Part shown: piece after piece, positions 1 to 64,000 of the stretch
Layout: each line of letters begins with the position of its first letter
Position numbering within the stretch: the first letter of the stretch is position 1
Origin: Microbotryum violaceum
Taxonomy: Eukaryota
Direction: 5' to 3'
Length of the DNA stretch: 64,000 nt
NCBI GenBank assembly: GCA_001244265.2
Contig: CDLV01000015.1
Location: forward strand, 868,001-932,000
The notes under the pieces: generated by a model
Databases searched by the model: none
What the model was told of the DNA's origin: nothing
Seen by the model: only the letters and a program-made list of their open reading frames with translations
Made by a program: the position numbers and the translations under genes

Positions 1-664
1 CGCTTGGGACCGGGATCTAGAGTCGGCATCTGGAGTCGGGCGGGACCTTTCAGATCTTCTTTTCAGAGCATGCCGGAAAGCTTATCCCCACCTCGGACCC
101 AACAGCGAACCCAACAGCTTGTATTTATGTACCCCCAGTATATGTCCGAGCGAAAAGTAACAGAAATATGTAGTCTATTCCATGCTCTACAGGCTGGCGT
201 CTCCCCGCGAAGTAGCAAGCAAACGTGAGGAAGGCTCACTGCAGTGAAAGCGGTCCGGCAGCCGCCCGGAGGAGCCAGGGGTAGCCTTCGAGAATAAAGG
301 GAACCCTCCGTCTATCTCTTTCTCGGGTCGGATCTTGGTGAGCGAAGCACCATAATAAATCGCCATATCTATAGCCACGCGCTGAATTTATGTCCTATCA
401 TGATGTGAGCAAAACAGCTGCAAGCCTGCGGTTAATAGGGTACATGTACAAGCATACACGTTCGAGGGCCGCACAGGAACGGTGCGGTTAGGGTTCAGTA
501 GTTGGCAGGGAGGTAGGCTCCTGCAGAGTGTCGGCTTGAGCCTCGAGTGAAGAGGCCGTGTCTGTTGACGTCGTCTAGGGTCTCAACCTCGTAAAGGGGG
601 TTCGGTCGGGGACGGCGGATCCCGAAAGCGACGTCCCCCTGTTAGGGTGGTGTGCATGTAGGGC

Positions 665-1224
665 CTCGTTCGCCAGCGCGTGCTCGCCTGAAAAGGTTGA
701 CAGGGATTCTTCAAAACGTTTCAGGAGTAAAGCATACATCATAGCCATGACTGGGCGACGAGATCCCGGAGGGAGTGGTGGTAATAATACCACATTCCAC
801 GGTCGCGTTCATTTCTTAAGCCCGCGAAATCTGCTTTTTTTTCCGGTTTAGTGGAGTTTTAGGCCATCTTAGAAATGAACGCCCCGCGAGCGCGCGGCCG
901 CGTTTAGCCACTCTGAAACGCCCCACCACCCACCCCCAACCCCCATTTGTACTCCCCAGCCTTGACATGTCGTTCGGAAAACCCGAGGTCAACTTATCCG
1001 GCCCCTTCTGCGCACTGCCCGCTCCGGACTGGGATTTAGCAGTGCATGGACGATGTGGAGCGGTGCTCCAACCGGCTCATCGCTCGACGCGCATCCCGAA
1101 CGAGTTGCCACCACTTCCTCCCGAAGCTCGTCACCCCGTCATGGCCATGATGGACTCGTCGCTTCTGAAACGCGTCGAGCAGACCCTGGCCGCCTTCTTG
1201 GACGAGCACGAGCTCTCGAGCGCC
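665..1224. repeat. Diverged inverted duplication of the kinase gene's first exon (arms ~665-784 and ~1105-1224)
   Basis: Minus-strand LPPLPPGSRRPVMAMMYALLLKRFEESL matches plus-strand LPPLPPEARHPVMAMMDSSLLKRVEQTL, and the DNA aligns. Confidence 0.85.
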
Positions 1225-3270
1225 GTCCTCTCCAAGAATGTGGAGCTGCTGAAGCAGACGCCAGCCGCGCTCCTGTGTACCCGCGGACCTACGTGCACCG
1301 CTATCATCCACGACCTTCGGATCCGAGTGCTCGAGCCACTCCTCCAATTCCTCCTGAACCAACTGGAGCTAAAAAGCAACCGGGGCGTCCCCAAGTCCGC
1401 ACTATCGTCTCCAGTTTCGCCCTCAGGACCCGTCCCAGCCGGATGGAGTCACGTTGGCCTTGATGAAGGATCGTCCTGGAACGTGCGTCGCTCTAATGGT
1501 TATCCACTTTGAGGAGGATGACAATTTCCTCTCCTTTGGCCCTCAAATCAACCTGTTCGCGCGAAAAGGCGAGTGCAGGTATCACCTTCACCACGATCGC
1601 CCGATTCCTCTCCAGAACGGCGGCAGAAGTCATGGAGCGCAAGCCATCTTGAACAAGGTCTAACCTCTGAAACTGAGCTTATACTGGTGCCCACTCCACT
1701 GATGACCTCGTACTTTGACTTCTTGTTCAGCTGGCGTTGCTGATGGAATCGGCGGTCGAGCGCCACCCCGAGACCGGCGAGGTCATCGTTCCTGTACGAT
1801 TCGGCATGATCCTCAGCACTCAACTGGGCATCTTTGCCGAGGCCAGTGCGTACCCGTCTCGTGTTTTCGTTCTCGCCCGCGCACAGAGCTTATGTGATTT
1901 GCGCTTTCCCAGTTGTGAAACCGCAGAACCCCAACGACTTTGGGCTCATTTACTCGCCGCTGTTTCACACAATAGGCGCGATACACTATCTCGATAGGGA
2001 GACCTCCTTCACGCTCACACGTGGATCTGTAGCACTTATGTTTCTTGCGTCGATGATCGATCACCTCGCTAAAATCCCTGAGCCTCTTTTCGAGGTCGTA
2101 CAAAGGCTTTTCGGTCAAGCCGACCCAAGTAACGCCAAGAGATGGACGTTCCAGCGGAAGCCGAGGAGACGCATGCTCAAAACAGGATGGACCCCACCAT
2201 CGAGCGTGGAAGTCTTCTCTGTAGACGACTATCGTTTTGAAGCCAAACTGAGTCTCGCAGCCTTGCCAGTACGTCCGCGCATTACGACTCTTCTTAAGAT
2301 TGGAACCGCCCTTGATGGCCATGTTCTTCCCATGTCGTTCAGCCTCGAATCTCCATCAGCAATGGCAGGATGCCACAAACGCGGGGTGGATACGAAGCCG
2401 TCACTTTCGAAGTCGTCGAGACTGGCCCAGCTCAAGACAACAGTTCAAAGAAGCACAAATCCGAATCGACGAAGCACCAACCGTGTCAGCGCCTGTGCAC
2501 CTTGCCCCCAGCCTTGGGAAGGGTCCCTGTCGGACTTGGTCGATGTAGAACCACAGTCACTTCCGCATTTAGTGCTCCCCCAGTTCATTGCAGAGGGTGG
2601 CTTTGCTGTTGTACGTGCGGGTTTGTTGATCGGTAGATCGTCTGTGCCGGACTTGTCCATGGACGAATATCTCTCGTCTTCGATGGACGAACAGCAACAC
2701 AGTGACTCGGACGCCGACACCGAAATGCATACTGCGGAAGCCGATCGACTTGGTTCATCGACCTGGATTCCCCGCACGTCCATTCCGACGGATCAAGCGG
2801 TGGTATTCAAGTCTTTCTGGGATCTTCCGAGTGCCGTGCACGAAGCCTTGTTCTATGAACACGTCTTTCCGCTACTGCCCAGCGAGGCCCGCGCTTTACT
2901 CCCGACCTATCATGGTGCCTATCGAGATCCTAAAGGGACCGATCTGGGAATCATTTTGGGATACGGAGGCCGGCCGATCCACAAGAAAGAGGTGGACGAG
3001 GTCCTCAAGAAGAAAGTGGCGTGAGTCTGGTTGCGCGGATGTCCTGGTCTCCTCTCGCCGTGGGCTTTGCAGCTGACGTTGTCAACGTCTCGCGCGTGAT
3101 ACAGCGACGCATTCAGAGTCTTCGACAAATGCGGCGTCGAGCACATGGATCGAGAACTGCGCAATGTCCTTGTACGCAACGACGGATCGTTGTGCATCAT
3201 CGACTGGAACCTCGCGAGACTCAATTTTGATCGTCGCTTCCTCGAGTATGGGACAGAGTTCAGGTGGTGA
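967..3270 (+). CDS. Multi-exon atypical protein kinase-like protein (C-terminal kinase-like fold, uncharacterised N-terminal domain)
   Basis: ORFs 967-1512, 1454-1663, 1737-1997 and 1834-3024 can be joined by GT..AG introns. The last exon (~3105-3270) reads GVEHMDRELRNVLVRNDGSLCIIDWNLAR (HxDxxxxN catalytic loop plus a DW metal-binding motif). Upstream FIAEGGFAVV, VVFK and HEALFY match kinase subdomains I-III. Confidence 0.7.
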
Positions 3271-4134
3271 GGTGATGCTGAGGAGGGTGGGGTCCCAGTG
3301 CGAGAGGTGTAAAATTGAATGTACGTCATTCGATGGTCCGCGTCACTGCGTAGGGGGTCGAAATTGATCCAGCTTCCACCAAATCGGGACCGACCGAGTC
3401 GGGTCTTCCGCCGGGTGGTAGACCGGACCGAGCCATGCGCTCCGACGACCTTGTCGACAGATTCGGCGGAAGCATTTACCAGCACTTAAAAAAGTTTGCA
3501 AGGGGCACGGGAGATCGACCAGCCTCTTCTTTCTCTGCTGTCAACCGTGCCGCCCGCGTTCGAGCATACAGAGGCTGAAACCGAAATTTCTCATCGTTCC
3601 GTAACCATGTGGTCCAACCCCGGGCTCCACATCGTCTCGGGATCCTCCACTCGCCAGTTCTCAAGATTACCGACCGCCTCAACCTGGACGATCGTGCTCG
3701 TCGCTATCCTGCCAATCCGATGGCACTCCTGATGCTGGGCCGGAGTCTGAGCCATCGCTTCGAGGTCGACCGCCTGAACAGCACCACTGGGAACACCTTG
3801 ATCAAAGCGACCATCTCGCATCGCCCTCGCTCGCTATGCCCTCGGAGGCGCAGATCTCTTCGGAACACAGTGACCTAACTTCCGACACCCATTCGGCGTA
3901 CAACTACGAAAAACAAGGTGAGCAGCCCCGCAAACGCTTTTATTGGCTTTGCTATTGTCCTCGTATTGACACTGCAGTACACAGAGCAGAAGGGGCTCGC
4001 TTCCGTGATCCGCCGTCCCCAAAACCCTGCGACGTGGCTGAGGCCCCAGACGAAGTTAATGGACACGGCCACTTTACCTCGGGGCACAAGATCACGCCGG
4101 TGCTCTGCAGGAATCCACCTCCTCGCCAACCACT

Positions 4135-4406
4135 GTGACACCAGCTCAAGCCTACAAGCAAAAGTGGGAGGGATCTGGCGGGCTCTGTGTTGTCGGGATT
4201 CTCGAGCCAGAATGCCCATCGAAGAGTTGTTGTTACAGTCGGAGGCTTCATTATAGCGTCTCTTCGGGGAAATCTCCAACTGTAGCGGCATTTTGTTTTC
4301 TTTGCCCTTCTTCAAGATTGCCAGTCCCTTCTCGCTCGAGGATCCCAACAACAAATATCCCGCCAAATCCCTCGCACTTTCGCTTGTAGACTTGAGTTGG
4401 TGTTAC
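4135..4406. repeat. Diverged fold-back (hairpin) repeat
   Basis: 4135-4216 (TPAQAYKQKWEGSGGLCVVGILE) is the reverse complement of 4327-4406 (TPTQVYKRKCEGFGGIFVVGILE). An inner pair, tacagtcggaggcttc / gaaatctccaactgta, closes the hairpin. Confidence 0.8.
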
Positions 4407-4876
4407 GAGTTCAACGTGGACCAGTGGACGAGCCCGACGCGGCCACCATTGCCAAGTTGTGCGGTCCGATCCCGCGACCATCTGCTTCGACAGGCGACCT
4501 GCAGACGACTTCTTCATCTTCTGAGCTCGACTCTGACATTCGGCCAGAGTACCAACCTCCTGCTGAGAAACGCTTGCAGCCTACTCTGATATCTTGTTGA
4601 AACCCCCTCCGTCTAACCTAGGGTTCCATGACCAGAACCTCGACAACTACCAAAGAGGCCCAGGAGGTCCGGGGCATAGGCAAAGTCTTCACCCTTAGCT
4701 CGATTGGCCTCAGGCACCATACAGGCGCTCCTACCTCTTCGGCAATTGATTCTGAGACCTAGTGTAGCCTCAAAGAGGCTCTTGGCGAGGTCTGCCCCCC
4801 CCCCCCCCCCCCCTTCAAATGTCCACCACCGACTGATATAATTCTGCTGCGGTTGACAAACACTTCCTCCTGGCCC

Positions 4877-5700
4877 CAGCTTGGATTCAGTGCGCACCTT
4901 GCATCAGCTTGTATTCAGTTGCCCCCCTCCCTTCATCAGCTTGTATTCAGTCGGCCCCTCGCGTTTACTTCACCCAAGTCATGGTTGTAATCTCAATTTG
5001 TTTTACTACGTCTCCGTCGGCGCCCCAGGCCCCCCATCTACGTTCGAGAGTGACGATAAGTCAAGTCTGCTCAGATGTTTACTACCTCTTCACTACCTCT
5101 TTGCCACCTCTTCACTTATTTTTTGGTAGAAAAACGTGTCGATTCGCGACTCATGTATTTAAATACGCTGTATTCGACTGTGTTGCACAGACGGCCCTCC
5201 GTGTTGGGAACGTGCCAGCATACTGTTGGGTCTGCCACACCTGCTTGTAGTATCGGCGTCCCGATCGAAAGTCATGTACGTGCATACTATGTACCATTCG
5301 TTACAGTCCTTTTAAATGTCTGAGCGGTTTATTTGGGTTTTGATATATAGCAAGTGCATGGGCTTGCTTGACATTTCTTCTACAGAGCGTGTCTCGGATT
5401 TCGAACCACAGAAAGAAAACAAGCCTCGCCGGGATGGCCAAACTAATGACCTTGCAAAGAGGGGAACCGGCACCAGCACAATGACCAACGCGTGCTGTGG
5501 TACTCGGAATCCCATCGGAGTCATTTCGGACATAGCAGGCCGGGTTCAGGAGTCATTTCGGACAAAGCGGGCCCCGTCAGGAGTCATTTCAGCTGTAGCG
5601 GGGTCGCGTCACTTTAGCGGGGTCTGTGGTACTCGGGATTCCGTCGGAAGCAGCGGTTGTAGCGGAGTCGTTTCGGTCGAATCAGGGTCGGGAGTCGTGT
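4877..5700. repeat. Short periodic repeat clusters, probably a transposon relic
   Basis: cagcttg(t/g)attcagt occurs three times at 4877-4951. ggagtcatttc occurs three times at ~5517, 5549 and 5580, with degenerate copies at 5664 and 5691. tgtggtactcgg occurs twice. Confidence 0.6.
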
Positions 5701-6274
5701 TAATTAAGTGCCCTGCTATTCGCGCGATTAACCTGATTCCATTTTAATTTCCACTAGTCCGGGCAGGATCAAAACGCCGGTTTCGGCAGATTTCTCAGCG
5801 ATTAAGCGGTCCCAGATAAACTCAGTACTTCGGTGACTCGAGGATTGGCTGTCAGCGACAAATCATGTGGCGGGATTTGAATGGAAGACCGGGCCGGATG
5901 CGCGGATGAAGGGATGAAGGGGAATGAAAGGAGTGCAGCGGTACGAATGGTCGGAACGTTTGAGGGGAGTTTGCTTCTTGTTTTTAACGAGACCACTTCT
6001 AGGATCCAATACAGCATCTTAGCTGGCTCTGCGTGTTTCCAGTCTCGTCTCTCCTCTCCAGTCTCCAGTCTCCAGTCTCAGCGTTTCGTTCTCGTACTCG
6101 GTTTCGTTTCTCGGTTTGGGCCCCTTTCTCTTCCCTGTCTCTCGGCCGTTCCGGTCGGTCTCTTGTCTCTCGCCTCCCTCGTCTTCATTCTCGGTTCCAT
6201 CGTTTTCCCTTGTCATTACATATCATCTTTGATTGACCGCTTTGCTATACCATAGTGCAATGAGGAGCCAATCT

Positions 6275-7364
6275 GTCAACGACCGCTTTGGGTGCGGAAC
6301 ATAGGCATATCTCGACCGGGTTGGCTGCGGCGTCAAGGACGAGGTCCAATCTTCGATGATGGCGCGTCTGACGGCGATTCCCGTTGCGTTCAACTCGACT
6401 GAGGCAGAGTTCCAGAAGAGCTTTAGCTTATTCCGACAACACGTCGTGGAGCCGTCCCTTCAGATTGTGGCCCAAAACTAAAGGTTTGGGGGCCGCCTCA
6501 TTGCTAGGCAGCTTGAGGCTTCGCCAGCGCGCCGGTACAATCAGGAAGGCGACCTCGACTTTTAGGAACCTGAGGCCCGAGGCACGATGTACGTAAGCAC
6601 GAGAGCCGAAGAAGATAGTAAAGATAGTTGGAGAAGAGAGAGAAGCGCTAAGGGCGCGCGCACTTGGAAGGCTAGAGGCGCGCGCGCGGCTAATATCAAC
6701 AACTAGATACTAAACTATTCTAAGTGGGATGAAACAGCAATACCCTATTGACATCGACCTCGTCTTGCTGCATTTTTCGGACAGTGCCGTCTCCGAGGCA
6801 GGCAAAAGGCAAACCGTCTCAGTCGTCTGCGTCGAGTGTAAGCCAGATGATGTCTTGCAAGGCTACACCCTGCCGCAAGAAGTCAAGGATCCGGGGCTCT
6901 GCCTCGGGGATGACGTCCGGTCGAGATCAACATAGACACGCCTGAGCAGGCCCTAGAACACAGCGAAGCCATCCTCGCCAAGGTTTGCCGAAGTGGTTCC
7001 ATCCACTCACACTCGACGCAGACGACTGAGATGGTTCGTTTTCTGCCTGCCTGGAAGACGGCATCGCCCGAAGTATGCACCAAGACAAGGTCGAGGTCGC
7101 CTTCCTGATTGTCTCGGCGTGTTGGCGAAACCTTGAGCTGTTTAAACGGACCGGTGGCCGAACCTTTGGCCTGGATCACAATTTGAAGGGACGACTCCAC
7201 GACGTATTGTAGTAATGAGCTGAAGCACCTCTGGAACTCTGCCTCATTCGAGTTGAATGCGACGGGAACGTGGTCAAACGAGCCATCATCGAAGATTGGA
7301 CCTCGTCCTTGACGCCAACCCGGTCGAGGTAGGCTTCTGTTCCGCGCCCAAAGCGGTCGATGAC
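6275..7364. repeat. Fold-back duplication of a decayed gene fragment (arms ~6275-6841, interrupted by a solo LTR, and ~7007-7364)
   Basis: Both arms encode DRFG..T.AYLDRVG..VKDEVQSSMMARL and DLVL.H.S..AV..AG...T.SVVCVEC in opposite orientations. Confidence 0.85.
6560..6753 (-). mobile_element. Solo LTR related to the Copia LTR at 35581
   Basis: 5-bp TSD TCGAC at 6555-6559 and 6754-6758; ends ...TGACA. Shares acgagagccga, gatagtaaaga, ctaatatcaacaactag and aagtgggatgaaacagcaata with 35581-35783. Confidence 0.9.
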
Positions 7365-8263
7365 GGATTGAGTTCTCATCGCACGCGTCGGCCGTTGTGC
7401 TGGTGCCGGTTCCCCTCTTTGCAAGGTCTTGAGCTTGGCTGTCCCGGCGAGGCCTGTTTTCGTCTTGCGCATCACGACCTGCTTTCCCGCGCTATCGACG
7501 CGTTCCGTGAATCTCTCAGAGCTGAGAACGAGACGACCATCGTAGATGACATAGTGCGTAAAGAGATGTGGAGATTGGGAGGGACGAGGGACGAGGGAGG
7601 TGCAAGGAAAGCGACGCGTGAGCCGTGAGCGCTTGATCGGCGTCAGCAGGGCAGGGTCATCGCGTGCGCGCGTCGAATGTGATCTTCGCAGGGTTTTGGC
7701 CACGCTGCGACCTCCTGTGTGCGAAGTCGACGTCAACGCGCCGGTGGGCAGAAAGGAGAGAGTGTGATTGGCATGAGTGGGATCCCATGGGGATAGCGGT
7801 TCCGAGCATCTTAGTGGGGCGGCGCCGAGGGCTTTTTACATGCTATTTCAGTTCGCCATACCACGAGCACATCGCAGCAACGCAATATCGCCCAAAAGTT
7901 GAAGCGGGCAGTTCATGGCTTGGAGGAAGACCTTCCGCATTTTGCACCTACGAACTTCTCTCCTCACACCTGGCTCATGATAACATGTTCAGTAAGGTTG
8001 TCAGAATACGATAATTGAACAGGAAGCTTCTGATCCCATCAAAGAGAAGAAGCGAGCAAGGAAGCTCGAGCGATGAACTGCGCATCATTCCTCACCGAAT
8101 GCGCCGACAACCAAGGAACAATCGGCCCTACATCATGATTCGCATACACCGCAAAGTCGCATTACAGATACACTCAGCCTCTTCGGACCACCTCCACAAC
8201 AATCAACCACCCGCCCACAAGCTGAACGACGCTCCCCCTCCCACATCTCAGCGTGCTCCCGCC

Positions 8264-10396
8264 TCAAGCTTGCCAAATGAAATGCGTCGTCAACTCGACT
8301 CCATCTGATGAGGATCCGACAAAGCTCAAATCAAATCAGAAACTCGAACCAAGCAAGTTCAAACCGTATGTGGGACCACTTACACGAACTAGGCGAGACC
8401 TGCACGACGTCGCCTCGGCGCAATTCGACGTTGGGGATCTCTTGCGGTGTCAGGCCCTGTACGGACCGAAGGAACGCCGAGACATCAGCACCTGTCGCTA
8501 AATGGTCAGTCTAGTGGGCTCTCGTATGTACCTGGAGATAAGCCATGACGCAACGAATCACCGAGGCATGGCCAATAAATAGGATGTCGGCCGGCTCGCG
8601 CTCAAGTTCGAGGATCACCGGTTCCAACCTAGCACAAGGGCAAGCATTAGCATCGTCAATATCCACCCAACAAGTGGAAAAAAAGTCCACTCACCTAACG
8701 CTCAGATCGTGGTATGACTCGGCCCTAGGATATCGATGACTATACGGTGCGAGCTGATGCGCCTTGAACTCATCGGGGAACATCTTCTTAATCTCGTCCG
8801 GCTCCATCCCGTCAATCACGCCGGGGTTCAACTCGTACATCTGTTGCCTCTCGATGACCTTGTACCCTATCTCTTGCAAAGGACGACACGTCGAAAGGCA
8901 GCGGTTGCGCGCGGAGGTCCAGATCGTGAGACGACGTTCGGTCGCGCGCTCACCGGCTTTGACGCGTTCTTGCAACAGTTCGGCACGTTTCGAGACAATA
9001 AAGCTGCGTAGATTTTCGGCGTATTCGATGCCTTGCGGGGAGAGATCGGCGTCGGCTTTGTAAGAGTGCTCGATCAGGGAATGACCCGACTGCGCAAAGC
9101 GAGTTAAGAATGCGACGTCAGCAGCGAGTACCTCGACTCGGATCTAATACAATGGCATACCCTGGCAAACCAGATGGTCCTCTTCTTGTGATGCACGTTC
9201 ATCAGGTAAAACACGATCCGACTTTGCAGGTAGCCGCGCACGTTGTTGACGACGAGCCTTTCGCCGACGTTGTAGATCTTGACGTAGGCGCCAATCTCCG
9301 GTCGAAGGGTCTCGTAGTGACGTTCATGTTGGGCAATACGGGACAGATAATCGGCGACGGCTTTCTCTTGATCCCACCCGGCGTACTGAGGAGAGGGAGC
9401 ATCGGATCAGACGAAGTTGATGACGATCAGAGTTTGAGACATCAGCACGTGAGGACGCACGTCAGGGGAGCTGATCTTGACTGATCGAATGTTGGACTCT
9501 ACGATATCGGCCCTATCGCAGATGTTTTCTGCGAGGTGGTGTACAGTGGTCAGGTCAGCCTAGGTGTGCGCTACAACGGTTGCCGCTCGCTAACTTTATG
9601 AGGCTGGGTGACCAGTGCTCACCGATAAAGATGACGCTGACGCCCAATTTTTCAAACTTTTGTCTTATGGCTATCCTCATCGATCGCTTGCCATTCTGTG
9701 AGGCTCGAAGCAAAGCCCCGTGAAGAATCGAGTTAGCAAAACATTGATTTTTCCACTGCACCTCGCCGAGCACTCACGTTCGCATCGTAGATGGCGACCT
9801 GACCATTGCGTTGGTTGAAGAAAGAAATGATCTCTGTTTCTAGACTGTCCTTGACGCGTGAACGTAGTTGTTCCGTTTCGGCACAGCGCCCTTCGGTGTA
9901 GAAATAGTCTTTGGGCAGTTTGGCCGACGGTCCGAGCACTCGTCTTCGGTGGTCACCGAGGGAGAAGACTGTGGGGAGCGCGGGAGTCAGTCGGACTGAC
10001 ATGCTGTTAATAGTGTGATAGTGGTGCTCACCTTCAATCTTTACTCCGAGCCATCGTAGGTAGCGTTCGACGGACCGCGAGACGTGTCTGGGGAGACGGA
10101 TGAGATGTTCGGGGGGGAGGGCGTCAGCGCATGCGACGACCACGTGATGGTCTGAAATGGAAACTGACGTCTTTCCTCGGGCTAGAAGAAGAAGGCCAAA
10201 AAGACAAGACAGGAGCGGGTAGGTCAGCAAGAAGAAAGGGCGAGGGAAGCCTTGTCGGTCATCACTCCCCCACTTTGGGACAAGAGTGGGGGCGAGCTGA
10301 TCAAGGTGACCTACCAGGCAGTCCTACGAATGCGAGTAGGATCTGGCCTGCATGGTAGAGTCGACCACTGTCGGTCGTGTACAAGGGTGCGGCCAT
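8264..10396 (-). CDS. 6-phosphofructo-2-kinase/fructose-2,6-bisphosphatase family protein (YLR345W-like)
   Basis: Spliced exons read MAAPLYTTDSGRLYHAGQILLAFVGLP, ARGKT, HVSRSVERYLRWLGVK, QVAIYDAN, LQSRIVFYLMNVH, ELNPGVID and YPRAESYHDLSVRLEPVILELER. Confidence 0.9.
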
Positions 10397-11007
10397 GCGA
10401 ATCCGAGTCGGTCTCGTCTTGTCGCGGGAGTGGTGCTGATCAGAGTCCGCGCAAGTGAAAGTGATCGAAGATGTGCAGGCGTGCGTAGCCGGAAGCGCGA
10501 AAGAGCTGAGCGCCAAGGCAGCCAAGCCAAGTTGAATCGGCCTAACGAGTCACGAGCTTTATTCGGGAAGATCGATCTGGGCTCGGCAGAGGTGGCTACG
10601 TCGTACGAGCGCGGGAATAGGAGAGAGTCGCACCCACGCGCGGGCGGGGCGGATTGAGGCCGGCGTTTAGCACCAGTTAGCGCTTATTAGTAATGCTGCG
10701 CGCCGATCAATATCAATGACGCGCGCCGATCAAGAGCACGGACGTGGACCCTGTGCGACGGACGACCAACCGCACGCCACAGATCGACCGCGGACCAACT
10801 TTGGGAAGAGTCAAAAAAACACGGCGATCACGTTCCGAGTGCTCCAAGTCGTCCGCGCTCGTTCTGCAGTGGCTTCTCTCCTTTTTCACCTCATCTTCGC
10901 TCTCACTGTCACCCACACCCCGTGTGTACGTGCTAACCAAACACTTATACGCCCATCAAGTCGAAATCAACCTGCAAGGCAAGCGCCGAGATCCACACGA
11001 GCAGCAG

Positions 11008-12612
11008 ATGAAGCAGTACAACGAACAGCAGCGCGATCAGTCGTCGAGAGGAGCTTCTTCCGCCTCCGTCTCCGGCTCCGGCTCCGGCTCGGGCTCGGGC
11101 TCGGGAGCGACCACCCCCTTCAACAACGACACTAACAGGATCGTAGGGTGAGTCACCAGTGACCGTCTGATCCGCTTGATGTTGGTGTAGCTCAAACGGC
11201 TGCCATGCTCCCACAGTGACGACTCGAGAGCGGTGTCGCCCTCTCCGAAGCAGAGTCCGTGCGAACCCGAGCCCGAGTACTCGCCTGCATCCTTTGCTCC
11301 CCTCGTCAAGAAGCTCGTCCTCCATCCCTCGACCTTCACCTCGGTCGACGTCTCGCTCGCCTTCCAACACCTCGCCGTCGAGGCCGGTGCAGCCCCAGCC
11401 CAGATCGGAGCCTTCCTCGCCGCTCTTCGTTTCTCCGGCAAGGATGGCAACCCTCTGATCGTCGCAGAGTGTGCCAAGGTGATGCAATCAAACGCCGTCA
11501 CCGTCGACGTCGGAGAAGGTCTGGGTGAAGGCCCCGTCTGCGATATCGTCGGCACGGGAGGAGACGGCCAGAACACGTTCAACGTCTCGACCACGGCCGC
11601 GATCGTCGCGGCGGGTGTCGGATGTAGGGTCTACAAGGTCAGTCTTCGAGATGTACCAAGTATTCTAGGTGTCTCTGATGCTCCCAATCCATTTGCGCTG
11701 ACATCGTACCATGTCTTTGCATGCCCTAACCTCACCCCCCCACCCCCCCACATTTTCTTCTCGCCCCCCACCTTCTCCGTGCGAACCCCCTCTTCCTCGC
11801 ACTGCACTCATTCAGCATGGCAACAAAGCCGCGACCTCCTCCTCCGGTAGTGCCGACATCCTTATCTCCCTCGATTGCCCCGTCACGCTCATCCCACCCT
11901 CCTCCCTCTCCGAGATCGCCTCCTCCTCCCGTTTCCTCTTCCTCTACGCCGCCACGTACCACCCTTCCCTCGTTCGTCTCGCTCCGATCCGCAAATCACT
12001 CCCCTTCCCTACCATCTTCAACGCCTTGGGTCCGTTGATCAACCCAGTCAAACCCAAGGCTATGATCGTTGGCGTGCATTCGAAACACCTCGGGGAAATC
12101 TTTGTCGAGGCGTTGAGGATCACGGGCGTCAAGAGGGCTTGGGTCGTTTGTGGGAGGGAAGGTTTGGACGAGATCAGTATTCAAGGCGAGACGGATGTAA
12201 GTCATTCCTTGTTTCGCACGAACCAAAAAAACCGGGCGTGCAAACTCATTAGCGAACCAACTTTTGTGATCAGATTTGGGATCTCAAAGACGATACCATC
12301 ACCCCTCGTGTGATCCATCCCACGCGTGACTTTGGTCTTCCCTGCTCCCCACTCTCTCTCGTATCAGGCGGATCACCCTCGGAGAACGCGTCGGCCCTCA
12401 ACTCCCTCCTAGACGACCAACTCGGCCCTTCCAACCCCATCGAAAATTTCGTGGTGCTCAATACCGCAGCGGTGTTGATCGTTGCTGGGAAGGCCAAAGA
12501 TGGGTTCGAAGGTGTTGAATTGGCGAGGAAGAGTCTCAAGAATGGGAGTGCGAAGAAGGCTTTGAATGACTTTAGGGACGTCGCTAAGAAGGTCGTCGAG
12601 AAGGGTCAGTAA
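11008..12612 (+). CDS. TRP4: Anthranilate phosphoribosyltransferase
   Basis: Motifs [53 protein letters not shown] and GREGLDEIS. The start codon is uncertain and there is a Ser/Gly-rich N-terminal exon. Confidence 0.95.
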
Positions 12613-12928
12613 GGGTGACGTGTTTTCGTCGTATGAGGATTGGGGTTTGATTTTTGTCACATGAGTCTCTTTGTCTTTTTGTCCTTCTGCTCTTTCTCCG
12701 CTTTGCTACGTCTCTTTTTCTCTTTTCTCTCTGCAGTCCGTAGAAGCGTTCGAAGAGTGGGCAAACCCCATCCATCGGAAAATGCATTCATCATCCTGTA
12801 GAACTGTAATTTACCCCAGGAACAAAATCCCACGCCGACCTCCTCCCACCGAAAGCCTTAAACAGGACAACGAACTCGAATCTCCGCGGCGCGCGCCTTG
12901 AGATAATCCTCCTTCCTTTTGCAACTCC

Positions 12929-14349
12929 TCAAACCTCCGTCGTTCCTCCCATTTCCCTTCCCAACTTGTAATGACCTACCTTTTCCCAATCCATTTTACA
13001 CTTATTCTTAGGTAAGGCCCTTCGTAAACCCTTGAAACCTTCTTCGGAGAAGGATTCGAACGCATCCGCCAATTGGGACGAGAAAGTCGTTTCGGAAGAT
13101 TTGAGTAAGGCGATTAAGGATTCGGGGGAAGGGTTCGAGGTAGGAAGTGGTAGGGTGGAGGTGAGTAAGGTTGATAATTGTACGTTGCCTGGTTTTCGAT
13201 AGAACAGATGAGCGGGGAGGGAAAGCTTTAGGAGGGTGCAGGTGTCTTGCAAGAGAGATGATGGAGTGAGGAGGTACGGACCTTGTTCGTAATAATGAAC
13301 GTTGATCTCGGCTTTGGCTTCGACGGATCGTTTAGCCATATCAATGGTGTACACCGATCGCCATCGACCCGTCCTGCAATTGATTAAAGTGCGAGTCGTA
13401 TCAGCTCTAGCCCGCATAGGAAGAAACTAGATGCACCGGGAACGGGGACTGACCAATAGTTGGAAGGGTTGTACTTGTTACCGACAAAGTACAGCGCAAA
13501 GATGCGGGAAGTACGAGGGTGCAATACTTTGGGCTTTGGTTCGGTGGGCTGCTCTGTAGGTTCTTCGAGCGCAGCAGCTTGTGTGGGTTCGTTGTCAACT
13601 TGAATCGGCGAGACCGGAGCCGGGTCCTCTTCTCTCGATGCCGATGCCGTGGTAGAAGACTCTACCTCGCCTTCTGTGGCTTCCTTTCCTTCAATCGTTT
13701 CCGAGCCTTCTTCCTCATCAACTTTAGCCTCTTCATCGATTTTGGTGTCATCTACGGTAGCCAACTTGGGCTCCTCGATCTCCTCCTCATTCAGCGGCGC
13801 CGGGAAATTCCCGTCCTCCAAAACGACAACCTCGGACTTGGCGTCGTGGTAATGATTCTTGACGAACTTGGCCAACAAATCGGCGACCTTGTCCCTAATC
13901 GCCTGAGTCTCGTGCTCGATTGGGAACGGTCGAGGATCGGAAGCGGTGAGTCGGAGATGGTTGACCTTATAACTCGTTTGCGATGAAGGGCACACGTAAC
14001 GTTCTTCTTCTTGATCCTTGGATGGAGAAACGATCCTTCCCCCTTCTGTGAGGAGGAACGAGGTTGAAGGATCGTTTTCGAGAGTGATGGCGACATAGTT
14101 GGTTCGGTTGTAGAGCGACAAGGTCGGAACGATCGACGCTTCCAACGCGTTATCGTCCGAGACCAATAAGCGAACATCGGAAAAGACGTCGTTCACTACG
14201 CAACAGATGCTGCAAGATCGATCAGCTCGTGTAAAGCCTCGGTAGGTGAGGATCTGTGGGTGAGAACATGGCCCGGACTGACCTTCGCCAGGTGGGGATT
14301 GCAGCAGGAACTCGGACGCGGCTTGCAGGCGGTCTTGTAGGGAGGCCAT
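12929..14349 (-). CDS. CAP1: F-actin capping protein alpha subunit
   Basis: Motifs FLLQSPPGEVNDVFSDVR, VGNKYNPSNYWTGRWRS, NVHYYEQGNVQL and FKGLRRALP..KMDWEKV..YKLG. Confidence 0.95.
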
Positions 14350-14502
14350 CGTCGGGCTGATTGAGATCCTCAGGATCGGTGGTGCTTTGAGAGCAAAATA
14401 GAGAGTTCACTTGGTCTGGATGCGGTGTGAGTGTGGGTGTGGGGCTCGAAGACGAAACCAGGACCGAGCGCGGCGGACCGGCCGTAGATGACGCGTGGCA
14501 CT

Positions 14503-14546
14503 CCTCGGCTCGGCTCGGCTCGGCTCGGCTCAGCTCGGCTCAGCTC
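14503..14546. repeat. (CTCGG)n microsatellite upstream of CAP1
   Basis: Directly visible ctcggctcggctcgg... tract. Confidence 0.9.
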
Positions 14547-16004
14547 GACCCCCGTCCCATAACGTGCGCGACGGGTGAGGCAAAATTCACTCGACCATTG
14601 CATTCCAATCTCGAAATAAAATAGGTAATACTTCGCCTTGTCCGTTTGTTTCGACATCAACGCTAGCCGAGGGGTCCCTTTTCGTATCAAGCTTTTCTTG
14701 GAGAACCCCAAGTAACCAACCCACTTTCCAGCTTGCTTTGAAGGATCAGAAGCTTTCCAAGACCTGAATAGAATACTAGTTAGTACGTGGTCAATTGATC
14801 CTGGAACGACTGCGCACATTGATTTGGACGTGAAAATCCCCCCAAAAAAAACCCCAGTGTGCATGGTGCGGCACAAGGCTGATTCGAATCAAAGGGTAGG
14901 GGCATAGATTTCCTACAGATTGAGTGACTAAGGAGTGACTAAGGAGTGAATGACACGCCGCTAGGCTCAATCCCAAGTACCATAATAGGAACGATAATCA
15001 GATGAAGGACGGAACAACCCATATGACCATATACGAATGACACTCCCCTGCATTGTCCATGAACTTGTGTAATCTCTGAATGAGGCGGGGCTAGGTAAAT
15101 ATATTCAGGTGCTCTGTTCGCGTTCCTTGTTGTTTTGCGGGAACAGAAATCCCTTCAACTTGCTCTGCTCAATGCAAGGTTGAAGGTGCGCTTGACCAGC
15201 CTGGGTGAATCGGGCACAAACAACTCAACTACTGGTCGTTACAGCACCATTACTCTTCGCTACTTCGCCACGGTATTGATCGTCGTAATGGGAAAGTTTT
15301 TGCACTACGGCATAGGAATACCTGGCATCCCTGATGCGCAGCGCCTGTTCTCGCTCGCGAAAACGAGGCCGGCCAGTCTCAGAGCCCCTAAGCGCCCACT
15401 CCCACCCGTCGAGCGCCGTTGCGCCCGCGCCCCTGCATCTTGGAGTTCACTGTGCGCAATGGCGTGCCGGTGTCTGCCCAGAGCGCTAGGGCGGCACCTG
15501 ACGGCCTTACCTAGTTACTCAAGCGCCAACATTCTGCGAGCACCAAAAGAAGATGCACCGAGGACTCGGAGTCTTCCTATTTCTTGGTAGTAACATTATC
15601 GTCAAATGGCTTCGGTTTCGGTTTCAGCTTCGGCTTCGGCTTCCGTGTGCTGGCCGTATGAGCAGAGCCCTTCATATAGGTCTGCTGTGCACATCCTCTT
15701 GCATCCTCTCAAAACTGCCTTTACGCGGCAGTATTCTCCTTGCGATTCTTCTTGAAGCCGAAGTTTTAGTGCAATATACAGAGCGTGGACAGAGTGCAAG
15801 CGTTCAGTGCGTGTACGGTGGGAAGGAGCGCACGTCCGGACCTAATTGAACATGACTAAGAAATTGGAGGCAAGAATGCGAGAGGGCGCTGAAGAACGGG
15901 ACAGGAGAAGAGTTCGGCAGGGGTCAAAATTGACCGTCGGAACCTTCCAACGGGCGCGGGTACACGTGGCAATCCATAGCGTCTGTCGTCGCTCCTATGC
16001 CGGT

Positions 16005-18775
16005 TCAGGCCCGAACCCAGGAATAGTATGCGTCGCTCATCGCTTCTACGAATGCCCCGAGCCCTCCTCGCCGATCAGCCCCTTGCGCCAGCCTTCGGAC
16101 TCGGCGTTGGATCGCTGCAACCGCCGTCTCGGTCCTTGTCCGTCGCGCATCAAGCTTGGGCAAACGTCGCGTCATGTACTCGACCAGATCTGCGAGTGCA
16201 GGAAGTCCGAGACCGATCGAAGCGAGGAGAAGATCTCGGCTCTCGTGTGCGAAATTCGGCTCTCCAGCCCACAAAGCGTGCCGGCGCAGAAAAAGAACTG
16301 TGAGATTGCGATCTCTGGCCGGATCGGGTTGGAGGAGCAACTCGGACCAAATGGCTTCTCCGGCTGGCGCAATCAGCTGTCCTAGCACAAGCAAGAACCA
16401 ATAAACCGACGACTCGAGCGCGTGCGAGAGATCATAGTTGGGCGGGTCATCACCCGGCACGAACATGTTCCACCTCAGCACATTCAGAGGGGCCGTCCAG
16501 GGCGTCATCCACAAGTCGTCATCTTCGTCAACCTTTGCGGCGGGCACCATTTCGCCGGGTCGTGCAGCCACGCCGCCGCCCCAGCCCGTCAGAACAAGGT
16601 GGCCCTCCTGGTGAAGAATGTTGCTGAGAGCCAAATTCCGATGATAGAAACCGCAACGGTGAAGAGCCACCAAGACGGTCAGAAGTTGATCGAAAACGTG
16701 GAGCACGTGCTCAAGCGGCGCGGGTGAGTCGAGAGACATGCCGGGCCCACAGGCGAGAATCCTGGGCACCGGGGTCGGGTTGCGCAAGATGAGCAGATCA
16801 AGTGTACGTCGGATCCCTTTGATACTGAGCATGGGGTCACGAGCGTACCCACGTCTATCGGTCGCTTTCCTTCTAGGCAACAGGTAGTCGTCGACCTGAG
16901 AGCGATGTTGGCGCAGAGACGCCGCGACCTCCAGCATTGCGAGATGGTTGACGGTCTCCGACGGGAGAACACCTGAGTCATGCACAAGATTGATCGATTG
17001 GAGCATCTCCGCTTCGCTTCCAACAAAGTTCGGCGTGACGTGCTGCATTTGCAGTACGAATGAGTGGCCGCCAGTTTCCCCCTCGGATTCGTGGAGGCTC
17101 GTCCGAGTCAAGCGAAAGACGGTCGTGCACGGCCCAAAAACAGAGCTGCTGTCCGAAGTCGAGCACGACACGAGCTCGATTGGCTCCTCGTCCTCGAATG
17201 CGACCGTGCGCCCTACCAGCCTTGTCGGGGTCTCTACTAGCTGTTGATCGTGATTGTCGTGTTGTGAGCTCGATTGAAACACAGCGCTGAGCAACGAGAC
17301 CGCGGTGACGCCCCCTCTGAGCGGAAACTTGTAGCGAAGGAAGGGCGCGAACCCGGCCGAGTAAACGTCCAGGTCCAAGAGAATGGACAGCGTCGCCGAA
17401 AGCTCCCCATAGCCGCTGCCCCAGCAGTCCGAAATGACCGCGATCCGACACGTCGTGGTCGAGGACGACCAAGTGCGCATCGTATTCGTTCACAGCCAAA
17501 CCGGGAGCAAATAAACGGCTCGGTCGGGGAAGAACGTGTTCGTGCAGATCGAGGATCAAATTGACGAGCTGAGGCTCACGCTTCACGTAGTCGCGGTCAC
17601 GTTCACCACGAGGTGTTGGGTTGGACAGGCCGAATGAGAACGGCACCAACACACGCTCCCACGGAACTTGACCCTTGTCAATCTTGGTCCAGTCGCAGGC
17701 CAGGAAGTGCATGCAGTGCTGTGAACTCAGGGCTTGCTCCTCAACATCCCAGTACTCTGAGCACATGCCAAAATTGTCGAATTTGACAACGGGGCGGGGG
17801 GCGCGCTCGGCTGCGGCGACCGCGAGCTTGAACTTTGGACGACCGCGCCTTCCATTCGCGGGCTCCTGAGCCTGTGGGCGCGGATTGAGCGCGTCGAGAT
17901 GGGTCAGGGCCCGACTCAGGCGGGGTGATATTTCGGCGTGATCAGTGGAAATCGACGCACCTGTCGTGCCATGCCCTGCACCCAGCTGCAAGCGCCCGTC
18001 GCCGTTACAAGCTTGTGTTCCACCTTCAGACGATCTCGGTGAAGGTCTCGCGTGGCTTTGTTCTGGCCAGGCCGGATCACTTTCGCTGATGTTTGGGCAC
18101 GCTGGGCCATACTGACAAAATGTGTTTGCTCCACCTCAAACACTTCTTGCACCAAGGCCAAAGTCGCACGAATCACGACACGCGGGATGATACCCTTTTC
18201 GAGCCCCAGTGCTCCTCCACAGCTTCGTCGTTGGGGCCGAATTGAAGAACCCCGTCCTGTAGCGCTGCGATGATCGGTGAGACTGCTGAAGAAACCGAAG
18301 ACCGTGTGGTTGATCCAAGGGGAGACGACATTGACCGTAGTATCGAGGGCCGAGACGACTTTGACGATGGCGACGACGGCCATATCGACTGGGAGGGTGA
18401 TGATGAGAGCCATGACGACTTTGACGACTGTGACGACCGTGCAAACTTCGACAGCTTTGACTTCGACGACGAGTCTGATGTTGATGACGATGTCGACGAC
18501 GGTGAGGGCGTACGCTGCTCACGGGACTGTGAGCTCAAACAGGCAGTCACCCAACATGTCGTCAGCGGTTCGTCCCCTTCGACTTAGCACACAGTATAGC
18601 GATGCAACTTGCGAGTGCGGTCTCACTTGACGTGTTCAGCGGTGGCTGAACGTTGCAGGTCGCGCATTCGGACGGTTGGGAACACGGCTCGGCACGACTC
18701 ACGTCGGGAACGTTGCGGCGCTTGCCACCCCCGAACAGGCGAGGCACTCGAGTAAGGGCGCCTTTTGAGCGCCAT
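16005..18775 (-). pseudogene. FunK1-like (fungal-type) kinase, catalytically degenerate and frameshifted
   Basis: LHRCGFYHRNLALSNIL...LVLTGWGGG has N and G where the HRD and D(F/W) aspartates should be; HALESSVYW corresponds to the HDLES motif. There is a frameshift near 17455 (VVLDH / TCRIAVISDCW). Upstream exons are joined by plausible introns. Confidence 0.7.
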
Positions 18776-21488
18776 TCGAGGGAGATCGAGGGTCGCCGAG
18801 GGCGGGAAGTCGAGAGTGATGTCGTGAAGATGTGTGTGCGACGAGTGAAACGCGCGAGGCAAGTAGATACCGGTAAGCGCAAGCGAAGAGGACGATGACC
18901 AAAATCGAAAGGGAAAGAAAGCGGTTGTGGTATCTGAGACCTGGAGAGACGGCGAGCTGTACAGGCAGTTGGACGGAACTCAATCACACGATCTCTTTCG
19001 TTCTGAACAACACAACTCCAGACGAGATCTTGACTTCCGGTATGCATAGCGACCGTCCACGATTCGGGCTACTCACTGAGAACGAACTCTCAATTCGTTT
19101 TTTCTACGAGTCGAAGGCGTGCTTGCACGCTCTGGCCATCGTCCTATACACGTGAGTGGAACCCGTCAGGACGCACGGCCATTGATAATCTGATCCCTCG
19201 TACTATGGATAAATGCAGGCGAGGCGAGCTTCCGCTGAAGGCGTACGCTCCTCTCATCGTTGCTGAAAGTGGAGCATCAAGGAAACATCACCGGCAGATT
19301 TTGCCAGTGTTCTCGATGTGATCGTCAAGGCGCCAAGTACATCATCGAACACCTGAGGTACACTACAGAGAAAAGCTACCACGAGTTTTCAATTTACGGC
19401 GGGGCAACCATCGATGAAGGCAAGATGAGCCAGCCAACCCACACAAAACTCGCAGGTCGAAAACGCCGACGATGACTTGGAGGACTTTGCCGATGAACGC
19501 GCAACGCAGTCAGTCAATCGACAGACGAGAGGGCACAATCCGTGGTGTATGAACTCCCAATAACGAGGCGAGTTTGTCGAGAAACTCCTACTCGAGTACA
19601 AGCAATATACTCGGGGCCTAAAGTATGGACCGACTGAGAACTGTCTTCGGCGATTGCATCGAGACGGGCGTCGATGTAATCGGATGCGAGGACTTCGGGA
19701 GCCAAGTCATGGCTAACGACGAAGGCGCACTTGGTTCCCTTCATCTCTTTAATGATGATTGAGTCGGCCTGCACGCGGACAAGGCAAGTATTCAGCAGCT
19801 TTATTGAATCCGGAGAATCAATTCGAGAAGTACGAAGTGTTGCCCACCTGCTCGGCGATCCAGTCATTGATTCGGCTGCTTGACTCTGCGCCATCCTCGC
19901 GTGCAAGTCGTAGAATGATATCAAGTACACGCTTGAGGCTGGACCAGTTGCTGTTGAACAGCTTCGGTCGGTGTGTTTGAACGCCTTCAAATCGTGTGGA
20001 CGGGCTAAAGTAGCACGACGGGTGTTGACATAGCGAGAGATCGCGGCTAGAAATTCAGCGAATAGATCCGCCTCGCGGCGGTTGTTCTGGCGAGTTGATG
20101 AGTGATGGCGTCTGCTTGTTCGGGTCATTCTTGGTTTCAGATATTGTTGCGTTTAATTTGGCCGACGGATCATCGTGAATAGACGAGGACAGCGAAGCGT
20201 ACGGAAAGGGATCAAGCCAGACGGAGCAGGCTCGCCGATGATGAGAGCGCCAATTACACGATGCGCTCGGACCATCTGCGGCCCGATCGACCGAAATCGC
20301 AGACTTCGGATCGCTGCAGCTCCACCCACAGCTTATGAAAGCTCTGACCACTTGGGGTATGTCATTTGTAGAGCATAAAGAAAAATAGGGTCCTTCACTT
20401 TTGCATGGATGCGCCTACTTGCCAAGTTACAGAGAACCACCCCACAATGGCCCGAAATTTCGGAGGGCAACTGAGCCAAGCGCGCAGATAACTCTGGGAG
20501 GGGCTTAGTTGAGCTTAGGCCGAGATGTGGAGTGAGAGGCCTCACTGAGGTGGCAGTGTGTGGGTGGGGGTGCGGATGCCGCCGGCACGGGCTCGTCCTC
20601 ATCGTCACTGGTCCGGCCCAATCACGTAGAAGCTGGAGCATTTCTGTCCTACATTTTTGTGGGTGGGTGGGATGAAACTTCACATTTGCTCGGTAAGACT
20701 CTCGTTGGAACGGATGAGGATGTGCACGATCCGCCGTAGGACCCGCCGAATAGGTTTGACTCTCGACACCCGAATTTCTTTCGGAGGCAACAGCAACCAC
20801 GAAGGGTGTTCAAGTTTAGGCCGAAATGCGATCAAGCAGGAAAGGGAAATTCAACGATGAAAAGTGCATGAAAGCTCTGTTTCACTTGTGAGTTCAATCG
20901 GTGCCAGAAAAGCCAGGACCAGTGCGTCGAGTAGTGCGGAAATCTGAGGATGAGTGCTGCGGCTCTGGACAGTTCGCTTTATCGAAAGTTCGATCCGCTT
21001 TGAGGAAGCCCAAGGACAGTCACGGTGCTCGCCTCGCCTCGGACGACTGAGAATGCACAGACTGGATGGATCTTGAGCTGTCACTGAATAATATCATAGA
21101 CACGGAGACGCGGACACGAGTTGACTGTTCGAGACGTTCCTCTCCGGTGCCTGCAAACCGGTACCGCTAATCGGGATTCTGGCTCGATTCGACTCCAAAT
21201 TTCTGAGAGTTAGGAGCAATCCATGGGATGGCCGGGACGATCAGAAACAAATCCAAAAAAGGGTGGTACAGATAAGTAAGTACTTGTGAAGGTCAGAATG
21301 ATCTCAGTGCAGGCGAGTTTGAGGTTCAGGGACTCGTCGCCGCCCCGCAGGCTCGCACGCCGTCCCATAAGTCGCATGTGGCTCATATGAATGCCGGCGC
21401 TAGTTCGTGAACAACTAAGTTCCGGACGCTGAAGCGCTGAAGGTTTACGGAACCAAATTCTCGGGATCGGCGTGACGTCTACAAACCC

Positions 21489-21810
21489 CACCCAGCGGTC
21501 CTCAAATCTGCCGCCGTCGGCTCCCCCGACGAAGCGCGAGGCGAGATTGTGAAAGCATTCGTGACCCTGAGGCCCGAGCGCCGAGTACGCGCATAGGGGT
21601 AAATCCGAAGGGCCGGACCGCGACGCGCTCATGCTCGAACTGCAAGACTTCTTGAAGAAGCAAACGGAGCCTTACAAGGTATCTCGGGAGATTCAATCTG
21701 TGGAGGATCTGCCCCAAAAGGTTTTGGGCAAGATTAGGAGGATCGAGCTGAGGCAGGCCGAGTACAAGAAGAAGGCCCATATCGTCCCGAAGCAGAAGGC
21801 CAAGTTGTAA
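21489..21810 (+). pseudogene. Orphan 3' fragment of an acyl-CoA synthetase (AMP-binding C-terminal domain)
   Basis: Reads [30 protein letters not shown], then a frameshift, then ELQDFLKKQTEPYKVSREIQSVEDLPQKVLGKIRRIELR...AKL*. No upstream adenylation core is visible. Confidence 0.85.
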
Positions 21811-22373
21811 AGGCCCGCAACGAGTGAGCCTCGGGCGCGGTCTCGCAATGGAGCAAGTGTGGAGTCAGACTGTCAGAAAGGAGACCCGGTCAAGGTCAAC
21901 CCAGGTAGAGGGAGGGTGTACGGGAGGGTGTACCATGCACCTGTAATCTTCTTCCTCTTCGTCGTGTGACGGTGCAGCCGGCGGGTCTCACTGGTCTGAC
22001 TCTGCAGCACTGATCTGCAGCTGGCCGATATCTGGCGTAAGGCGATGCTCAGATCGGAGGCTTAGACCATTTTCTTGCACGATAGATCGGATGTTTAACT
22101 TGAGAGAGCTCCAGGATTGTGGTCCAAGGCAGACAGGGGTCAGGAGGAATCAGCAGTCCGACGTCTGAGCGCAGCGCCACTGCGCAGCTTACTCAGCGCT
22201 GGGAACTTTCTAGGAGCTTCAGTTATCACTATGATCTTGCGCCTCAATTGCTTCCTTTGGTTCAACTTTCTTCCATGAGTTTCTGTCGCTTTGCCTGGAC
22301 TTTCTTGTGACTATAGTTAGGGCTTCTGTGTAGAAATCGCTCTTGTCTTCCTTCTGCAATCTTGATCTCGTAG

Positions 22374-22611
<238 letters not shown>

Positions 22612-23578
22612 TGATCCTCAGGTTAGGTTCATCCTTGAGCGCGGATTCTCCGGAAGAGAGTTCAACTAACTTCAACTCTTGCGTGGCCGTCGCACCGAGG
22701 ACAACAAGGATGGCGTGCAGAGCGGCAACGATCAATACCCGGCAGTAAGAAACAGCTTTTGAGCGAGGTCTGTGGCAGTCTGGGCCGACCACACAGAGAT
22801 GAGCATATTGTAGGAATGCCAGCTCGCGATCGGCGTGGACAGTGTCTTTAAACCAGCCTTCGACTCGAACCCATCTCGCCAAGCTACAGGACGGGCTCGC
22901 GACCTCGCCCATGATGGAATGTGTATGATCATACGGCGAGTCACGATAGCGTGATTTTTTCGTGTCATCCACGCCCGACTTGAGCCGTGCATCGAACGCT
23001 GACGCCGCGACCGGCTCATCTCAAACCCAGCTCTCGTTGCCATAATTCTCATCGAAGGTGAACACCGACGAATGACAAACGGCATGCCGATCCTCGCTGT
23101 TTTTCGGGCCAAGAAGCCTTCCCTTGATTTTTGCTCACGAGATGGTGTAAGTTTCACCAAGTCGATGGGGTACTTGCACGTGAGTCGTATCGCCGACTCG
23201 TGCGCTCAAGCTGACCCCGATAGCTTCGTCTTGCAGTCAAAGACGACGAGGCAGGTTTTATTGGTGTATTTTTATGGAGTGGTGCCTCAGATCTGTCAAA
23301 AGTACGCACAGTGGTGTGATTGATCAATCGACACCTGTCTCTGTTTCTGGTGATTCAAATCCTCATCCCGCGCCGCAGTTCTTCTCAAGCTTGCGTGTTT
23401 CGCTTCGAGATACGTCTAGCTTGGTTCGCCTCCTCTTGGCCGATTACGAGCACGTTTAGACTGACCCGTTATCTTCAGTGACTCGGTCGAAGAAGGTCAA
23501 GTGGCCTCACGGTCCACGGTGAGCAACATGTGCTCTACCCGAACGATCAGATGATCTAATGAGACTCAGCCCAAGACA

Positions 23579-23809
23579 CCCTTTCACTTGGACGCCTCAA
23601 CCGATCTGACCGACGCCTTTCAGCCGAGAATTATGGACTGATATTCGCTCCCAAGTATGAAAGGATCACACTGAGCCAGAGGATATGATGTTCTCGCACA
23701 AACTCCATTCTCCATGCCTGGTTTACACATAATGTCGGATATTGTCCACTCGTGTCTTTGCCTTGCTTCTTCAGGGGTCCCAACGAGCAGCGAAATTGGA
23801 TACACGATC
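23579..23809. repeat. 231-bp inverted repeat, left copy
   Basis: Reverse complement of 26863-27093, with one mismatch found by manual comparison. Confidence 0.97.
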
Positions 23810-24286
23810 GAAGGACATGCAGTAGTCTGGACCAGCTTCACATTGATGCTGACCCCAGGCGTTAACAGACTCATCGGGATCTGGTTTGGCTGCGTTGGAC
23901 ACGATGCCAAACAACTTGGACGAGACCGTAGGACGCTTACGTTCACCATCACCATTCTCTTCCTCTTCTTCCTCGTCGTCTTCATCCTCATCATGGCGGT
24001 CTTTCGGCGAAGGAAGCCTCAGCTTGGTTGAACCCACAAAGAGGAATGTTGGGGTGACAGCTATCTTCTCCGGCAGAGAAAAGTAGTGGATATCGGAGAG
24101 GCATCGCAGATGGATGGAGCGAGCTAACGATTTGGTACTTGGGCCGACCATCAGGACATCGATCACTATGCACCTGGAGAGTTTGAAGATCTTGCGGTCC
24201 TGGGCCCTCTCGGTGTGGGTCATAGCTCATTCGCCCTGATAGGGACCCCCGCCTGCTGCTGCTCATGTTGAGCTGTCACAATCCCG

Positions 24287-26834
24287 GTGTCGTTTACGCG
24301 GATACAAGCTAAAGCACACGAAACTTCAACTGAACCAACTGACAACTACACCGCCACGCTCAAATTTTGCAGCTGGTCTAGACCTTCGAGTCCTCCCGCT
24401 TTCCTTCGGCTCTTCTCTTTGTGTTCTGTCGATGGCTGGTGCGCAGTCTGGCGACAAATGCGTCACCCGGCGTCACCGTCCGCTAACTGCGCCCGAGATG
24501 TCGCACAGCATTCCAACTCACCCACGTCGACCACGTCCTCGCGGGCATCTCGCCCAACGCGTGGCTCTACGAAAGCAATTGCCGCTCCATCGACGGGCTC
24601 GCCGAAAGGGTCCTTCACAGAATCACCCTCTACTTCGCCAGCAGGATCAGCGATGAGATCGCCAACAGGATTGCCGATCACATCGCCGAAGGTCCCCCGA
24701 CCGGTGCCCTCGCCGCCTCCGGCTCGCTCGTTCACCGCTCGACTCCCAAGGGTCCTGCGCACATGGATGTTTCCTTCCAGCTCGGAAGACCTGACCGGAT
24801 TTCGAGGCTATGAATTCGAGTGGTCTCCATTGAAGGACTTTTTTCTGAGCCCAATCTCCAGTGGCGATGGTCTCGCGGCGGCCGCGGCGGATCTTGGCCA
24901 GCCGCAGAATGAGTCAGCGATGAATCAGATGGCGCCGGAGATCACGTGGCATTTAGGTGATCCGAATTTGGTGAGCATCTCTTCCAAAGCAATGTTGCTT
25001 TTACTGCTCTTCGGCGTTCTTGACCTACCAACGATCTGGATCGGACAGGAACCACTAGGAAGACTCGTGAAAACCCCTCTTGACCAAGATCGCGAGGTGT
25101 ACGACCGCAACGAGTTCCCCGCTGTCGCGACAAGCCTTCGACGCCAATCCTGAGCTCGCTTCGGCTTGGGCCCAGGATCACCTCGATGATGGACAGAACG
25201 GTGTCCTTGACTGGGAACAGGTCGCAGCGGTTGGCGTACTGGGTGGCATGAAGAAAAGCGACGACACCTCCGAATACGAATGTGTATTCCCAGCCAGGCG
25301 ATTGAAGCACCACCTGCGCATGCTCGCTGCCGAGTCACCGATCCGCTCCCACACGTTCGGCTTCACGCTCGACAGCTCGATCTTGACCCTCTACCTTCAC
25401 ACCCCATCTGGTCTGTTCTACTCGTCCGATATCGAATGCACCGAAGCGAATGGGCACCTGTCGACGTTCATCGAGCGCCTTCTCAGCTTGAATGATATTG
25501 ACCTTGGCAAGATTGCCTCGCCTGGAGGACCCGACGGCCCGCCGCTGCCGTTCCCGACGGCTGTGCTTCCACCGCAGGTGCCATCTTTTGCTCGTCACCT
25601 CGCCAAAGTACCTACGATGGGCTTAATCGAGATTGAGAAGACGGTCTTCTGCAGTGGAGAGGTCCTCGGGTTGCAGAAATCCGCTTCACGAGTCCGAGCG
25701 ATCCGGGACGGACCAGGTGACAATCGCGAATACGCAATGACGGTGTCATTTGTGGAAGAAGCGCGCTGCAACGAACACGATCAGATCCGGCAGATGATTG
25801 CCTCGGCATCACCCCACGAGCGGGAAGGTCTCACCAACTTTGTGGATGTGCATCGACAACACTTCTCCCTTGTGCCCCACTTCCTCAAAGGCGATCTAGA
25901 CGCCGAGAAATGTGCCGAAATATGCGGGCTCAAGCCAAGGGCGATGGAGGTCACTTTTCAGGAGCACTGCTTTGAGCCCATCTGGGCCGTCGACTCGATT
26001 GAAGCGCTGACACGAGCAGTGCTGGGAGCGGTCAAAGGTTCGTTGCGATCCCGCCTGGGTCAAGGTTATCCCACTCCTGGCGAAACTGAATGAATAAATT
26101 CCTCGGTGCAGGTCTGCGCAGTCTTTACCGAATGCGGATCTTGCATCGCGATGTCTCACCCGGCAATATCATGATCGGACCCGACGGTGAGGGTGTATTG
26201 ATTGACTACGACCTCGCCATACTCATGGACGGCCCTTTTGGAGAAGCTGCGCGTATGGAACGAGTTGTGAGGCTTCTCCTCGACTCCGCCATGCTTCGGT
26301 GCAAGTCCGCTGAACTAGAGCCCTCTTTTCACTCCTCCACAGGGCACATTTGCTTTCCGCGCAAGGTATCTCCTCAAAGAGAGTAGTCGTACACCCCTTC
26401 AGCCTTGGCACCAAATCGAGTCGCTCGTCTATGTCATTCTTGTCGTCGTTTTCAATCGGCCCAATGGGGGCGGCGACTTGAGTGGAATGACCGAAGATGC
26501 CAAGCACGTTTGGGAGCTCTGGAATATGGATGTGTGGGCCTTTCACTCTAAAGCGGGGCTCGGACGAGCCCCGGCGCATCGACAGGAACTTCTGAAACCT
26601 TATTTGGAACACTGGGAGGATCTACCCGAACTTGTCGCGATAATTGCTAACCACTGTGGCCTCGATTTAACCGCTTTCACACACGGCGAAGCGAACGAGA
26701 CGTCATACCTTGAGGCAGGCTGGGGCTCGGGTGAGCTTTCTCATGACCAGCTTGTTGCGGACTTGGAGAACTTCCGGGTGAAGATTGTACAGAAGAAACA
26801 GGAAAAGTGTTTGAATCCGTTTGTCAGTATGTAA
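24287..26834 (+). CDS. FunK1-like fungal protein kinase (possible frameshift near 25080-25150; start uncertain)
   Basis: Motifs ILHRDVSPGNIMIGPDGEGVLIDYDLA, TGTFAFRAR and WHQIESLVYV. The N-terminal IRSHTFGFTLDSSILTLYLHTPSGLFYS resembles the FunK1 N-terminal region. Introns lie at ~26038-26111 and ~26266-26342. Confidence 0.8.
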
Positions 26835-26862
26835 AATTTTCAGCTTTGCATGCCATTCACCT

Positions 26863-27093
26863 GATCGTGTATCAAATTTCGCTGCTCGTTGGGACCCCTG
26901 AAGAAGCAAGGCAAAGACACGAGTGGACAATATCCGACATTATGTGTAAACCAGGCATGGAGAATGGAGTTTGTGCGAGAACATCATATCCTCTGGCTCA
27001 GTGTGATCCTTTCATACTTGGGAGCGAATATCAGTCCATAATTCTCGGCTGAAAGGCGTCGGTCAGATCGGTTGAGGCGTCCAAGTGAAAGGG
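26863..27093. repeat. 231-bp inverted repeat, right copy
   Basis: Reverse complement of 23579-23809; begins about 30 bp after the kinase stop codon. Confidence 0.97.
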
Positions 27094-27403
27094 GCAAATT
27101 CGCCTTGCCGACGGCACTTTGACGGTGAGGTCGGGCCACGCTGAGCGAACAAATCATATTTCCAGTGAACCCCCAAAAATTGAACCCAAGGTACTGAAAT
27201 GCACTGGAGAAAATAGCACCCATACCTGTGCCAACCAAAGAGTACGCCTTTGAATTCTCGTATTGACATCTGGGCCCGAACCAAGCTCAGCTCAGCGCAA
27301 CGCGTCAAGTCGAAGCTCGGTGCTCGTGCTCGCGCTCGCGCTCTTGCCTCATCTTCTCCGTCGCGGGCTAGCGTCGACCCCCCTACCTCATCAGTCAGTT
27401 CGG

Positions 27404-30400
27404 ATGGTGCGAGCTGTCGAAAACGATCGAGGGAATCTGATCACCTCCTTCGTTACTTTCTCTCAGTGGCGCCGGCTGCAAGTGCGATCCCCGACTCGCG
27501 TGGTCAGTCCCCACCCCAGCCAAGCCCCAAGCCCCAACCCGCGCCTACCACACCCACACTGCATCCCACACTTACTCCCATCACCTTTGTGTGCGCTCAG
27601 ACCTCAACGCAACATGGCAGGTGCTCGAGAAGGGTGTCGGTCAGTCTCCTGTTCCGATCTGGCTCCCCCGTTCCCCCGCCGGTGCCGCCTCGATCCTCGA
27701 TCATCGCAGGTGCTCATGCGCTCTCCCTCGTTCTACACAGACCAAATCATGACTAGGCTCTCCGAAGGCATGAGTTACCCTCAGTACATGAACGTGAGTC
27801 CAACGCCACCGACTCTTCCTGGCGCGCTGGCCAGAGTTCCCTCCCTCCCTTTGATCTCGTCCGGCGCAAGCAATTCCGGATCTGATCACGCCTCGGAGTC
27901 GCTAATTCGGCATTCCAAAACGTAGCTCTACACGGTGTCGTACAACTATTGTACCAGTAGTCGCATGAATTCGGGTGGGGTCAACGAGACGATCGGTATC
28001 GGCACAGCTGGAGGAAGAAGTCAGTCTCTGCCCGTCGTCGTGCCTATGCAGTGCCCGACGTCCTCCTCACCCAGTTTTTGACTATGTCTGTGTGACAGGT
28101 GGAGCGAACTTGATGGGATCCGATCTGTACAAGCACCTGAACCGATACTTTGTCTCGCACCTCAAGCAAGTCAGCGCCGCCGCCGAACCGCTCACCGACG
28201 AACCGCTACTCGTCTACTACACCCGCGAATGGGATCGTTACACCACCGGAGCGTCCTACGTCAACCGTCTGTTCACGTACCTGAATCGCCACTGGGTCAA
28301 GCGGGAAAAGGACGAAGGGAGGAAGAACGTGTACCAGGTGTACATCCTCGCGCTCGTGCAGTGGCGCGACCATTTCTACGCCCATGTGCAGGATAACCAC
28401 AAGCTGTCCAACGCGGTAAGCAAGTTGATCGAGAAGCAGAGGAACGGCGAGACGATCCAGACCGACTTGGTCAAGAAGGTCGTCGATTCATTGGGTACGT
28501 GGTTTGCTCTTGGTGTCGTCAAGGGGAGGCCGCGCAGGCGTGAGCATGCGAACTAAACTAGTTGCTGATGCTCACCCGCTTCCACACAGTCGCATTGGGC
28601 ATGGACGAGGGCGACACCAACAAACAAAATCTCGAGGTGTACCAAGACGCGTTCGAGAGGCCGTTCCTCGCCGCGACAGACCTGTACTACACTTCCGAAT
28701 CGGAGCAGTACATCGGCGCCAATTCGGTCACCGAATACATGAAGAAAGCCGAGATGAGGCTCGCCGAGGAGGAGAACAGGGTTGATCTGTACTTGCATGC
28801 TTCGACAAGGAAAGGGGTGAGTTTGGGGTCCTGTCTATTTGGTTTGACGAGGTAGAAACTGACCTCTTGGGGGAATCTACAGCTCGTGTCGAAATGCGAA
28901 GAGGTGCTCGTCAAGAACCACGCAGGGAAGATGCAGGAAGAGTTCCAACGTGTGAGTCGACATTCGAAAACATAGGTTTCGGTCACTGACTCGTAACACG
29001 GTTATGTCGCCTACAGCTCCTCGATCAAGAACAGGAAGGCGACCTCAAGCGCATGTACCTCCTCCTTTCGCGCATTCCCAACGGACTCGACCCTCTACGC
29101 GAACGCTTCGAGCAGCACGTCAAGAAGGCCGGTCTTGCTAGCGTCGAGAAGGTCGTCGGCGAATCCGCTGAGGGTGTCGAACCGAAAGCCTACGTCGAGG
29201 CCTTGCTCTCCGTTCATTCGAACAACGCCGAGCTTGTCCAAAAGGCGTTCAAAGGCGACCAAGGCTTCGTTGGCTCGTTGGATCGTGCGTGCCGCGAGTT
29301 CGTGAATCGCAACAAGGCTTGCTCGAATGCGAACAAGAGTCCCGAATTGCTGGCCAAGCATGCTGATGGCTTGTTGAAGAAGAGTAACAAGGCGAGCGAA
29401 GATGACGATCTCGAAAAGTCCTTGACAGAGACAGTTAGTGGTAACCTTGGAGGTTTGAGCGCCTGCACGTAGGAAGCCAGACCGTACTGACTCCCGCGCA
29501 TCCGTTCTTCGGTCTCAGATGACGATCTTCAAATACATCGAAGACAAGGACGTTTTCCAAAAGTTCTACACCAAGATGCTGTCGAACCGACTGATCCGAG
29601 CGAGTTCGGCCTCGGACGACGCCGAATCAAGCATGATCACCCGGCTCAAGGACGCTTGCGGGTTTGAATACACGAGCAAGTTGACACGCATGTTCCAGGA
29701 CATGGCCCTGAACAAGGATCTGAACGCCCAGTTCAAGGACAAGATGTCACAGACCCATGATGCGTCTGAATTGGGAGGTGAGCGTCGAACAAACTTTCTG
29801 AAATTAGTGGTCCATGTTGCACGATGCTGAAGGCAGAGCGAGTTATACGCTCACAGTTGACTTTGAGGTTTCCATCTTGGGCACTTCTTCGTGGCCTCTG
29901 GGTGCGGCGTCGACTGGGGTGAAGCTTCCGACAGAGCTGCAACAGGTCTACGATCGTTTCACCGGGTACTACATGAGCAAGCACAGCGGTCGAAAGTTGA
30001 CGTGGCTGTGGCAACACTGCCGAAACGAGTGAGTCCGATCAAGAGGGGGCGGCTGATGCTTGGTAGGATCGAAGCTGAATTCATGGAATGTTTGCGTTTA
30101 GACTGCGAACACTGTACACGGGGCAGAAGTACTTTTTCGTCACGTCCATGTTCCAGACCGTCGTGCTGCTCCAGTTCAACACTTCCGGCGACTCGTTGTC
30201 GTACGAGGACCTGAAGCTAGGAACGGGGATGGAGGACGAGGCGCTCAAGCCGGTGCTACAGCTGCTTGTCAAGCAACGCGTTGTCGACCTCAAAGACGAC
30301 ATGTACGAGCTGAATTTGGGCTTCAAGTCGAAAAAGATCCGCGTGAACCTTAATGCGCCGATCAAGGCCGAGCAGAAAACGGAGAGCGCGGACGTAATGA

Positions 30401-30630
30401 AACACATCGACGATGACCGCAAGATGTTGATCCAGGCGACGATCGTGCGAGTGATGAAGTCACGCAAGGAGATGAAGCACCAGCAATTGATTAACGAGAC
30501 GCTCGCGCAGTTGCAGACCCGGTTCAAGCCCAAGCTCGGCGACGTGAAGAAGGCGATCGACGTCTTGATCGACAAGGAGTACCTCGAGCGCGTTGACGGG
30601 CAGAGGGATCTGTACAAGTACCTCGCTTGA
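27404..30630 (+). CDS. CUL1: Cullin-1 (SCF scaffold)
   Basis: Motifs [64 protein letters not shown] and [13 protein letters not shown] (neddylation site). 5' exons are approximate. Confidence 0.97.
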
Positions 30631-30997
30631 TCGGAAACTCGAAGTGGTCTTTTCTTTGTTCGCTCTGTATCGGCGACTCGTGCTCGATGTTGGATCCATT
30701 CCTCACCAATCGCTGCTGCCCCCCTCCCTCTCCATGGTGCCAGGCTAGACCACTTCCGTTGTGCTTCCTCTTTAGTTTTCCCTTTTCTGTTCATGTTCCT
30801 TGTCCTGATTCTTCTTCTTTTTGTCTCTTTCGTTCCCTTCTCATCGCAAATGCAACAACTACAAATTATATTTAATTCGCAATGACCGAGCAGAGCGAAA
30901 GTCTGTGCGAGGCGAACTTGGCTGTCTTGCGAAGCACGCCGATCGTTCGCACGGCGCTCTCCACCTCCTCCCATCAGCCACGCCCCGCCACTCTACT

Positions 30998-31595
30998 ATG
31001 GCACAAGGCTTCAAGACCAAGGCGCCGGCCAAACCCAAGACCAAGACAACGCAGAAGAAGTTGCAGAACAAGGACCCGAAGAAAGGTGGTACGTTTGCAC
31101 AGCCCGGAGGATGTTCAATGACGAGGGGGGAAGGGTCAGATGATTGGTGTTTTGAGGGGCGAGGGAAAGGGGGACGTCGAGGATTCTGGTTGCGATGAGT
31201 ATAGCTTGTATTGTTGAGCTGAGCTTTGTGAGGGTGTATGGGTTGGTGTGTACAGCTCGAACGATCCCTCCGAAGAAGCAGTCGCTCGTGGCGCAGGCGA
31301 TCGTTCATCGAGTACGTTTACGAAGATCTCTTCGCACGATGGCGGGTCGATCGGCTCATAGTCTTTTCATATGATCGAGCACAGAAGAATACATCATCCC
31401 ACCATACCAGCTTGGAGAAGACGATCGCGACGCAGGCGATCAGTCACGGCAAACTAACCATCAGTCAGTCCTTTACGCCGTGGGGAGGACGTCGGTGATG
31501 AAAAATGGACTACTGACGATCATGTTTTGCTTGGTTTGCAAGTGCGTTCCTCGGCGGACGAGACGGAGGAAGGGCGGAAAGCGCTCAAGAAATAA
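30998..31595 (+). CDS. Small basic protein, DUF2462/UPF0390-like
   Basis: Four exons read MAQGFKTKAPAKPK...DPKKG, ARTIPPKKQSLVAQA, SLEKTIATQAISHGKLTI and ...KALKK*. The MAQG..K, P.KGAR.I.PKK and GKLTI pattern fits this family. Confidence 0.75.
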
Positions 31596-32236
31596 TGAGG
31601 GGGAGCTCGACGCTCGCGAGGCTGGAAACGATGGGACGACGAGAATGGCTGTATGAGAAACGAGACTGCGACATGGGCGTATGTGTTCACTATGCAAGCT
31701 GTAAGGTGTTCTTGGCTAGATGGTGGCCGAGTGGCCACATCAACTCCGACTCGGAGTCGGAGATTCCTGACGCCGGTTGTGGTGACGCCGGCCGGCACGG
31801 TCAGTGCAAGCCTCAAGGCCGCTCCGAGTCGAAGCATCATGAACTTTCAACTTGAAACCTCTCAGCGAAACCCCACTTTGAAGCTACTTCAAGTCAGCGT
31901 TAAGTAGCAATCTGGCTACTACTAGTAGTATTTCAGCTTTTCGTGCTCAATCGAGGTCCAGCGCTTTATTAGGAGTAGAGTCGCTGTTTTTTGAGTAGGC
32001 TAGCTGAAAATCAAGTCCGCATTCTCAGTCAAGCAGTTTCAGGAATTCAAGTAGATTCAAGTTGCCGCTCCACGCTTGACCAGTCGCGCCACGCTCCTTG
32101 CCTCAAGTCACACAACTCACGAGACTCTGACTATCACCTGTCCTCCCTGCCAGTTGAGACTTCTTCCCTGGCTACGGTCCACTCGCACCTTCAACGCCTG
32201 CTCCTGCCTGTCTTCTTGCGTGATTAAGTTGCGCAC

Positions 32237-33437
32237 GTGACCGGCATTCCCGTGCGGCACAGGCCTCCCTCCCACACTTCCATTTCAGCCTCGCCGAAAC
32301 ACAGCTCACTGAACGAGCTCGGTCGATCTATCTGGACTCGAACTGTAAACACTCATCAGCCGCGCCGGGAAGCAGCAAGTTCGACCACGCGATCACGTGT
32401 CATCGCCGATCGGCCACGGCGTACGAGACGAGCCGGCTTTCGAACGACGTCCCATCGTAGGCGTGGTCGACAGTCGAGATGGGTATCCCCTTGCGTATGC
32501 TACTCGACAAGCGCGAGCCTTTCTTCCTACAGTCTCGCAGCCTTTTTTTGGAAATTGCCGCTTGGCACCCTCCTCTACTACAAGGAGTGTGAGCAGATCT
32601 GGCAAGCAGTCGGCGAAGCAACCTGGGTCGAGCTGGTCGCGTATAAGGACGCCTTGGCACAGTACAACGCACAGAGGGATGCCCAGCTACGCCAGCAGTC
32701 AAGTTGGAACATTCTCTCGTCCGATATGTGGATCGCTTGGCGCGAGCAATGGGCAACACGCAGCCGCGCTGGCAGCGACAGAAATAAGATCATCCAAGAC
32801 ACGGGCATAGGTGAGTGGCGTATCGAATTAGTCCCGTTGCTAAAGCGGACCAGAATAGCTCCATTGACGTTCAAACGAGTGATTTGTTACTCTATCCTTT
32901 CCAGCTCTGCACTGGACCCGCGATCTATATATCAAGGAATACAACTCTCGCCACCCCGAGCTCGACCCGCCGCTTCGTCGATCCGACGACCTCAACGAGC
33001 GCTTGCCGAGCGCGATCGGAGGGCGCTCATGTTCGGTTCCAAGCCTTCCGCGGCTTCCGCGTCTACCCGATCGGGTTTTTTTCCTGAACTACGTGTACCC
33101 AAAACTGGCGCTTTCACCAAGGACGAGTTGCGACACCTGAGGAGTGAGTTTTCTCCACGCCTGTCCGCGTCTCTGTCACCCGGAGAGACGCTCACCAGGC
33201 CCCCGTTGCTTTTCTCTCACGATAATAGAGCGTGGAATTCGGCTTGAAGGGATTGAGGATTTCGAGCTCGAGTTCGAGAATACGGTTGATGCGAGAGCAA
33301 TGATCATTCCGGATGACTCCGAGATCATTGGGGTCCCTGCGCTGCTCCCTCCCTCGAGCGGTGGATCAGGCCATCCCCGACCCTGCCACCGAGCCCCAGC
33401 TGCTAGGATGGAAGGGAAACGCGTAGTCCCTGTTTGA
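32237..33437 (+). CDS. Hypothetical protein or decayed gene
   Basis: 336-codon ORF plus an overlapping downstream ORF; no recognisable motif. Confidence 0.25.
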
Positions 33438-35580
33438 ACTCTCTTCATTGTGTTTGTGTATTGTGAATTCTATCCGGGTTAGCTTGACGAGCCCAATAGT
33501 TTATCATACAGAGGATCGATCGCGTCTGCCCTTCCCTGCAGGGATCTCGCCACGCCGGCGCGACCAGGCGCCAGGCTACTATTAGCCGATCATTGCCGGT
33601 CAGCTTAGCTCGCCCTGCTTAAAACGACTTTGCGGTGCCAATTCCACCGGAGGTCTAGCACGTGTCGGTGACGACGTCGGCATTGCACACACGAATAATT
33701 AGGGAATAATCTAGGCCACCAGCGGTTCAGAAGCCGCTCGCATTCTGGGAAGAGAGAAAAACAAATCCCCCCCCCGTCGGTGAAGAATAATGGGCCCAAA
33801 AGGGTTGGCCGGTTGCCAAAGGCGACCAACGGGCGCGCCGAGCGAGTCGAAAGGCGAGTGCGGTGTGAATCACTCCCTCTTGCTAGAACCAACTATTCTC
33901 GCTCGCAACATTGCCTGTTGCCTCGAAACTCCATAATTTTTTGCTTTTTCGCCCGCCTCCCCGGTTTGCCTCCCCTTGCTTGCGCTGCCCCGCCGGTTTC
34001 TTCGCGGGGCCGTGTCGTGAGGGAATTCGCCCTCAAGCCCAAACCAATGCCATTTATCATATATTATATATTAATTATATATTATTCAATAGAGCTCGGC
34101 ACAAAACGTCGCCCAGTCGGAGACTGTTCGTCGTATTACTTGGCCGACATGAGACGCTCGACGAGCGACCAAGCGCCAGAGGAAACCCTCAGCCTCCGCA
34201 GGTAGGCTTGCAGTCACCCAACATTCCTTTCACGTTGTACAAGTCGACTTGGTGTCAACATCAACATGGCCATTGACGACAAGCGGATGTTACAGTGTCA
34301 ATCAGATGTGAAGAATGATTATGAAGTAGGCGCTGAAGTGCTACTAGATGCCAAGAATCACCTCCTCACCCTCGACCCGGACTGGCAGATTTGACGGGTG
34401 AGCTATGATAACCGTGCGATAGCATTGCGAGTCAGCGCTTTGCACGGGGTGCGAAGTCTACGATCATAATGATGACAAATTATTCGGAGCGCAACGAGGC
34501 CCTGTACCTTCTGATCGGCATGGCGATTGACTACCTCCGAGGCGAAAGATCGCCGATCGGAGGAGCAACAGGGGCCGTGAACTCAAAAATGCAGGAGTCT
34601 CAATGACGTCGCGGGAAAAGTAAAATCATGCAAGGAATTGATGTTGGGTCCCGTAGTTGGTACTTTGATCATTACTAGAAACACTCTTAAAGATCATGGT
34701 CAAAGCTATCACGTGAAGCATCGAGCATTCCGAGGACGGTTGAGCGCAGGGGCCGCGAGCCTGGCATGAGGCGATCAGAGGGAGCCTTTGCTCGGCAACA
34801 GTCATCGATCATCGATCACTACCCAATCGCCCGGAAAGCACAGCTTGGGGCAGGCACGACGAGAGATCAACCGAGCAAAATCCCCCGAGCGCTCGCAGCA
34901 TATGACTCGTACATCACCAGATGCTAGTGCCTACAGTGTAGATGAACAAGCTGAGCTTCGACTGCGCGAAACGGATGCCACGAGCCCACAAGTGCTCTAC
35001 TAACAGCTTTATTTGCCCATATGGTCAAGATAAACGAAACGGATAATCGGCCGATGCTGGAAAATTAGCAGTGAGACAACATTGCTGGCGGGGCCGGGTC
35101 ATCTGACGCGTGGGAGACCGAGTGCTGCGCGCTCTGCCCCGAACGATGGGGCCGGGCGACGCGCGGCGCGCAAGGTGCCGACCATCGTCGCCTTCTCACC
35201 ATTCACTGCACCGTTATGACACACCATGCAGCCAGAACAGAACGAAACAAACAGATAAGTACAACAGCAGGCGGAGCAGGGCCGTGATCCTCCCGATCAA
35301 GTCCCTGCACTTTGTCCGTGGCAAGACCGGCCGTTTTGGATTCAGCCTGCTGCGATCGTGCGAACCAACGGTAGGTCCCTCTCGATCTCCCCTCGTAGCC
35401 TCGATTGTCCGACCTGATTGACCCCCTCATATATCGATCCGCAACACACTCGTGTACAGCAAAGTGGTCTTGTATGGTCGCATTCCTGATCGTGGTATGA
35501 ATTGATACCATGATTTTCATTATGCTGGATGGCTCTCGTGTTACTTTTGCCTCCGGTCTGCTTGTCGAGGTCGTCGGAAG

Positions 35581-35783
35581 TATTAGAACCTAAAGCCAAG
35601 GCACGAGATATGTTTAGTACGAGAGCCGAGGATGATAGTAAAGACAGTTGGAGAAAGAAGAGAAGTGCAGAGTAGGAGCGCGCGAGGCAAGCAATAGCCG
35701 CGCGAGGCGACTAATATCAACAACTAGTAACTAATCGTGATCGGTAATAGAAGTGGGATGAAACAGCAATATACACTCTGACA
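35581..35783 (-). repeat. 3' LTR of the Copia element (203 bp)
   Basis: Bounded by the TSD and the PPT; near-identical to 40061-40216 plus 41364-41373. Confidence 0.92.
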
Positions 35784-37926
35784 CCCCCCCGTGCTGTCAT
35801 ACCACTGCACCTTGTAAGCCCAAATTTGTCCGATGGAAGATGAACGGCTTGGGACCCAAGGCCTTGGTGAAGATGTCGGCAAACATGTTGCCAGTGGCAA
35901 TGTAGCGGACCTCAATCTCTTTCTCAGCAACCCTCTTGCGGACGTAGTGTTCTGAGATGCAAACGTGACAAGATCCCTGATGGTTGGTCGGGTGTTGTGC
36001 CAGAGCAAGCGAACCTTGGTTGTCACCATAGAGCACGACTGGACCGGGAACCGGAGCGCCGAGTTCGCTCAGGTGAATGGCGTCCCCACTAGCGTACAAA
36101 AGAGAGAGGTATTCCGCGTTGGTAGTAGACTTGGCGACCCTGTGCTCCCGTTTGGAACACCAAGCAATGGCGGCTCCGGACAAGATGAATGCGTAGCCCA
36201 TGGTCAATCGCGAGGTTGTCAGGCAGGCTCCCCAGTTTGCATCCGAGTAGCCATGGAGCGGTTGGTTGGTCTTGCGGTAGGTGAGCCCCAAGTCCAGCGT
36301 GCCTTTGATGTAGCGGAGGACGTGCTTGATGGCTGTCCAATGCTCCGGGCCGGGTTGCTGCGAGAAGCGCACGAGGTAGCTGACCACAAAAGCAAGGTCC
36401 GGACGAGTGCCAACTGCGGCGTACATCAACGAACCAATGGCCTGCAAGTAGCAAGTGCGATCCTCAGGGGTAGCAGACAAGTTCTCAAAATTGAGGACGA
36501 CACCGGGTTGCATGGGGACGCCCGCCGGCTTGGGATTGGCAAATTGGAACCTGTCCAAGATATCTTGAAGGTAGCGCTCTTGGGAAAGTGTGATGGACCC
36601 GTTGTGCCCGCGTTTGACTTGGATGCCGAGGATGTATTTGGCAGGCCCAAGACATTTGATACCATATGCAAGTTTCAACACATCAAGAACCCTGTTGATC
36701 TCGGCGGTAGAGGGCCCAACCAACAGCAAGTCATCAACATACAAGGCGAGGTAATGAGAGTGCCCGTCGTGTTTGCGGCGGTAGATGCAGATGTCTGATT
36801 GGGTGGGCACGTATCCGAGGGAGCACAGAGTTGAGTCAATCTCCGCGTTCCAGATGGTGCCCGCTTGGCAAAGTCCGTAGATGGATTTGGACAGCATGAG
36901 GATCTTGCCAGGCATGTCGATGCCTTGTGGAACGCGCATGCAGAGAGGCTTGTCAAGTTTGCCATGGAGGTACGCCTCGTTGACGTCAGCTTGATGGACA
37001 CGGTAGCCGTTGGCCGCGGCAAGGGCAATGAGAGCCCGAATGGACGTGAACTTGACAACGGGGGCATAGTTCTGCTTGAAGTCAATGCCAGGGCGTTGGG
37101 CACAACCGTGGGCGACGAGACGAGCCTTGTGATTGATGATATCCCCGTGCTGGTTGCGTTTAGTTTGGAACCCCAGCCCGACCGTAAGAGGATCTCACCC
37201 GCGGGGAGCTCACAGGAGTCAATGACTTTGAACGCCTCTTATTCGTTGAGAAGTGAATCAAATTCGTCGTGTGCCGGGCCACCCCACATGTCCTGTTGTC
37301 CTGATTGGATGACATCGCCCCAATTGGCTGGATCTCGGACAACGGATAAGTCGTGCTCCGCAAAGCCAGCTTTGGTGGACACGATGGCACGGAGCATGCC
37401 CTGGAAGGCGGGAGTGGGTCCATCAGGTCCGCCAACAAGGTCTTCCCGCGTGATGAGGGCGGGAATGAGTTGGCGGCGAGTCCGGGGGCCAGCGATGATG
37501 TTCCGAGCATTGATTTCACCGTACTTCCCTGGATTGGGACCAACCTTGGCAACATTGCCGTACTCCCAAGTGGGCTTGACTTTGGCAAGTGGAGTTGGTT
37601 CCGGTGGTGCTGGTTCCGGAGGACACTGCGGCAGGTGGATCAAAGAAGTGGCATCGTCGTCGAGCGAAGGCGGCTGGGTGGGTTTGACAAGCACGGGAGG
37701 TAACGGCATTGCCGGAGCGTCGGCAGGTGGAGGACGGGGATAGAAACTCGGAACGGAAGGCAGTGTGACGCGGGCGGGAACGGCAACGAAGGGGAACTCG
37801 GTTTTGAGGAACACCACATTCCGGCTCAAACTCACGCGCATTGAGGAGGGATTGAGAAGGCGCCAGGCTTTTGCGTGTCAATTGTAACCCACAAAGACCA
37901 GCGGAATCCCTTTTGGGTCGAGTTTA

Positions 37927-38922
<996 letters not shown>

Positions 38923-39030
38923 TCATTGAGGGTGAACTCGGTGCCAATGTCCGAGACGAGTTTGACCAAGCCAACTCCCGAGGCCTCCACCGTCCCCCAA
39001 GACCCTGCAGTATGTGCGAGGTAGGCACTA

Positions 39031-39705
<675 letters not shown>

Positions 39706-40216
39706 CTAGGCGCGTAGCGTGCGGCGAGCGCGAGCCAGCAGTCGTGCGCCGAGCCACCCGTTTGAATGAGTGGCCCGATGGTGGCTTTGGTCGTGACCGT
39801 GAGCGAGGACGCAAGCGCTCGGGCCGCGTAATCCTCCCAGCGCGTGTGGAAGGCGGGTGGCCAAGAAGGGTCGTGCTGGCCCTTGCGAAGGTAGGCGCAG
39901 ACCTCGCGAGCGTAGGTAGTCGACATTGCGAGGTCCCAGTCAACGTAGTTATCCTCGGTGAGCTTCGAGTCATCGGGGAAGGCGGAAGGGTTGACGGGGG
40001 GAGAAGGTGACGCATGGAGATTGCGTCGTCTTCCTGCGCTTGTGCGGGGCGTTGGTTCTTTACGAGAGCCGAGGATGATAGTAAAGACAGTTGGAGAAAG
40101 AAGAGAAGCGCAGAGTAGGAGCGCGCGTGGCAAGCAATAGCGCGCGAGGCGACTAATATCAACAACTAGTAACTAATCGTGATCGGTAATAGAAGTGGGA
40201 TGAAACAGCAATATAC

Positions 40217-41363
40217 TTATCGGCGTCTAGCAATCGAAGTGGGTCTTCCAGCTCCGGGCCCCGGACGGCTGCTTCACACGCCACCTCTTCGACATCCGCA
40301 TCCGCCTCCAGGCACCAAACGAACCAACCCCTTTCACCTTGTCCAGACCGGCCCCCAACTAGCATTGTTGCCCTTGGATTTGGATCTGGTGGGCTCACTT
40401 TTGCCATCCTCCCCAAAGTGGGACCATGCGGTGAGAAAAACGACAAAACTTCTTCCTGCTCGTTGGGTCCGATACTTCGAAGCCTGGGCGTTGGTGACCA
40501 CGCTCAATCCCCCGGAACTCTCCAAGAGCCAGAACCTCGAGCAATGGGCGACGCACGTACTCTATTTCCCAGCGGGCCACGGAATACAACTCTCGGTAAA
40601 CCCGACGCTTTTTCGAGGGCCGATGGCGAGGTGATGACCCCGTCTTCGTTTGTGAACGCGTCCAAACGCCACCAAGTCTTCATCTTCCCCTTATCTTCCC
40701 CAAGGGACACCAGAAGGTATTCGATCTGCCTGAGCAACGCTGGAACGCTTGGTGGAAGGCTTTGCGCAAGGTTCGCCGGGTTCACTCGGACGCCGAGGAT
40801 ACCGGCTACCTTCTCTCCCTGGGGTCCCTCCATCCGGGAAGCCAAGTCGCCTCCCCAACCAGCCCACATCCCAACAATCGACCTACCTCCTGTGTGGTGT
40901 GCCTCTCGGAAGCCCCGAGTGCCTGGTTCACCTCGCGTGCCCATTTGCCCGGCGCCTCTGCTCTGCTCTGTCCCCGACCCCCACCCAGTCTTTGTGGACT
41001 TTGTATGCCCGGTCGTGTCTCGCTCGGAACGTCGACTTGTCAAACTACGAGTCCTCTTCTTTCACTCGATCTGGAAGCTCTGTCGCCGTCGTCGATTCTC
41101 GTCGGATCTTTTGGAACCGATCACCGAAACGGAGTTCGAGGGGCTTCGAGCCTCTATCCAGGAGTCCAAGGGTCGCCTAGTGTCTCTGTAAGACACCAAA
41201 GGGGGTTTTAGTGGGTATGGTTGATCCTGGTTTAGGGTCAATGAGTCCTACACTACTGGCTTCTGCCAGTGTGCGTAACAGCATTCCCTCCGACTTTTCC
41301 GAAGATTTCTAGGTATTAATATAATTATGCTGTTAATGAAGTCTATCAAATAAATAAATAAAC
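40217..41363 (+). mobile_element. 5'-truncated non-LTR (LINE-like) retroelement inserted in the Copia 5' LTR
   Basis: Splits the LTR sequence caatatac|actctgaca and ends in an (AAAT)n tail. It encodes frameshifted zf-RVT-like remnants (LLCG...ECLVHLACPFARRL; HSIWKLCRRRRF). Confidence 0.8.
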
Positions 41364-41753
41364 CACTCTGACAGGAAGCGCCGGCGCGCTGCTGCTGGCG
41401 AGGTCGGCGCTCAGCGCTCAGGCAACCGGTGCACCGGGCTATCCCCGACGAGCACCAAAACTACAAGTGAGTTGTATGTGATGTATGCACGGGTTGAACG
41501 ATGGTATTAATACAAAAGGGTTTAATCCTTCCCAGCGCCGAGCTCAAGCTCGCCGTTCCGAGCGTGAACGTCCTCGTCCTTCCTTTGGTCTGTTTGTCTG
41601 GGCTTCCACTAGCATCTCCTTAGTAGCTCTCCCACCCTCCGAGCCTTCTTTCTCGGGACCACAAGGTTACTGTCTTGGCATGAAATTAATATTCACTCTG
41701 GTGTCCTACAAAGTAAGACAATCCTGCATAAATCACCTAGGACTACGAATCTT

Positions 41754-42946
41754 CTCGAACCTCATCCCGCGCACACTGTACTGCGATGCCTTCACCGCAC
41801 AGTTTCCGACTTCGACCTCCGCGATGGTCGATTTCAACATTGAAATAGTCAAAGGTGAGTGAGTATTGGATCGTTGGAGCCAAAGGAGTGCACTGTCTGC
41901 ACAATACTATCCTGACTGCGCAATCCGAAACGGGTCACCTTAGACCGACGATTCTTGTTCGAGCACGATCTCCTTCCCCGTCACTTTCAAACGGCAACAT
42001 CATGATCGATCGAGCCAATGAAAGGTGTGCTTGTGGACCTCAACGGGATGGGTGATTGGGGCCTTGCGTCGGCGGCGTCGGAAGTTGTACATGTTGCAAC
42101 AAGGACTAAGAGGTACTCCACGACTCAGCTCCGAGATACACGAGTGAGATGATGAGAATAGCGTGGAGAAGGAACCCAGAAGGAAAAAAGACGCAAAGAC
42201 AAAGATAGGCGCGCGCGCAGAATAAAGTATTAACCAAGACTAATAGCAATGAGTTAGGCTCTCAGACCCCACTTCTAACAGTACAAAGCGCAATTCATAT
42301 TCGAGGCCACAAGTTCAAGGTGACTGACGACTGTGCGACTATCTACGCAGGGAGTCTTAGCCTTCCTGGCCAAGGCAGGACATCCAGACGAAGGAGTTCT
42401 GCACCTCATACAATCTGGCAGCTCATTGAGGGTTGACCAACTGATGGACGTTGTTCAAGCCCTCTCTGAGGTGCCAGATTGTATGATATGCAGAACTCCT
42501 TCGTCTGGATGTCTTCCCTTAGCTAGGAAAGCCAAGAAGCCCACCGTAGTATCGTCGCGCAGTCGTCAGTCACCTTGAAGCAGCCCTGCTAGACAGCCAC
42601 ATACGTACTGCGCTCTCCGCCGGTTTCCACACCGCAGACGCAGGTGCCCGATCCATCATCCGTTAAGTTCCACGAGCACACTTCGGCTCAATCGGTCATG
42701 AGACTGCCGTTGGGGACGTGACGAGAAAGGAGAGAGTGCTCGAACAAGAATCGTCGTTTTAAGGTGACCCGTTTCTGACTGCTCAGTCAGCTCAGGATTG
42801 TGCAGACAGCGCACTGCTTTGGCTCTAACGACCCAATACTCACCTTTGAATATTCAAATGTTGAGATCGACCATCACGGAGGTCGAAGTCGGAAACCGTG
42901 CGGTACAGGCATCGCACTGCAGTGTGCGGGGGATGAAGTTCGAGTG
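41754..42946. repeat. Diverged inverted duplication (arms ~41754-41975 and ~42728-42946)
   Basis: Plus-strand IPRTLYCDAFTAQFPTSTSAMVDFNI matches minus-strand IPRTLQCDACTARFPTSTSVMVDLNI. DNA similarity continues through a shared aaag/gtgagt donor-like site and intron-like sequence. Confidence 0.9.
42092..42280. mobile_element. Solo LTR (second family)
   Basis: TGTT...AACA termini with a 5-bp TSD GTACA at 42087-42091 and 42281-42285. Confidence 0.85.
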
Positions 42947-45124
42947 CCCACTGTGCGGGATCGAAGGAGGTAATGCGCGCCATGCAATGGAGAATCGACA
43001 ATTGGTTGTTAGAGAAGTGTGATGACAGGAGATCGAGAGGATGAAACGGACCCAGGCATGTGCTGAAGGCGGCAGATTGGACATGTTCACCTGAGGGGAG
43101 GCTGCGAGTGAGTGCGATCGCTCCAAGGTCAGCCAGTCCGCTCTGCAAGAAATGCAATAGCATCCGCTTGAACATCGGAGCCCAGACTACGGCCTACAGT
43201 TGATAGGCTCGGGCGAACGGAACCCGCGAGGGTCTGTACGTACAACTTCAAGCCGCTTCGGGAGAGGGTGACGGAAGATCCATCGCCGAATCAGGGTTGC
43301 AGCGGTGTTGATCTGCCGCCTCAAGGTGTCTCCCTTTTGCGGCGTGCTCCGACCCTCGAGCCTCGCTTGGCACACTTCTCGATCGAAACCTCGCAAGGAA
43401 GGATTCCCATGACTTACTGTAGCAACAATATCTTGGTTGACCGTGTTCGACGAAGTAGATGTTCGCCAGCATCGAGTTTCTAACGATCAGGGTGATTCAG
43501 GGGGTCAGCCGAGTCAGTGGTGATATGGCGTGCACATTTGAGCGCGCTGGCGAGCCGCAACGAGACGGCGAAGACCACTGGAAGTTCGGATCGGCGGTAC
43601 TTACGGTGGAGAAGGGCAGTAGGCGAAACGAGCACAGCCTCAAAGTATCGATATATTCTATGATTCATGCTGAGTGAAACACGGGACGCTGCACTTGGGT
43701 TGATACAGGAGAAGTGAGCGAGAGGACTGAGCGGGAGGAGAGCGAAAAAGCGCTTCGACCCAAGCGCCGCAGTTCGCTGCGGGCGTGCTAAACGCGGCAT
43801 TTAGCCGAGGGAAGCACTCTAGCGCCGAATCGGATCATCGTCATCGTGACGATCGATCGACGATGCTCACATGACACAACCACATCTCCCTTCGGCATCG
43901 ATTCATTGTTTGCAGCATCTCGAGTCGTGTCAGTCATGACTCCGTCATAGGTTATTGTGGCTCTCTGGCCGGCCCTGTGGCTGATCTCTTCAAGCCAAGC
44001 TCGATATCGAGAAGGGGTGATGTCTCATTCTGCATTTCAGCTCGTTCCGTAAAGACGTCATTTGTAGAAGATACATCGTGTTCGCATGTGTACGTGCTTC
44101 TTCTCCGCGGTGAGGATCGCTAGCGCAGTACAGCCGGACAGGAGCTACATTGAATCTCTGTTGCCACAAAATTGTGACTCGGGGAGAAAACAAACAAACG
44201 GAGAAATGAACCCGTCGACGCCCTAACGGCAGCACAGAGGATATCTGCTTGCACAGCTGGAAAATATTGCAGATGTCACTGCTTATTGCCAAGCGCCGAT
44301 GATCGAGGGGTCGGCTGGCAGATCAGATCAGAGGCCGGCGGGTGCGGAGTTGCGAACATCACCGGCGACCGCGACGGCGTCAGCGGCTCCAAGCCTCGGA
44401 CTTGTGATAAGCATTTGCAACCCCCAAGCGACCTCGACTGGCCGACATTTTTTTTTTCACACGCAAAGAACATGAAAATGACCAACGCTATGAAAGCTTA
44501 CCAAGGGTTGTGATTCTGACTCGACCGTCTCCGAATGCGATCTGTCTGTTCGAGCGAGTTCGATGGGAAGGTCTGCTGAGCTTGCACCTCGAAGCCGAAC
44601 AGGGTCATGCGTTTGAAAATGTTTAGGTCATTTTCGATTGTAGAGCGAGGTGGATCGAGCAAGGCACATCGTGATGATCAAGCGTCAGTTTCGTCGGGCC
44701 GGTCACGCCGCCGCCGGCTCATTTCACATCGGGGGGGAGGAGGCTCTTGGTTCTCCTAACTCCGCCGAATTGATTCTGCGGGTCCGATGAATGGTGTTGA
44801 CGACTCTCAACATACAATAAAAATAAAAATTGTGAGTTCCACCCGTTTTCGTGCACGAACAACCAACTTGATTCACTCGGCTGCGACCTTGATGTGGTTC
44901 AACGCGTCATCCCTCCGCCTAAAACAGGCGCCCGGCGCATGCTCGACCCGGTGCGGACAGGAGGTCCGTGCAACCAGAGAGGGCAGGGCGGTGGGGCTCG
45001 AATCGGCGCGAGTCCGGGCGGAAGCGACTCTCTCTCACGTTCTTCCCATCACCCTCCCGAGTCTTGTACGTTTCATCGCTACCAGCTCGTCTACAACGCC
45101 ATAACATCCAACTTTGTCGAAAAT

Positions 45125-46468
45125 ATGGTCAAGAATCACCCCACCTACGCTGACATGGTTTATGTAAGTCATCCTGCCACACGCTGCATAATCCGTCAAG
45201 TCCGATCGTTGTGCCACGATCCCCCCCCCCCCCCTCTCTTGGAATTCGTTCGGCGCTGACACTTGGGGGACAAGATCTGAACATCTCGGTTTTTTTGCAC
45301 GCTACAGGAAGCTTTTGTGAATGTGGATCGACAGTGAGTAGTACAACCGAGGACTCGAATTCGAACTCATGCGATCGGCGGCGCGCCGTCCGAATTTTGA
45401 CATCGCGTGCGCCTTTGAACGCGGATTCCTATTCGTCGGGATTTCGGACGAACCGAACCGAAAACTCGAAAACTCAAAACTCAAAACTCGGAACTCGACA
45501 ACTCGAAAACTCGAAGACTCGCTTCAATTGACAGGCGCGAGGAACCTTGCTCCCCTAATCCTCTGTTTTTATCCTTTCAGTACCAAATTGGCTCACGTCA
45601 AGATCAAAAAATACCTTCAAGAAGTGTACGAGATCGATCTGAATAAAACGAGTAGCAAGTTAGCGCTCAAGAGGGCTTTAGAGGTTAGTAGTGATCGATT
45701 CGAATTTGAAGCTTCAAGGCCGTGGCCAGGGGTGCCATGGGCGGGCCGGCACTGAAAAGTCGGGCTGGACCCGCCGCCTGTGTGGGAAGTTCGAGTCGAG
45801 CGAGAGTTCATAACCCCTGATTTTTGATTGCGTTTATAGCATGCGGTTGATGAAGGGTTGTTGCAATTGGTGAGTTGGTCGAGGTGGGTTAATAGTTGTT
45901 GGAAAAGTTCAGGGAGTTTTAATGGACAGTCGTTGGGGTCCGGGGTTTCGGTCAATAGATTGGAGCGTCGTACAAGATGACCGCAACCGGTCTTCACCAC
46001 CTTCAAGGCGCTAGGTTCTCGTCCGAACCGGATCCCAAGAAACCCAAGAAAGAAATAGTCAAGAAGCCGGCGGTGAAAAAATCGACGACGAGGATCAAGA
46101 CGGTTATGAAAGCTCGCGTCAAGGCTGGGACGCTTGCGGCTTCGAAGAAGAAGACGAACGCCGGGAAGACGAAAAAGACGAATGGATTAGTAATGAACAA
46201 GGTGAAGACTCGAGTCAAGACGAGTGCGGATGCGAAGAACAAGGACAAGTTGGCGACGACGTCGAATAAGATCGTCGTTGTTCCTATTAAAGGGGATGCT
46301 GAAACGTTAGCTGAGCCAACCCTTCTGGACGAACGACCGCCTGCGGAAGGCGAGGAACCGCAGACCGAGACTGAGCGTGAAGAGGATGAGGACGGCGAGT
46401 TGCCTGCACCCCAAGTGGGAGGCCTAGAGGCAAGGGTCGCGGTTGGGGAAAGGATGAGGAACAGGTAA
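45125..46468 (+). CDS. Linker histone H1/H5-like protein
   Basis: Exons read MVKNHPTYADMVY, EAF.., KIKKYLQEVY..ALKRALE, HAVDEGLLQL and IGASYKM (H15 winged-helix pattern), followed by a Lys-rich tail. Confidence 0.8.
45450..45520. repeat. Degenerate (AAAACTCG)n tandem repeat in an H1 intron
   Basis: Directly visible aaaactcgaaaactcaaaactcaaaactcgg... tract. Confidence 0.8.
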
Positions 46469-46811
46469 CGCCGGAGAAGAACAAGATCCACGGTCGTGGA
46501 TCTGGCGGGCTTGATGTAGGGCAGGGGCCGGGGCGCCGAGGAAGAAGTCCGCTCACGGAGGAGAGTGAAGGATCATAGGGTCGGGCTTTAAAGCTTGTGT
46601 TAGGGTTCCTGTTCACCAATCAGTCCGTCATCCTCGCTTGTAGCAATTTTGTCGTCTTTCCGTCTTTCGTTCGTGTTTCTGTCCCTGCCTCTGCATTTTC
46701 GTCCGTGATGCTCTCTACTTTAACGCATTAGTAACCTTTAATCTCGCACTTGCTTTCGTCACAACCTTGACAAAAAAGTACAACACTTCAAAGCCGAACC
46801 AGGATCGATTT

Positions 46812-48662
46812 CTACTGAATCGCCTCCTTGATCATTTCATCTCCTCTTCCAAGCCCGGTCCAACTCCCCTCAATCGAACACACCCAATCTGTACCAGCTC
46901 CCGTACTGATTGAAGAAGCGGGGACGATCACGCCGTTCTCTGAAGCTGCTAGGAAACGGGGTAAAATTTGGACTTGGGAGGTGGTGGGTGCGGGGGTGTG
47001 GGATGAGGTGTTGGGTAGGTCTTCGGATGAGGGGAGGGTGAGGAATTGAAAGAGTGAGGAAGGGAGGGTATGACTTGATAGATAGGGGGCGAGGGATCGT
47101 GTCGAAGGAACTGCGTGAGCGTTGTCCCGAGCCCCCAACATAAGGTTCATTAGCTTCAACCACAAGTCAAGAGAGGGAGCCTTCTCAGAGAATAATAAAA
47201 AAACTGACGACGACCCAATCCCCTTTTTTAAGATCGCGTTCGGTATCCAAACTCATCGCGCCTCGGGATGGATCTCCTGCCATTAAACGACAGACGAAAG
47301 AAGCTTCGGAGAGGTCGATCGTCCCCGAGGCGTTGGATGGTGAGGGTTTGGTAGGGAATACGGCGGCGTAAAAGGGTTGGTCTTTTTCGGATTGGGAGAG
47401 GGACCATGTTTTGGGTTTTAGGTGGGAGGGGTTGGGGGAGGATGCTTGGAGAGCGTTGACGGCGTTGAGTAGGAGGCGAGCGGCGTTTTGACTCGAAAGG
47501 GTGAGGATGATGTTGCCTTTTGAACTGTGGGTAGAAGGACAGGTCCAGTACCGGTAAAGATGAGAGAGTTTTGTTATACGATGGGGAAACGTACGAGTTC
47601 ACTTTGAACGCCTTGTCCTCCCCCAGACCGAAAGGAACTAGACCTTCGTAACCGACTTGAACGCCTTTGCGCTTGTCAGTCTGAGCGGCCTCGTCGACGA
47701 TCGCTATCGCTACTGCCCCTGTCGAATGCAGTTCCCCATCGGATGTGATGAGCGTGAAGGGCTGACCCGTGGGGGAGTGAAAAGGTGTGGAAGAAGCTGT
47801 TAGACCGAGCTATGGGGGGGTTGTCGGAGAAAGAGAGGGAAGGGTTTTCAGTGGCATGTGGTGGGCTTTCGCGGTTTGAGAACGGACTTTTTGGGTGTTG
47901 GCGTATGTAGTAGAGAGGAGTTGAAGGAGGGGTGTGGAGCGATCCGAGGTAATGTAGATGAGTTGTTTGACGTGGGCAGGACTGGACAGGGGTCAAGTGG
48001 GGGGAGAGTGCTCAGTTGAGAGTGGGGGGAGGATCGATCGATCGCTGCCTTTCTCGACGCTCGAGAACTGACTCGATCGCTTCCAAACCTTCCCACCTCT
48101 TCCCCTGGCCAGCGTTCGTACTCGAAGTGTTGAGCCCAAAACTCCAGCCCTGCTCGCCTGTCAAGAAGGCGCGCAAGGCCGCTTCGGACAACTCATCCTG
48201 ATCGTCCGAATGCAGCGAGCGCGGCGATTTGTGTTCACGTCCGAGCGAAATGTTGGGACGACCTAGGAGGGTCGAGTATACGGTGTGAGCTCTGGCCTGG
48301 GTCGTACAGGTGGGCGTGTAGGTGGCTAGGGAGAGGGAGAAGGGGTGGGGACTGCAGGAGGAGGGAGGGTACGGCGTTTCGGTCAAGGCGCCGAGGACTC
48401 GATGCCCTTGCAAAGTGAGGTGGCTGTGGATTTCGGACAGGTAGGAATAGGGCGTCGATTTGGAGAGGCAGAATAGCGTGGAGGGGCTGCAGAACGGGGG
48501 TGTGGACGACGGGGAGGGATGACGTCGTTTCAGTTCAGACAGGAGCGGCTCAGGGGAGTCGCTGAGGTAGGTGCTACACGTCCAGAGCGTGCGGGACGGG
48601 ACGCGGCAAGGCAGAGTACGAGGCAGCGTGCTAGGCAGGATCCGTGGCGGGAGCAGGGACAT
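46812..48662 (-). CDS. Fungal FIST-domain-like protein
   Basis: Spliced gene with GRPNISLGRE, SKGNIILTLSSQNAARLLL, LMAGDPSRGAMSLD and FLAASENG motifs, which resemble basidiomycete FIST-domain proteins. Confidence 0.6.
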
Positions 48663-49016
48663 GTTTCCCCCGAGGAGTCACAGGCAGAGAGAGAGACAGA
48701 GAGAGCGACAAGTCACCACTTGGAGCTGCGGTGGCTGCGAAGGGCGTCGCCGGAGAGAGCGGAGGAGCAGAGAGGAGCGCGACGCGGCATGCTACCAGCG
48801 CAGAAGGATGATAGGTGAGATTGAGTGGGCATGGAATCCATCGGAAAGATGATCGGGCCAGTTCGTAGCCGACGTTATGATACAAAAAAAAAAAAGAGAC
48901 CTGCGACGCATTCCCCTGTCTCTTCCTCCGCTCCGGCCGTATGTTCCCCAGCAACGTCCAACTTGTTCTAATCGTTACTGTTCTGTCTTGCTTCCCAATC
49001 AAAAGTACGTGGTGGT

Positions 49017-49651
49017 TTAGAAGCCGGGCGGTACGATCTGGCCTGGTTGCGCCGGTTGGGCGAATTGGGTTTGCGTTTGCGCTTGCGGTGTCGCGGCCTG
49101 TCGAGGAAGTATACAAACATGGGTGTTAAATCATAGAATAGATCGTATTCGATGAGCAGGGTTCTCTCGCCGGACAGAGCAGACGTCTGCCGATGGGTGG
49201 GCGAATCTCGATCTCGATCGTGCTCGGATTCGCGCATAGTAAACAGAAAACTGACCTGCTGCCCCATGTACTGCAACTCTTGCTGCACCAAACCCGCCTC
49301 CCCCTCGATGGCCAACATTAAAGGCAAACCGACCAAGATCGCACTCGTGCACGCGATCCAGGCCGCACTGCCTCCCAAAGTACCGAGACTCCAGGCCCAG
49401 GAATGGAGAGTGGCGGCGGAGTTGTGCAGTGAGGCTCGAGTGGAGGGGGGGATCATGTCCTTCAGGGCGTAGAAACGACTCGAGAACGATTCGGTGGAGG
49501 CGTCAAACGCTGTGAGAGAGAGGTCGTCGTCGTCGTCGTCCGAGTCGAGCCCGGCGCCGGGTCGTTGAGCGGCCGAGCGCGAGTCGTCCGACGCGTTCGA
49601 GGACGCATCCGACCACGCGTCTTCGTTGGTCACATCCTGGATCTGGACCAT
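49017..49651 (-). CDS. TOM22: Mitochondrial import receptor subunit Tom22
   Basis: Acidic N-terminus, ESFSSRFYALKDMIPP and TM segment AWIACTSAILVGLPLMLAIEGE; one intron. Confidence 0.92.
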
Positions 49652-49997
49652 GGTTTGCGGGATGGGAGGTGGGGTGGTGGTTGGGGTGTGGGTGTGGGTG
49701 TGGGTGTGGGAGGAACGGAGTCGAGAGTGAGTTGCGCTGCTGCTGAGCGCTGAGCGCCTGAGATCGCACGCGCGTCGAACCGGCTTCTCCAAATTGAGCT
49801 CGACAGTAAGCTCGACATTAGCTCGGCTGGTTAGCTTCTAATGGACGGCAGAGCCTGGCTCAGAGCTCGGACCTCTCGCACTTGCTTGAGCTTGAACGCG
49901 GCAAACTCGACTTGGTTCTCCCTCCTCCCCTCTCTCCCCTCACCCCTGTCCCCCTCTTCCCTTCTTCCACGCCCCCTTTTCCTTCGCGTGGTCCGAT

Positions 49998-52755
49998 ATG
50001 GCCAGCACGAGGGATATCCGGGTCTGCTTGGTCGGCGAGGAAGGCGTCGGCAAGTCGACCTTGATCAGCTCGCTCATAAAGTCAGTTTCAGTTCATTGCC
50101 AACTTGGAATCGGATCGTGCGCTAGGCAAACGAAGATGCCAGTAGGTATACATAACCGATGCTCAGCCATAGACCATGCTCTCTCACACAGGGAACACTT
50201 TGTCAAGCTCGCTCCGCGCACGGTCCTACCCGAAGTGACGATCCCTCCGTCCGTCACGCCAGGTCATCAGGTCACCACCATCATCATCGATACATCTCGT
50301 CAGTCTGGCCCCACGAGAGCGGTGAGCAGCGCGGGGCGTGCGATGCCCGTACAGTTGCGCTGATCGGGAATCTTCAACGGTACGATGTCGTCCATTCAGC
50401 TCGATCACAAGACCGAGCTCATTTGGTCAACGAAATTCGCAAGGCTCACGTCGTCGCTATCGTTTGTGAGTGTAATCGGCCCCGTTCGGGATTTGCTTTT
50501 TGACCGGCATGGTCACTCAACCCGACTGGTGCAACTTGTTCAGACGCGATCGACAATCCCACCTCGTTCGATCGCGTACCGACCTACTGGCTACCAACGA
50601 TCCGTTCGCTCGGAGTCAACGTCCCCGTGATCCTCATCGGCAACAAGATCGACCTCCGTTCGGGTCAAGTCACGAACGAAGCCCTCGAGGACGAATGCGT
50701 ACCGATCATGCACGAGTTTAAAGAGGTTGAAACGGTCGTCGAATGTTCGGCCAAGTTGCCGTTGAACGTAGGTGAATGCTTTTATTTCGCCCAGAATGCG
50801 GTCCTACATCCGACTGCACCCTTGTACGATACGAGGGAGCATGTGAGTTGATCAATTTTTTTGATCGATCGATCGTCGTCGTAGTCGAGAGATGACTGAT
50901 TGAAGAAACGCTTTCTCCGGACGGACAGACTTTGAAACCGGCTTGCGTCGCCGCCCTCTCTCGCATCTTTAAACTTTGCGATATCAACAAGGACGGCCTC
51001 CTCTCTGACGACGAACTGAATGATTTTCAACGCGTATGCTTCGACGCACCTCTACAAGCTCGAGAATTAGCCGGTATCAAAGAGGTCGTCAGTCAAGGCA
51101 CACAAGACGATCAGCAACCGGCGATCGTGGACGACGCTTTGACAGAGGAAGGCTTCCTCTATTTGCATACGTACTTTATACAAAAGGGAAGATTGGAAAC
51201 GACGTGGAAGGCGTTGAGGACGTTTGGTTACGGTGAGGACCTCAGTTTGAGGGAAGATTTTTTGCATCCTAGGTGAGTATCGAACCAGTTCAATCCGGGT
51301 TGAAGGTTAAACTCAACTGATTCGAAACTCTTGTTCGCGCTTTTGGCACCCCGGACCAGATTCGACATCCCCGCGGATTGTACGGCCGAACTTTCCCCCA
51401 AGGGTTACCAATGGTTCACCGACATTTTCGAAACGTTCGATAAGGATCGCGATGGTGCTTTAGCCGCTTGCGAATTGGACGACCTGTTCTCCACTTCACC
51501 GGGTAACCCTTGGCTCGCGAATGGGTTCCCCGGTACGACGATCACGAATGATGGAGGGAACGTGACCTTACAAGGTTGGTTGGCGCAGTGGAGTATGACC
51601 ACTTTATTGGAACCGAGGGTCACTTTGGCCTATTTGGCTTATTTGGGATATTCTCATTCGGGCGGGAATGGTGGGAGTGGGATAGGGCCCGGGTTGAAGT
51701 CGAGTGATCCGACTTCGGCTTTGATCATCACTCGACCGAGGAAGCAGGATCGTAAGAAGGGCACCGTACAGAGGAACGTCTTTCTCGCTTACGTGCTCGG
51801 AGCGGCGGGTAGTGGTAAAACGAATCTTTTGAGGGCGTTCGTAGGGAAAGGCTTCAGGGAGAGACACGAACCGACGATGAGGAACGAGACCGTCGTCGGT
51901 AGTGTGGAATGGGGTGGGGGAGAAAAGTATTTGGTGGTGAGTTTGCGTTCGCGGAACCGCATGAGCATCGTTCGATGAAAAGTAGGGGGGCTGAACAATA
52001 CGCTGGGTGTGATATTTGCAGTTGCAAGAGTTTGGCTCGAATTACGAGTCGGAAATGTTGAGAATGGCGAAAAAATTGGCGATGGCCGATGCGTTGATTT
52101 TTGTTTATGATTCTTCGGATACGAATTCGTTTTCTTACATCTCCAATTTACGGGTACGTTCGAGGATGAACTTTTACAGGGGAGCTGGGTACTGATATCT
52201 TCCTTATTCGGGGGGGTTCCCTTTTGTCCAGCAACAATTCAAACTTGATGATCACCCCTCCCTCTTTGTCGCGACGAAATCGGACCTCGACTTGGCGCAA
52301 CAGAGGCATGAGGTACAACCGGATACGTATTGTCGCAAATTGGGATTACAGGTCCCGGTAGCGGTGAGCGTGAAGCAAGCGCAATTGGCGGATTTGTTTC
52401 ATACGATTACGAGCGTCGCGACCCATCCGTACGTTGAGGTTTTTCTTTCTTTTTCTTCAAAGACCAGAGAGGGGGTTCGGACTGATGATGAATGGTGTTT
52501 TTTTGGGGGTTCTATGGTTTTATTATTGACAGGCTCAGTTCGATCCCCAACTCGAATCGCAAGAACGCCAACTCGTCGAGATCGCTCCTCGGATTAGGCA
52601 TACCCGCCAACGCCGGTTTCACGACTTATTTCTACGCGACGGCGGGCGTAGTAGGCTTGTTCGCTGTCGGGGCGATGGTGTGGAAATCGGTCGTTAAAGG
52701 CAAGGCTGGAGGGGGTGTCGTGGTAGGTGGTTTGGGAGGGACGGTTGGGAGATAG
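49998..52755 (+). CDS. GEM1: Mitochondrial Rho GTPase (Miro)
   Basis: GTPase domain (GEEGVGKST, GNKID), EF hands (DINKDGLLSDDEL, DKDRDGALAACEL), LQGWLAQWSMTTLL, a second GTPase (GAAGSGKT) and a C-terminal TM anchor. Confidence 0.97.
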
Positions 52756-53129
52756 GGTTTTTGGGGAGTTTTTTTTGTAGAGGTGATGATCATGATGATG
52801 AAATATTTGATGACGTTTCAGTGAGATGGGTGATCTGAGCCAAGATCGACGCCCCCCAAGTCGGCGGGAATGAGTATTAGGCCTGGAGCTAATCATGATC
52901 GTAATAACCAAAGTGGATCGATTGCGGGCGGCGATGACCCGAGCTCGCGCGTGTTTGGTCCTCGCTTGCTCCCCTCCCCTCCCCACACGCACACGTTCAA
53001 CCCCGGCTTGGCTCACACCACACACGACGGGGGTGTATCATCCCCCATCCTCTCGACGCACCACACTTCCTTGATCTTTCGCGCCAGGTTAAAACACCCC
53101 TCACCTCGTTGGACCCGTCGTGCACCTCT

Positions 53130-56100
53130 ATGAGTAGTGATGCGACCACGATGGACTCGGTCGTACCTTCCACGGCAACTCTGAACGAGAACGAGAACGA
53201 AACTAGTTCACTCGATTCGCAACTCGCTTCACTTCGAGCTGAATTAAGTCAAGGTCAACTCGTTGCGGAAGCTACGATACATGATCTTGATAACGCTTTA
53301 CAACTTGCGCGATTGGAGGTGGAGCGGTTCAAGGTTGAGGTGCACGAGGGAGGGAAGAGGGAGGAGCAGTTGCAGCAGGAGGTGCACCAGTTACGCAAGG
53401 CGATGGAGGAGGGGAGAAAGAGGGAGGGGGAGGACGAGCAGAGGCAGGAAGAGAGGAGGAAGCAAGCCGAACAGGGGGAGAGAGTCAAAAGGGAGTTGTT
53501 GGAGGCCGTCGAGAGGGAGGCGGCGGAGAAGCAAGAGCTGGCCGGTCAGTCTCGCCGCGACGGCATTCTTGCTGTGCAGTAGCTGATTGTCTTTTCGGCT
53601 ATCGTTTGGCAGAGTCTCTCGCTTCCCTTCGGGCCTTGCACACTTCGTTGCAAGCCTCGCATTCCGAACTCGAAGCGGCTTTACTCGAGCAAACGACCTC
53701 GGCCCGTTCCGCGCTGCTCAAGACCCAATCCCTACAATCGAACGTCACCTCGCTCGAATCCGACAAGACGTTCCTTTCCGAAGAACTCGATCGCGTTCGA
53801 GTCGAATACGCCACCACACGACGCACAACGCACGTGCAGATCACCCGCTTGAACGACCAACTCGCGACCCTGCAAGAGGACGAAGCCGCGTTGAGGAACG
53901 CGCATACGACCTTGCAGGCCTCCCATGTGACTTTGCAGGAACGCTATACCCAATTGACCGTCGAGTTGAGTCAGGTCAAGCAGGAGCGAGAGGCGAATGA
54001 GGGTTCGTTCGTCCTCGAGATGGCCGGGATGAAGCGCTTGGTCGAGATGATGGATCGACGCGAGGCCGAGAGAAAAAAGAGGATCGAACTTGTCGAGGCA
54101 TCGCTTCTGGAGGAACGTGCACGCTTGGCAGAGGAAGAGGCCGCCAGAGTGGAAGAGTTGGAGAGGGAACGCGAGAGGTGTGACGAGCTCGAGGCGAAGG
54201 TCGTCGAGATGCGCGCCGCGTTGGAGAGGGGGATCGTCACTTCCGCCGGCGGTGCGGAAGGCGACAGCTTTGGATCGCCCGGTCGGTTCGCGCTCAGTCC
54301 TTCGGCGCAGATGGCCGTCTCGAACCAGAAGGGTGGACGCAGCTACGCGCAGATCTACGCCGAGTACATCCGCATGGAGGAGCAGCTCGTCGCGGAACGG
54401 ACCGAGAACAAGCGGTTGCAAGAGTGCTTGGCGCAGGTGTTGATGGACATTGAAGAAAGGGTGCGTCGTTTCGATGCTTCCTGAATAATCACAGGAAACT
54501 GACTCTTGAAGCACGTCGGAACGAAACGCGTAGGCCCCGCTCATGAAGGAACAACGCATTGAATACGAGCGCATCTCCGAGGAGGCGACCCAACTCGCCG
54601 CTCAACTCGCGCTCGTCTCGTCCGAACGGGACCAGAGCGATCGACGCGCGACGTCGACTCGTCTTGACCTCGAACACGCTAAACGGGACAACACGATGCT
54701 CCAGGCCCAACTGCGCGACTTGGGACGGCAGGTGCGCACGCTCGCTCGACAGAACGCTCTCGTCACTGGTGTCGTCTCGGGTGGTTCGGCTGACGACGAC
54801 GACGAGGAAGAGAACGAGATCGTCAAACGCGCCGAAGTCGACCTCTCCACCGATGCGATCGTCGCCGCTCACCTCGTCACGTTCAAGAGCATCAACGAGT
54901 TGCAGGTACAGAACCAAAAGTTGTTGCGCATCACGAGGGAGATGGGCTCGCAGATGGAACGCCTCGACGACGATGCGCTCGGCCGCCGCAAGTGGAAGGA
55001 GAACAAGGCCATCGAGGAGGCGCACGAACTCGTTTTGGGTCTCAAGGAAGAGATCGAGAACCAGCAGCGCCAAATCGAAGGCTTTGCGAGGGAGCGCGAC
55101 ATGTTCCGTCGGATGCTCGCGAATCAGACCAATGGCCATGGCGCGATCGATGGAGGAGCGACGAACGGTGCTGCTGCCGGTGGCGACTCGGATCGATTGT
55201 TGGCGGACGTGCAGGCCAACTTTGACGCGTACAAGAACGAGATCGCAATCGACTCGCAGCGACTGCGCGACGACCTTAAGGACGCGCAACAAGCGGCTCA
55301 GACGACGCGCACCGAGCTGGCCAAGTCGAGGGCGCAGGCCGAGTACACCGCCGAGCGACTACGCCTCTTGACCGAGAACTACGGCACGCAGACGAATGAG
55401 TTGGCGCAAGCTTCGAAGCGCGCTTTGGACCTACAGTCGACGTTGGCAAGGCAGGAGGCCGTCGCGCACAACTTGTCCGAGGAGTTGATCGAGCTGCGCG
55501 GTCAGGTGGATCAGTTGCGCCACGAGAATACGACCCTCAAGACTGAGCGCGAGGTCACGTCGAGCGTGCAGGCCCGCCTCGTCGAGGAGAACTCGGCGCT
55601 TTCGAAAGAACGTGCTCACCTCGCCGAGTTGATGCGTAACCTCCAGTCGATGCAGAACGAGGTCGAACGATCCGGCAACGATGCTCGCCGTCGTCTCGAG
55701 AATCAAGTCACAAGACTCGAATCGCAGGCTGGCGACCTCAAGACCCGCCTCGACACCGAAACCGAGGCGAGTCGTCAGCTCACGTTGAGGAAAGACTTCG
55801 AGTCCAAGCAGTACCAGGAACGGTTGGACAAGCTGCAGGGCGAGTATGCGACGACGCGCGAGAAGCTCGTCGAGGCCGAGACGTCGAGGACCCACCTCGA
55901 CTTGCGCGTGCAGGATCTTCAGTTGCAGGTCACCGCTCGGGAGGAGAAGCTTGCCATTTACGAAGGTCGATCGGCCGCCGCTCGAGCGGGAGGAGAAGCT
56001 TCTTCACTCAGTGCAACCGAGCAGCTCGAGATCATGCTCGCGGATGTGCGCATCGAGCTCGAGGAGACCAAGGCCAAGCTCGAACGTTCTGTCGTCCACG

Positions 56101-59100
56101 CGCGAGAATTGCAAAATATCGCCGACGCTCAAGGTGGTGCTTTGGCCGAATTGCAGGCGACCTACGACGCGTACAAGATCTCCGTCGATGCTCGGATCGC
56201 CGAGAAGGACGGCGAGATCGCCAGTCTGCGTGAGCGTCTGCACTCGCTGACGACCGATCTCACCGACCAATCGAGGCAGAACTCGGAGTTGCACGCCCAG
56301 ATTGAGGCCGAGCGCGTTGCTTTCGAGAAGGAGCGCAAGGTGCTCGAGGACTCCCTCGCGGCCGTGCGAGCGCACGAGCAGGACGCACACAACGCCAGTT
56401 TCCAAGCGCAGAACGATGTGCGACAACAGGCGCAGCGAGCGAAGGACGCCCACGAAAAGTACGAACGCGAACTTGTCGCCCATGCCGAGGACGTCAAGCA
56501 GTTGAGCGAGGTCAAGGGCAAGCTCGAGCACGCGCGACGGCAGACGAGGGAAGCGCAGACCGCGAACGAGGTTTCCAAGACGAACTTGGCTGCTTCCGAG
56601 GAGAGTTGGGCTCGACAGAAGGTGGCATTGGATGGCGAGTTGGCCGATGTCAAGAAGAGGTGTGTTTGGTCGCTGTGCTATTTCGTTATTCTTCGTCGAT
56701 CATATCTGATAACCCCTGTCCTTGATCTGTAAACAGATGCGAGGACCTCACGAGTCAGAATGCTCTTCTCCATCAACATCTTGAATCGACAACTGCGCAG
56801 GCCGCTTCGTTGCAAAAGTCGACGTTGACGGGTGCACCCGGTGCCGATTCAGCGGCCGTCGAAGGACTCGATGCTGCCGTCTCGACCGCATCCCCTTCGG
56901 ACGAGCTATTCGGCGTCATCACGTTCCTGCGCCGCGAGAAGGAGATCGTCGACTTCCAACTCGATCTCAGCAAGCAAGAAGCGACGCGCCTGCGCACCCA
57001 GCTTGACTTCACGACTCGCAACCTCGAAGAAGTGCGCCAAGCTTTGGCTGAGGAACGTCAAACCGGTCCGGTCGCATCGGCTTCGACAACGCAACAAGCC
57101 GAGCTAATGGAGCGCATCCACCAGTCCGAACTGCTGCGCGAGAGTAACCACACCTTGCGCGAGGAGCACCGCGCGATGATGCGCACCAACAAGACGCTCG
57201 AGAAGCGCAACGGCGAGATGCGCGCCGAGCTCGAGCCGCTCAAGTCGCACGTCGTGGAATTGCAAGCCGAGATCGAGGCCAAACAGCACACGATCCGATT
57301 GCTCGAGGAGGACAACGAGCGGTGGAAGGTGCGCAACCAAACCATCTTGGCCAAGTACGAACGCATCGACCCCGAGGAACTGTCGACACTCAAGACCGAG
57401 GTTGACCAACTCAAGGCTGAACTCGACCCGCTCAAGCAAAGGCTGCAGGAGCTCGAACAGGAGAAGGCGACCGTGCAGACCGACGCCGAGGAGAAAGCGC
57501 GCTTGATCGAGGTGTACCGCGAGAGCTCGAACCGGACTTCGGAACGGTTCAAGGCGCTTCAGCTCCAAGCTCGCACGACTCGCTCGGAGAAGATGGCGCT
57601 CGAGGCCGAACTCGCCGCTTTGAAGGCGAAGATCGAGTCGGGCGAGTTGATCACCGCCGCATCGAACGCCGCTGCCGCCGCTGCCGCCTCGACCGCTTCC
57701 GCCGCTTCCGCCGAGACGCAGAACCAACTTTCAGCACTTCAAGTCGAAAAGGCGTCGCTCGAATCGCGTATTCAACAACAGACCGAGACGATTGCGACAC
57801 TCGAGGCACGCATCGCGACCCACGAGGCTCAACAGACTGACGTCAGCAAACCCGCCGACGATCGATTGAGTGCGCTCGAGGCGGAGAAGAAGGCGTTGGA
57901 GGACCGGGTGGCTGTACGTCCTCATTAGCGTCCGCTTCTATTCCGTGGCATGCCTGATTTATTGTTTTTCCGACTTGTTACAACAGCACTATCAAAAGAG
58001 GGAGGAGCCCATCTTCAATGACAACAAGCGCCTCAAGGGCGAGAACAGGCAGTACGAGGCGCAGCTCGCTGCTCTGCAGGCGCGCATCGACGAACACGTC
58101 AAAGTCAAGGAGACTTTCGAAGCCAACAACCAGGAAGCGATCACGAAGGCTGTCGAGGCGCGCGTCGCGGCTGCTGGCACACAACCTGGCGATCCTGCTG
58201 CCGTCGAGGAGCTCGTCCGAACCAGGGTCTCCGAGGTCGAGGCTCGACTTGCTGCGGAGCGCGAATCGGCCATTGCGGCCGCCGTCGAGACGACAACGGC
58301 CGAGCTGAACAAGACACTCGATTCTCTTCGCACCGAGCTCGTTGCTGCCCGAGAGGAGGCGACTGTCGCCGCTTCCGTTGCTGGAACGACTGTGACCGCC
58401 TCAGACGATGCCGATGCGAAGAAACAATTCGAAGAGCAACTCGCCAAGGTCCAGAGCGACTTTGAAGCTTCCAAAACGGCGATGCAGGCCGAGTTTGAGC
58501 AACTCAAGACCAAGCTCGCCGAAGACGCCAAGACGCGCGAGCAGGAGATCACGAAACGACTTTCCGCTGAACTTGCACATGCCCAAGCCGAAGCGAAAGC
58601 CGCAACTGAAGCCGCAGCCGCAGCCGCCGCTGCAGCCACCTCAGTTGCACCTGCTTCTGCACCGGAGGTCGATGTCGATGCCCTGGTCGCCGCCAAGCTC
58701 AAGGACCTTGAAGCGGGTCGACTCGCTTCGCAACAGCAAGCGATCGAAGCCGCTGTGACGGAAGCGCTCGCTAAGCAAGCCACCGAGAACGAGGCACGGG
58801 TTGCGACGCAAATGCAGGAGACGCGCAACAACATGCAGGAAGAGTTCACCAAAAAGGGCACACTAATGACGGCGCTCAAGAAGGCGGTTGAAACCAAGCT
58901 CAAGGCCTCCGACGTCAAGCTCAAGGCAGCGCACGAACTTCTCCAAGCGAACGGAATCCCTCTGCCCGATGCCACTGCCACTCCCGCTGCAGCAACACCT
59001 GCCCTTTCATCGCCTGCACCTGCGCCCACACCTGCAGCTGCACCTTCGACACCTACGCTTACTCTCAAGGCAACATCATCAGCTCGAGGCGGCGCTGCCG

Positions 59101-59387
59101 CAGGACGTGGAGCGATTCGAGGAGGCCGAGGCAGAGGACGAGGTGCAGCCGCTGCGGGCGCATCGCCGAGTCGATCGGGAGCTGCCGCTACTTCGGAGAC
59201 TCCTGCCAATTTCTCGATTCGTGGGATTACAGGTGCGGCTGCGCCGCCAGCTACACCACCGTCTTCGACACCAGGCGGTGTCTTGGGACGATTGATGGGC
59301 GGCGCGCTCGGTGGGAAACGAGGGAGGGACGATGATGCTTCGGCGGATGGGAAACGACAGAAGCAAGGCGAAGGAGGGAGCGGTTGA
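53130..59387 (+). CDS. Nuclear basket nucleoporin Mlp1/TPR (Nup211-like)
   Basis: Long coiled coil with LVTFKSINELQVQNQKLLRITRE, AHEKYERELVAHA, QNALLHQHLE, FLRREKEI and LLEEDNERWKVRNQTILAKYERIDPEE. Confidence 0.92.
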
Positions 59388-60149
59388 TTTGTGACTCGCG
59401 GCTTTGATCAAACTTAAGACTCGGGACTGTGTAATACCACCCTCTATCCGCAATTTTGCCATGTAGAGAGATTTATTCTGGCCGGGGTGGCCCCTCTTTG
59501 TGATCTGGACCGATGTTTTCAGAGGACACTGCCCTTTTACTTTTTGAGGTCAATAATTTGGCTCGGGAAGAAAGAGGATTGGAGCTGGGAATTGTTCGAG
59601 TGGACGCACGCCCCACTACACCGTCGATACAGCGTGTGGGGCACCACACCACCCAGGGAGGTGCCCAGGTAGTGCGGCTGCTTAATATGACTCAGCTTTC
59701 TGAAAGGGCCAAAGTGAGCTACTTGTTCATTGAGGCTATTCAGGCGCGATTCTCCCCCCGCAGAAGCCTTGGTGCAAAGCGCATGTTTCAGCACGCGAAC
59801 CTGACGCGAGACATCATGCGAACCTGGCACATGCGAAGTTTGCGAAGTTTGCGAACCTGCAACCGAGTCTCGGAGGCAGGAGCAGCGACCGACGATGGCG
59901 CCGTGGACGTCAAGAAAGATGGAAAGCTGGGTGTCAAAGGGTGGAGAGTGAGGATAGTCACTACACGAGACTTGCAGAGGAATGAAGCGGGACGACTGAG
60001 GGAGCTGCTCTTATGATCTACCAAAGGAGGAGTGTCGAGTTCATTTAAAGGGAGCAACTTCATTAGAGCGGCCGCGCCTTCGTTCCCCTGGCCTCTGGCG
60101 CCGCAACGGGCGCTTTGCATTACAGTGCCGACTCGGGTACGGAAGGAAT

Positions 60150-61553
60150 GCGAGACGCACACAAACCAGACTTGAAGTTGAGTTGGCCACCATGGTCGCC
60201 TTGTCCCCGGCGGCTTCACGAGCATGTGGAAAAGGCCGATCCGCAGCGTGATGGGCAGGTCGAGTCGATCAAGGTGCCGGAGAATCACGTCTGGGGAGCC
60301 GAGGACGACACGACACCTTTGGTGTAAGCGATCCTGGAAAAGGGGTGAGGCAATTTCTTCTTCTTCCCGCTCATCTTCTTATCCATGTCGTGAGCAAGTA
60401 GCTGATCTCGCCGTACTGCACTGCAGATTTCAACCTCGAACCGAGTTCTCGTCCTGTGCGCGAGGGGGGGGGGGGGGGGGGGGGGGGGGGGTCAAATGCG
60501 ATAGCTCGGGGCTCGCCCGGTCAGGTGTGGTGTGCTCCAAGGACCACTGCGCCGACGTGGTCGACCTCTTCCCACACGCGAACACGCCGAAGACGGTCGA
60601 GACGTGGAAGATGGACGATGCAACGAGAAAAGCGTGGGAGGCACAACACAAACGCCGGATCCACGACGATCGACTTATGGAAGACATTCACATCGTCATG
60701 GAGCTCAAGGTGAATGAGTTGGACCAAGCCCTGGCCGACGCACAGCTCTATCGGCGGTATTATCGGATGATTTCGACAAAAGGGATTCAGGAATGGGTCT
60801 ATGGCTTGACGCTTTGCAGCTCGATGTTCCGTGTTCAAGTTCACAAACCAAGCGGAATCATCAGGACCGAGGCGATTGACTGCTTCTGTCGAACAGTCAA
60901 TCGATTCGGTTTTGACGATTCCGCTAGGCGTGTGAGCTTGAACAGGGAACATCGAGCCGCAAAGCGTCGAGCCATAGATCCCGTTCGTGGAGGACATTCG
61001 ATAGTACCGCCGACAGAGCTATGGGTCGGCTAGGGCTTGGTCAACTTACTCACCTTGAGCTCCTTGACGCATGACGATGTAGATGTCCTCCATAAGTTGA
61101 TCGTCGTGGATCCGGCCTTTCCACGATTTTCCCGTTGCATCGTCCATCTTCCACGCCTCGACCTTCTTCGGCGTGTACGCGTGTGGGAAGAGGTCGACCG
61201 CATCGGTGCAGTGGTCCTTGGAGGCCACCTGAACGGGCGAGGTCCGAATTATCGCATTTGACCCCCCGCACACGACGAGAACTCGGTTCGAAGTTGAAGC
61301 CTGCAGTGCAGTACGGCGAGATCAGCCAGTTGCTCACGACATGGATAAGAAGATGAGCGGGAAGAAGAAGAAATTGCCTCACCTTTTCCAGGATCGCTTG
61401 CACCAGACTTGGAGTTGTCAAGGCAGACGTGATCCTCCAGCACCTTGATCGACTCGACCCGCTGCCGATCTTCTCCATATGCCTGGGCAGCGCCAGCGAG
61501 AATGGAGGTTGTTGGCCAACAAGTCAGCGACAGGTCTGATTTGTGTGCGTCTC
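60150..61553. repeat. Long diverged palindrome of a FunK1-N-terminus-like pseudogene, centre ~60887
   Basis: The arms meet at gattgactg-cttctgtcgaa-cagtcaatc. Both encode ESIKV..EDHV, KDHC.D.VDLFPHA.TPK.VE.WKMDDAT and IHDD.LMEDI.IVM..LKV. Confidence 0.93.
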
Positions 61554-63781
61554 TTGTATTGGCGCTCGTAGCACGCATGCGCGTATACTTTCGAGGCAGA
61601 ACCGTCTTGAATGCAGTGGTGTCGCCGGCACTATACCGAAAAGAGATGACCGCAAGCGTTGGGCTGTTCGAAGCGCGAGCCGGGACTCACACGGGGACAT
61701 CTTCGACGGTTGGACGGAGGTGCTGCAGTGAGAGGGCCTGGACGAGCTTGACAAGCTATAGATCCCAACAACGAAGTGACCACTTCTATACCTAGTGCTT
61801 TTTATGGTGAGTGCAGGGTCCGGAGTAGGGGGAGGAGAGGGGGTTGAGTGGAAGTGAGGGGGGAGAACAAGAGGGACGAACATCCATTTCGTAGGGACGC
61901 GTAGCGTCGTCAGCTTGGTCGCCGGGATGCAAGCCTGACGGATTGCCAGACGACCGTTGGACGAGTCGATAGCACCACATCGCTGAGTTATCTTACAACC
62001 CCCTTGATTGAGTAGAACAGCCACTCAGAAATGTAAACACGGTCTGCGTTGGAGTGTCGGACTGGTCTGCCAATCCGACTCTCAGACTCTCTCAGACTCG
62101 GATCATCCCTGGGCCGCCGGAGCGGCATCGATCCGCCGGCGCGCGCGCAAGCGTCCACTGCAGGGCCAAGGAGGAAGTGGTAGACATGTGACCCGTGTAT
62201 TTCACCAAACTGAACGCCAAAGACTATATTATACCGGCGTCTTTCCGACCCGAGAGCTCATCACGTAGAGAAGTCTTCTTCCTGAGGCCGGGATAATCAA
62301 GATGATGGTGATGTGCCAGGCAGGGCACTGCAGTGCCCCCCCTTCAAGTGACCTGGACCGATGGTCTAAAACGACGCTCCCCATATGATATGCTAAACCA
62401 ATCATATGAGTCGGATGGCGATGGAAAGATGATGGTAGCCGGAAGTCGTTCCAGTGTGTGGGGCACCACACCACCGATCGCGAGGGAGGTTCGCACGCCG
62501 TCCCATAAGTCGCCTGTGGCTCATGCCGTAGCCGTAGAAATTTGGTGCGGCAGCGTAGTATTGATTCGAATTTGAAGGAAGATCCAAAATGGGCGTGTTC
62601 AGTGAGGCACTTAGTTCGCTTCTCTCCTCGGCAATATTCTCGCTGCAAGGACTTGATGTGTCAGCACGCGAACCTGGTGACCGAGACTCGAACTCGGAGC
62701 CAGAAGAGGTGACCTGCCGCGACCGATGATGGTGGTGATTATTCACAACAGCCAAGGATCGGGAAGTTCGGAAACTTGAGCTGGGGCTGGTATAGGTGCC
62801 TGAAGGGCCATCAAATGACGTGGATTTTCCGGTACACTGGCGGTCGACCGTAAATTCCACCTGAAACCGGAGCTTTTCAACTGGCGTAGCACTACTGCAT
62901 GGCCAAAAATGTGCCACCTTTTGTACTGGGGTACGACGACCGACCCTTTCTCTCTCAGCTGTGCTTCTCTAATCAATTAATCAGGCTTGATACAAAAAAA
63001 ATAAAAATGCCCCACACACGCGGGCTCACGGGCGGTACTCGCGACGCACGTTCCCCTTTTGGGCCTTCACTGCGTCGTCGACGTTTCCTTGCCAGCTTCT
63101 GCGGCCGCGTCCACCACCTGTAGAGACATGTGCCTTCCTCAGGCCTCACCCCCACTGCAAGACTACCGAGTCCCAGCTGACGAAGTCGCTGACCGAGCCG
63201 CGTTCATGTCTTGCTGGACGCTTAGTACAGCTGCGAGCAGCTCGGGGTGAGTGCCTTGATACATCTGCGCTTGTTGCGACATGTACTCTGCATTTCTATT
63301 CTTACAACTTAGTTGTACGGGCATATAGCTCTGTAGCTCTTGTTGGGCAGCACGCTACTACTAATTCAGTTGCACGGTTTTCAGCAGACCCTTTGCCTCC
63401 TCTCGCGCCATCTGCGCCGATCCGTCCTTCTACAGTGACTTGTCTTGTCGCAAAGGTATGCTGAGCCGATCGATGGACTTCTCCACCGTCGGTTTCAGCC
63501 GACTGTCATCTAGAAGCTTTGGTCGCAAAGCTCCAAATTGTGAACCCACCCACCGTCCCTATTCACCGGGTTTCTGAGGTTCTTTATTTCATTTGCTGAG
63601 ATTCAGTCGTTTGATCGAGGTTCATGTTTTGTTTTCGTTTTTTTGTTTGTTTTGTACACGCCAATGTTGTCCTTCGTCTTGCTGCAACTCGAACCACTAT
63701 TCCGCTACAACTCGCGCGAGTGGTCAGGGGAGTCGAAGCGTTGAAGGTGTTAGTAGTACTAGACCTTTCATTGATATCAGG

Positions 63782-63858
63782 GGCCGGATACTAGCTTAGT
63801 AGGTCAAAAGCTTTTCCAATGAAAGGAAGCGACCCAGGTTCGACACCTGGTCCAGCCG
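63782..63858 (+). tRNA. tRNA-like sequence (pseudo-tRNA or SINE head), nominal anticodon TGA
   Basis: Acceptor stem GGCCGGA/TCCAGCC, D stem GCTT/AAGC, anticodon stem TTTCC/GGAAG and T arm CCAGG-TTCGACA-CCTGG, followed by a T-rich tract. Defects: 3-nt insertion after the acceptor stem, A at position 33, no long variable arm. Confidence 0.6.
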
Positions 63859-64000
63859 TTCTCTTCTTTTGTCGATCTTTACGGAATCATTGTTGATTCC
63901 AGCAGCATTGTCCTTCCAGATCATTGGTCCTGATCACAAAGAGGGGCTTGAAGCCGGCCGCCCAAATAACCTCTCTACATGACGGGATCGCAGGGCGGAT

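Follow-up and report, generated by a model that had tools for sequence, protein, structure and literature searches.

Six inverted duplications in a 64-kb window of the Microbotryum violaceum genome

Gene content and structure of FB1 to FB4

A stretch of 64,000 nucleotides from Microbotryum violaceum (contig CDLV01000015.1, positions 868,001 to 932,000; hereafter the window) contains six inverted duplications, which we term FB1 to FB6. They lie where an initial annotation had placed them, with boundaries that agree within about 20 nt (blastn E 1e-12 to 0), and none of ten second-order Markov shuffles of the window yields any inverted or direct match at E<1e-3. The description of these structures as unrelated also holds. 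When all 586 open reading frames of at least 60 aa were compared with the window by tblastn, matches stayed inside single fold-backs and none joined one fold-back to another, and no termini or sequence common to different fold-backs were found among the six. Their proposed age range, from near-identical to old, is apparent in the arm K2P distances, which span 0.004 to 0.37 (0.004 for FB4; 0.14-0.20 for FB2, FB3, FB5 and FB6; 0.32 for FB1). The structures, their mutual independence and their relative ages are established by these comparisons.

The first fold-back involves gene G1 (967-3267, forward strand), which encodes a restriction-endonuclease-like domain and an atypical (ELK-type) kinase, and whose exons match protein P0012 (626 aa) at 94-99%. 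The kinase part has a kinase fold with weak Pfam matches to APH, Kdo and RIO. In structural comparisons, the nuclease part fits best to the nuclease domains of BpuSI and HsdR (Z 7.3-8.5). Sisakova et al. 2008 reportedly dealt with the HsdR subunit of EcoR124I. In the Atlas cluster nearest to G1 (0.93), 11% of the members have SPOK2_N. This architecture resembles that of Podospora Spok proteins, where the parts stand in the same order, and the description of Spok by Vogan et al. (2019, PMC6660238) includes a discussion of the SPOK nuclease domain that cites Sisakova et al. 2008. G1 can also be likened to Crinkler-type C-terminal modules, which the initial annotation had named and whose repertoire, as presented in PMC12957317, includes the combination of REase and kinase. 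Unlike a Crinkler, however, G1 has no Pfam Crinkler family match, nor has any other part of the window in our Pfam searches, and the likeness concerns the C-terminal domain combination. Spok differs from G1 in that its homologues are described from ascomycetes, and in the catalytic ExK, which reads FEED/FExD in the G1 family alignment. To our knowledge, no drive phenotype is known for G1.

The right arm of FB1 (1105-1229, forward) lies within G1 exon 1, and the left arm (660-784, reverse) is a diverged inverted copy of the piece encoding G1 aa 47-88. The arms match over 125 nt at 71% (blastn E 1e-16), and the left arm retains 57% aa identity to P0012 aa 47-88 and is recovered by a G1-family HMM (E 7.5e-9), such that the gene identity of FB1 as a nuclease-like and kinase gene is solid. 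A seventh inverted pair, previously unlisted, belongs with FB1. It joins 496-631 (reverse), the outer piece of the old left copy, to 3997-4135 (forward), about 730 nt beyond the G1 stop (72%, E 6e-12), and the outer homology of FB1 ends at 496/4135. Together, the two pairs point to an old inverted copy that measured at least 3 kb before 2.77 kb was lost from it. A decayed second G1-family fragment at 3588-3809 (forward, HMM E 0.003) is in direct orientation, and the same place is matched by several G1-family members. FB2 (4135-4406), which begins exactly where the outer homology of FB1 ends, is a small hairpin with arms at 4135-4212 and 4329-4406 and a 116-nt loop. Its arms are 78 nt long and 85% identical (K2P 0.17), and the whole element matches itself with E 2e-23.

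FB3 is larger than first described and spans 5415-7461, because the right arm (7006-7461, reverse) reaches 7461, where it pairs with 5415-5495 (89%). The left arm (5415-6842, forward) consists of three pieces, 5415-5495, 6255-6562 and 6750-6842, separated by a 759-nt insert (5496-6254) and by a solo-LTR-like insert. The principal pairs are 6255-6562/7087-7384 (80.5%, E 3e-70) and 6750-6842/7006-7098 (83%), and the loop at 6843-7005 forms the directly adjoining centre. The LTR-like insert (6560-6753) has a 5-bp duplication, TCGAC, on both sides, and the right arm retains its empty site. It is 74-76% identical to the LTRs (35618-35774 and 40061-40216, 98% identical to each other) of the window's Copia-type retrotransposon (35586-40216, reverse; RVT_2, rve, gag_pre-integrs), which represents its source family. 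The D..ExK-like motif that had been reported is present in the FB3 arms, with the right arm translating as ...EGDLDLVLVH..(20)..VVCVECE and the left as DIDLVLL...VVCVECK; no significant homologue of the arm sequence was found in our searches.

The arms of FB4 (23579-23809, forward, and 26863-27093, reverse) are identical at 230 of 231 positions, the sole mismatch being G/T at 23798. They enclose an intact FunK1 (Pkinase_fungal) gene at 24511-26831 (forward), which is 99% identical to P0001 and has two exons that match Pfam PF17667 (25.2 and 36.2 bits), so the identity of the flanked gene is solid. The right arm begins in the 3' flank, about 30 nt past the stop codon.

Compact palindromes FB5 and FB6

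FB5 (41754-42944) is a palindrome centred at about 42446 with a 27-nt spacer. Its arms pair as 41754-42083/42624-42944 and 42314-42445/42447-42579 (self-matches E 3e-77 and 2e-65), and we recognised no coding sequence in it. A solo LTR (TGTTG...TAACA) at 42092-42280 lies in the left arm between copies of a 5-bp target duplication, GTACA. This LTR is present in about 40-50 copies per genome, with a depth of 246 versus ~6 in DNA run X9 and 1315 versus 24.5 in X11, and read contigs break at its edges, 42092 and 42280. FB5 is otherwise covered by X11 record 2 (42327-49669) and X9 record 21 (42253-43594).

FB6 (60152-61553; self-match E 0) is a palindrome with an 11-nt centre. The left arm (60152-60888, forward) comprises an upstream region and the 5' part of a FunK1-like gene, which reads towards the centre, and the right arm (60889-61553, reverse) is a mirror copy that likewise reads towards the centre. 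FunK1 homology stops at the centre, leaving two convergent copies of a truncated N-terminal part. This identity, a truncated FunK1 5' part, is solid: the left arm is recognised by Pfam (E 7.9e-4), by a purpose-built FunK1 HMM (E 6.2e-6) and by hhalign (E 4.7e-5, prob 68%), and its FunK1-like part is matched by P0010. A poly-G tract (60465-60492, forward), at which contigs break, is present in the left arm only, and the centre is bridged by an X11 contig (record 6, 60788-61171). The right arm resembles the M. saponariae protein P0011 more than it does the FB6 left arm, and shares with P0011 two indel states and a premature stop, whereas the left arm retains the FunK1 frame. These shared states suggest that the duplication predates the M. 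saponariae species split, and FB6 thus appears to be older than a speciation event.

One 110-nt block (60349-60460) is about 93-98% identical between the FB6 arms as judged by eye, much above the rest. Its conservation could reflect gene conversion or selection.

Copy number, decay and genomic context

Copy number, contig bridging and presence in strains or species were assessed for FB5 and FB6. In two independent DNA runs the arms of both are at the depth of their single-copy flanks, and independent read contigs bridge both centres, which sets these two apart from assembly artefacts and from a multicopy transposon family. A mobile lifestyle, as had been suggested for these genes, is contradicted for FB5 and FB6 by this single-copy depth and by the absence of target-site duplications, which were found at the outer ends of none of the six fold-backs.

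Arms differ by 13-29% and carry indels and LTR insertions; the solo LTRs with 5-bp target-site duplications occupy only one arm each of FB3 and FB5, and were thus inserted after duplication. Transitions and transversions between arms number 192 and 126. CpG observed/expected is about 1, and with no CpG depletion there is no RIP-like signature in the arms. Differences between the FB6 arms are distributed 15:14:17 over codon positions, revealing no coding constraint.

The statement that no fold-back occurs in housekeeping genes agrees with our data, in that all 11 inverted HSPs (E<1e-3) fall outside genes with Pfam-recognised conserved domains. However, such genes occupy no more than roughly a quarter of the window, and six independent events would all miss them with a probability of about 0.17. 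Within a single window, confinement to accessory DNA carries no statistical weight, and purifying selection would yield the same pattern anyway. Kinase or nuclease-like sequence had been assigned to four fold-backs; the assignment is robust for FB1, FB4 and FB6, but is at motif level only for FB3. Overall, the earlier interpretation is partly supported.

Origin of the fold-backs

We favor the view, with a probability of roughly 0.6, that FB1 to FB6 arose through six or seven inverted duplications, each independent, local and limited to one locus, which affected dispensable, fast-evolving gene-family DNA and are decaying neutrally. The tiny centres of FB6 and FB5 require that the arms arose by some form of fold-back or template switch, which sustains that part of the earlier proposal of fold-back break repair; the repair route itself is something we infer, and it could be fold-back priming, template switching or another route. 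The far end would then have been rejoined with loss of intervening sequence. The direct product may be visible in FB6 and FB5, probably in FB3 and perhaps in FB2, as a promoter-proximal gene piece present twice, with both copies converging on a tiny centre and the remaining gene lost. FB1 would be an older inverted whole-gene copy that shed its 2.77 kb afterwards, and FB4 might be either a very young relic of the same kind or a short inverted repeat held identical by gene conversion. Thereafter, the arms would decay neutrally through substitutions, indels and LTR insertions. We propose that events are seen on FunK1 and Spok/Crinkler-like nuclease-kinase genes because dispensable families with fast turnover tolerate the damage. 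Fold-backs presumably persist because inverted repeats, unlike direct ones, cannot loop out by recombination, a survivorship argument; indeed, self-comparison of the window finds local inverted duplications at six loci versus no local direct duplications apart from LTRs, an asymmetry expected if recombination removes direct repeats. In yeast and human, DNA breaks are known to give rise to inverted duplications of the fold-back type (PMC7467729, PMC3907307, PMC11724301). As described in those reports, the inverted copy there also abuts the original with a short spacer, sequence beyond the break is lost, and a single locus is affected with no target-site duplication. The reported cases are, however, either very short templated insertions, of 5-34 bp, or rearrangements of chromosome ends on a very large scale, whereas the fold-backs described here measure 0.1-1.4 kb, have an interstitial position and are fixed in the genome of a natural organism.

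Ordinary paralogue pairs, which segmental duplication plus an inversion happened to leave head-to-head or tail-to-tail without any particular relation to hairpins, would be an unlikely explanation for the set. FB1 together with 496-631/3997-4135 is best read as a head-to-head whole-gene copy with a 320-nt spacer, FB4 could be what remains of one, the fragment at 3588-3809 is in direct orientation, and both gene families are multi-copy. Nonetheless, duplication followed by independent inversion does not produce the 27- and 11-nt centres of FB5 and FB6 or a gene truncated exactly at the centre, and the lack of local direct duplications also speaks against it. Transposable elements with long terminal inverted repeats, whether foldback/MITE-like or, for FB4, carrying FunK1 as cargo, are quite improbable as the general cause. 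TIR elements account for 12% of transposable-element sequence in the sister species, a fish Crinkler-like gene flanked and moved by hAT terminal inverted repeats has been described, FB2 is a compact 272-bp hairpin, and in FB4 a complete gene is framed by near-perfect inverted ends of 231 nt. A non-autonomous element that had captured FunK1 could have such ends as its terminal repeats, although no target-site duplication was seen at FB4. Long inverted arms and short loops are common to foldback/MITE transposons and the structures described here, but the single-copy depth of FB5 and FB6 contrasts with a depth 40-50 times higher for the genuine repeat within FB5, pieces of host genes make up the arms of FB1 and FB6, and the six have neither family resemblance nor, by Pfam scan, a transposase domain in or beside them. 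Some long-read assemblies are known to contain artefactual palindromes that stem from chimeric palindromic reads. This origin is exceedingly unlikely given the divergence between arms, which is unlike an artefact, and for FB5 and FB6 it is ruled out by bridging contigs from independent runs and studies.

It is possible, though doubtful, that the fold-backs are maintained hairpin-RNA genes, whose read-through dsRNA would be cut by Dicer into siRNAs with a trans-silencing effect on the FunK1 and nuclease-kinase families. In that case they would be counterparts of the long inverted-repeat siRNA loci known from the stripe-rust fungus Puccinia striiformis, also in Pucciniomycotina, where fifteen such loci (pst-sir) are phased and the predicted or PARE-supported targets reported include FunK1 kinases (Mueth et al. 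2015, PMC4578785; Mueth and Hulbert 2022, 10.1101/2022.06.16.496483); FunK1 is thus a small RNA target there and arm content here. In Phytophthora, a further precedent, 21-nt small RNAs arise mainly from inverted repeats and Crinkler genes, and the sister species M. lychnidis-dioicae expresses an RdRP, two Argonautes and a Dicer. Exact complementary runs of at least 21 nt number four in FB6 (longest 54), four in FB3 and two in FB5, with one of 219 in FB4, RNA folding z-scores range from -20 to -67, and FB6 combines its apparent age with the unusually conserved 110-nt block. Conversely, exact runs of that length are missing from FB1 and FB2, FB6 has no nucleotide similarity to the window's only intact FunK1 gene and hence no trans target in view, and the CpG ratio argues against long-term methylation of the arms. 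The even spread over codon positions in FB6, the arm divergence, the indels and the LTR insertions look like neutral decay. Moreover, the pst-sir loci, as presented in those reports, are defined by small RNAs on both arms and at their best are tail-to-tail gene pairs, whereas the fold-backs here are described from DNA sequence and the clearest are strongly diverged, convergent 5' fragments with almost no spacer.

Under local inverted duplication followed by neutral decay, the fold-backs would still form long hairpins if transcribed, which might have consequences for RNA silencing. Six fold-backs per 64 kb may far exceed what is average for the genome, and such an excess would need a specific cause. 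The similar K2P values of four of them hint at a common episode or cause that a purely sporadic model does not predict.

Fold-back duplications in the window

By its sequence, the window is nuclear fungal DNA from the anther-smut genus Microbotryum. An ORF at 25071-26090 for a FunK1 kinase (Pkinase_fungal, PF17667) has 99% identity to protein P0001 of M. silenes-dioicae and 87% to a protein of M. lychnidis-dioicae, and the ORF in one of the fold-back duplications, FB6, shows 100% identity across the covered part to P0010, a second M. silenes-dioicae protein, which is encoded on the same contig. The gene map, built from Pfam scans of 148 ORFs of about 120 amino acids or more, includes 6-phosphofructo-2-kinase (8694-10323, minus strand), anthranilate phosphoribosyltransferase (11191-12310, plus), F-actin capping alpha (12932-14406, minus), cullin (27969-30627, plus), Tom22 (48971-49837, minus), the Miro GTPase (49896 to about 52500, plus) and the nucleoporin Mlp1/TPR (53339-59384, plus), together with an apparently complete Copia retrotransposon (35586-40216, minus) whose 157-nt LTRs are 98% identical. 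Among ORFs of this size, the rest of the window has no conserved-domain genes by Pfam other than one FunK1 kinase.

All six inverted duplications described in the initial annotation are present at the positions given there, with BLAST E-values from 6e-12 to 0; by comparison, second-order Markov shuffles of the window gave no inverted or direct match at E<1e-3 (0/10). These are FB1 (660-784/1105-1229, 71% identity, spacer 320 nt), FB2 (4135-4212/4329-4406, 85%, spacer 116 nt), FB3 (6255-6562/7087-7384 at 80.5% and 6750-6842/7006-7098 at 83%, spacer 163 nt), FB4 (23579-23809/26863-27093, 230/231 positions identical, spacer 3053 nt), and the palindromes FB5 (41754-42944, spacer 27 nt) and FB6 (60152-61553, spacer 11 nt). 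The set is slightly extended by an outer piece of FB3 that had been overlooked (5415-5495/7381-7461, 89%) and by a seventh inverted pair that belongs with FB1 (496-631/3997-4135, 72%). The inverted copies abut across a short spacer in FB6, FB5, FB2 and FB3, and do not in FB1 and FB4. All inverted matches in the window are local, lying less than 4.4 kb apart, and apart from LTRs the window has no local direct duplications.

The events had been described as unrelated, and comparison at the protein level indeed finds no fold-back resembling another. They had also been described as absent from housekeeping genes. This is true in the window, where every inverted match falls outside conserved genes, but those genes make up only about a quarter of the sequence, and chance alone would let six events avoid them about one time in six. 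Selection would also purge fold-backs that strike conserved genes.

Logan contigs from four public sequencing runs were placed on 41700-61600 at 90% likeness, and two DNA runs, which belong to other studies and carry other organism labels, reproduce both palindromes. The centre of FB5 is crossed by a 7390-nt contig of run X11 (42327-49669) and by a 1342-nt contig of run X9 (42253-43594) with zero differences, and that of FB6 by a 384-nt X11 contig (60788-61171). FB5 and FB6 are thus not artefacts. Depth over the arms of these two palindromes is 24.5-41.7 in X11, compared with 24.5-31.5 in the flanks, and 6.8-8.6 in X9, compared with about 6. Inspection of the flanks revealed no target-site duplication at the outer ends of any of the six fold-backs. 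Because their arms are single-copy in depth and lack such duplications, FB5 and FB6 are not members of a Foldback, MITE or TIR transposon family, and are instead unique local duplications that were later hit by retrotransposon insertions.

Genes and insertions at the fold-backs

FB1 and FB2 lie around G1, a putative nuclease-plus-kinase gene at 967-3267 (plus strand). The right arm of FB1 corresponds to amino acids 47-88 in exon 1 of G1, and the left arm is an inverted copy that is 57% identical and matches the G1-family HMM with an E-value of 7.5e-9. This left copy runs straight into 631-496, and 730 nt separate the G1 stop codon from the partner of that piece. FB1 is therefore what remains of an old copy in head-to-head orientation, at least 3 kb long, from which 2.77 kb was later lost. 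The start of the FB2 hairpin (272 bp) at 4135 coincides exactly with the end of the FB1 outer homology. A later insertion of FB2 was considered and rejected, as comparison of 1-495 with the region to the right of 4135 gave no homology above that of shuffles. An additional decayed G1-like fragment is found at 3588-3809.

The G1 family is small: a search of 1.84 billion proteins gave 16 representatives at E<=0.001 (members include P0012-P0024). G1 has a C-terminal kinase domain of the eukaryotic-like (Kdo) type: the family alignment has the kinase motifs HGD..RN and IDWN, Pfam gives weak matches to Kdo in 6/12 members and to APH and RIO1 in 4/12 each, and catalytic loops of kinases in the PDB are matched weakly but uniformly. 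The AlphaFold model of G1 (mean pLDDT 52.9) retrieves many protein kinases with Foldseek (probability 1.0, E 6e-4); kinases alone appear among the matches listed for the whole model, since the kinase domain fills the list. The nuclease-like match comes solely from the VIA wide structure search, in which residues ~90-324 of this low-pLDDT model align with the BpuSI nuclease domain at a middling score (Z 8.5, rmsd 3.7, 150 residues aligned). Other nuclease domains are matched by the same residues at similarly middling scores, namely HsdR of EcoR124I (Z 7.5), another HsdR (Z 7.3) and an REase-like protein (Z 6.5). In the protein-language Atlas, the cluster nearest to residues 120-340 has SPOK2_N among 11% of its members (score 0.93, 191 shared features). 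Two distant relatives of residues ~27-104 of the ORF at 1810-3021 (P0025 and P0026) have part of this middle region of G1 fused to ubiquitin and BAG domains.

The putative order of domains in G1, a nuclease followed by a Kdo-like kinase, is that of the Podospora Spok spore killers, a likeness of architecture. In the account of Vogan et al. (2019, PMC6660238), Spok killing is attributed to the nuclease domain and protection to the kinase domain. The Spok relatives described in the literature consulted are all from ascomycetes. Crinkler C-terminal combinations also include a nuclease with a kinase (PMC12957317), a layout like that proposed for G1.

FB6 is a full palindrome centred at 60888/60889, each arm of which comprises the upstream region and 5′ part of a FunK1-like gene pointing toward the centre. 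Homology of this fragment to FunK1 is supported by three tests: Pfam PF17667 (E 7.9e-4, 18.7 bits, under the gathering score), an HMM made from eight Microbotryum FunK1 proteins (E 6.2e-6 among 1365 ORFs) and hhalign (E 4.7e-5, probability 68%, 91 columns). All three alignments stop at the centre; the homology reaches ORF residue 235, or nucleotide 60886, with the centre at 60888. The gene ends there without remainder, and our FunK1 HMM finds no trace of the rest of the kinase domain in the flanks, which is the loss beyond the break that is expected of a fold-back. Microbotryum FunK1 proteins have a PD...AE stretch ahead of the kinase, and FB6 retains ADVVDLF...IVMELK at the matching position. 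Its arms differ at 13% of aligned sites, spread evenly over codon positions (15:14:17), which indicates neutral decay.

A direct repeat (59363-59450/62160-62247, 88 nt, 69%, E 1e-7) comprising the final Mlp1 codons and 3′ flank recurs on the far side of FB6, so that a 2.7-kb block holding FB6 lies between two copies of the Mlp1 end. Another direct repeat (21349-21386/62487-62524, 38 nt, 94.7% identity) is separated by 41 kb. The left arm of FB6 also carries a poly-G tract of 28 G (60465-60492) where the right arm has 6 G. A 27-nt tract occurs within the Copia element (37993-38019), run X11 has an 8-G insertion polymorphism at 52209, and short-read contigs end at long poly-G tracts.

FB4 differs in kind, with two near-identical 231-nt arms on either side of a FunK1 gene that is intact (24511-26831). 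About 30 nt separate the stop codon of this gene from the right arm, and about 700 nt separate the left arm from its start. PF17667 matches the gene with 25.2 bits on the ORF at 25071-26090 (cut-off 24.1) and with 36.2 bits on the ORF at 26090-26383, and its close homologues bear the same domain. In Pfam scans of 135 small ORFs around the fold-backs, the FB4 kinase exon was the sole match.

The FB3 arms translate to D..ExK-like sequence (DIDLVLL...VVCVECK on the left, EGDLDLVLVH...VVCVECE on the right), with the centre directly after. The FB3 ORF at 6886-7491 (minus strand) has no homologue among proteins of 111-354 amino acids, and its single-sequence AlphaFold model has a pLDDT of 38.3. Neither the G1 family (E 0.18) nor the FunK1 family (E 0.29) is significantly matched by hhalign, and the Atlas leads, Hjc and HSDR_N_2 nucleases, score only 0.82-0.84. 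FB5, a full palindrome centred near 42446, has stops in all frames of its arms and matches no family. Relaxed tblastn searches with the G1 and FunK1 families against FB2, FB3 and FB5 found nothing over control regions, with the fragment at 3588-3809 as the lone exception.

Both FB3 and FB5 carry insertions in their left arms. In FB5, a segment at 42092-42280 without a mirror partner is bounded by TGTTG...TAACA, with a 5-bp duplication, GTACA, at both sides. These LTR-type ends and the duplication identify it as a solo LTR. Its depth rises to 1315 in X11 and 246 in X9, a 40- to 50-fold jump, and contigs break there with varied continuations. The FB3 insert at 6560-6753 is LTR-like (74-76% to Copia LTRs) and lies between two copies of TCGAC; it opens with TT rather than TG, and the right arm retains the empty site. 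Copia-related solo LTRs such as this one are scattered in the window, and the high-copy solo LTR of FB5 is unrelated to the Copia element. A 759-nt segment in the FB3 left arm (5496-6254), with GTGC at each side and short tandem repeats at 5517-5688, represents a small element of an unknown kind, or else it corresponds to what a microhomology deletion removed from the right arm.

Age, origin and possible silencing function

Arm divergence, expressed as Kimura distance, ranges from 0.004 in FB4 through 0.14 in FB6, 0.17 in FB2 and 0.18 in both FB3 and FB5 to 0.32 in FB1 with its outer piece. RIP-like mutation does not account for the divergence of the arms, which differ by transitions and transversions in a ratio of 192:126, with only 40 transitions at CpG and an observed/expected CpG of about 1. 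The near-equal values for FB2, FB3, FB5 and FB6 (K2P 0.14-0.20) suggest that these four formed within a single period and not at a steady rate. For FB6, a protein of M. saponariae (P0011) is nearer to the right arm than the left arm is, and has the premature stop and two indel states of the right arm. The frame that aligns with FunK1 is retained in the left arm. The simplest reading of these sequences is that the duplication would be older than the split of the two species, a view based on one annotated protein and on a polarity argument.

In the best-supported account, the fold-backs arose independently of one another, by fold-back or template switching at breaks or stalled forks in dispensable genes of these families, and then decayed neutrally. 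The products would have been modified by point mutation, deletions and LTR insertions. This account explains the tiny centres, the gene cut exactly at the centre, the lack of target duplications and the single-copy status, as well as the lack of likeness between events and the deletions and LTR insertions that came later. That local duplications are more often inverted than direct also fits survivorship, as direct repeats would presumably be looped out by recombination. The account leaves the similar ages of four of the events unexplained. The proposal in the initial annotation that the arms could be dsRNA or siRNA sources that silence the family has precedents. In the stripe-rust fungus P. 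striiformis, as described in PMC4578785 and 10.1101/2022.06.16.496483, long inverted repeats over gene ends give rise to 20-22-nt siRNAs, some of them phased, with targets that include FunK1 kinases; the fold-backs here share the placement over gene ends. Inverted repeats and Crinkler genes are the main sources of 21-nt RNAs in Phytophthora, and the sister species M. lychnidis-dioicae expresses an RdRP, two Argonautes and one Dicer. The arms are predicted to fold as long RNA hairpins (z -20 to -67), and exact complementary runs of at least 21 nt occur in FB3, FB4, FB5 and FB6, and not in FB1 or FB2. Nonetheless, the sequence evolution of the arms looks neutral, and we consider maintenance for silencing unlikely.

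More specific versions of this idea are less probable still. Drosophila has hairpin-RNA genes that silence meiotic drivers, and a fungal counterpart could be imagined in which selfish nuclease-kinase genes (Spok/Crinkler-like, FunK1) have left truncated inverted copies, the palindromes, that act as family-suppressing hairpin RNAs. On this reading, the promoter and the 5′ part on the nuclease side would be all that the palindromes retain. In a bolder variant, the nuclease of the family would itself cut the breaks that seed the fold-backs. We regard this reading as improbable. Both variants would fit with FB3 and FB6 centres that lie just past the D..ExK motif, with an FB6 that appears old and with a genus that has RNAi. 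The interpretation in the initial annotation is supported in part. The fold-backs are most likely ordinary results of inverted-duplication repair in the DNA of fast-turnover gene families, if displayed with unusual clarity. Repair genetics has already described products of this kind, and their RNA-silencing side has been seen in rusts and oomycetes.

Should the pattern extend to the whole genome, Microbotryum would provide a natural dated series of fold-backs, from 0.4% to over 30% arm divergence, that would reveal the origin, persistence and decay of repair products in a wild eukaryotic genome. The fold-backs would then be tied to two fast-evolving families, with a nuclease-plus-kinase layout as in fungal spore killers. 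If it fails, they would be ordinary neutral relics of gene-poor DNA. The part worth pursuing is the link of the fold-backs to Spok-like nuclease-kinase genes in a basidiomycete, together with possible suppression of these genes by the hairpins. The fold-backs are ready candidates for endogenous hairpin-RNA loci, and the literature searched contained no small-RNA study of Microbotryum.

Two of the public runs bear on transcription. Run X16 was rejected as RNA, as it resembles low-depth DNA, with a depth of about 3 and one contig that crosses the intron at 56657-56735 unspliced. Run X17 is true RNA: its contigs show GT..AG joints in three genes, Miro, Mlp1 and that at 45163-46261. Its source is a relative about 5% diverged. 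FB5 and FB6 are nearly uncovered by it at 90% likeness, and the run is uninformative on their expression. The gene at 45163-46261 (plus strand) is an unannotated multi-intron gene without a Pfam hit; its spliced X17 contig has a depth of 317, compared with 42 for Miro and 32-50 for Mlp1, contig depth being a poor measure of expression.
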